From Candidatus Thorarchaeota archaeon (GTDB lineage Archaea; Asgardarchaeota; Thorarchaeia; Thorarchaeales; Thorarchaeaceae), in NCBI GenBank assembly GCA_003345595.1, contig PRDI01000022.1, forward strand, positions 1 through 34,299: a DNA stretch of 34,299 bases. Direction: 5' to 3'. Under the pieces are notes generated by a model, which was not told the origin of the DNA, did not search any database, and was given only the letters and a program-made list of their open reading frames with translations. Below are positions 1 to 34,299 of the stretch, one piece after another. Position numbers and translations under genes: made by a program. Numbering within the stretch: the stretch's first letter is position 1; each line of letters opens with the position of its first letter.

Positions 1-2
1 CA

Positions 3-29
3 TCATGACTCATGATCAGTCGTTCAGAC
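3..29 (+). repeat. Partial, degenerate tRNA-iMet 3' fragment (anticodon loop to T-loop)
   Basis: tcatgactcatgatcagtcgttcagac vs consensus tcatgaccctgagatcggtcgttcaaat; acceptor strand missing. Confidence 0.5.
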
Positions 30-278
30 ATGTGCCGAACATTGAAGTCATAGATCCGTGCTCGACCTAGTGGGCGCAGTTGCGTACTTGACATAGCTGC
101 CTACTGTTCCACATTGAGGCGCCTCCTCTTCTTGCGTGTACTCGAAACCCAGCATAAGATGAGGCTTCTCACCACCTAGGTCATCATTCCGGTAAGAATC
201 GTTGCGTAGACAAGGAGTGAATTGACGCTACAATGGCAGCAAGGATACCATTGTAGGACTCTGGGGTTCCCCTTTCGT

Positions 279-331
279 CCCGCAGGACTCATGACCCTGA
301 GATCGGTCGTTCAAACCGCCCCCCGCTACCA
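279..331 (+). repeat. tRNA-iMet(CAT) 3' fragment, att-like copy 1
   Basis: cccgcaggactcatgaccctgagatcggtcgttcaaaccgccccccgctacca: CAT anticodon, T-loop GTTCAAA, ends CCCGCT-ACCA; no 5' acceptor or D-arm upstream. Confidence 0.9.
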
Positions 332-487
332 CTTCTTCCTCTGATGCCATGGTTATCTCGTATTGCACCACTTTAGGACTTCTTGGGAAGAATTCATTAG
401 CAGATTACACGATTCATAGTGAGTTCCCCTCGATGGTTGTTGGAGTATCTCTGAGGTTGTGGAGGATAAGTTCAATGAGGATTCGGA

Positions 488-775
488 GTGAAGATACTGT
501 TGACAAAACATGAGTATCACATTGGAAAGGCGGAAGTTGTCCGTAGCATTGGCATCGGGCTGACTTCAGGGGGAATCTCTGCGATAGTTATGGACATCAT
601 CGGTTTTGTTCTACTTCGTGGCCTGCCTGCGGATATATATGTGGAAATATACGAGGCCTTGCTTCGTCAATTCGTCGCTTTTCTATTCGTTGGTACTGTG
701 ATGTTGATACTTGGAATTGCTATCTTGAAGCAAGTAGGATTCAAGGAAGAATCAAAAGATGTAGTGTCTGTTTAG
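488..775 (+). CDS. Small two-TM membrane protein, hypothetical
   Basis: 95 aa ORF with two hydrophobic segments and a charged C-terminus. Confidence 0.6.
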   Translation: MKILLTKHEYHIGKAEVVRSIGIGLTSGGISAIVMDIIGFVLLRGLPADIYVEIYEALLRQFVAFLFVGTVMLILGIAILKQVGFKEESKDVVSV

Positions 776-833
776 TGGTAGGAAAGGGCGCATCGAGATT
801 GGTTCTGATATGAAGAGAGAGTAGGGATGTATC

Positions 834-1088
834 ATGACCGGGCGCTGGCAGAGGTGTAATGACGACCTTGGAACCGTCGTGATGACGATGTTGGTCATGT
901 GGATCCCCTCCGTGTTTTTCCTATCCCTTCTTGGCCAGCCCATAGTCTTCTCTGAGATCATAGTCCTTTCGTTGTTCAACGCGTGGACTGGCTGGACAAC
1001 AAAGAGGAGGTGGCGTACTCTCGTGCTCACCGTATGCACCTATGATATATATGAAGAGCAAGAATCCGTTAAGCAGTGGAACAATTGA
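834..1088 (+). pseudogene. Truncated paralog of the membrane-protein family at 18296 and 32363
   Basis: EIIVLSLFNAWTGWTTKRRWRTLVLTVCT matches ELLILASLNARTGWVRKKGSGRLVLMVCT and EVIVLYCLNSRTGWVNKRRTRRLVIVISA; similarity stops near 1040. Confidence 0.65.
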
Positions 1089-2068
1089 AAGTCAGTCTCC
1101 ATATCGAACCTCACGTAGGATATACCTACGATGATATAGTCACTTTGGCAAAAGCGGCAGAAGCGGCTGGATTCTACCGATTCACGGTGTCAGACCATTT
1201 CTTTGGATGGATTGAAGGAACAGAGATCCCCTGCTACGAGGCTTGGACGACCATTGCATTGTTGACACCACAGACAGAGAGAATGCTTCTTGGTACACAG
1301 GTCAGTTGCCAGTCCTACAGGAATCCAGCTCTTCTCGCAAAGATAGTAGCGAACTTGGATAATGCCTCGAATGGAAGAATGGACTTGGGCATTGGGGCCG
1401 GGTGGAAGGCCGGTGAGTACGAGGCCTATGGGTACGCATTTCCTTCGTCAAAGACCAGGATTCTCCAGCTCAGAGAGGCGCTGCAGATTATCAATCTTCT
1501 CTGGACTGAAGAAAGGCCCAGCTTCGAGGGAGAGTTCTATAGAATCAGAGAAACGTTGTTCCAACCAAAGCCTGTGCAAAAGCCACGTGTTCCGATATGG
1601 ATTGGCACAAAGACTCTCAAAGCACCTATGATAGAAGAAACAGCAGCGAGATATGCAGACGGATTGGATTACGTGGATGCGTCGCCAGCAGACTATGCTC
1701 AGAAAAAGGAACGCATGAAGACCATGTGTGAAAAGGTTGGGCGTGACTTTGATGAGATGAGATGGTCAGTAGGAAAGACGGCTGTTGTTCTCGGAGAAGA
1801 TGAGGACGATTTTCAGAATAAGAAAGAAACAGTCCTGAAACAAGAGTGGCTAGAGAAGAAGCTCACAGAACCAATGAAGCAGGCATGGCTAGAGCACGCT
1901 TGCGCTCAAGAGATAGCTGGACCTCCGGATGTCGTAGTTGAGAGCCTGTCCAAATTCAGGAATCTTGCGGACATAGTGAATCTCTGCCTCCCATTCGTTG
2001 GCGACTTGCGACGCAATGGACTCAATACAATTAGGATTCTGAAAGAGCGTGTGCTGCCAAGGCTCTGA
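1076..2068 (+). CDS. LLM-class (luciferase-like) oxidoreductase, probably F420-dependent
   Basis: SDHF, YEAWTT, YRNPALLAK, GRMDLGIGAGW..EYEAYG and PKPVQKPRVPIWIG motifs; TATA-like gatatatat near 1054. Confidence 0.92.
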   Translation: MEQLKVSLHIEPHVGYTYDDIVTLAKAAEAAGFYRFTVSDHFFGWIEGTEIPCYEAWTTIALLTPQTERMLLGTQVSCQSYRNPALLAKIVANLDNASNGRMDLGIGAGWKAGEYEAYGYAFPSSKTRILQLREALQIINLLWTEERPSFEGEFYRIRETLFQPKPVQKPRVPIWIGTKTLKAPMIEETAARYADGLDYVDASPADYAQKKERMKTMCEKVGRDFDEMRWSVGKTAVVLGEDEDDFQNKKETVLKQEWLEKKLTEPMKQAWLEHACAQEIAGPPDVVVESLSKFRNLADIVNLCLPFVGDLRRNGLNTIRILKERVLPRL

Positions 2069-2132
2069 CGGCCCGCTGCCTCTTCTTATCACATCTTTGC
2101 AGATTCTCTGGAGCTGTTTCTCAGTAGCAGGA

Positions 2133-2420
2133 CTATCCTCTTCCCAAGTCGAGGAATCTCCCATCCATTACACGAGCGATGTACTGGCGCCCTCTCATCA
2201 CCCATATGATCTGATGGCCCTCTTTTGCCAGTTGAGCCCATCGTGATTCCTTATTGGGGTTCTGCTCAATGAAAGTCAGCCCATCTATCTCAACAGATCT
2301 CAGCTTGCTCTTCGAGGTCTTCTTGATCAAGTAGGTCGCTCCGTCGACCTCGACAGAATCGCGCCTCTCAAAGATGGCTGTGTAGACGTTGAGGGCGGTC
2401 TCTCTCAGGTCCTCCGACAT
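2133..2420 (-). CDS. Small hypothetical protein (95 aa)
   Basis: Start reset to ATG 2420 (MSEDLRE...) because the longer ORF runs through the tRNA repeat; protein-like FIEQNPNKESRWA segment. Confidence 0.75.
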   Translation of the reverse strand: MSEDLRETALNVYTAIFERRDSVEVDGATYLIKKTSKSKLRSVEIDGLTFIEQNPNKESRWAQLAKEGHQIIWVMRGRQYIARVMDGRFLDLGRG

Positions 2421-2497
2421 CCCGTGATTCTCCAGATACTGATTGGAACCCAATGTGACATATAGGTTCGCATATCGAGGCTTCTGCGGCAAGTATC

Positions 2498-2549
2498 CAG
2501 CAGAGGTCATGACCTGAGATTGACCGCTCAAATTGACCACCCGCTACCA
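2498..2549 (+). repeat. tRNA-iMet 3' fragment, att-like copy 2
   Basis: cagcagaggtcatgacctgagattgaccgctcaaattgaccacccgctacca followed by ctcttctt. Confidence 0.85.
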
Positions 2550-2731
2550 CTCTTCTTCGGCAAGTATCGAGAACGCTCAGACGCACAGCGCTGAACTTCC
2601 AGAATCGTCGCCTGCCGTTTGTAGGTGCGACTTCTATCGGGGATACTCAGAACCGTGCCGGTAGTCGACACGTTCGCAGGTTCCGCATTCTACGGCCGAG
2701 CCCGATGAGCCACTACTTCGCGCGATTAGGA

Positions 2732-3643
2732 CTACAGAGCACCGAATACTGCGATGAAGGCGAGCATGTCTGCAATTGCGTGAGAGAGCACAGCTCCCCA
2801 GATACTGTCCGACTTCTGGATTGTGTACCCCCATAGAAGGCCGTAGACCAATGCAATCAAGAGCAGAGTCACGAGCGCAACAGGTCCCATGAGTGGCAGC
2901 AGTGGTGCATGGAAAGCCGAGAAGACAAGGGATGTGAAAACAAGGGACGCTCTGGGTCCGAACAGAACCTCATACTTTCTAAGAAAAAGTCCACGGATAA
3001 TCAGCTCCTCCATGAAGCTGTTTGAGAATGCGAATATGAGCATCCATGGAATCCAACCAACCAGTATGTCGATTCCTACGCTTATGGCGAAGCCACCCAT
3101 TACAGCGAAATGCACCAGTTCTACAGGAACAGCCACGAATCCAAGTAGAAGCCCCTTCACCGGCTTCCCGCCTGTCAGATAGAGCGAGTGAAGACTGTCT
3201 TTGGCCGCCAGCATCAATACAATGACAGTCAACACAATCGGCAACGTTTCGGCGAACTTCGCAACTGCAGATCCCGTTGGAGAATCGACTGTAAGACCCG
3301 GAATCAGTTCGTACCAGCCGCCGAAGAGCCAGGCAAACAGAAATCCGAGGGCTACTGCGGTGAATGAGTATGCTATTCTGGAGTAGATTCGTGGAGCTCT
3401 TCGGTAGAGAACGAGTGCTACAACAAAAAGACCAGTAGGCACGATTATCTTGGCTATCAGCCTCGCAGTGGCGTCCATGAAGTAGTTGTACCCAGCAATC
3501 GTATAGACCAAGATGCTCGTCACGAATAGCAGTACGAAAAGAATGATGCGTGCCCCAAGACCACGTGTGGCCAGCATTGTCGCGCTCACACTGTCTGGAG
3601 TCTTATCACTCGTGGTCGAACCCTCTGACATTCTTCGTTTCAC
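2732..3643 (-). CDS. CPBP family (CAAX/Abi-like) intramembrane glutamic endopeptidase
   Basis: EELIIRG, FSAFH and HAIAD motifs; multi-TM. Confidence 0.9.
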   Translation of the reverse strand: MKRRMSEGSTTSDKTPDSVSATMLATRGLGARIILFVLLFVTSILVYTIAGYNYFMDATARLIAKIIVPTGLFVVALVLYRRAPRIYSRIAYSFTAVALGFLFAWLFGGWYELIPGLTVDSPTGSAVAKFAETLPIVLTVIVLMLAAKDSLHSLYLTGGKPVKGLLLGFVAVPVELVHFAVMGGFAISVGIDILVGWIPWMLIFAFSNSFMEELIIRGLFLRKYEVLFGPRASLVFTSLVFSAFHAPLLPLMGPVALVTLLLIALVYGLLWGYTIQKSDSIWGAVLSHAIADMLAFIAVFGAL

Positions 3644-3854
3644 CTGGCTTCATGAATGGATCCTGTACTAAACCTTCGACTCGCAATGCCATCTACTTAT
3701 CATCTCCGGTTCACTGCATATCCTTCCTGATCTCTTTGGTTGATGCATGCGAAGCAAGGTTTGTTCGATTCTATCCGTCACCAGTGATTATAATGTCCCC
3801 AAGAACTCATACGCTTGGCTTATTGCGAGCTTAGGAGTGAAACCGTTCATTGTG

Positions 3855-4008
3855 AGTTGGACAAAGTTGGACACAGGAGTCTTAGTCCTCCCAGAAACGG
3901 CACTGGGGTCGTACTCCTTGGGGCTGGAATGTGCCGAGTCAGCCTCAAAGAAACGTCTGATTCGAGCTATTTAAGCCCCCACTCGAAAGTGTCCAGGATT
4001 GTCCAACT
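3855..4008. repeat. 154-bp element, copy A, with 20-bp imperfect terminal inverted repeats built from tandem 10-mers
   Basis: AGTTGGACAA-AGTTGGACAC ... GTGTCCAGGA-TTGTCCAACT; ungapped homolog at 33861-34014. Confidence 0.9.
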
Positions 4009-4026
4009 TCTACGCAGCTGTTGCAT

Positions 4027-4064
4027 ACCCTGAGATCCGTCGTTCAAATCGACCCCCGCTACCA
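4027..4064 (+). repeat. tRNA-iMet 3' fragment, att-like copy 3
   Basis: accctgagatccgtcgttcaaatcgacccccgctacca followed by tcttcttt. Confidence 0.92.
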
Positions 4065-4245
4065 TCTTCTTTCCAACTATCGCTTCCTGCGGCCATTCGT
4101 GAACCTAGTTCACAGACGAGATTTTCTAAGACTCGGTCCGGTCATGGAGGAGAGGGGTCACCAAGTGAAATGAGTATGGAAACTATGGACCCTATGGCCG
4201 GTCAGTTGATGAATCACGCAGAAGATATATGGATGAGCTTCATTA

Positions 4246-5694
4246 TTGACAAGCGGTTTCCCGAGGGGATTGAACGTGAGAGCCGCACCATTTGTCATTA
4301 TGGTTCTACTTGTGACTTTCCTGACAGTCACGTCCGGGCCGGCGTACTCGACAGAGAAGGATGGCCAAGGTGCAGTCAATGGTGAAACGACGCACACAGC
4401 TGTGACCGCTGGAATCTTGGCCCCACATACGCCCATCAACATAGCCTCTGATGTCGACTTTGCGGACCAAGGATGGCCCGGAAACGGAACCGAGGCGGCC
4501 CCATACGTGATAGAGGGGCTCAATATAACGTCCACAGAGGTGTGCATCAACATCTCAAGCGTGACTGTCCGCTTCGAGATCAGAGACTGTTTCATATCGT
4601 CTCCGGACACATCCTTGAATGATGGGATATACATCGATGGCGGGGACTATTGCTCGATCTCAGGCTGCATTGTTCAGTCACACTTGTCTGGTTTCCACCT
4701 GAACGACTCCCTAAAGTGCAAGCTGACCGGCAACAATGCAAGGGGCAACTCAGAGAGTGGTTTCTATCTGTATTATTCCGGCTTTCCTACACTGACCAAC
4801 AACACTGCGACCGGTAACTCAGGGAGTGGTTTCTATCTGGACTTTTGTACGGCCCTCTGCACGCTTGCAGGCAACAATGCGACCGGCAACTCAGGGAACG
4901 GTTTCTATCTGAATCATTGTGGCAGTAGCATGCTGACCAACAACACTGCGACTGGTAATGCAATCGACGGCTTCGTTCTATACATCCATGGTGGCAATGT
5001 GCTGAGCGACAACACCGCAAACGGCAACGCGGTGAACGGTTTCTATCTGGAAAAGTGGTTGTATGGTGACAGTACGCTGACCGACAATACTGCGACCGGC
5101 AACTCAGAATATGGTGTTCTTCTGGGCCCGAATTCTTCAGGGGATGTCATTTTCCTTAATGTGATCGGACCAAACGGTGTGGCGAATGCTCGGGATCGTG
5201 GATCGGCCAACAAATGGGATGATGATGTGTCATTGGGTAACTACTGGAGCGACTACAACGGTACGGGCGTCTATCCTATCCCTGGAACCGCGGGCAGTGT
5301 GGACAGGTTCCCGTCCAGTATTGAGCCGTCCATCAACCACCCAACGGATATGGAGTATGAAGAAGGCAGCACTGGTCACTCAATCAATTGGACCCCTTCG
5401 TGCCTCCATCCAGACCGATATGAAGTGTACAGAAATGATTCTTTGATAGCCTCTAGTGACTGGGATGGCTCTGACATCACGGTGAGTGTGGACGGTTTCA
5501 CTGCTGGGACGTACAGCTACACCATCATGGTGTTGGATGTCAATGGGTACTTTGCAACTGATGCAGTGATTGTCACTGTGCAGGCGTCAACTACAACAGG
5601 GTTTGACCCAATGATACTGCTTGTGGTTGCCGGTGTCGGGGCAGTCATCGTTGTCATCATCTTGGCGATTGGCCTTAGAAAGAGAAAGGTGTGA
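4246..5694 (+). CDS. Cell-surface protein: NosD-like right-handed beta-helix, Ig-like domain and C-terminal TM anchor
   Basis: N-terminal hydrophobic signal, repeated LTNNTATGNSxxGFYL units, GNYWSDY, and a C-terminal TM followed by RKRKV. Confidence 0.88.
   Translation: MTSGFPRGLNVRAAPFVIMVLLVTFLTVTSGPAYSTEKDGQGAVNGETTHTAVTAGILAPHTPINIASDVDFADQGWPGNGTEAAPYVIEGLNITSTEVCINISSVTVRFEIRDCFISSPDTSLNDGIYIDGGDYCSISGCIVQSHLSGFHLNDSLKCKLTGNNARGNSESGFYLYYSGFPTLTNNTATGNSGSGFYLDFCTALCTLAGNNATGNSGNGFYLNHCGSSMLTNNTATGNAIDGFVLYIHGGNVLSDNTANGNAVNGFYLEKWLYGDSTLTDNTATGNSEYGVLLGPNSSGDVIFLNVIGPNGVANARDRGSANKWDDDVSLGNYWSDYNGTGVYPIPGTAGSVDRFPSSIEPSINHPTDMEYEEGSTGHSINWTPSCLHPDRYEVYRNDSLIASSDWDGSDITVSVDGFTAGTYSYTIMVLDVNGYFATDAVIVTVQASTTTGFDPMILLVVAGVGAVIVVIILAIGLRKRKV
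4720..5112 (+). repeat. Intragenic tandem beta-helix repeats (about 22-24 aa, about 6 copies)
   Basis: Recurrent ctgaccaacaacactgcgaccgg and ggtttctatctg. Confidence 0.8.
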
Positions 5695-5725
5695 GAGCGA
5701 ACGACAGAAGAAAAGTGAGCTGGCA

Positions 5726-5764
5726 ATCCTGGGATCGGTCGTTCAGATCGACCCCTCGCTACCA
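5726..5764 (+). repeat. tRNA-iMet 3' fragment, att-like copy 4
   Basis: atcctgggatcggtcgttcagatcgacccctcgctacca followed by tcttcct; intact T-stem GGTCG/CGACC. Confidence 0.92.
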
Positions 5765-5949
5765 TCTTCCTATGGTTTTCCTTTGAACTACCGATGACCG
5801 ACGGTCCCAGTGACTCCACAGCAACCAAACACATAGACTCTGTCCTTGCCGATACTGGACAGGTCCAAGTTAGTGTCACATCTCGGACAGGCCACAGAGG
5901 TAGACACAATCTCTTGCAGGAGAGTGCCAATCAAAACCTCGCTTCATCT

Positions 5950-7602
5950 TCACGCTAACTCTGAGTAGTTGAGTCTCATTGTGCCGAGAACAGCGATGAC
6001 CAGTCCGACCGTGAAACAAGGCACGCTCCCAAGAACTAAGGCAAGCTGGAAAGCGCCCTCTCTGATGGCAGCCACAGCCCCGAGGAGCATTGAGGCAATG
6101 ATTGTGATCATTGAGATGACGATTGTCACGACAGTGTTCACGGTGAAGGCGCTACTAGAACTACTGTCATATGAGGGATTGAGGGCAGTGATGCCGATGC
6201 CTACCCACAGACATCCTAAAGCGACAGTGTATACGTAGAGCATCGCAGAGAAGGTATCAGATAGTGACAAGTTCAGTAGCCCACCTGCAATTAGAGAGGG
6301 GACGAATGCATAGGGGATGGCAATCAACATGTATGAAACGACTCGTGCGGTGATAAACGTCCTCACCCCTGAAGGAGTGCTCTTCACTATCCAAAGCTGG
6401 TTTCTACTGTCAAAGAGACCGACTCCTCCAAAGATCACCCCTGCTAGCATGCCGAGCATCATACCCATGATGATGGGGGTGATGACTGGCAGCCACACCC
6501 GGTTTCCGACTGGGCCTCCAAGTGGTCCGAACGCCATCACTAGGGCCATCAGAACTGAGAGGAAGAAACCGTATGCTATCTTGGCTACATTCTGAAGTTT
6601 CCTAGTGTAGTCCTTGATAGATGTCACTAAGACCGTGCCGAAGTTCTGGCCAAGAAGACGCCTGAAGAATTTCAGGACGATATTGTCCGGACCAGCCTGA
6701 GCAATCTTCTTGAACCTTGGGCCAGCACCATAGGCAAATACTGAGTCAGCCGCTCGGAAGCCTCCAACGAACAAGAGAACGGTGAAGAGCAGGAGGAGAA
6801 CGATGTCGGCCATTGGACTCAATGAGAGCCAATATGCTTCAAGGTTCATCATAGATGATGCCGGGAGGTTTCCGGTGTAGACTGCAACCCAAGTAAGAAC
6901 ATCTGCACACCATGTTGAAGGGAACAATACCGATGCCTCTGTTCCCATCATCTGGGCAGTGCTTCCCATCCAATACATGACGCAGAATGCCGGGACTGCC
7001 ACAATTGGCACTACTCCCCAGCTCAGTGCCTTCCCGATGTCATCACCTCTTGGAGACTCGCCTATCTTTGCATGCAGCGCCGTGCTCAGGACATTCGAGA
7101 GCCAGATGGTCGAAACTGAGAACAGTATCAGGACAGTGATCATCAAGACTTGGCCGAGTACTGACACACCATATGCATAGGCGAAGGGATAGACAACTAG
7201 CGGCGCAAGGACAGCAACAAGAAGCCCTGTGACCGGCAGCTTGCCCAAGAAGGAACCAAGGAGAACATCGCGAGTCTGCACACCACTGCTGAACAGTATT
7301 TCCCACTGGTCCGTCTTGACATTGTCAAGACTGTTCGAGAGTGGAATGATCAGTACAAACAGCCAAACCGGGAGCATTATTGATCGCATGAATCCGGGAA
7401 GAGAAGTCGACACGAGTAGCCAGAAGGCATCACCGAACCTCGACAGGAGGAGTGAGAATACCAGGGGAAGGATGGCTAACGCCCAGAGGAGGACTGCCCC
7501 GACAAGGAGCAGATACAGGATCCAGCGGGCACGATGCAGTCTAGAGGTCCTGACAAGGAACTCTGCCTTTGCGATAGCCCACCACCGACCCCTCAAGCTC
7601 AC
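5950..7602 (-). CDS. Putative ABC exporter permease (multi-TM)
   Basis: 550 aa with many TM helices; 4-bp overlap with the upstream ABC ATPase. Confidence 0.8.
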   Translation of the reverse strand: MSLRGRWWAIAKAEFLVRTSRLHRARWILYLLLVGAVLLWALAILPLVFSLLLSRFGDAFWLLVSTSLPGFMRSIMLPVWLFVLIIPLSNSLDNVKTDQWEILFSSGVQTRDVLLGSFLGKLPVTGLLVAVLAPLVVYPFAYAYGVSVLGQVLMITVLILFSVSTIWLSNVLSTALHAKIGESPRGDDIGKALSWGVVPIVAVPAFCVMYWMGSTAQMMGTEASVLFPSTWCADVLTWVAVYTGNLPASSMMNLEAYWLSLSPMADIVLLLLFTVLLFVGGFRAADSVFAYGAGPRFKKIAQAGPDNIVLKFFRRLLGQNFGTVLVTSIKDYTRKLQNVAKIAYGFFLSVLMALVMAFGPLGGPVGNRVWLPVITPIIMGMMLGMLAGVIFGGVGLFDSRNQLWIVKSTPSGVRTFITARVVSYMLIAIPYAFVPSLIAGGLLNLSLSDTFSAMLYVYTVALGCLWVGIGITALNPSYDSSSSSAFTVNTVVTIVISMITIIASMLLGAVAAIREGAFQLALVLGSVPCFTVGLVIAVLGTMRLNYSELA

Positions 7603-8369
7603 TTCCTCCAGCTAAGGAGCTTCGACCGATCCACTTCTCCGCCAACAACCCTCAAGTATGCATCTTCAAGGTTCTTCGCTCCGACCTGCTGAACTATCTC
7701 ACTGGGCGGGCCAATTGTAGTCAGTGAGCCTTCATTCAGTATGCCTATGATGTCGCAGCTGTCTTCTGCGAATCTAGTCATATGAGTACACATGAAGAAC
7801 GTCGTATTGGTTTCCTCTGCCAGCGCGAGGATCAAGTCGCGCACCAGCACGCCAGCCGCTGGATCGAGCCGCGAAGTCGGTTCATCTAGGAATACCAGCC
7901 TCGGCTCATGCAGAAGTGTTGATGCCACCAGCACCTTCTGTTTCATGCCCGATGAGTATGACTCGAGAAGGTCGTTCTGACGGCTCTCAAGACCAAGAAT
8001 GCCAAGAAGCGAGTCGATCCTCCTGTGGAGTTCTTCGCCGCCCTTTCTCCTCAGAGCTCCAACGAACTCAAGGAACTCGACAGCAGATAGCTTTGAGTAG
8101 AGACCCGGGGACTCGGGCAGAAGTCCTGTCGCCTCTTTCACTCTGTTCCGATTCTTGCTCACATCGAACCCGCACACAGTAGCTGTGCCGCTACTCTGTC
8201 TGAGGAGTCCCGAGAGGATTCTTACGGTCGTTGTCTTCCCGGCACCATTCGGGCCCAAGAGCCCGAAACGACTGCCCTCCATCACTGTGAGACTCAGGTC
8301 CTTGACAGCCTGAATGGATCCAAACATCTTGCTCAGCAAATGAGTCTGTATGCTGATTCCGTTTCCCAC
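7599..8369 (-). CDS. ABC transporter ATP-binding protein (ABC-2 / drug-export type)
   Basis: GPNGAGKTT, YSSGMKQK, LVFLDEP and CTH motifs. Confidence 0.95.
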   Translation of the reverse strand: MGNGISIQTHLLSKMFGSIQAVKDLSLTVMEGSRFGLLGPNGAGKTTTVRILSGLLRQSSGTATVCGFDVSKNRNRVKEATGLLPESPGLYSKLSAVEFLEFVGALRRKGGEELHRRIDSLLGILGLESRQNDLLESYSSGMKQKVLVASTLLHEPRLVFLDEPTSRLDPAAGVLVRDLILALAEETNTTFFMCTHMTRFAEDSCDIIGILNEGSLTTIGPPSEIVQQVGAKNLEDAYLRVVGGEVDRSKLLSWRK

Positions 8370-8631
8370 TATCGATACCCATCAGCAGTCCCAAGAAGAT
8401 TGTATATAAGAGGTTCCAGCGGCGCAAGACATTGTGCTGAACGCAGGTACTAGTTGCCCAGTTTTCTGAGAACCATCTCGCGTCAGTACTTGTGCATTGG
8501 ATGCTACAACAGTCAAGTAGCCTGCCGGCATTCGATTCTGTTCTCTCGGCCCAAAAAAGGGAATCTATTTCAGAGGGTCTGCACAACGAATTTCCTGAAT
8601 CTTCGGATTCAAACCAAAGGAGGTTAGAATA

Positions 8632-9426
8632 TTGGCTGGATCAAGCGGATCAACCGGAATGATGGCTCTCGCGCTGATAGTCGGACTGATTATCGGCTTT
8701 GGGGCAGGCTTCTTTGCACCGACATTGATTCCACCGACTGATGATTACGACAGAATCAAGGCGCGTGGTACGATCATTGTCGGAACAAACTCAGGATGGC
8801 CGCCATTCGAGATGTTCAACACGACCACAAGTACATTGTACGGGTTCGATATTGACCTTGCTGAGCTTGTGGCTGATTACCTTAACGTGACTGTTGAATG
8901 GATTGACATGGACTTCGGTGCTCTGATAGGCGCATGTCAGGCAGGTACAATCGATATGATCGCTTCAGCGACCTTCATAACTCCAGCGCGTAATGCGGTT
9001 CTTCAACCGACGACATGGTACATTAGGACAAACGAAGTCATTGTTGTCAAGGCCAATTCAACACTCGCCATCGGCAACCTCACCGATCTCGTCGGACACG
9101 ACGTGGGAGTTCAAACAGGAACAGTTGAGGACGAAGAACTGTCAGCCATCTTGAGCGAAACAGATCTACATAGATATCCTCTTACTGAAACATTGTTCCA
9201 AGATTTGGAGTCAGGCGCTCTTGAGGCGGTGTATGTGGACGAGCCGATTGTTGGTTTGTACAGCACTGTCTATGCTATCAAGATAATATTCACAGTGCCA
9301 GCTCCGCCAACAGCGTTCTACATACGGTATGGTAGCGACAGGCTTGCTGCAGCAGTAAACAGTGCCATTGCTCTGGGATTCGCAGACGGAACAGTGGATG
9401 CCCTAATTGCAAAGTGGTTTGGGTGA
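8632..9426 (+). CDS. Polar amino acid ABC transporter substrate-binding protein
   Basis: WPPFE, GFDIDL, VGVQTGT and final KWFG; N-terminal TM; AGGAGGT Shine-Dalgarno before TTG. Confidence 0.92.
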   Translation: MAGSSGSTGMMALALIVGLIIGFGAGFFAPTLIPPTDDYDRIKARGTIIVGTNSGWPPFEMFNTTTSTLYGFDIDLAELVADYLNVTVEWIDMDFGALIGACQAGTIDMIASATFITPARNAVLQPTTWYIRTNEVIVVKANSTLAIGNLTDLVGHDVGVQTGTVEDEELSAILSETDLHRYPLTETLFQDLESGALEAVYVDEPIVGLYSTVYAIKIIFTVPAPPTAFYIRYGSDRLAAAVNSAIALGFADGTVDALIAKWFG

Positions 9427-9432
9427 AAGTGA

Positions 9433-10125
9433 GTGCAAGAGTCGCAGGGATTATTCGAGATCCTAATACTGATTATGACTAGAGGCCTCCCTACGGCTCT
9501 TGCTCTCACATTTCTTTCTTTGTTGATTGGATTCTTGGTAGGGATTGGACTTGCCTTGATGCGTGTATATGGTCCGATTGAACTGCGATGGATCTCATCA
9601 GGCTATGAGAAGATATTCCGAGGGATTCCTCTGCTTGTCCTTCTCTTCATATTTGCTATTGGATTGTTGAGGCTCTTCTTATGGACAGGCTCTCTGTTCA
9701 ATGCATTATTCACTGCTTCCATTTTTGCCCTTGCCTTAAGGAGTGCAGCATATCAGTCTGAGATATTCCGTGGCGCGATAATGTCTGTCGATCCCGGTCA
9801 GATGATGGCCGCGCGATCATTAGGAATGACTGACTATCAAGCAACTCGGAAGATTATCCTGCCACAGGCACTGCGACTCTCCGTACCGGGGTGGACAAAT
9901 GAATATGCAGTCGTCATCAAAGACACGTCATTGGTTAGCGCAATCGGCGTTCCTGAACTGATATATCATGGCATGGCATTTAGCTGGACCTATCCAGCAC
10001 TCTTTCTTGGAATCATCACTGTGACTTCAATCATCTATTTCCTCTTTACCTATCCTGTCACAAAATACGTCGGGGAGAGTATGACTTCGAAACTCAGAAG
10101 TCTTGGACTAGGCGGCGGCAGATAA
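9433..10125 (+). CDS. Amino acid ABC transporter permease
   Basis: [31 protein letters not shown] and IKDTSL motifs. Confidence 0.94.
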
Positions 10126-10889
10126 TGGTAGCAGTCCTAGAAGTACGAGACATATGGAAAGCGTATGACACACTTGAGGTGCTAAAAGGGATATCCTTTG
10201 ATGTGCAGAAAGGAGAGGTGAAGGTGATCTTTGGACCGAGTGGATCGGGCAAGAGCACTCTCTTAAGAGTCATCAACATGCTGACCCCTCCCGACAAAGG
10301 AGAGGTATTCCTTTGCGGGCAAAGCTTGATGGACAGTAAGGCAGATCTCTGTAAATTGCGGACCCGTATTGGCTTTGTTTTCCAGAACTTCAATCTCTTT
10401 GCACATCTGAAGGCAATAGACAACGTCAGTATAGGACCTCGCTTGGTGCTTGGCATGACAAAGGAAGAGGCAAATGACGCGGCACACAGGGCTCTAGAGA
10501 AAGTCCACATGAGTAACTGGAGCCATCACTATCCAGCTCAGCTCAGTGGAGGACAACAACAACGTGTGGGAATTGCCCGGTCAATAGCAATGAATCCCGA
10601 AGTGATCTTGTTTGATGAGCCAACTTCTGCACTTGACCCAGAGTTGATTGGCGAAGTGCTGCAAGTCATGCTCGATCTTGCCCAGGAAGGAACAACCATG
10701 GTCGTCGTGACGCACGAAATGGGATTTGCGCGTGCTGTTTCAAGTGAAATGATCTTCATGGATAAGGGCGTTGTCGTTGAGAAAGGTACGCCCCAACATT
10801 TCTTCCAGGATGCCCAATCTGAGAGAGCAAAACACTTCCTCAGAAAGTTGGAAGTCTTGTATGGACAGAGCGAGACTGAGAAAACCTGA
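10125..10889 (+). CDS. Amino acid ABC transporter ATP-binding protein (GlnQ-like)
   Basis: [29 protein letters not shown] and VTHEMGFAR motifs. Confidence 0.96.
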
Positions 10890-10907
10890 GTAGCCGGAGG
10901 AATTCAA

Positions 10908-11651
10908 TTGAGAACGGCACCACCGACCTGTTTCTTCGAAATGGTGGGGATAGGAGAATACTATCCTGACTTGGTCAGTGGTTTTTCCATGACAATGGGG
11001 CTGTATTTGTTTGCTCTCTTTCTGGGACTGGGTCTCGGAATAGTATTGGCCATTTCTCGACACTATGGGGGTCCCATAGTGACTAGGATATCTACAGGAT
11101 TCATTGAGATTATGAGAGGCACACCCCTGCTGGCCCAGATTCTTCTTATCACTATACTCCCCTATGCACTTAGCATACCGGCCGAATACACGTCGTGGCA
11201 GATCATAGTTCCTGACATTTACGGAATTGAACGTGTTGTTCTGAACACTAGAATTCTGCTGTGTGCACTTGCCTTAGGCCTAAATAGTGCAGCATACCAG
11301 GCGGAGTACTTCCGTGGTGCTCTTTCGTCTCTATCTGCTGGTCAAACACTTGCAGCTCAGTCAATTGGCATGACTAAGCGCCAGGAAATCAGACACATAG
11401 CACTGCCTCAAAGCCTCAGACGCGCGATACCTGCATGGTCGAATGAAGCAGTCTATCTTCCTATATATACCAGTGTCGCCTACATTGTGGGCGTTCCTGA
11501 ATTTCTAAGTGCAGCCACACTGGTAGTTGCACGTACGTATGAGGCACTCCTAGTGTATTTCATTACTGCGGTCATATTCCTGGTCTTGGTAAGTTTCATC
11601 ACATTGTTGTTGAACCGCATCTATGAACGTATCAGGATTCCCGGAGTCTAG
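10908..11651 (+). CDS. Amino acid ABC transporter permease
   Basis: RGTPLLAQ, NSAAYQAEYFRG and PQSLRR motifs; GGAGG before TTG. Confidence 0.93.
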   Translation: MRTAPPTCFFEMVGIGEYYPDLVSGFSMTMGLYLFALFLGLGLGIVLAISRHYGGPIVTRISTGFIEIMRGTPLLAQILLITILPYALSIPAEYTSWQIIVPDIYGIERVVLNTRILLCALALGLNSAAYQAEYFRGALSSLSAGQTLAAQSIGMTKRQEIRHIALPQSLRRAIPAWSNEAVYLPIYTSVAYIVGVPEFLSAATLVVARTYEALLVYFITAVIFLVLVSFITLLLNRIYERIRIPGV

Positions 11652-11770
11652 TGAGAGAGGACCAGTTGCTCCTTTTCCCCGTACCATTCATGCTGGCATG
11701 GCCGAGTCAGGACAAACATCTGTGGTGCACCAACGCCGGGCTCAGCAATCCGTTCCTCGGCCTAGGTCCT

Positions 11771-12196
11771 CTAGACAAGAGGTGGTGATTCCTCAACCCG
11801 ATGAGCCTCCTTGGCAATCGTCGCTTCTACTTGGAAGGCCAGAGCACCCGCGACAAACAAGCTCGATGTGGATATTACCCAGACGTTCCAAGCCAGAGGC
11901 CACTCGACAAAGGGAAAGGAGCGTTGTGGTCCAAGAACAAGGCTCACGAATGCGGCGATCAGGTATGCCAAGCCAGACCAGCAACCTACGCCTTTCTCGA
12001 TGACACGCCGCCCAGATATGACTTGTCTGTGCAATCTAGAGAGCAAAACAAGAAATACCGCGGCCAGTAGGATGACAACAACCAGTGAGATGCCTGTCCC
12101 CAGAAGAGTTGCAAGACCTACAGAGACAGTTGTTTCCAAGAGTAGCACTAGAGGAACGACGGTTGCCACTACCGTGTCTGCCACTCTCTTTGACAA
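11771..12196 (-). CDS. Hypothetical membrane protein (about 4 TM)
   Basis: Hydrophobic ORF; start reset to TTG 12196, downstream of a TTTATA box, to avoid overlap with the methyltransferase. Confidence 0.6.
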   Translation of the reverse strand: MSKRVADTVVATVVPLVLLLETTVSVGLATLLGTGISLVVVILLAAVFLVLLSRLHRQVISGRRVIEKGVGCWSGLAYLIAAFVSLVLGPQRSFPFVEWPLAWNVWVISTSSLFVAGALAFQVEATIAKEAHRVEESPPLV

Positions 12197-12284
12197 TGTA
12201 ATCACACACTCATTGTCCAAACACACTTCGGCGCTATAAACAGGGACCCGAGGCGCCGATGCAAGCGTCAGCAGACCAATTCGC

Positions 12285-13118
12285 TCATGCAGGCTTCGTG
12301 CCGACGCAGAGGACGGCTCCTGCGTAACCTTTTGTTTCACGATTCCGCATCAAAACATCCTTCAGTCGTCCTATAGGCATCATTCGTCGTCGGAATTTGC
12401 CGTTTCTCGCCATGTCCCATGCGACTCGACCAATCATTCGGAGCAGTTTCCAAGTTCCTCCTACTACATCCTCGATTTCACGGATTCTATATTTGTAGTC
12501 CACTATCTCCTGGCCTGTATTCTCCAGACCCGCCTCAGCGAAGTACGTCTTCCATTGAGACATCGTGGGAATCTTCAGCGGTAGTCCAACTGCCTGTTCG
12601 AACCCTTCCAGTACTCTCTCAATCTTCGGTTTCACCTCTGGGGGTATCTCGTCTGCGAGGAAGAGCTCATTCACTCCGAGCTTTCCGCCGGGACGGAGAA
12701 CCCTTGCGAACTCGTGAAAGGCACGGGGCTTCTCCAGAAAGACCGACACGAACTCGGTCATCAACACATCAAACTCAGCATCACCGAAGTCCAGCTTGTA
12801 CGCATCCCCTTGCTGAAACTCGACGCGGTCTTCGACGCCCCACTCGGCGACTCTCTTCCGGGCCTTCTCGACCATGCTGGGCGAGATGTCCACTCCTATC
12901 AGATGGCAGCCGGTGTTCATCGCAATCCTGCACGCACTGTATCCGGTACCGCAACCCACAACGAGCACCCGGGTGTTGTTGTCTATTTCGAGCAACTCGG
13001 TAATCCGGTCAGACGCACCTAGACCACCCCAATGGAAGTACGGTATGCCCATTGTTGCTGCGTAGTCGTAATAACCCATTTCATCCAGATTTCGACGGTC
13101 CCGCACCTCGTACACCAC
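12285..13118 (-). CDS. Class I SAM-dependent methyltransferase
   Basis: VLVVGCGTG, GVDIS, GDA..L.F.D..FD and RVLRPGG motifs. Confidence 0.93.
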   Translation of the reverse strand: MVYEVRDRRNLDEMGYYDYAATMGIPYFHWGGLGASDRITELLEIDNNTRVLVVGCGTGYSACRIAMNTGCHLIGVDISPSMVEKARKRVAEWGVEDRVEFQQGDAYKLDFGDAEFDVLMTEFVSVFLEKPRAFHEFARVLRPGGKLGVNELFLADEIPPEVKPKIERVLEGFEQAVGLPLKIPTMSQWKTYFAEAGLENTGQEIVDYKYRIREIEDVVGGTWKLLRMIGRVAWDMARNGKFRRRMMPIGRLKDVLMRNRETKGYAGAVLCVGTKPA

Positions 13119-13270
13119 ACTCGAAGCCTACACTATGACCTCGCCCTCTATCGAATTCTCTTATAGGTTTCCTTCAGCGCTTGCTTATCTGACGTTCAGG
13201 CCAGAGGGACAGCAGGTATGCTGATACTGTATGATGATTCCGTCTGCACCGTCCCTATTCCAGGCGCGTC

Positions 13271-14473
13271 CTACCTGGCCCTGTGGTACGGGTCTGTCTC
13301 GCCGATTGAGCGATACATTGCCGTGTGCAGAGCAACGTTCCTTGGGTCCGTAAGAGCGGTGCCCATCCCGTTGAGGACATACCCGTATCCTATCTCGGCT
13401 TGCGGGTCGGCAAATCCAAATGAACCTCCTGTCCCTGCCATCCCGAACGAGCTAGGAGAACCGTAGGGGTTCTTCGGAGAGGGCTTCATGAAGCCGAGTG
13501 AAAATGGTATCTCTACTTTCAGGAGCCGATCTCGGAATCCGTGCAGTGGTGCGACAGGTGGTGTCATTAGCTGCCGGAGTGTTTCCTCTCTCAGCCCAAG
13601 CTCTTTTCCGCCCGTCGCAAAGACGCTGTATGCATGAGCAAGGGCGCGAGCCGTTCCTACACCCCCTCCCGATGGGACTTCGAAATTCCTAGCATAGACA
13701 TGGTCTTTGTCCAAGGAATGCTCACTCCCCAACAGCGCTCTGCGGAATGCCGAACGCGGGTTCATCACCGCGAGAACCAAGGATACCGGCATGCCGCGCA
13801 TAGCCGAAAAGCCGACGTTTGCTGCTCGAAGGGTGGCCAGCCTAGTATCCGGAATCTCTTCGGGAAGTCGAATGTAGAAGTCGAGCCCGAGCGGAGTGGC
13901 AATCTCATCCTGAAAGTACTGCCCTATGCTGCGGCCTTTGGGGTCGACCCGACGCAAGATTTCGCTTTGGAAGTATCCAAGGGTAATGGCGTGGTAACCC
14001 TGCTGCGTTCCTGGCTCCCAAGCCGGTTTCTGCCGCGCTAGGACTACCGCCAGGCGGTCGAGGTCTGCTAAGATGTCCCTGTCACCCTGTTCCTCGAAAT
14101 AGAAGAGACCCGCCTGGTGTGCCAGCAGTTCCCGGATGGTGATCTTGTCCTTGCCCTGCTGGGCAAACTCGGGCCAGTACTTTGAAACACGCTCGTCGTA
14201 GTCAAACAGCCCCCGTGAATGAGCAAGCGCCATGGCCAGACCGGCCATTCCCTTCGTGGTCGACCACACGATCACCATGGTGTCCTCTTCCCAAGGCTCT
14301 CCAGTGGCCTCGTTCCTGACGCCGCCCCATAGGTCGACTACCTTCTCCCCCTGGTGGTAGACACAACAGGCGGCACCAAGCTCATTGCGGCGCTCGAAGT
14401 TCTGAGCAAAGGCTTCCTGCACATCTTCGAAACCCGGCTTGACAAAACCTGATATCGCACTGCTCTTGGTCAT
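13271..14473 (-). CDS. Serine hydrolase, beta-lactamase / class C-like esterase family
   Basis: SxxK (WSTTK), LLAHQAGL, YHA and FGMAGTGGSFGFADP motifs. Confidence 0.93.
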   Translation of the reverse strand: MTKSSAISGFVKPGFEDVQEAFAQNFERRNELGAACCVYHQGEKVVDLWGGVRNEATGEPWEEDTMVIVWSTTKGMAGLAMALAHSRGLFDYDERVSKYWPEFAQQGKDKITIRELLAHQAGLFYFEEQGDRDILADLDRLAVVLARQKPAWEPGTQQGYHAITLGYFQSEILRRVDPKGRSIGQYFQDEIATPLGLDFYIRLPEEIPDTRLATLRAANVGFSAMRGMPVSLVLAVMNPRSAFRRALLGSEHSLDKDHVYARNFEVPSGGGVGTARALAHAYSVFATGGKELGLREETLRQLMTPPVAPLHGFRDRLLKVEIPFSLGFMKPSPKNPYGSPSSFGMAGTGGSFGFADPQAEIGYGYVLNGMGTALTDPRNVALHTAMYRSIGETDPYHRAR

Positions 14474-14570
14474 TTCAGTTCACCTTGGACTGCGTTCGCT
14501 TCACCGCGGCACTTCGAGCCTGAATCCAATCGGAGTGCTCGTCGTCGCTCAGAATCATGAGAACCCACCG

Positions 14571-14584
14571 TATATTATAAATAA
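14571..14584. promoter_or_regulatory. Bidirectional TATA-like element between divergent genes
   Basis: tatattataaataa in a GC-balanced intergenic region. Confidence 0.55.
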
Positions 14585-14683
14585 CGCGGGAACCTGATTT
14601 CCAAGACTAGGAACTTTGGTGTTCGCAGAAGGGACAAAGTGCTCTCGCACTTCTGATGTTCTCATGATTGAGAATGAGGTTCA

Positions 14684-15517
14684 TTGTTTATGACTTCGCG
14701 AAGGCAGGACTCAGATGTGAAGCCCGAAGAGCCGGCAGGTGCTGTTTCTTTCAGGGAAATAACCCGCAGATCCATCTGGCCCGTAGAACTTCTCAATAAC
14801 GTCGCACCAAAACACCGTATCTATGGACTGGTTGAGGTCGATGTGACCAAGGCCCGCAGGTTCATCTCAGAGAATGAAGCGAAGACCGGGGAGAAGCTGT
14901 CCTTCACAGCTTGGGTGACAAAGTGTGTTGCTCAAGCCGTCAGCGAGCATAAAGAAGTCCAAGCCTTCAAGAAAGGGAAAAAGAAGCTCATTGTCTTCGA
15001 TGACGTCGACGTTGGCCTGATCATAGAACGGCAGATGGAATCAGTGAGGGCCGCCATCCCATACACTGTGAGGAAGGCGAATGAGAAGAGCTTCAGGCAG
15101 ATTCATGATGAGATTCGCCGAGCACAAAGCCCCAGTGCACCCGTCGGATTTGGTGAAGAACTTCCTAGGTCAGTCCGCGTCTTTCTCCGCCTGCCAGGCC
15201 TCCTGAGGAAGCCTTTCTGGTGGAAGATCAATTCGGACCCATTCATGAAGAAGCGCTTCTTGGGCACTGTCGCTGTCACAGCAGTGGGCATGTTCGGGAG
15301 GGGCGGGGGATGGGCCATTCCAGTCGGTCTGCACCCAGTCGTGTTCGCATTGGGTGGAATCGCTAGCAGACCAAGGGATTTAGCTAACACAGCAGACATT
15401 GGCGAATACCTCAGCATGACTGTGATGTTCGATGAAGAGGTGTCTCTTGGTGCCCCCGCGACGAGGTTTACTGCCAGACTCTTGGAACTCATGCAGTCTG
15501 GCTTTGGACTCGAATGA
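14684..15517 (+). CDS. Stand-alone 2-oxoacid dehydrogenase E2-like acyltransferase domain (catalytic motif altered)
   Basis: EVDVT, LSFTAW, GTVAVTAVG, LGGI and GAPATRF; no lipoyl domain; DEEVSLG in place of DHxxxDG. Confidence 0.85.
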   Translation: MFMTSRRQDSDVKPEEPAGAVSFREITRRSIWPVELLNNVAPKHRIYGLVEVDVTKARRFISENEAKTGEKLSFTAWVTKCVAQAVSEHKEVQAFKKGKKKLIVFDDVDVGLIIERQMESVRAAIPYTVRKANEKSFRQIHDEIRRAQSPSAPVGFGEELPRSVRVFLRLPGLLRKPFWWKINSDPFMKKRFLGTVAVTAVGMFGRGGGWAIPVGLHPVVFALGGIASRPRDLANTADIGEYLSMTVMFDEEVSLGAPATRFTARLLELMQSGFGLE

Positions 15518-15601
15518 GTGCCAGTGTGGAGCTGTTTGGAAAGGAGTCATCCAGTAGAGCTGCGCCTTCATTTCAGAAGCACGTCTTAGACCGCCCAGAC
15601 C

Positions 15602-16249
15602 CTAGTTGGGCATTGCTGCCGTTAACTGAGCCTGGCTTTTTTCCACACGCCAGAGGACAATGGCGAGCACCGCAGCCCATAGCATGTAGCCATAGACCAT
15701 AATGCGCTCCACAAGCCCTACCCACGGCGTAGGCTGTCCTGCCTCAACTTGGGCCACGCCGAGGAAGGGCAAAATACCCAACACGAGATACATCAAGACC
15801 GTCCCAATCGAGTAGAGGCGGAACTGCTTTCCGAATGCAGTAGCTGCGAATCCTATCATCAGCAGAATGAAGAGCACAGTCACAGCCGCGATGATCTGAT
15901 GTATGGTGTCAGTGAGCGTTGCCTCGGCCCCAATTGGGTGCATTGGAAAGAACAACACCCCCACCAAGCCGACTACCGCATATCCCGCCAGCAGGCCTCC
16001 CGTGAAGCGCAGGACGGGCTTTCGACTAGCTGCTACCCAGACGCCTGATGCGAACGCAATCACAAGCACATCATGCATGAGGTAAAGCGGAACGACCAGC
16101 GACCTTGAGGGAGCACCGATAGCGCCCAGCTCACTGATATATTGAGAGGCGAAGTCATAGCCCTCGTATGATAGCCCTCCGATTATGTCAGTACCGACAT
16201 AGAGCAGCGAAGAGAGGATGCCGCAGATGAGTAGGACCTTTCGTGACAT
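15602..16249 (-). CDS. DUF998-like membrane protein
   Basis: Start reset to MSRKVLLICG; YISELGAIGAP, FPMH, H and GLVER motifs. Confidence 0.8.
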   Translation of the reverse strand: MSRKVLLICGILSSLLYVGTDIIGGLSYEGYDFASQYISELGAIGAPSRSLVVPLYLMHDVLVIAFASGVWVAASRKPVLRFTGGLLAGYAVVGLVGVLFFPMHPIGAEATLTDTIHQIIAAVTVLFILLMIGFAATAFGKQFRLYSIGTVLMYLVLGILPFLGVAQVEAGQPTPWVGLVERIMVYGYMLWAAVLAIVLWRVEKSQAQLTAAMPN

Positions 16250-16462
16250 GCTTGCACTCCTTATCTGGGTGTGCTCTAGAACACATCTCTGGCAATTAAG
16301 TTTCATTCCCGGTGCCGGATTAGCTATCGCACAGGTGAACGACAGAGCTGGGTCGAGGGAAACCTGCAGTCGCCGAAAAGGCCCATCATATTTGGAACTC
16401 ATAATCCTCATTAGAGAGTCTGTCTTGATTCGTACTTCCTGAACAGAGTATCGGTGAAATGA

Positions 16463-16771
16463 ATGGCAGACATCGAAACATGGGCGACGGATTCTTTCGA
16501 GGCAAAGTACAAAGCTCTGATGGGTGGCATGTCTGAAGCCGATCAGAAGAAGAGTGCAGTACAAGTACTACATCTCTGTCAATGCGACAAGTGTTCGACA
16601 AATACTGATATCGGAGAGATTACTGCTGTCTACTGCGCCTTGGGGAGAAAGGACAGGGGCCTCGAACGAAAGGGCTGTCTGTGCTCACATTGCGCAATAA
16701 CCAGGACGATGAGCCTACGTTGGGACTACTATTGCATAAAGGGTTCGGCAGTAGAGCTGTCAGATTTGTAG
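16463..16771 (+). CDS. DUF2769-like Cys-rich small protein
   Basis: CxCxxC...YC..G...GCLCxxC...YYC..G pattern; GGTGA Shine-Dalgarno. Confidence 0.8.
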   Translation: MADIETWATDSFEAKYKALMGGMSEADQKKSAVQVLHLCQCDKCSTNTDIGEITAVYCALGRKDRGLERKGCLCSHCAITRTMSLRWDYYCIKGSAVELSDL

Positions 16772-16775
16772 GTGG

Positions 16776-17126
16776 TTAAACCGGAGCCTGCCGTCGTGCG
16801 TTTCTCCTGCCACGATAGAGAAGACCAATCAGTGCAGACCCCGCAAGCACACCAGCGACAGCGGCCGCAGCTAGCCACTGCGGTGCATCCTCAACCATAT
16901 GCTCCCACAGATGAGTTTCCGGGTTCCACCGGTCCTTATGGATCAGCCAGTAGTCCTTGAAGTCGTATGCATGAAGAGAGCCACATCTGTACTGTCCCAA
17001 CATGCCAATTCGCGGATCGCCCCTGATGGTGGGTTTGAAGCCTGACGGGAGATTCGGAAGAAGCCTCTTGCTGAATTTGACTGGGGCATGGAAAGGAATC
17101 TTCTCGAAGTATTGCTCTAGATTGAT
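16776..17126 (-). CDS. Conserved archaeal hypothetical protein with C-terminal TM; probable non-canonical start
   Basis: Frame stays open and protein-like 5' of ATG 17003 (INLEQYFEKIPF...GDPRIGMLGQYR...HKDRWNP...HMVEDAP). Confidence 0.6.
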   Translation of the reverse strand: MNLEQYFEKIPFHAPVKFSKRLLPNLPSGFKPTIRGDPRIGMLGQYRCGSLHAYDFKDYWLIHKDRWNPETHLWEHMVEDAPQWLAAAAVAGVLAGSALIGLLYRGRRNARRQAPV

Positions 17127-17225
17127 TGCCTGTCGCCTCGATCCAACTCTGCAACCACGGTCAGACCTTATCTGCGTTCTTGTGTGGCTCAGCGATTGCC
17201 GCCACAGTTCTCAAAAGCATCCAAT

Positions 17226-17277
17226 CCCGCTGGCTCCATGACCCTGAGATTGGTCGTTCAAATCGACCCCTGCTACC
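17226..17277 (+). repeat. tRNA-iMet 3' fragment, att-like copy 5
   Basis: cccgctggctccatgaccctgagattggtcgttcaaatcgacccctgctacc. Confidence 0.92.
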
Positions 17278-17875
17278 GCATCTCCTCTTTGTCGGTTTCA
17301 TAATGAAGCAAGACATTTCCGGATTGGAAGGCCCTTGTTTCCAGAAGCCTCAGGTTGAATCTCTTGACGTCTCTGAATAGGGGTTTGCCTGTCCCTAATA
17401 TGACCGGCGTTACAATAATCAAGTATTCGTCAATCAATCTTTCAGCCGCAAGTTGCTGCACAATCGTACCACTGCCGAATATTATCATGCCCGGACCTCT
17501 ACCTTGTTTTAGCTTCCTCACTTCTTCTGGGACATTGCCCTTAACTAGCCTTGAATTCTTCCAAGTGACTTCCTTCAGTGTGTTTGAAAACACCACCTTG
17601 GTCATGTGACTTAACTCATCGGCCGTGGCCCGAGCTTCCTTGGGAGCCGTTGGATCCGCCGCGACCTTCGGCCAGTGTCTCTCAAACATCTCGTAGGTCA
17701 CGCGGCCAAATAGAATCGTATCAAGATGCATCATCTCGTGCGTCGCTTTGTCAACTTCGAGATTATGCACAGCTTTGTCAACATCGGGATCAGGCACAAA
17801 CCAATCGATCTCTCCATTCGGCCCGGCGAAAAAGCCGTCGATAGAGATGCGATTCAACATGACGATTCTTCTCAT
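17273..17875 (-). CDS. Dihydrofolate reductase-like / RibD C-terminal domain protein
   Basis: SIDGFFAGP, LFGRVTY, KVVFSNTL, GSGTIV and IDEY...PVILGTGKPLF motifs. Confidence 0.93.
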   Translation of the reverse strand: MRRIVMLNRISIDGFFAGPNGEIDWFVPDPDVDKAVHNLEVDKATHEMMHLDTILFGRVTYEMFERHWPKVAADPTAPKEARATADELSHMTKVVFSNTLKEVTWKNSRLVKGNVPEEVRKLKQGRGPGMIIFGSGTIVQQLAAERLIDEYLIIVTPVILGTGKPLFRDVKRFNLRLLETRAFQSGNVLLHYETDKEEMR

Positions 17876-18039
17876 GGTTGTTTCTCCTGTGATTGTCTCT
17901 CACGTGATTACCAAGTCAATCGTAGCCCCCGGTCCAATTCAAGATGACTGTTCACTACCTTGCGCTTAACTTGACAGGCCATACTTTATGCACCAGAGCA
18001 AGGACGGTGGTTGCTGCTTAGGCGTATTGCGGGCAATAA

Positions 18040-18295
18040 ATGGTGGGTCACTCACACAAGAAGCCTGATTAGACGGGGCGCCTGACGACTCTCCACACCC
18101 GTACCTTGCCCGGTCTTTCTGCGTCGTCTTCCGGAAGATTCAATGACACAGGAGGAGCATATCATCCAAGTCCATGGGTCGTGCGTTCGGAGGGCTCAGT
18201 AGACCGTCAGATCCTGTTCTGGGCAGGGGACTGTTGTGAGAAATGGACCGTTTCGGAGAGATGCGTCACGGTTCGGCAAGATTCGAGATGAGGAT
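18040..18295 (+). repeat. Conserved ~255-bp upstream segment, copy A
   Basis: Near-ungapped homolog at 32108-32362; about 54/67 identical at the 5' end (hand count). Confidence 0.8.
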
Positions 18296-19054
18296 ATGAA
18301 TGTGGCTATCAGTGCGCTGTTTCTCGACGAGATGCTCTTGATTGTCTTCGAACTGCTGATTCTTGCGTCGCTCAATGCGCGCACAGGTTGGGTGAGGAAG
18401 AAAGGCAGTGGCAGGCTTGTACTAATGGTCTGCACTTCAATCCTTTTGGCCTTACAGGCAGGACTTGTCTATGACCTCCAGTCTTACTATCAAGGTGAGA
18501 TCGGCTTTAAGGGCGGTTCTTGGGGCGATTTCCGACACGATGAATCCGTAGTCATCCTGCCCGGAGGAACCTACCAGACCAAGTCAATATCAAACTGGCA
18601 CACAGTGATGGACCTATACATACGGATCGAGACCGCCCCCGTCAACGCCACGTTGTACATCAGAGATGAGAACAGCCCGCAAGTGATGCGACAACTTGGT
18701 AACTACTCCTATGCCATCGTGTGTTTCAGATTACCGTACCTTTACTCTTGCCCATTTGTGATCGCGAATTGGACTGCCAATGTGCATAATCCTAGTCAGA
18801 ATGAAAGTATCGACGTTTCCATCTCAATCTTCAGGGAACCAGTAGAGGATTCGGGCTTCCTGCTGCAGGATTCAGTCGTTTCGCCTCATAACTACCCATC
18901 CATTGCCATTGTGACCCTCTGGTTCTACGCCCTTTGGACAATGCACCATGAGAGGCCGCGCAAGCCCACAAGTCACGTTCAAGTCGGCAATCAACCTGAG
19001 GACTGTGGAAGCACAGACTCTCTTTGCGCAAGAATCTCTGGGAATCTTTTATAA
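18296..19054 (+). CDS. Hypothetical membrane-anchored protein, paralog of 32363-33028
   Basis: Shared LNxRTGWV, SNW, NAT.Y..DEN, FRLPY and VIANWTAN..NPS motifs. Confidence 0.75.
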   Translation: MNVAISALFLDEMLLIVFELLILASLNARTGWVRKKGSGRLVLMVCTSILLALQAGLVYDLQSYYQGEIGFKGGSWGDFRHDESVVILPGGTYQTKSISNWHTVMDLYIRIETAPVNATLYIRDENSPQVMRQLGNYSYAIVCFRLPYLYSCPFVIANWTANVHNPSQNESIDVSISIFREPVEDSGFLLQDSVVSPHNYPSIAIVTLWFYALWTMHHERPRKPTSHVQVGNQPEDCGSTDSLCARISGNLL

Positions 19055-19055
19055 A
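19048..19055 (+). promoter_or_regulatory. TATA box of a probably leaderless hydrolase gene
   Basis: TTTATAAA ending 22 nt before ATG 19078. Confidence 0.55.
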
Positions 19056-19077
19056 ACCACGGAAGTGCCAATGAAGT

Positions 19078-19884
19078 ATGGTTGAGGTTATTCCCACCGA
19101 GTTCACCTCAGAAGGAGCGACGGTCAGAGGAAACTTCGTCATTCCAAGTGGAGACGGACCCTTCCCAGGTATCTGCAAGTTCCATGGAATTCCAGGTCGA
19201 CCTGACCAAGTCAGCGGTCTCGCAACAAGGCTTGCCGAGGCTGGTTTCGCAGTTTTGACTTTTGACTTCAGGGGCTTCAGGCGGAGTGATGGAATATTCT
19301 CTCTTGCGGGCGAGGTCAAAGATGCCAGGGCGGCCATCTCACACCTGCTGAAGTCGGACCTGACAGCCAAATCATGGTCCGGAGTGTACGGTGAAAGCTT
19401 TGGTGCAGCAGTTGCAGTCTGTGCCGCTGCTGAGGATAAGCGCGTCAAAGCGCTCTGCCTGCGAGCACCAGTCTATGACACGCTCTGGTTCTCTCAGTCG
19501 CCATTGGTTCGTCCCTCTGCTGATCAGATTGTTGAAATAGATTTCACTCAGATTCACGGCGTCGAGGACCCAGAGATTCGGGCAGGAATGTTTCACAGAA
19601 TGGTGGAAGATGCCAAGGTACATAATCCCATGAACGAGATCTCCAAGATATCACCACGCCCATTACTGGTTGTACATGGTACTGATGATGTAGAAATTGA
19701 CTTGGCAGGAGTAAGGCGCCTCTATGAGCTTGCTGGTGAGCCGAAGGATTTGGTCATTGTGGAGGGCGCGGATCACAATCTTACAAATCCTCGTGCATCT
19801 GAGATAACCTTGAGCACCGAAGTTGAATGGTTCAAGAAACAATGGATGAATCGTCGAAGAAGGTCGAATAGACGAAAAACCTGA
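19078..19884 (+). CDS. Alpha/beta fold hydrolase
   Basis: HG, FDFRGF..SDG, GESFG nucleophile, HGTDD and GADH motifs. Confidence 0.93.
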   Translation: MVEVIPTEFTSEGATVRGNFVIPSGDGPFPGICKFHGIPGRPDQVSGLATRLAEAGFAVLTFDFRGFRRSDGIFSLAGEVKDARAAISHLLKSDLTAKSWSGVYGESFGAAVAVCAAAEDKRVKALCLRAPVYDTLWFSQSPLVRPSADQIVEIDFTQIHGVEDPEIRAGMFHRMVEDAKVHNPMNEISKISPRPLLVVHGTDDVEIDLAGVRRLYELAGEPKDLVIVEGADHNLTNPRASEITLSTEVEWFKKQWMNRRRRSNRRKT

Positions 19885-20020
19885 GCCGGGATTTCTATCG
19901 AAAGCCGAGGCATCCGTTATGACTCTTCTGAGAGAGCATCTGCTTCATGCTATTCAGATAATGACGGCCTGTGCGGTTGTCCTCTGTATTGCCGCTCCAT
20001 ATGGGCAGGAATCATCATAG

Positions 20021-20073
20021 CCGCGGGGCTTATGACCCTGAGATCGATTGTTCAGATCTGTCTCTCGCTTCCG
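20021..20073 (+). repeat. tRNA-iMet 3' fragment, att-like copy 6 (degenerate)
   Basis: ccgcggggcttatgaccctgagatcgattgttcagatctgtctctcgcttccg followed by cttcctct. Confidence 0.85.
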
Positions 20074-20244
20074 CTTCCTCTCTGTTCCGTTCATAGTCCA
20101 TCCTATTAGATACATGAATCATACGCCGCTTGCTCCGAACACTCTAGACGCTGGACGGTACTTGTCTGTGATGAGGACCAGCGTCATGACCACTGTACAG
20201 ACCACTAGAGCCTCGGAGAGGACAGCAAGGGAGAAGCTACTGTC

Positions 20245-21360
20245 CTAGCCCAACCAGTACTTGTAGTCAGGGACGATTACGGTACCTGCTGCAATCTGGT
20301 TCTCGAGTGCAAAGATAGCGTTGTACACGCTCGCATCGAGGTCAACTATTGTCGTGTTCAGCTCGTATCCCACAAGCCCATTGGCGACAGACCCGATCTT
20401 GATACCAGCCGTCCAAGTATCGAGGAATACTTGTTCGAACTGCCGGTAGACGGCCACGTCGACCCTCTTCAGCATCGAGGTCAGGACCACAGTGCGGTCG
20501 CCCACAACGTTCAGACCAAGATACATCTGTGGGCTGTCAGAACCAATCGCCCAGACAGGGTAGGGCTTGGTCCCGTTAGTTGTCACGACGCTCTCTATTA
20601 CTCCCATCCCTGAGCGGCCAGCTACAGCGAAGATGATGTCGTACCCAGCTGTATACATAGCATCACCGAGAGCCTTGCCTGCAGCCGTGTTGACCCAGTC
20701 GCCAGTGTAGGCTATGGTGAAGTTGATTCCAGGGCTGCTCCTGTTGGCACCCCAGACATAGCCACCGGCGTACTTGTTGACCAGCGGGATGTCCATACCA
20801 CCCACAAAGCCGATCTTGTGTGTCGTACTCACGAGCCCAGCCATGGCACCGACAAGTGCGGACCCCTCGTTCTCGTTGAAAACGACGGACGCGGTGTTGT
20901 TGTACACGACCGGGTCCATGTACATGTCGACAATAGCGAACCTCTGGTTCGGAAACTCCTTACAGACGTTAGCCAAGGCATCCATCTGGTCGAACCCTAT
21001 GCATATTATCAACTCATACGGGTCAGCAAACTGAGGGTGCTGACAGTAATCTCGAATGAAGCCTTCGTACTCAGATATTGCGACAGGCTCGACGTAGGTG
21101 AAGTTCATGTCGAAGGCGGCACTGGCATCGTTTGCACCCTTCACACATTCGTCATTGAACGATTTGTCTCCAAGACCACCTGTTGCGAACACTATCGCGA
21201 TGGAATACGGATTGTTGGGCAGTGTTGGTGTGGTCGTCGTGGTTGTGGTTGTTGTGGTGGGTCCTGCCACCGAAACGTACCACCATGTGCCAACACCCGC
21301 GAAGACAACGATGACCACGACAACCATGCCCAAGACCATTCTGTCGCTGACAGAACTCAT
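20245..21360 (-). CDS. BMP family (nucleoside) ABC substrate-binding protein, TM-anchored with Thr-rich linker
   Basis: GGLGDKSFN, KIGFVGGMDIP, DIIFAVAG and TSMLKRVD motifs; start set at MSSVSD. Confidence 0.92.
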   Translation of the reverse strand: MSSVSDRMVLGMVVVVIVVFAGVGTWWYVSVAGPTTTTTTTTTTPTLPNNPYSIAIVFATGGLGDKSFNDECVKGANDASAAFDMNFTYVEPVAISEYEGFIRDYCQHPQFADPYELIICIGFDQMDALANVCKEFPNQRFAIVDMYMDPVVYNNTASVVFNENEGSALVGAMAGLVSTTHKIGFVGGMDIPLVNKYAGGYVWGANRSSPGINFTIAYTGDWVNTAAGKALGDAMYTAGYDIIFAVAGRSGMGVIESVVTTNGTKPYPVWAIGSDSPQMYLGLNVVGDRTVVLTSMLKRVDVAVYRQFEQVFLDTWTAGIKIGSVANGLVGYELNTTIVDLDASVYNAIFALENQIAAGTVIVPDYKYWLG

Positions 21361-21473
21361 TCTCTCTGCCTCCTTAGCCAGACTCACGAGTCTGTCATCT
21401 GAAGGAAACAAACGCACTTAAGAACAGAGGACGGGCGAACGCAGCAGTTCTTGGCAGAGGTGTTGCTTGGTTT

Positions 21474-21493
21474 TCGACCCCCCACTCCCATCT
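21474..21493 (+). repeat. Short tRNA-iMet 3'-terminal fragment (partial copy)
   Basis: tcgaccccccactcccatct vs tcgaccccccgctaccatct, 18/20 identical. Confidence 0.6.
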
Positions 21494-21539
21494 CAGCCGT
21501 CTGTTCGTTTGTTGCGATTCCATGCACAGACCATTCAGA

Positions 21540-22091
21540 CTATGTTCCTAATGAGATCTCAGTTCCAGCAGCGTAAGCTCTGCTTCTTGCATCCGCTTCG
21601 AAGATCTGGAACTGCATTTCACTAATGACCACTCCATTTGCATCGGTGGTTGCATTCTCGAAAACGCCAAGTCCAGGTCCTCCTACAAACCCAGACGTAA
21701 GGATTAGTACAACCGGTTTTCCTTCGAAGTCAGCACGTGCGAGATATGCTAGCATCGACTCATGTGGTTTTGCTCCGTTGACTGGACTTCCTAGCACAAT
21801 CAAGTCATATGTTGTCACATTCGTTGGAGTCTGCAGTGAACTTGTGGTCACTTCCACTCGCCAATCCGATGCTATTAGGCCACGTATGTATTCATTTACA
21901 ATATCCTGATTGAAACCTGTTAGTCCTGGTCGGAATACAACAAACACAGTGCCTTTTGACCCATCTGGATTCTGAACTACCACATCTTGGACAATCTCAC
22001 GGCCATTCAGGGCGATGACAAGCAGTGAAGTGGTAGTCATTCCTGCAATGAAGATTACGCAGATCAGGCCACAGATTCGCTTTTTGTTCAT
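21540..22091 (-). CDS. Membrane-anchored flavodoxin-like fold protein
   Basis: N-terminal TM; YDLIVLGSPV and FEGKPVVLILTSG. Confidence 0.75.
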   Translation of the reverse strand: MNKKRICGLICVIFIAGMTTTSLLVIALNGREIVQDVVVQNPDGSKGTVFVVFRPGLTGFNQDIVNEYIRGLIASDWRVEVTTSSLQTPTNVTTYDLIVLGSPVNGAKPHESMLAYLARADFEGKPVVLILTSGFVGGPGLGVFENATTDANGVVISEMQFQIFEADARSRAYAAGTEISLGT

Positions 22092-22227
22092 GGTATTTGC
22101 TCCACACTGCCGCATGTCTTGCCTTCAGTTCTTCAATGAGTGTTACATTCTCGTATTTGGACTAGCTTGTTTCTTCGATTCTCAATGAACCATAGGTGTT
22201 CCTAGAAGGAGATTGTTCTCATTCAAT

Positions 22228-22755
22228 TCAGTATTCTGATAACCACCGCATGCTTTCCCTACGACTATTCCAGAGATAGACTGTCCGATAGATGATCAAG
22301 CCAACTGTATATGCAATGATTAGTAGCAGAACGTCATTGAAGACTACCTCCATTGGAAAGAGGAGAGTGATTCCAATCGCTGTCAGAAGAAATGTTCCAT
22401 AGTATTTTCCCAGAGGGTCATAGAGGGGCTCTCTCTTATTCGACGAGATGATGAAAAACAGAAACATGAAGACAAATACGAACAAGATCCACGACGGGTA
22501 GAACTGTCTGAGAGAGAATGCATAGAAAGACACGAGGACGAACGCAAAATCGGCTATTGGGTCAAGATAGGCTTCGAGAGGCGATGACGGGGTTATCTTT
22601 TGCCACTTCCCCAAGCGGCCGTCTACAATATCAGAGGTGAATGCTGCGAGATAGAGAAAGACTGCAATCTCAGTAAGGCCCCATACGAATGCATAGAAAA
22701 ATGCAGGTGTCAGGAGAATCCTGAGAACGACAACAACATATGGAGATTTCTTCAG
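22228..22755 (-). CDS. CDP-alcohol phosphatidyltransferase family protein (CTG start inferred)
   Basis: In-frame extension KKSPYVVVVLRILLTP...SDIVDGRLGK...YLDPIAD supplies the DxxDG...DxxxD motif; frame opens at CTG directly after TGA. Confidence 0.85.
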   Translation of the reverse strand: MKKSPYVVVVLRILLTPAFFYAFVWGLTEIAVFLYLAAFTSDIVDGRLGKWQKITPSSPLEAYLDPIADFAFVLVSFYAFSLRQFYPSWILFVFVFMFLFFIISSNKREPLYDPLGKYYGTFLLTAIGITLLFPMEVVFNDVLLLIIAYTVGLIIYRTVYLWNSRRESMRWLSEY

Positions 22756-22936
22756 TCAGTTATCAGTTTCAACCAATACATTATCTCCCACAGAACGATT
22801 ATCTCCTTCCCTCAAGACACCATCATCAAGATGTGCTGTATCTGGAGGGATATGAATATTCGCTATCCATGGCACTCTGTCCCTCGCTCTCTTCTGTCAT
22901 ATGAACGCCGACTCCCCAATGACAGGCATCTGAAGC

Positions 22937-22975
22937 ACCCGTGAATCGGTCTTCAGAATAGGCCGCCCGCTGGCA
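22937..22975 (+). repeat. tRNA-iMet 3' fragment, att-like copy 7 (degenerate)
   Basis: acccgtgaatcggtcttcagaataggccgcccgctggca followed by cttctttcc. Confidence 0.75.
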
Positions 22976-23003
22976 CTTCTTTCCCTTTGATATCCAACTG
23001 CAA

Positions 23004-23669
23004 GTGTGCCGAGCATGCAAGACACGACTCAGACAGGAACAATGGATAAATGTGTCTTGTCGATGCTTCGATGCCAACAGCGCGACTCTTGCGGTGGGAG
23101 ATGTGGAAGCAGGACCGGAGCATCATGACACTGGCAGTGGACTGCTATTCATTGCTGGAGCTGCAGGCAGCGCATTCGGTGTAGTCGCACCAACCAGTCG
23201 CAGTGCCATCTACATCTCGTCGACTCTGAGCCAATCACCTCTTTGGATGTCGGTTCATGCAGTTTCCTGGGCGCTCTGGTATTCTTTGTTGGGATTGGGC
23301 TTCTTGGGTCTACATAGAAGGTATGGGCAGGCGTTCCCATTATCAATCATTTGGTTGACTTTCGTGACTGCTGTGATACAGGTACTCCTAGTCCCAATGA
23401 TCTTTGTTGACTTGGACCGGACTCTGGTCATTCTACGAACCGGAATGGCAGTCTGTGGAACCAGCATGACAGCTTTGACTCTAGTGGCAGGAGGATACTC
23501 GCTCAGAGAGATGAGAGAGCAATCCAAAGACAAGGCCCTTGTGGAAACAACCGGAACAGGCCTCATTATCGGTGGCATTGCAGCGGTTTTCCCACTGACT
23601 GCGGCGATTGCCAGTCTTTCGAGCTTTCTTGTTTTGTTGTTCTTCCTCGAAGAGTACAGAGCCCGCTAG
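23004..23669 (+). CDS. Hypothetical multi-TM membrane protein (true start probably further downstream)
   Basis: About 6 hydrophobic segments after residue 44. Confidence 0.65.
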   Translation: MCRACKTRLRQEQWINVSCRCFDANSATLAVGDVEAGPEHHDTGSGLLFIAGAAGSAFGVVAPTSRSAIYISSTLSQSPLWMSVHAVSWALWYSLLGLGFLGLHRRYGQAFPLSIIWLTFVTAVIQVLLVPMIFVDLDRTLVILRTGMAVCGTSMTALTLVAGGYSLREMREQSKDKALVETTGTGLIIGGIAAVFPLTAAIASLSSFLVLLFFLEEYRAR

Positions 23670-23697
23670 TACTGCCCTTTCCTAATCTGGTCCTTCG

Positions 23698-25005
23698 TTA
23701 ACGTTTCTTCAGGACGAAATATGCAGCTGCTACCACGGCAACAACAACGATTCCTGCTGCCAAGACTGGCCATGACAGAATCTCTCCTTGCGTCACCTGT
23801 GAGATCTCAAAGATTGTCACGTAGGCCTGCCACTTCAACTCCTCATCTTGTGTCGTCATGTTCACCGTGTCTACATCGTACGAAACGTACAGGAGGTCCC
23901 CATGGAGCATCACCCATGGTCTTCCTGCCTTCTTGTCACCCATGTAGACGAAATCCGTGATTGGTAAGTCATGTATGATGTTCCAGTCGCGGTCGAATAC
24001 TGCGAGGTGCACATTCGGGTAGACTGGGAAGAAGGTTGGACTACTTCTCGTGCTCGTGTCCAAGTAGGCTACATAGAAACGCTCCCCATCAAAGACCATC
24101 CCTTGCGACCAATGGGCATGTGGTATCAGGCTCTTGTTCCCAAGGAAGTTCCAGTCGCTATCGTACCTCATCAACACCAAGCCACCAAAATAAGAGTTGG
24201 CCGACACGTAGTAGTAGATGCCGTCCACAAAGAGGATGGAGGACCCGCAGATATGTGGAGTGTCATCAAGGGTGATGTTTCCCAGAGGCTCGAGGTCGGC
24301 AGTGAAGAAGTGGTGACGAGTCCAATTCCCTAGTTGCCAGATTCCCGAGGGGCTGTATTGGCCACTGACATCAAGCTTCCCGTTGATGTAGGCAACCATC
24401 GGATCGGTGTTTCCCTCATTCGGTTCAGGAAGTGTGACATAGATTTCTTTCAGTCGCGTCCAGTTGAAGGCGTCGTATTTGACTATTCGCCAGCCGTAGG
24501 GGTCGCCTGCGTTCTGTGATATGAAGACATAGTAATATGTGCTGTCCACCATGAATGAGCCTGAATCGCCTGCCTCACTCGAATTGACGTACCATTCGAG
24601 GACGCCAGTCTTTCCGGTTTCCTGCATTTCCAGATTGTACTCTTTGTAGGCGTATCCAGCTCCCAGAGATGTGTTCGGTACTAGGCTGGCTTTCGTTCCA
24701 AATGAAACAACAAAACGGTCAGTTGCGGGAACGTAGTTGATGCGAGCAAAGCTGCCAGTCAGGAACTGTTCATCCGGCGTTACTTGAACAGTACGTACAA
24801 ACACGATAGATGGTTGCTGAGCCAGCACAGCTCCGTACGTCGAGGATCTACACTCGGCCAAGGGTAGCGATACCAATACGATGAACGACAGAGCCAGTAT
24901 CATCATTCCTTTCCGTCTTGACAGCCTGCGTGCGTGCATCATCAGCCGATAGGCTCGTTTCCGCTTGGCGTTCTCCAGAGCTTCAGCCACTGTGTCATAC
25001 CCCAA
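23698..25005 (-). CDS. Secreted, membrane-anchored beta-rich protein (possible beta-propeller); start uncertain
   Basis: Signal-like segment, beta-strand and aromatic-rich body with recurring (Y/F)DxxW, C-terminal TM followed by KKR. Confidence 0.75.
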   Translation of the reverse strand: MGYDTVAEALENAKRKRAYRLMMHARRLSRRKGMMILALSFIVLVSLPLAECRSSTYGAVLAQQPSIVFVRTVQVTPDEQFLTGSFARINYVPATDRFVVSFGTKASLVPNTSLGAGYAYKEYNLEMQETGKTGVLEWYVNSSEAGDSGSFMVDSTYYYVFISQNAGDPYGWRIVKYDAFNWTRLKEIYVTLPEPNEGNTDPMVAYINGKLDVSGQYSPSGIWQLGNWTRHHFFTADLEPLGNITLDDTPHICGSSILFVDGIYYYVSANSYFGGLVLMRYDSDWNFLGNKSLIPHAHWSQGMVFDGERFYVAYLDTSTRSSPTFFPVYPNVHLAVFDRDWNIIHDLPITDFVYMGDKKAGRPWVMLHGDLLYVSYDVDTVNMTTQDEELKWQAYVTIFEISQVTQGEILSWPVLAAGIVVVAVVAAAYFVLKKR

Positions 25006-25249
25006 AAGCGTCTACGATACTGTAGCGGGACTGCTCTTCAGAGATAAAACCCTTGTCGGATTTCGCCGCTGTCAGATGGGGAGAACGCGTGCAACTGAAG
25101 AGGAACCACCAAGTCGGACCCACTCTCACTCGAATATCTAGTATGACTAGGTGATGAAAGACTCTTATAGCGACCTGCCTAGCTCTTGAGTCAGGATTTA
25201 GCAACTGACAACGGGTGTGAAGAGAAGAGTGGTGGCAAAAGCAGGGGCC

Positions 25250-27262
25250 ATGGCGATACCATATGGCGTGTCTCTTGAGGGCCTCATCAATGTCATACGC
25301 GCCTGGAATCGGGCACAGGGATATGCAAGACCTCTGAAGGCAGAGCAGGTCGCAGAACGGATAGAAACCGGTGCTAAGATCGCGAGTAGAGCGAAGGTAG
25401 TATGCAATCAGAGTTCATTCCTGATACAGCTCGGGGTTTTGGTGAAAGAGGGCCAATCGAATCGCCTCACCGAAGCCGGGCAGGAAGTGGCCCGTGCCGC
25501 AGACTCCCCGCTTCAGGAGGAATTCAACAGTCTGATGAAGAAACTGATTCTTGAGTGGAAGCAGGTACAGCCTCTGATTGAGTTCGTGCGTAATAGAGGA
25601 AAGGTTTCAAGAGGTGAAATGTTCGACCGGGTCCTTGAGGAAGCCAAGAAGTCGAAGAGTACTACCAATGCTGTAATGGGCGGCAACACGTTTGTTGAAC
25701 TCCTTCAGCGGGCAGGAATCCTGGTAGCGGAAGATGACTCTGTGAGCCTAGCAGGCGGACTTCCTCGTGCCGCGGTGAAACCGTTGACACCTGAGGTGTC
25801 TAGAACTGTAGAAACACCCGAGGCGCTCAGACCAGAGGAAGTGCCCGAAACCCCCGAAGCAGTAGAAACACCCGAGATTCCCGAGGTTCTAGAAACATGC
25901 GAGGTTGCCACACCAGAAGAGGTTCCTGAGACCCTCAAACCTGTGGAAACAGTTGGGGGTCCCACGTCAGAGGAAGCACCTGAGGTTTCCAAACCCGTAG
26001 AGGTACCGGCGTCCTCCGAAGCTGTGGAAGCACCTGAGGTCATCAAGCCTGTAGAAACACCTGAGGCGCCTGCACCAGAAGAGGCGCCTGAGATTATCAA
26101 ACCTGTCGAGGGACCTGAGGAGCCCACACCAGAGAAAACACCCGAGGCCGCCATGCCGGAAGAAGTGCCGGAGGTTTCCACGCCAGAAGAGGCCCTCGAG
26201 ATTCCGACACCAGAGGAAGAACCCGAGGCTCCCACGCCAGAAGAAGCACCTGAGGCCCTCAAACCTGTGGAGGAACCTGAACCCGCCAAAGCTGTAGAGG
26301 AAGCCGAGGTCTCCACAAAAGAGGAAGCGCCTGAAGTTCCCAAACCTGCAGAAACACCTGAGGAGCCCACACCAGAAAAAGATCCTGAGGCCCCCACACG
26401 AAAAGAGGCGCCCGAGATTTCCAAACCGGTAGAGGTAGCTGAGGAGCAGAAGCAAGAGAGAGTGGAGGAATCATCTGAAGAGAAAGAACATCGCCTTCCG
26501 GGAGCGAGATACCTGTTGGGGCTGGTTGTGATATATGCTGCAATATACGCCCAGTACATACTACCAAGCATGGGTCTCGTGTTTGACATGCTGTTGGTGT
26601 ATGGAGTCCCGATAGTTGTCATCGGCTATCTCTGGGGTCGTCAGATTCTGCATCGATCTCTGAATAAGATGTATGCAGCGGTGAAGTATGGGTTTGCTTC
26701 CTATGGCGGCTTTACTGCCCTGGGCTATCTGATATCGCTGGTGCTAGTGATCCTGCTTATCCTATTTGACCCATCCTCTCTCAATCTTCTACAAAATCCA
26801 GATCCTGTACTGAACACCACACCTGAGAATGCTTGGCTCCTAGTGTGGCTCTCTTTCATTGTTGTGGGCCCAGCAGAGGAGTTTCTCTTTCGAGGTTTCA
26901 TCTATGGTGGATTACTCAACATGTTCGGCAATCGTCACTGGCTGTCGTTGGCATTTCTATCATCAATCCTCTTCGCAGCGGTTCACCTGTACTATGCGCT
27001 TGACTACGGTATCGTATCAGTGATCATGTTCACTCAACTGATTTCCTTCGGCATGGCAATGGCCGTTTCGTACTACCTTTCTGGAGGAAACCTACTGGTT
27101 CCCGCCTTTATCCATGGTCTATTTGATGCAACCGGATTCCTCACGATTGCCTTTTCATTCGAACTTGGGGCTAGTCTTAGGCTGGACTTTGTCTTTGTCT
27201 CTCTGGCTGTTCTTCTATACGTGTCGCTGCAACGGCTCGGAAGCAGGAAGGTTTCATACTAG
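25250..27262 (+). CDS. Fusion protein: N-terminal winged-helix-like region, Pro/Glu-rich repeat linker, C-terminal CPBP protease
   Basis: EEFLFRG, FAAVH and HGLFD motifs; about 230 aa of PE/EEAPE/KPVE repeats; FLIQLGVL...RLTEAG wing-like motif. Confidence 0.85.
   Translation: MAIPYGVSLEGLINVIRAWNRAQGYARPLKAEQVAERIETGAKIASRAKVVCNQSSFLIQLGVLVKEGQSNRLTEAGQEVARAADSPLQEEFNSLMKKLILEWKQVQPLIEFVRNRGKVSRGEMFDRVLEEAKKSKSTTNAVMGGNTFVELLQRAGILVAEDDSVSLAGGLPRAAVKPLTPEVSRTVETPEALRPEEVPETPEAVETPEIPEVLETCEVATPEEVPETLKPVETVGGPTSEEAPEVSKPVEVPASSEAVEAPEVIKPVETPEAPAPEEAPEIIKPVEGPEEPTPEKTPEAAMPEEVPEVSTPEEALEIPTPEEEPEAPTPEEAPEALKPVEEPEPAKAVEEAEVSTKEEAPEVPKPAETPEEPTPEKDPEAPTRKEAPEISKPVEVAEEQKQERVEESSEEKEHRLPGARYLLGLVVIYAAIYAQYILPSMGLVFDMLLVYGVPIVVIGYLWGRQILHRSLNKMYAAVKYGFASYGGFTALGYLISLVLVILLILFDPSSLNLLQNPDPVLNTTPENAWLLVWLSFIVVGPAEEFLFRGFIYGGLLNMFGNRHWLSLAFLSSILFAAVHLYYALDYGIVSVIMFTQLISFGMAMAVSYYLSGGNLLVPAFIHGLFDATGFLTIAFSFELGASLRLDFVFVSLAVLLYVSLQRLGSRKVSY
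25790..26480 (+). repeat. Intragenic low-complexity tandem repeats (TPEEAPE / KPVE)
   Basis: Recurrent ccagaagaggcgcctgag and aaacctgtagaaacacc. Confidence 0.85.
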
Positions 27263-27294
27263 GGACCATTGTGAGCGTAGGTATGACCAAGAAA

Positions 27295-27714
27295 CTACAG
27301 AACAGGACTCTCCGCGTCCTGCTCAAGACGAATCTCTCTGCGAGTTCTCCACCCGCTAAAGGCCATATGCAGGAAGAAGACCGAGGAGACACATATCACT
27401 GCAATTGTGCCCCACACCATGAATGAAACAAGAGGCGAGATGTCCTCAATCGGATAGACCCATTCCCCGCCACCAGTACCCACCCAGACAAGATAGAACA
27501 CCGCATCAGGAACCGTGATAGTGGCTATCAAGAAGGGCGTAAGGAAAACAGAGCCAAAAACCCACGCCGGAAACAATCCGGCCGAAAGACATCTTGATGA
27601 GCAGTAGAAGTTTCGGCCGTCCTTCCAGCGAAATATCTCAATAGGTTTTCCACACCACTTGCAGAGCCGAACAGACTGAGGCTGCTCCCCTTGGCGCGCC
27701 CTTAGAAACCTCAT
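27295..27714 (-). CDS. Small membrane protein with N-terminal Zn-finger-like motif
   Basis: CKWCGK...YCSSRC followed by two TM helices. Confidence 0.7.
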   Translation of the reverse strand: MRFLRARQGEQPQSVRLCKWCGKPIEIFRWKDGRNFYCSSRCLSAGLFPAWVFGSVFLTPFLIATITVPDAVFYLVWVGTGGGEWVYPIEDISPLVSFMVWGTIAVICVSSVFFLHMAFSGWRTRREIRLEQDAESPVL

Positions 27715-27888
27715 CGACTCTTCATAGTACTGGAACGTACTAGAATGTATTGTGCGTCGCTTCTAGGCTTGGACGCCGCCAGCATTATGATGCTGACTTC
27801 TGACCAGATGCATCGGACTCACTTGCCTTCTCGTCGGAGCACCACATATCCACAGATGCGCTCATCTGCCTCTTGCAGGCCACCGTCA

Positions 27889-27973
27889 ATCCCGTAGGGC
27901 TCATGCCCCCAGCTCAATAGGAACTTCAGAGTGAAACCCCGAATTGGTCATTCAAATCCATCCCTGGTCACCA
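27889..27973 (+). repeat. tRNA-iMet 3' fragment, copy 8, with a 30-nt insert at position 37/38
   Basis: atcccgtagggctcatg [27906-27935] accccgaattggtcattcaaatccatccctggtcacca followed by tctctct. Confidence 0.8.
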
Positions 27974-28000
27974 TCTCTCTCTGCTTGCATTCGAAACGGC

Positions 28001-28771
28001 TCAATCATCCGAGTCACCTTGAGTCCTTATCTCGTTCCAGACTCGAGAAGCGTGCTTCTTGCAGGTAACCGCATGACGATGCCAACCACCCATTCCAGCC
28101 CTCTTTCCAGACCATGTTCGGAAGTTCTCACTCAATAGTGGAAGACAATGTTGGCTTTCTATGGGTGAACTCAGTGGGACCGCCTTCTTGAACAGACCCA
28201 GCGTGTCCTCCTTGCCGGCAATCCAAAGATCAGCCGGACTCTTGCAGTAGAAATGCGGATTCGACCTGAAGCGAGCCTGATCTTCGTCTGGTGCATGCTC
28301 GAAGCCCTCTTGAGTGAACCACCGTTCGATCTCAAACGCGCCCACAATGTATCCACCCCATTCAGGGTTTACTTGTGGATTGCGAAGAGACTTGTCAATA
28401 CTCCTGTAGTCAAGGGTAGCCAAGAAGAGAAGAATGTCGCCTTGTTGTAGCGATTCGAGTAGTGGTTCGTATCCATATCCTCGTTTCACGTGCCCATAGG
28501 TTCGAAACTTGAAGTCTGGATCGTTGTGAGCCCTCATCCGGGCCAGTTCAGGTATCAGATCTGAAAGACTTGCATTTCTGAACTCCCAGAGGTTTGCGTA
28601 CTTTGAACGAGTGTAGTCGCGCACCCGCAATTCTGCATACGTCGGCAACCGCCTGCAATTCCAACCAACCGCAGGAATCGGAAAGAACACGAAGCTTCTG
28701 TCGGGAAACACCAACCCTCTCATCCCGCCGCTCAACCCGACGTTTATCACTACCAGCTTCAATAGATTCAA
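28001..28771 (-). CDS. Nmad3-like (nucleotide modification-associated domain 3) protein
   Basis: INVG...RGLVFPDRSFVFFPIP, PTYAEL, HNDPDF..RTYG, GDILLFLATL, WGGYIVG and NPH; family recognised from memory. Confidence 0.7.
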   Translation of the reverse strand: MNLLKLVVINVGLSGGMRGLVFPDRSFVFFPIPAVGWNCRRLPTYAELRVRDYTRSKYANLWEFRNASLSDLIPELARMRAHNDPDFKFRTYGHVKRGYGYEPLLESLQQGDILLFLATLDYRSIDKSLRNPQVNPEWGGYIVGAFEIERWFTQEGFEHAPDEDQARFRSNPHFYCKSPADLWIAGKEDTLGLFKKAVPLSSPIESQHCLPLLSENFRTWSGKRAGMGGWHRHAVTCKKHASRVWNEIRTQGDSDD

Positions 28772-29121
28772 CCCTTCTCTTGAAATGGAACACCACAGAG
28801 TGTCTTGAGCCTTACTCTGCCAGTCAAGACAGTGGCGCTCTGCCTAGAAACGGAATTGATCGCCAAACTCGACAGCCCGCCATGACTTATCTTGTGATCT
28901 CGATGAATCATGAAATCAAGATCCACGTACAGATGAGATATCTGCCAGCCAGCTGTGCCACCAGTACATGGAACTCGATGACTTGGTCCGGCTCTTTCGA
29001 GCCAAATGACAACAGCGGCTAACAGCGAGGCTCGCGACAGGTACGTCATAGCCTGTGACCGATGTCAAGGTTTATTAGAAAATGCAGTAGTTCACCATAG
29101 TTAAATGAGGAGCTGATTCCG

Positions 29122-29808
29122 ATGTCCCAGAAAGCAAAGAGAACGAAACAGGTCATTGAGAAGAGAGCAACCATGAGAATCGCGCTGATTGGAATCGGTC
29201 ATGTCGGCAGAGCTCTGGCGGAGCACTGGAGCAAGGCGGGTCATGAGATCTGGCTGGCTAGTGACAGAAAGGATTCACCAAGCGTCGAGGAAGCTCTGAG
29301 GGCACATCCAGACTGGAAGCGTGCAGGTGTGCAGGAAGCGGTGAATCAGGTCGATGCGGTCGTACTTGCGGTTCCTTTTGATGCCGTGTCGAGTGCCATC
29401 TCTGGTGTGCGCTTCGGTGGCAAACTCCTGATCGACTGCACCAATCCAATCGGTCCAGGATTCACCCACGCTCTGAAGAGCGAACGCTCAGGCTCTGAGT
29501 TTGTCCAGGAATTGGTGCCAGATGCACATGTAGTCAAAGCCTTCAACATCTATGGGTATGAGAACCTCGTTCAGGTCCCGCAGGACGGTTCAGGCCGACG
29601 ACCCGTGATGTTAATGGCTGGCAATGATTCCGGTGCCAAGGCAGTGGCTTCGAACCTGATTGCCGACGTCGGTTTTGAAGCAAAAGACACTGGTCCTCTC
29701 AATCAGGCTCTGCATCTGGAGCACATGACTCTGCTCTGGGTCAAGATGGTCAGGAACCAAGGTCATACGTCACATTTCGTATGGGCCTATGTGGAACAGA
29801 AGCCATGA
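29122..29808 (+). CDS. NADPH-dependent F420 reductase-like (F420_oxidored family) dinucleotide-binding enzyme
   Basis: IGIGHVG, VLAVP, IDCTNP, VVKAFN and DTGPL..A..LE motifs. Confidence 0.92.
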   Translation: MSQKAKRTKQVIEKRATMRIALIGIGHVGRALAEHWSKAGHEIWLASDRKDSPSVEEALRAHPDWKRAGVQEAVNQVDAVVLAVPFDAVSSAISGVRFGGKLLIDCTNPIGPGFTHALKSERSGSEFVQELVPDAHVVKAFNIYGYENLVQVPQDGSGRRPVMLMAGNDSGAKAVASNLIADVGFEAKDTGPLNQALHLEHMTLLWVKMVRNQGHTSHFVWAYVEQKP

Positions 29809-29941
29809 GGACAGCTTCTTTGAGTCTGAACATCTTGGTAACTAGGAAGCGATATGGCAGCTGACCTTGGCTAGCCCGCCTGCTTCTTGGACCGCCAACA
29901 ATCGCTCCTCGTCAACATTGCTAGTACTCGTCTTCAGAGTG

Positions 29942-30014
29942 AGGACTCGCCCATCGCTCACCAGCAAGATTGAGAAATCTGATATTGGTCCTTCAGATTG
30001 ACCGTCTGCCGCCA
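29942..30014 (+). repeat. tRNA-iMet 3' fragment, copy 9 (most degenerate), with a related intron-like insert
   Basis: aggactc [gcccatcgctcaccagcaagattgaga] aatctgatattggtccttcagattgaccgtctgccgcca followed by tct. Confidence 0.7.
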
Positions 30015-30055
30015 TCTGATTCTCTGAAGAGATGCGTTTCTGTTGGTGTGTTTAT

Positions 30056-30607
30056 TCAGATCTTGTGCTTCCGCACGACCTCATCCTGAATGATGCTAAA
30101 GACTCTGTCATACAACGTGCGCCCCTCTATGCCGTCACAGAACTCATAGTACTCCGCCTTTGCCATCAGATAGTCAAAGTACCTTGGAAGGACATCGACC
30201 TTCCTCAGTTTCCGGTCGATACAGAACCTCAGTTTCTTCAGGGCGTTCTCGATGCCCAGGTGTCCACACAGGAACCCGACCTCGAAAATCACGGCATGTG
30301 GAGAGCCCTGCTTTGTGAAGAGAGCTACAATCACATCGGGATTGATCCTATCCAGTATTCCCTCGAACTTGGTGTTGATATCGATAGCAGTGACAGGCCC
30401 CAACTCCTCCATTATGAATACCTGACAACCGGCTCCCCTCAGGCGGTTGGCTAGGCTCTTTCTCGTTTCAAGCTGATCTGGCGGATAGCCTGGCCCGAGG
30501 AGAAGCACGCACACATCTGGCAGGTGCTTCTTGAGCTTGGCACTGAAACTGGTGGCCTCTGCATCCCACTCTTCTCTGGCGGATGTCCCTCTCCCACGAT
30601 TCGTCAT
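30056..30607 (-). CDS. Hypothetical protein with TIR / nucleoside-deoxyribosyltransferase-like fold
   Basis: VLLLGPG...R..L...L...G..VFIMEE...DVIVALF...GS...IFEVG pattern; start reset using CTTAAATA about 25 nt upstream. Confidence 0.6.
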   Translation of the reverse strand: MTNRGRGTSAREEWDAEATSFSAKLKKHLPDVCVLLLGPGYPPDQLETRKSLANRLRGAGCQVFIMEELGPVTAIDINTKFEGILDRINPDVIVALFTKQGSPHAVIFEVGFLCGHLGIENALKKLRFCIDRKLRKVDVLPRYFDYLMAKAEYYEFCDGIEGRTLYDRVFSIIQDEVVRKHKI

Positions 30608-30964
30608 ATTCATTGAACGATTGTCATTGATATTTAAGCACGGACACGAATGTTGGTGCTCAACCCGGACTTTGGAGGGGAACATGTTGGGCGGACAGTC
30701 AAAGGGCCTCATGGCAGATGATACGAACGACTCTGACGCGTTTCTCTTCGCAAGTAGCATACATGATACTTAGATTTATAAATGCTACTTAGTAACATAC
30801 GCGTAATCATGCGCGCCGCGTGACAATGCATACACGAGAAGGCCGGATACACACTACATGCAATCACACGCCCCACACACTGCGGTGTCCAGAAACAGAC
30901 TGACAGTCTGCAGCAGAAACCGGAATCTGAGAAACCCTACATAACAAAGGAGAACGGACAGAGG

Positions 30965-31279
30965 ATGGACGCTAGAGATGTAATACTTCACCTGTTCGAG
31001 AATGAGAGGCTCCGCAGAGTACTGATTCAGCTGTACGAAGGAAAAAAGTCATTCACGGCACTGAGAGGGGAGGCAAGGGTTGGCAGCAATGCCACTCTGT
31101 CCAGAGACCTCGAATTCCTAGATTCTGCGGGACTGATTGTCAACATATTCCAGAGGACTGACGAAGGATCGTATTCATACTACGAACTGAACTCATACGG
31201 CAAGAGAGTCGCGCAGATTGTCCTCGAACTGGAGAGGACGCTAGACAAGAAACTAGGCGAAACGCTTGTTGCTCAATAG
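30965..31279 (+). CDS. Winged-helix transcriptional regulator (HxlR/ArsR-like)
   Basis: KSFTALR...ATLSRDLEFLDSAGLI...YYELNSYG. Confidence 0.85.
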   Translation: MDARDVILHLFENERLRRVLIQLYEGKKSFTALRGEARVGSNATLSRDLEFLDSAGLIVNIFQRTDEGSYSYYELNSYGKRVAQIVLELERTLDKKLGETLVAQ

Positions 31280-31284
31280 GTGCT

Positions 31285-31536
31285 ATGGGATTGTTCGGGG
31301 CAGGACGGTACAGACAGCTCTGGGTGGGTGAGAGATATCGCGGCCAAGGCTATGGGCACGACTTGCTTGCCAGTGCTGAGAGCCTTGCAAAGGAAGTCGG
31401 CTGCGCATCATGCTTGACGTGGTGCTTCTCGTTCCAGTCGCTTGGTTTCTTTGACAAACCCGGGTTCAGGACCTTCATGGTTTCTGATGCATATCCAGAC
31501 CCGGCCAGGGAGCACTTTCTACTCAAGAGGATGTAG
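31285..31536 (+). pseudogene. GNAT acetyltransferase, C-terminal half only
   Basis: LWV.ERYRGQGYG..LL..AE..AKE.GC and FSFQS.GFF motifs; N-terminal half absent. Confidence 0.75.
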
Positions 31537-31665
31537 ATCTCACACTGGCTCTTGCTGCTGGACTGTAGAATCTCTGCCGCATGAGAAAGCCAAGGGCAGA
31601 CGTAGCTCTCATGCCAGACTGCAGATGCGGCCCTCGAGTGTCCTGCGCACCACAATGATGGACTA

Positions 31666-31941
31666 TCATCGGGACTTGTCAAAGTCGTCGAGAATCTTCC
31701 TCACCGTGTCGCCGTATTCGAATTCACCAAAACATTCCTCGCACGTCGGTTCACCGGCTCCTTCATACCCATCGGATTTGTCTTCAACCCTCATGTACCG
31801 ACCACGACCCATATAGAATTCGGAAAGACCACACGCTGTCACAAGGCAGCCCTTCTGCTTTTCATCCGGGTGAGCAAGATGTGTGATGCCCGTGATGATA
31901 TCAACGACCAGGACCCAGTCCGGCTTTTTCGTTCCGCTCAT
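31666..31941 (-). CDS. Small putative Zn-binding protein
   Basis: THL...TACG...PTCEEC; start set at MSGTKK. Confidence 0.6.
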   Translation of the reverse strand: MSGTKKPDWVLVVDIITGITHLAHPDEKQKGCLVTACGLSEFYMGRGRYMRVEDKSDGYEGAGEPTCEECFGEFEYGDTVRKILDDFDKSR

Positions 31942-32107
31942 CGTGCCCCATCTCACTTGAAGGACGAGGACTGTCTGAGCCTCCATTATTGTATCTTGTG
32001 CTGCCTCTGGGGCTGCCTGTGGTCAAACACCGATCTCCATCCTCACTTCATCTATGAGCATCAGAGCGAGCGCAGCAGCCGGAGCCTAGCGGCACTGCGA
32101 GAGATAC

Positions 32108-32362
32108 ATGGTGGGTCATTTACACAAGAAGCTTGATTTGATGGGGTACCTAGCGACTCTCCGAATCTGTACCTCGGCTCGTCCACCTGCCCCGTCGGCG
32201 AGAAGATTCAATGGCACAAGAGACCCCACTACCACAATCTACGGATTGTGTGGTCAGAAGGCTTAACTACTCATCAGACTTCGTTGGATAGAAGAGCCCA
32301 TCTGAGCAACATGTCGCAAAGGGCGGAGGCTTCCAAGACCCGGAAGAAGTGGAGATTCAACA
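32108..32362 (+). repeat. Conserved ~255-bp upstream segment, copy B
   Basis: Homolog of 18040-18295. Confidence 0.8.
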
Positions 32363-33028
32363 ATGTTGACAGTAGCTCCTGCCCTCTTTCACGGCACAGT
32401 CATCTTGGAGGTGATTGTTCTTTATTGCCTCAATAGCAGAACCGGCTGGGTCAACAAGAGGCGGACACGCAGACTTGTAATTGTGATCTCCGCGTCGGTC
32501 CTGCTGGCCATACAGGTACCTCTCACCTGTGACATGATTTCCTACGAACAGGGTGACATAGGATACTCCTTCCCGGATGGGGACTGGCCATACGACGAAT
32601 ACGTTCAGGTCGAACCAGGAGAAACTCAGAAGCTTGGGACAGTCTCGAACTGGAACACGCTTATCTACTTAGAGGCCCTTACTAGTCCGTCAGTTGGCAA
32701 TGCTACATTCTATTTCTTGGATGAGAATCTGCCCGATGCCAAGTACACGGCCGAGAACTTCTCATGGAATGGCTATTTCCGGCTTCCCTATCGATATACG
32801 AGCCTGTTCGTCATTGCGAACTGGACAGCGAATCTGTACAACCCAAGTGGAACAGAGCCGGCCACGGTACGTGTAGAGATTCACACCTGGGTGATTGAGT
32901 GGGACAATGTGTTCGGTGAAGCGCTCTTCACAATCTGGTGGCACGTGCTACCGCTCATCATTCTTCCAGTTCTCTGGGTATACGTTGGGCTGTCACTGCT
33001 TCTCACAAAACCGACCAATACCACATAG
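32363..33028 (+). CDS. Hypothetical membrane-anchored protein, paralog of 18296-19054
   Basis: Shared motifs; N- and C-terminal TM segments. Confidence 0.78.
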   Translation: MLTVAPALFHGTVILEVIVLYCLNSRTGWVNKRRTRRLVIVISASVLLAIQVPLTCDMISYEQGDIGYSFPDGDWPYDEYVQVEPGETQKLGTVSNWNTLIYLEALTSPSVGNATFYFLDENLPDAKYTAENFSWNGYFRLPYRYTSLFVIANWTANLYNPSGTEPATVRVEIHTWVIEWDNVFGEALFTIWWHVLPLIILPVLWVYVGLSLLLTKPTNTT

Positions 33029-33142
33029 GAGTGATCGAACTCGGACCTTGGCTATCTGTCGATTGCCACTGCTACGCGTGGGAGTCTAGACATCAGGAGG
33101 ACCTCTCCCTTCTCTCAGGTCCACCATCAAACGTATTCGTAT

Positions 33143-33736
33143 TCATTGAAACCGTGATGTGAACCAGTATTCGTGTGATTCCGTTCGGGCATCTCTGAAC
33201 CCCGCTTCAAGGGCTAACTGGTTAATGAGTTCCGGAGCCTGCTCTTTCTTTTCTCCTCTCACTCCATATCCTGTATAGACCCTTTCTTCACCTGGTAGAC
33301 TGGCTTCTACAAACACGATGTATGGATCTGGTTTCTCACGAATGATCGCATCCCACAAGTACAGCGATCCTTCCGGTTTGAGAACCCTCTTAGCCTCTAT
33401 CATGACGGCATGCTTTCTCTCGAGCGTCTTCATGTACATGAGCGAAAAGAAGAATGTGGCTACGTCAAAAAGGCCACTTCCGAAAGGCATGGCGCGAGCG
33501 TCACATAAGACCCAATTGGCGACTGCGCCTCTGGACCTAGCCTCATCAATCTCTCTCTTACTGATATCCACACACACGGTTTCCTTTCCGCATGTCTTGG
33601 CCATGATACCCTCTCCACCAGCGCCAATGTCTACGACAAGACCTTCTAGTCTTTCAAGGGAAACCTTCACCTTCGGTCTTCTGGAGAGTCTGACAAGGCT
33701 CCTCATGAGGAGATTCTTGATGACAGTGTTCACCAC
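33143..33736 (-). CDS. Class I SAM-dependent methyltransferase
   Basis: VVDIGAGGEG, VDIS, CDARAMPF...FD and RVLKPEG motifs. Confidence 0.9.
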   Translation of the reverse strand: MVNTVIKNLLMRSLVRLSRRPKVKVSLERLEGLVVDIGAGGEGIMAKTCGKETVCVDISKREIDEARSRGAVANWVLCDARAMPFGSGLFDVATFFFSLMYMKTLERKHAVMIEAKRVLKPEGSLYLWDAIIREKPDPYIVFVEASLPGEERVYTGYGVRGEKKEQAPELINQLALEAGFRDARTESHEYWFTSRFQ

Positions 33737-33860
33737 CTTCTCTTTCGTGCTGGTTCGCCACTGCTGTTTCAGGCTGTGTTAATAATCTATGGAGTAACTC
33801 TGATCAGATGCGTCAGAGCCACCTACCTTCTTGCCAGAACTTCACGTACCGTTCATTGTA

Positions 33861-34014
33861 AGTTGGACAAAGTTGAACACAGGAGTCTTTGTCCTCCCAG
33901 AAACGGCACTGGGGTCGTGCTCCTCAAAGCCGGAATGTGTGGAGCCAGCCTCAAAGAGATGTATGGTTCGAGCTGTTCAGGTCCCCAGTACAGAATGTCC
34001 AAGATTGTCCAACT
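33861..34014. repeat. 154-bp element, copy B
   Basis: AGTTGGACAA-AGTTGAACAC ... ATGTCCAAGA-TTGTCCAACT; constant 30006-bp offset from copy A over 3842-4034. Confidence 0.9.
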
Positions 34015-34299
34015 TTCAGGCAGGTGCTACCTATTCTGAGGACATGATACCCTCCTAGCGAACAAGCATAGAGATACGAGACATGAACACAATTCGGACT
34101 GGGAGATCCTAATCTGGAATCACGGACCTCGGATGTCTATCTGAACAGGTGCATGGCTGGATGAGAATCTCGCGAATGAAATGATAGTTCTGCTCAAACC
34201 TCATGCCAGTTATGCTGATTGTACTGTATTTTCTCCTAGAGCAGATGGTACTAGCGGACTAGGACGGAGGTACTCGGGTTTCCGCAAGGTGCCAAGACA

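Follow-up and report, generated by a model that had tools for sequence, protein, structure and literature searches.

Organization of the locus

The window, as the whole 34,299-nucleotide stretch of DNA analysed is called here, is one contig (C22) of a Thorarchaeota metagenome-assembled genome (MAG) of 2.73 Mb in 129 contigs, 83% complete (G000). It is punctuated by short repeats consisting of positions ~22-76 of an initiator tRNA-Met (tRNA-iMet) followed by a CT-rich tail of ~10 nt. A preliminary description of this DNA had reported such 3' fragments, and these are real: an nhmmer search of the whole genome recovers six strong copies in the window, all on the + strand (E 1e-11 to 1e-14). Decayed but credible copies lie at 22945-22984, 29960-30018 and 27886-27905 plus 27937-27982, and alignment to relatives revealed two more, at ~2055-2085 and ~3835-3850. 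The features of the window are as follows.

14-28, + strand: weak partial tRNA-iMet fragment (T-arm piece); nhmmer E 0.27 within arrays
276-338, + strand: tRNA-iMet 3' fragment, intronless, positions ~22-76 and tail; nhmmer E 8e-14 genome-wide
339-2054: cassette with a luciferase-like monooxygenase gene (1076-2068, +); Pfam PF00296, E 7e-47
2055-2085, + strand: decayed fragment, acceptor strand and tail, T arm lost; aligned to the intact fragment G002:C13:10526-10567
2086-2491: cassette with a 135-aa ORF (2133-2540, -); 86% identity to G002:C13:10552-10949 and 90.7% to metagenome locus L159
2492-2559, + strand: tRNA-iMet 3' fragment; nhmmer E 1.7e-11
2560-3834: cassette with a CAAX (Rce1-like) protease gene (2732-3643, -); Pfam PF02517
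3842-4026: MITE inserted within the intron portion of the following fragment; terminal inverted repeat GTTGGACAA...TTGTCCAAC
4019-4073, + strand: tRNA-iMet 3' fragment; nhmmer E 1.2e-11
4074-5713: cassette with a NosD / beta-helix protein gene (4246-5694, +); Pfam PF05048, PF13229
5714-5773, + strand: tRNA-iMet 3' fragment; nhmmer E 1.2e-12
5774-17218: large multi-gene unit with two ABC transporter sets, methyltransferase, beta-lactamase-like protein, acyltransferase and DUF998; Pfam
17219-17287, + strand: tRNA-iMet 3' fragment; nhmmer E 1.6e-13
17288-20015: cassette with a RibD_C reductase, a 272-aa membrane protein and an alpha/beta hydrolase; Pfam and paralogue families
20016-20083, + strand: tRNA-iMet 3' fragment, anticodon mutated to TAT; nhmmer E 2.1e-13
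21474-21495, + strand: possible remnant, acceptor strand and tail, intergenic; chance-level score (E 180), consensus likeness by eye
22945-22984, + strand: decayed fragment; nhmmer E 0.035 within arrays
27295-27714, - strand: 139-aa gene; blastp and tblastx match to G003:C10:26649-27068
27886-27982, + strand: decayed fragment keeping the 37/38 intron; 5' piece 27886-27905, 3' piece 27937-27982
29960-30018, + strand: most decayed fragment, the last recognisable one of the window; nhmmer E 0.15 genome-wide
33848-34040: second MITE copy; 83% identity to 3842-4020 and 12 other genomic copies

The partial copies listed earlier fared differently. The one placed at position 3 is the weak T-arm piece at 14-28; window positions 1-340 are 93% identical to C42rc:19033-19371 on another contig of the genome and the piece is present in both. 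The one at 21474 does not rise above chance. The sequence at about 34021 is not a tRNA piece; it is the end of the MITE, a dispersed 180-bp element with 14 copies on 13 contigs of the genome (83-97% identity).

Several cassettes have counterparts elsewhere. The monooxygenase has a paralogue in a C42 cassette and the NosD / beta-helix protein has paralogues in C42 cassettes. The intact fragment G002:C13:10526-10567 forms the left edge of a cassette common to the window (2055-2085 side), and this 135-aa ORF cassette stands in a different context in G002:C13 and in L159. The protease cassette matches G002:C13:705-2019 at 84% identity; the homology extends from one fragment to the next, and the neighbours are unrelated. 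In the large unit, where nhmmer within arrays detected no internal fragment, positions 8464-11680 are 93% identical to G001:C64, and the methyltransferase gene has the opposite orientation in G002. The fragment at 27886-27982 has the same architecture as a C42 copy ending at 26616. The match of the 139-aa gene in the congener G003 is the last cassette of that array, between the last fragment and the conserved flank, and the window is probably the tRNA-distal part of its island.

Origin of the repeats

Significant copies are found on only 2 of the 129 contigs, C22 (all +) and C42 (25 copies, all -). The scatter through the genome in both orientations that had been named as refuting the idea is thus not seen, and not one of 78 metagenome loci, which hold 216 fragments, is of mixed strand. 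On these two contigs the array of G000 spans at least 67 kb and contains at least 35 fragments, whereas about 10 units had been proposed.

Neither ARAGORN nor Rfam finds a tRNA in the window, and therefore all copies lack the tRNA 5' part, as first described; both programs miss the fragments and also the intron-bearing intact tRNA-iMet genes. The latter were spliced by hand in silico and then submitted to ARAGORN. The spliced intact genes of G003 and G024 are tRNA-Met(CAT) with A1-U72 and G29-31:C39-41, so that the CAU anticodon, the A1-U72 pair and the three consecutive G-C pairs of the anticodon stem, the hallmarks of an archaeal initiator tRNA-Met, are all present in the source gene, and the initiator identity assigned earlier is confirmed. 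The fragments match positions ~22-76 of these genes, the homology beginning at position ~22. They have in common a nearly invariant core of ~25 nt, and their T arm and acceptor end are strongly conserved. The 37/38 intron carried by the resident gene is absent in about half of the fragments and kept in some.

The lineage with arrays possesses an additional D-loop intron, immediately 5' of the point where att homology starts. It has long been suggested that introns shield tRNA genes from integrating elements, and the system bears on this idea.

The possibility that the fragment is a transposing unit was considered and rejected. Its flanks have an 8-mer in common in 3 of 55 fragments, where 1.6 are expected; target-site duplications are not a general feature and the fragment is therefore not itself a transposing unit. 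Among the tRNAs of G000 other than iMet, none has a fragment array; two additional 3'-end copies were observed for tRNA-Gly(GCC) on contig C30. Public genome contigs scanned with the fragment gave mostly single tRNA-iMet genes of many archaea. Decay along the array is suggestive in the window and absent in G003, where distal fragments are kept as well as proximal ones, and for this reason the gradient was not used as a sign of age.

Anchoring at the intact tRNA gene

Arrays are present in all four genomes of the genus. In relatives the array begins at an intact tRNA: in G003 and two metagenome contigs (L124 and L188) it is headed by an intact two-intron tRNA-iMet gene. In G003:C10 the gene lies at 4598-4739 and is followed by 15 fragments up to 26675; next comes a conserved flank with a match to G000 contig C90. 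L124 and L188 have the same layout, the intact tRNA and then the array. The tRNA and its upstream flank are conserved (70% to G003; 97% between L124 and L188); in G003 this flank comprises unknown ORFs and a HerA-like gene. The prediction that copies would lie downstream of the intact gene and be co-oriented with it thus holds at these three loci. The gene is not assembled in G000, so its array is tied to the gene only through relatives.

The three loci also have the hallmark of a tRNA-integrated island, an intact tRNA at one end and a co-oriented displaced fragment at the other. Those of additive flexible islands are present as well, namely the same locus, different small cassettes and direct repeats of partial tRNAs, although that category is descriptive and not a mechanism. 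In our reading, the single initiator tRNA-Met gene of one Thorarchaeota genus anchors a hypervariable island that is at least 67 kb long, and the window makes up one of its contigs.

Cassette content and exchange

The median spacing of fragments is about 1.0-1.4 kb, 53% of 181 spacings are at most 1.5 kb, and the units of C42 mostly have one ORF each. ORFs of at least 100 aa are found on both strands (+ and -: 13 and 15 in C22, 14 and 14 in C42, 10 and 10 in G003), and the genes flanking the co-oriented fragments split evenly between strands. Because cassette genes lie in either orientation, each presumably has its own promoter. The G+C content of the array equals that of the genome. Among the top 25 Pfam and PHROGs families listed, the array contains cargo and defence families only; the cargo consists of transporters, surface and membrane proteins and hydrolases, and defence nucleases occur in related arrays.

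From one population to another, cassettes come, go and change order singly. As anticipated, closely related populations differ in content, with the breakpoints of these differences at the repeats. Over the 2.45 kb that lead up to the 3' end of the tRNA, L124 and L188 share 97.1% identity; beyond that point they are unrelated. Single cassettes are common to populations at 96-98% identity, fragment to fragment, with different neighbours, and in L159 cassettes known from C42 and C22 follow one another in a different order (identities of 97.8, 90, 78 and 90.7%). Of the ends of blocks with at least 88% identity, 36.7% fall on fragments compared with 4.8% for random positions (7.6-fold), about half of the block ends not being on a recognisable fragment. 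Since order differs between populations, the successive insertion at the tRNA that had been proposed is not enough by itself; single cassettes must leave and re-enter.

Position of the joint

The joint between cassettes was mapped using 24 fragment pairs in which only the upstream cassette is shared and 14 in which only the downstream cassette is shared. At positions 66-76 the mismatch is 0.215 in upstream-shared and 0.069 in downstream-shared pairs, against a baseline of 0.224 in unrelated pairs; the corresponding values for the tail are 0.612, 0.074 and 0.634. Positions 66-76 and the tail therefore travel with the downstream cassette. At positions 22-43 the values are 0.184, 0.333 and 0.451, and this part leans to the upstream cassette with only partial linkage. 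The T-loop polymorphism is unlinked to the downstream cassette (0.36 versus a baseline of 0.34). In these 38 non-redundant but mutually related pairs the change of linkage thus falls between position 58 in the T loop and position 66, where positions 44-65 vary too little to carry linkage information. With the caveat that the pairs are not phylogenetically independent, the joint appears to occupy one fixed place, between the T loop and position 66. The T-loop variant TTCAGAT, with G at position 58, occurs commonly in fragments but in none of the five intact genes seen, which fits a crossover 3' of the T loop.

Search for a recombinase

The integrase that the preliminary description would seek near the tRNA or elsewhere in the genome was found neither there nor in the arrays. 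PF00589 has no match in G000, G001 or G002 and one in G003, an unlinked gene on another contig; the flank upstream of the G003 tRNA and the first cassettes have no match to it, and the units nearest that tRNA have no Pfam recombinase. A custom HMM built from 37 of the family's tyrosine recombinases and run in six frames over ~680 kb of arrays gave no E better than 0.013. These enzymes are sporadic in this family, being present in 24 of 61 genomes. No large serine recombinase (PF07508) was found in the ~680 kb of arrays or in G000, and no SSV-type integrase (PF16795), Y1 transposase or Cas1 in arrays or G000; nor was a reverse transcriptase found in four genomes of the genus or in the ~680 kb of arrays. 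The fragment core has no match among viral contigs, and the search thus yielded no virus or plasmid with an attP.

The tyrosine recombinase of G003 has no homologue in G000 except for a Zn-ribbon match. The Zn-ribbon membrane-protein family was considered as a recombinase and set aside: it has two transmembrane segments, matches no catalytic family and resembles paralogous cargo.

Proposed mechanism and alternatives

We read the arrays as an integron-like, tRNA-anchored cassette system in which cassettes move by site-specific recombination through a trans-acting enzyme encoded outside them, and give this reading a probability of about 0.58. A cassette would leave as a circle carrying one complete tRNA(22-76) look-alike, which would act as attP, and site-specific recombination at either the tRNA gene or another fragment would return it to the array. 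A crossover at the 3'-end sublocation would exchange no more than the final ~11 nt of the tRNA, leaving the gene intact. The recombinase, acting in trans, might be encoded on an unbinned element or in the unassembled part of the genome, or be of an unknown family. Several observations count against this mechanism: no recombinase was found, neither a cassette circle nor an empty site was seen, about half of the block ends lie off any recognisable fragment, and one gene is inverted in a relative's array. The 45-nt tRNA look-alike 5' of the joint, which is not needed to restore the tRNA and is unusual for classical att sites, also speaks against it. More tentatively, the arrays may be a functional analogue of integrons on another principle, in which the tRNA(22-65) look-alike with its T-arm hairpin is the recognition element, cutting and joining occur at one point (65/66) beside an essential tRNA gene, and the enzyme lies outside the cassettes and outside the known integrase and transposase families.

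The main rival, which we regard as doubtful, is an integrase-free additive island formed by homologous recombination (RadA), with the ~55-nt fragments as portable homology. Pop-out between direct repeats would yield circles or deletions, and incoming DNA of kin would be patched in within fragments. This agrees with the lack of any searched recombinase family in the arrays and G000, with the sporadic tyrosine recombinases of the family and with the nearly invariant core; the equal G+C of cassettes and genome suggests exchange among close kin, and the additive islands of Ca. Actinomarinales likewise have tRNA direct repeats and no named enzyme (PMC7771536). However, homologous crossovers are expected to spread over the 45-nt conserved stretch, and the switch lies at its 3' edge (65/66) with only ~11 nt of tRNA homology downstream; the variable position in the T loop shows no linkage to the downstream cassette, and the acquisition of a fragment by new genes is left unexplained.

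It is improbable that the array is a graveyard of autonomous tRNA-integrating elements (tycheposon-, SSV- or pTN3-like) whose integrase and replication genes were later deleted. Serial integration with partial tRNAs and degenerate elements is documented in tycheposon islands (bioRxiv 10.1101/2020.12.28.424599) and in archaeal elements (PMC6563490), and some units, such as 5774-17218, are large and multi-gene. Against this, the six-frame search of the arrays gave no integrase gene or remnant, most spacings are short and C42 units mostly have a single ORF, intact single-gene units of ~1 kb move between populations at 96-98% identity, and the distal fragments of G003 are as well kept as the proximal ones. 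An origin at the RNA level, with fragments as tRNA-like processing or terminator signals or as products of reverse-transcribed spliced tRNA, is disfavoured and very improbable. Reverse transcription of a spliced tRNA would explain the half of the fragments that lack the 37/38 intron, and the conservation of the T arm and acceptor end is in its favour; yet some fragments keep the intron, the genus genomes have no reverse transcriptase, the genes beside co-oriented fragments are evenly split between strands, and the fragments mark breakpoints of DNA exchange between populations.

Significance

At least 2.5% of the genome (at least 67 kb of 2.73 Mb) consists of single accessory genes that are rapidly reshuffled, a library attached to the one initiator tRNA gene that the cell has. 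The large, bacteria-enriched gene repertoires of Asgard archaea are central to models of eukaryote origins; the array offers a concrete route for gene gain in these archaea. An apparently fixed joint, in arrays where no known recombinase was found, suggests that the responsible enzyme awaits discovery; it could prove to be a new, tool-like site-specific recombinase.

Comparison with known systems

Tandem tRNA islands are already known (tycheposons, additive islands). For the dense, integrase-free form in Asgard archaea no published description was found, as far as could be established. The earlier integron-like reading and comparison with tycheposons are fair. Sublocation classes of integration in tRNA genes were reportedly defined by Williams in 2002; in tRNA-gene islands, as proposed for this array, a crossover at the 3'-end sublocation regenerates the gene. 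Such islands, defined in Islander as genomic islands integrated in tRNA genes (PMC4383910), also have an intact tRNA followed by co-oriented displaced 3' fragments, with newer material next to the tRNA. They differ from the present array, where no integrase was found in any unit, units are mostly single ~1 kb genes, tens of fragments per locus delimit units that are reordered individually, and the att look-alike reaches 45 nt 5' of the joint.

Tycheposons of Prochlorococcus, of which a genome has 1-2, encode a recombinase of the tyrosine or large serine type and, in many cases, a replication module (bioRxiv 10.1101/2020.12.28.424599). They too bring cargo to few tRNA genes, repeated insertions pushing older material into the island, and leave scattered partial tRNAs with niche and defence cargo. 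In the Asgard array no such recombinase was found, nor a replication module (primase, helicase or polymerase) among the top 25 families listed, and fragments are ~10 times denser. Additive flexible islands, which are known also from Alteromonas and Methylophilaceae and from Ca. Actinomarinales (PMC7771536), likewise have small cassettes at tRNA genes, content that differs between close strains and no named enzyme. Those islands are bacterial with few repeats each, whereas here at least 35 fragments lie at one tRNA, an apparently fixed joint is mapped and cassette exchange is documented fragment to fragment. In Sulfolobus, She et al. are said to have described in 2001 gene capture at tRNA genes of the chromosomes, with partitioned SSV-type integrase genes and few large insertions. 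There also an archaeal chromosome gathers foreign DNA at tRNA genes and tRNA-derived repeats are left, but no SSV-type integrase (PF16795) was found here.

Integrons, which have been reported in Archaea (PMC9668308), are the closest in function: mostly one-gene cassettes, each with its own recombination site, are excised, re-inserted and reordered at a fixed platform. Here the platform is an essential tRNA gene with no IntI next to it. Array genes lie on either strand and so follow no common promoter logic, unlike the cassettes of integrons, mostly co-oriented and promoterless and read from a promoter in the platform. While attC sites are imperfect palindromes of diverse sequence, the sites of this array are direct, highly conserved copies of tRNA-iMet 22-76.

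Initiator tRNA fragments in the window and the source genome

A repeat of ~55-65 nt occurs in the window where the preliminary description had placed co-oriented 3' fragments of an initiator tRNA-Met (tRNA-iMet), all of them borne out except one partial at 34021. An HMM made from six copies was run over the whole source genome, G000, a MAG of 129 contigs that is 83% complete and whose contig C22 is the entire window. Significant matches were confined to two contigs, C22, where all lie on the + strand, and the 32.7-kb C42, with ~25 fragment copies, all on the - strand. The best remaining matches, on the other contigs, were at chance level. Neither ARAGORN nor Rfam found a tRNA in the window.

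tRNA-iMet fragments in the window
276, 2492, 4019, 5714, 17219, 20016; + strand; strong copies (HMM search)
22945, 27886/27937, 29960; + strand; decayed copies (HMM search)
14-28, 21474; + strand; weak partial copies (HMM search)
~2055-2085, ~3835-3850; two further decayed copies (comparison with relatives)

The partial at 34021 was rejected as a tRNA piece, since a 180-bp MITE ends there. This element is bounded by terminal inverted repeats (GTTGGACAA...TTGTCCAAC), its body folds strongly, and its 14 copies in G000, 83-97% identical, lie at window positions 3842-4026 and 33848-34040, at C42:2978-3163 and on 11 other contigs. Two copies are directly 5' of a tRNA fragment's 3' exon. One copy is present past the array (~39.2 kb) in G003, another genome of the genus. 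A 10-nt direct repeat, GGCAAGTATC, flanks the fragment at 2498-2549 (window 2484-2574) and is not general among fragments.

The parent tRNA gene and its introns

A pattern search across 40 relatives found multi-copy, co-oriented repeat sets in all 4 genomes of the genus and single copies in one other genus; the rest of the family's genomes gave no match. On the 120-kb contig C10 of G003 the first copy is a complete tRNA gene (4598-4739; loci L003 and L013) with two introns, one of 33 nt in the D loop and one of 30 nt at position 37/38. After in-silico splicing the gene reads as tRNA-Met(CAT), in which A1 pairs with U72 and the anticodon stem contains three G-C pairs. The fragments correspond to tRNA positions ~22-76 followed by a CT-rich tail of ~10 nt. 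The intron is missing from about half of them, and some retain the one at 37/38.

Intact two-intron genes of the same array-bearing lineage are found in two metagenome loci, L124 (2305-2445) and L188 (- strand, from 11897). The non-canonical D-loop intron stops just 5' of the start of the att homology (position ~22), and the 37/38 intron sits mid-way within it. In the array-free genus g7, tRNA-iMet has the 37/38 intron only. Such an arrangement would be consistent with a protective role of introns against integration into tRNA genes. Contig C30 of G000 carries two extra 3'-end copies of tRNA-Gly(GCC) (838-909 and 3091-3119), with the gene itself at 7944-8015; these may represent a small second fragment site.

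Layout of the array

In G003, 15 co-oriented fragments follow the tRNA, the last at 26675, and beyond them lies a conserved flank that matches G000 contig C90. The last G003 cassette, a cassette being the DNA between fragments, has a homologue at window 27295-27714. Because of this homologue and the array and flank layout of G003, C22 probably lies distally in the G000 array and C42 more proximally. Cassettes of both contigs are present in metagenome contigs L159 and L160, which therefore tie C42 and C22 to one system. The earlier reading of a tRNA-anchored array was right in kind, with its scale underestimated at about 10 units and its mechanism putative.

Spacing between fragments
C42: median 1051 bp; mostly one ORF per unit
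Window: median 2.5 kb; includes one 11.4-kb multi-gene unit
All 181 spacings: median 1409 bp; 53% at or below 1.5 kb

Array genes are equal in number on the two strands, and the G+C content of the array equals that of the genome. Among the families listed, the content is cargo only: luciferase-like monooxygenases, CAAX proteases, NosD/beta-helix, TPR and LRR proteins, MFS and ABC transporters, hydrolases, a methyltransferase and Nmad3. Related arrays additionally encode REase-ARP, HEPN/AbiV and PD-(D/E)XK proteins.

Membrane proteins of 175-188 aa with two Zn ribbons form a family encoded at 3974-4501 and 30998-31528 of C42rc (the reverse complement of C42) and at G003:C10:22747-23313, with a remnant at window 5728-5908. 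The final six codons and stop of these proteins (GSGGSI*) come from the antisense strand of the adjoining tRNA fragment. A 681-aa protein (window 25217-27262) has a C-terminal CAAX-protease (Rce1-like) domain and a Pro/Glu-rich repeat encoded by ~25 tandem 27-nt units (25789-26469); its N-terminal part is also found in the first G003 array cassette.

Cassette turnover

A metagenome scan yielded 78 loci, together 516 kb long and containing 216 fragments, and none of the 78 was mixed-strand. The source sediment metagenomes, of the Ga03152xx series, have cassettes in common at 97-99%. L124 and L188 are 97.1% identical over 2.45 kb up to the tRNA 3' end and have no common cassette past it. Of 442 ends of high-identity blocks between loci, 36.7% lie on a fragment, compared with 4.8% of random positions. 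Eight block pairs are single cassettes, 96-98% identical from fragment to fragment, with different neighbours. One example, C42rc:12523-13597, is also present in L195, L172 and L159. The window cassette 2560-3834 occurs fragment to fragment in G002, a third genome of the genus, among unrelated neighbours. The cassettes of L159 correspond in order to C42rc 12.5k, 21.3k and 17.4k and C22 2.1k, with identities of 97.8, 90, 78 and 90.7%. Since this order is unlike that of G000 and the cassette ages are unequal, cassettes are gained and relocated individually.

The methyltransferase gene at window 12275-13176 is 83% identical to G002:C13:4809-5710 and lies in the opposite orientation relative to the fragments, so some array rearrangements bypass fragments.

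Position of the joint

The joint was mapped with non-redundant fragment pairs that share the upstream 250 nt and differ downstream (n=24), or the reverse (n=14). Their mismatch profiles were set against those of unrelated pairs; the mapped pairs are themselves interrelated.

Mismatch by tRNA position (upstream-shared; downstream-shared; baseline)
22-43: 0.184; 0.333; 0.451
44-65: 0.068; 0.081; 0.115
66-76: 0.215; 0.069; 0.224
Tail (~10 nt past the tRNA 3' end): 0.612; 0.074; 0.634

Positions 66-76 and the tail follow the downstream cassette, and positions 22-43 lean towards the upstream one. Conservation at positions 44-65 is too high to reveal linkage. Because T-loop position 58 is not linked to the downstream cassette (0.36; baseline 0.34) and positions 66-76 and the tail are, the switch in linkage would fall between 58 and 66. 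Individual alignments agree with this placement. The variant with G at position 58 is common in fragments and occurs in none of 5 intact genes, which fits a fragment T arm that has never been in a working tRNA. Williams reportedly described in 2002 an 'asymmetric 3'-end sublocation' of site-specific recombination at tRNA genes. A joint at the 3' edge of a long conserved core is predicted by site-specific and not by homologous recombination, and so points to the former, though only indirectly because of the kinship among the pairs.

Search for a recombinase

Tyrosine recombinases (PF00589) gave no match in G000, G001 or G002. G003 has one, of 403 aa, unlinked to the array and with no homologue in G000. 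A custom HMM of 37 recombinases of this archaeal family, searched against six-frame translations of ~680 kb of arrays, gave a best E of 0.013. SSV-type integrases, large serine recombinases, Y1 transposases, Cas1 and reverse transcriptases were not found in the 4 genomes of the genus. Small resolvase-type genes occur in G003 and G001 only, remote from the arrays. PF00589 proteins were found in 24 of 61 genomes of the Thorarchaeota family f1 and in 8 of the 23 high-quality ones; therefore no universal XerA-type resolvase is detectable in many members. A recombinase may lie in unassembled DNA or on an unbinned element, or may belong to an unknown family.

TnpB, which is not an integrase, is abundant in the long-read G003 assembly, with 37 TnpB-like (PF07282) genes, one immediately past the array (G003:C10:27923-29251). 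In the short-read MAG G000 none exceeds the curated cut-off and one weak match falls below it, probably a shortage caused by repeats collapsed in assembly.

Comparison with known systems

When an element integrates into a tRNA gene, the gene is restored and a fragment displaced, and elements pile up if the site is used repeatedly (Islander, PMC4383910; PMC6563490); the principle is textbook knowledge. The nearest descriptions are tycheposon islands and additive flexible islands (PMC7771536), and the nearest system in function is the integron, reported in archaea too (PMC9668308). Unlike integrons, the array has no IntI and no attC, and its cassette genes are not co-oriented; in contrast to tycheposons, neither a recombinase nor a replication module was found on its elements. 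No paper on arrays of this kind, whether in Thorarchaeota or elsewhere among Asgard archaea, came up in the literature search. The array is new in its density, in having single-gene units and no integrase, in its apparently fixed joint at position 65/66, and in the lineage that hosts it.

Follow-up and report, generated by a model that had tools for sequence, protein, structure and literature searches.

Probable relics of canonical 37/38 introns in arrays of partial initiator tRNA genes from a Thorarchaeota genome

Two 30-nt segments of Thorarchaeota DNA, at 27906-27935 and 3812-3841 on the forward strand, are most probably decayed introns of the canonical 37/38 site of tRNA-iMet that survive in att-type scars. 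The window, meaning the whole 34,299-nt stretch that was analysed, lies on contig PRDI01000022.1 (C22) of a Candidatus Thorarchaeota assembly (GCA_003345595.1, here G000). Its repeats copy tRNA positions about 22-76, all in one orientation, and lie between the gene cassettes; a 39-nt 3′ exon and a short trailer are common to all of them, and a 16-nt 5′ part is present in about half. Repeats of this kind, bounding inserted DNA, number eight or nine on C22 and 23 on contig C42. ARAGORN and Rfam found no tRNA in the window, nor any on C22 or C42, and the repeats are therefore fragments. No copy is a working tRNA: the 5′ half is lacking, and copy 8 also has a broken T arm and is unfolded.

Intron relics in the repeat array

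The best-defined insert of the window is that of copy 8. Direct reading gives CTCATG at 27900-27905, then 30 nt at 27906-27935, then ACCC at 27936-27939, which is the arrangement that the original prediction described, and alignment to covariance model (CM) R1 agrees. CMs A1 and R1 were derived exclusively from intron-bearing copies of other genomes, and R1 aligned 27889-27973 end to end with its intron columns filled (41.8 bits, E 4e-10). On the forward strand, copy 8 thus divides into a 5′ part at 27889-27905 (tRNA-iMet positions about 22-37), the insert, and a 3′ exon relic at 27936-27973 (positions 38-76). The 5′ part comprises the 3′ strand of the D stem, the 5′ strand of the anticodon stem, and the loop up to G37. 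Because G37 is common to copy 8 and to the intron-free copies of G000, those copies equal copy 8 minus exactly 30 nt, and the insert of copy 8 sits where a canonical archaeal intron would. Copies 1 (277-331), 2 (2495-2549), 5 (17224-17278), and 6 (20018-20073), all on the forward strand, are uninterrupted, as had been claimed; CM R1 aligns each with the intron columns deleted, and in copy 1 CTCATG is followed directly by ACCC.

The copy 8 insert has a homolog in an intact gene of the same genus, the tRNA-iMet gene of genome G003, whose intron was located by fetching the flanks of 3′-exon matches. Without gaps, 21 of 30 nucleotides are identical between two sequences of equal length and place, a score reached by only 5 of the 5.46 million 30-mers in the whole G000 assembly. 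Global alignment of the pair gave a z of 5.6, and none of 3000 shuffles did as well; against an intron-bearing copy on C42, z rose to 6.0-6.1. An unrelated insertion, or a chance resemblance, is scarcely credible as the source of this insert. Nothing speaks for it except the decay of copy 8, whose hairpin is degraded (fold z -0.14), and it is effectively refuted by the 70% identity, the shuffles, and the top-five rank among genomic 30-mers, together with the match in length and junction. The term "fossil intron" therefore holds for copy 8, because a 30-nt homolog occupies 37/38 in the intact G003 gene and most live genes of the family likewise bear an intron there.

A second relic of the same intron family, designated family A, lies near the head of C22. 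It occupies 3812-3841 on the forward strand, behind a decayed 5′ part at 3795-3811 (CM hit 3806-3842), and it too shares 21 of 30 nucleotides with the live G003 intron, a value within the genome-wide top five. In local alignment to copy 8, none of 1000 shuffles did as well. A 185-nt unit (3842-4026, repeat D3), which recurs at 33848-34040 and on C42, separates this relic from the 3′ exon of copy 3 (4027-4064); both are on the forward strand. Contig C42 holds two further intron-bearing copies, at 26616-26700 and about 3200, the first of which scored 69.2 bits with CM R1. The copy at 26616-26700 is well preserved and has intron-free copies around it, so the intron is not a feature of the most decayed copies alone. 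The original prediction had placed inserts in the two most decayed repeats of the window; this stands for copy 8 but was incomplete, given the relics at 3795-3841 and on C42.

Copy 9, the other repeat so described, is on balance probably another intron-bearing scar, but not demonstrably so. Its 3′ exon relic, at 29976-30014 on the forward strand, is real (nhmmer E 9e-6; CM 20.5 bits), and before A38 stands TGAG-AA, a 3′ ending shared with live introns of the family. This end fits bulge-helix-bulge pairing, and the 5′ side is insecure. The register of the stretch upstream, 29929-29975, is unsettled, with every test marginal, and it can be read as a decayed 5′ part, AGGACTC (29942-29948), followed by a 27-28-nt insert ending in TGAG-AA; as a decayed intron-free 5′ part at 29959-29975; or as an out-of-register intron tail at 29932-29942. 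The relatedness of its insert to that of copy 8, the second half of the earlier claim, is accordingly marginal: z 2.1-2.4 and p 0.02-0.03 for the two inserts, a summed p of 0.044 for the 47 nt upstream of the exon against eight intron-bearing references, and p 0.07 for the highest-scoring local alignment among 11 references. The top local match is itself out of register, an exact 11-mer in which 29932-29942 equals 27924-27934.

There is a substantial, if somewhat smaller, chance that copy 9 is a heavily mutated intron-free copy, its apparent insert consisting of a decayed 5′ part (29959-29975) and unrelated upstream sequence. The CM prefers that reading at 29959-30014, copy 2 and a G001 copy both have in their 5′ part the CCAGCA seen at 29961-29966, and the likeness to the 5′ part of copy 1 has a z of 2.5 (p 0.014); the marginal similarity between the inserts of copies 8 and 9 points the same way. 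Against it, AGGACTC stands at the right spacing and agrees with the 5′ part of copy 1 at seven of seven positions. The live G035 intron ends in the very TTGAGAA that precedes A38 here, and the 3′ ends of the G006 and G085 introns differ from it by one base; the insert is also spanned in full by local alignments with copy 8 and with G002:C13:2028. An additional tandem 3′-exon relic at 29927-29963 was considered and dropped, there being no CM hit at that place. A search for an ortholog of copy 9 in the 5.3 kb beyond the last G003 copy found no additional copy, nor was there synteny with the Nmad3 / F420-type oxidoreductase cassette that adjoins copy 9.

Live genes, their introns, and the copy pools of four genomes

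The G003 gene (G003:C10:4598-4739) is an intact tRNA-Met(CAT) that ARAGORN folds into a full cloverleaf once its introns are removed. Its base pairs include A1-U72 and, at the foot of the anticodon stem, three of G-C; with the D-loop intron taken out, ARAGORN places a 30-nt intron between tcata and accct. This same-genus gene supplies the homologous 37/38 intron of about 30 nt that the original prediction had named as confirmation. Across the family, the live tRNA-iMet gene has from zero to three introns, and most have one of 20-37 nt at 37/38, while some have none there. Homology to family A is confined to the intron family of the genus and one stray copy in G081: live introns from outside the genus were unlike copy 8, copy 9, and the 3812-3841 relic (all z < 2), and a BLAST search of 60 relatives with the copy 8 region returned an intron tail in G002 only. 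A candidate gene in G001 (C60:6188-6515) has no intron at 37/38, and its 5′ half has two acceptor-stem mismatches. In G000, which is 83% complete, a BLAST search for a tRNA-iMet 5′ half, with that of a relative as query, found none, and no tRNA-Met was found. For annotation, it matters that standard tRNA finders overlook the two-intron live gene and every relic.

Canonical introns of archaeal pre-tRNAs lie at 37/38, in a bulge-helix-bulge cut by the splicing endonuclease, as Marck and Grosjean reportedly described in 2003. This motif consists of two 3-nt bulges flanking a 4-bp helix made with positions 32-35. With the geometry calibrated on the G003 D-loop intron and on the tRNAs of G000 itself, it was found in the canonical register in G035, G004, G016, and the last G003 copy. 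The live family A intron of G003 forms two of the four central pairs, and its minimum-energy fold adopts a shifted register with a 1-nt bulge. Most family members have N-G-(A/G)-G plus two nucleotides before A38, which could pair with C32-U33-C34; in the genus intron family the motif lies two nucleotides further from the splice site, so a clean bulge-helix-bulge was not found there. In the intron hairpin, the inner 5 bp persist from one copy to another, with exchanges of C-G to U-A and the reverse, and the covariation count over seven sequences did not exceed that of shuffles. Where intron-bearing copies are well preserved, their folds are better than those of shuffles (z -2.2 to -2.8). The introns of the family are like canonical 37/38 introns in site, in length (20-37 nt), and in having an internal hairpin; the intron sequence in the window differs in being a non-functional relic within a tRNA fragment.

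Each of the four genomes of the genus has arrays of such repeats, which were absent elsewhere among the 86 family genomes searched. In the classification, which covers 59 copies from these four genomes, intron-bearing and intron-free att sequences of one tRNA coexist. G000 has 14 clearly intron-free repeats and two cleanly intron-bearing ones. In G003, where the live gene has the intron and the copy pool is mostly intron-bearing, six copies (live gene included) combine a 5′ part with a 28-33-nt intron, one is intron-free, and several retain just an intron tail ending in GAGTGA before A38. In G001, the candidate gene lacks the intron and every copy that retains a 5′ part, G001:C79:31 included, is intron-free. 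The intact intron-bearing gene of G003 heads a 15-copy array, and the intron therefore was no block to array growth there.

Origins of the mixed copies

The mixture of intron states may have arisen by recombination in the sequence blocks that the partners share, which would fuse the resident tRNA gene with an incoming site and displace the old rear part of that gene downstream. If the partners differed in the intron, the point of crossover, itself placed by inference, would set whether the resident gene kept, lost, or gained it, and the displaced scar would record the opposite state. Mixed partners and variable crossovers would thus produce arrays in which intron-bearing, intron-free, and 3′-exon-only copies are mixed. 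Several observations sit awkwardly with this explanation. No recombinase is linked to the arrays: the 83% complete G000 gave no match to PF00589 or PF00239, no integrase was found in 10 ORFs of the window or among ORFs of 120 aa or more within the first 8 kb of G003:C10, and the recombinases of G003 sit on contigs other than that of the array. An integrase within or beside the inserted units, a mark of att scars, was accordingly not found, and cassettes of about 1 kb that lack one are atypical of integrated elements. The live tRNA-iMet gene of G000 is unassembled, so that no event can be reconstructed in that genome, and the covariation within the range of shuffles and the misfit of the genus intron family to a clean canonical-register motif count against it as well. 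Even so, att-type scars carrying decayed introns are the best explanation of the two 30-nt segments.

How intron-bearing scars came to lie in G000 can be told in two ways. Loss of the intron from the genome's own tRNA-iMet gene, which is absent from the assembly, is plausible. A full history on those lines, in which that gene was once intron-bearing and was replaced by an intron-free site, with every later scar intron-free and the intron-bearing scars left as the oldest layers, is rather unlikely. In its favor, copy 8 and possibly copy 9 lie decayed at the far end of the C22 array, the copies of G000 are mostly intron-free, copy 8 has G37 in common with the intron-free copies, and the live gene of G003 keeps the intron that the G001 candidate lacks. 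That candidate is weakened as evidence by its acceptor-stem mismatches, and the missing G000 gene deprives the history of its subject. The well-preserved C42 copy amid intron-free ones, and the relic at 3795-3841 near the head of C22, do not fit an oldest layer; the intron-free copy amid intron-bearing ones in G003 further indicates that array order is no simple time series.

It is possible, though still doubtful, that the intron-bearing repeats arrived with cassettes or elements whose att sites had been copied from the alleles of other strains or genera, in which event they would be uninformative about the G000 gene. The G003 copies at 4700, 16905, and 26631 hold at least three unrelated introns at one site, and about 40 nt of left flank are common to copy 8 and the last G003 copy, whose introns differ. 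Copy 8 and the C42 copy pair a CCCCG 3′ stem strand with an A28-type 5′ strand, a chimera-like mismatch, which may also simply reflect decay. An intron-bearing copy of genus g1 type lies on a small contig of G081, a genome of another genus with a different live intron; that contig is 2.75 kb long and may have been binned wrongly. Neither free elements nor circular forms were seen, which tells against import.

More tentatively, and with a probability that we would put low, the att copies could be carriers by which the canonical 37/38 intron of tRNA-iMet is installed, swapped, or deleted, with the arrays as a layer-by-layer record of its turnover. Intron-bearing sites would then be expected to stay spliceable, because each would once have belonged to a working gene. 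If this were true, the zero to three introns seen across the family would be the outcome of a long conflict between a gene and cassette-inserting machinery, and the arrays would be a natural data set for testing both the view that introns protect tRNA genes and the view that mobile elements spread tRNA introns.

Whether introns shield tRNA genes or integrating DNA spreads introns has so far been argued mostly from single cases. The arrays offer dozens of copies of one attachment region, dated by decay and intron-bearing, intron-free, or tail-only, accompanied by live genes whose intron state varies among close relatives. They show that a large array can build up at a tRNA-iMet gene despite a 37/38 intron, as in G003, and closed genomes would allow measurement of how often, and in which direction, introns have been gained or lost.

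Comparison with known systems

Randau and Soll reportedly proposed in 2008 that introns and the splitting of tRNA genes guard these genes against integrating elements, a proposal mentioned in PMC3293823. In the present arrays the intron is in the anticodon loop, which falls within the region that the repeats duplicate. An intron-bearing G003 gene at the head of an array with intron-bearing copies argues against strong protection in this case.

Among the integrated elements of Thaumarchaeota, 10 of 39 tRNA integrations are in intron-containing genes (Krupovic et al. 2019, PMC6563490; review PMC8371274), and introns therefore do not prevent targeting. Those elements resemble the present arrays in the tandem re-use of one site; they are whole and have integrases, whereas the cassettes here measure about 1 kb and lack an integrase, and their arrays run from 15 to more than 30 copies. 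Tandem islands and cassette stacks at tRNA genes, such as tycheposons (bioRxiv 10.1101/2020.12.28.424599), reportedly also consist of rows of cargo units parted by partial tRNA copies. They are reportedly bacterial and intron-free, unlike the arrays here; the comparison bears on the array and not on the intron.

The literature already records both the attachment of mobile genetic elements within tRNA genes that contain introns and the transfer of introns by way of att sites. A close case is the tRNA-Thr(GGU) locus of Caldiarchaeum subterraneum, for which a model has been put forward in which recombination between an intron-containing attP and an intron-free attB delivers the intron (Sugahara et al. 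2012, PMC3293823). That locus reflects a single event with a non-canonical 24/25 intron, a 5′ fragment, and an adjacent recombinase gene, whereas the arrays described here involve a canonical 37/38 intron and dozens of 3′-part copies with no linked recombinase. Common to both are the occurrence of the two intron states of one tRNA attachment region in close relatives and the tRNA fragments that flank the inserts.

Repeat arrays and their live counterparts

Repeat finding in the window, which is the entire contig C22 of an 83% complete assembly of 129 contigs (G000), identified a co-oriented repeat family derived from the rear of an initiator-type tRNA-Met, from the CAT-bearing anticodon arm through the T arm to the ACCA end. 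Copies start at 278, 2495, 4011, 5710, 17225, 20019, 22936, 27889, and 29930-29976, and neither ARAGORN nor Rfam found a tRNA in the window. On contig C42 of the same assembly (32.7 kb) there are 23 further tRNA-iMet 3′-part repeats, on the minus strand and spaced 0.6-3 kb apart. Positions 38-76 of the tRNA, followed by a short pyrimidine-rich trailer, are common to every copy, and about half of the copies include positions ∼22-37 as well. Of the 86 family genomes searched, the four of this genus all have arrays and the other 82 have none.

With copy 1 as a query against 60 relatives, multi-copy arrays were found only in the three other same-genus genomes, with single matches elsewhere. Several single matches outside the genus start exactly at position 38 because the live genes there carry an intron at 37/38, as the fetched flanks show. 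Within the genus, the live tRNA-iMet gene of G003 (C10:4598-4739) heads an array of 15 copies; one of its two introns lies in the D loop (33 nt) and the other at 37/38 (30 nt). When the D-loop intron is removed, ARAGORN returns a perfect tRNA-Met(CAT) with the 30-nt intron between tcata and accct, an A1-U72 pair, and an anticodon stem closed by three G-C pairs. Across the family, the live gene has no intron, 20 nt, or 30-37 nt at 37/38, and some genes also have D-loop and T-loop introns, for a range of 0-3 introns in all. Live genes of relatives such as L010, L017, L020, L013, and L024 have introns in the D loop, at 37/38, or in the T loop or variable region, and multi-intron genes of the family are missed or mis-called by ARAGORN. 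In G001, also of this genus, a tRNA-iMet 5′ half whose acceptor stem has two mismatches is followed, ∼245 nt downstream, by an intron-free rear part situated at the end of its contig (C60:6184-6515, L028). The locus could represent a pseudogene or a gene interrupted by a very long intron in the D loop.

The intron relic of copy 8

In copy 8, CTCATG (27900-27905) is followed by 30 nt (27906-27935) and then ACCC (27936-27939), exactly as in the original prediction, and copies 1, 2, 5, and 6, also correctly described as uninterrupted, have CTCATG or a variant abutting ACCC, with the intron columns deleted by the covariance model. This model, which was trained only on copies with the intron from G003 and G002 (another genome of the genus), spans copy 8 end to end with its intron columns filled (E 4e-10). 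The insert equals the live G003 37/38 intron in length and site and matches it at 21 of 30 positions ungapped, with a global alignment z of 5.6 and none of 3000 shuffles as good; across the entire G000 assembly, that identity is reached by only 5 of its 5.46 million 30-mers. Because of this homology and the covariance-model alignment, the insert is a relic of the canonical intron of the tRNA, and the G003 gene supplies the homologous intron that had been anticipated in relatives. It is called fossil because copy 8 has a broken T arm, and the fold of the arm is no more stable than that of shuffled sequences (z −0.14). The cassette of copy 8 is directly preceded by a 681-aa ORF (25217-27262, +) with an extended series of imperfect coding repeats of 27/54 nt, in which codons for Pro and Glu abound (25789-26469).

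The bulge-helix-bulge geometry, calibrated with the D-loop intron of G003 and with intron-bearing tRNAs of G000, has four pairs using positions 32-35 and a 3′ bulge of two intron nucleotides plus A38. In 24 live tRNA-iMet genes of the family, N-G-(A/G)-G (TCGG in G008) plus two nucleotides before A38 fits this geometry, as does the last G003 array copy. In the intron family of the genus itself, the motif lies two nucleotides further upstream; the live G003 gene forms only two of four central pairs in the canonical register, and its minimum-energy fold is shifted in register, leaving A38 as a lone bulge. Five inner base pairs of the intron hairpin persist from copy to copy, with two exchanges that alter both partners, a pattern not beyond shuffles (n = 7 sequences). 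Elsewhere in G000, ARAGORN predicts an intron-containing tRNA with anticodon CTA, which it labels Pyl (C106:12486-12593; Rfam tRNA score 45 bits).

Other intron-bearing copies and copy 9

Inserts had been attributed to the two most decayed repeats, but decay alone does not mark out the intron-bearing copies, since a well-preserved copy and a further relic exist. The former (C42:26616-26700; covariance model 69 bits) has a homologous 31-32-nt insert (z 6 against copy 8; fold z −2.2). The relic, at window 3795-3841, comprises the 5′ part and a 30-nt insert that is 21/30 identical to the live G003 intron and aligns locally with that of copy 8 better than any of 1000 shuffles. Between this relic and the 3′ exon belonging to copy 3 (4027-4064) lies a 185-nt unit (3842-4026), and this layout recurs on C42. 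The unit also occurs at window 33848-34040 and C42 ∼2975-3160 (minus strand), each time directly upstream of a 3′-exon copy and in two of three cases exactly between intron relic and 3′ exon. It has no convincing ORF; candidate explanations are an enlarged intron or the insertion of a small element. In G081, of another genus, a 2.75-kb contig holds a decayed repeat of the type of this genus (g1) with an intron of family A, the family of the copy 8 insert (C151:1167-1251, L055), by either horizontal transfer or mis-binning; the live G081 gene (C205, L069) has a different 21-nt intron and a T-loop intron.

Copy 9 has a secure 3′ exon (29976-30014), while the related insert claimed for it was not established. 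The 47 nt upstream allow three readings, each with marginal support. Given slightly better than even chances is the original reading, with AGGACTC (29942-29948) as the 5′ part, followed by a 27-28-nt insert ending TGAG-AA; TTGAGAA before A38 is the 3′ end of the live intron of a relative (G035) and near-identical in others. The covariance model prefers a decayed intron-free 5′ part at 29959-29975, in which CCAGCA matches copy 2, and an exact 11-mer (29932-29942 = 27924-27934) is shared, out of register, with the 3′ end of the copy 8 intron. All shuffle tests of a copy 9 insert are marginal (p 0.005-0.2 in single comparisons, 0.044 when scores are summed, and 0.07 for the highest local score among 11 references).

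Possible intron loss or import, and known systems

Classified by a 14-nt 5′-part motif with ≤3 mismatches, G000 has 14 intron-free copies, two that cleanly bear an intron, and 16 in which no 5′ part was detected. In G003, six copies bear an intron, the live gene among them, one lacks it, and several are reduced to an intron hairpin or tail; at least three unrelated sequences occupy this intron site in G003. In G001 every copy with a 5′ part is intron-free, and G002 has tails only.

Intron loss in the G000 lineage is plausible: intron-free copies predominate there, and copy 8, which shares G37 with them, sits at the array's far end. However, the live gene is absent from the incomplete assembly, which does not fix the order of C22 and C42, the well-preserved intron-bearing copy sits among intron-free ones, and the two states are interleaved in G003. 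Equally open is import of intron-bearing repeats with their cassettes, consistent with several intron families within one array, the intron-bearing G081 copy, and an A28/C42 mismatch (tRNA positions) in both copy 8 and the contig C42 copy. Import is also favored by a left flank of ∼40 nt, beyond the tRNA-derived part, common to copy 8 (27848-27888) and the last detectable G003 array copy (C10 ∼26545-26585; L026 ∼11545-11585), whose introns belong to different sequence families.

A recombination mechanism can only be inferred, because the arrays lack a linked recombinase: neither the tyrosine (PF00589) nor the serine (PF00239) family has a match anywhere in the 83%-complete G000 assembly, and G003 matches lie only on non-array contigs (C17:26928-27440 and C3:855244-855618). 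In Thaumarchaeota, 10 of 39 integrations are in intron-containing tRNA genes (PMC6563490). With a large array behind the intron-bearing gene of G003, the present case lends no support to strong protection by an intron. A single Caldiarchaeum locus prompted the proposal that an attP with an intron can pass it to an attB without one (PMC3293823; also summarised in PMC8371274); the present arrays are a new and much richer example of this known kind.
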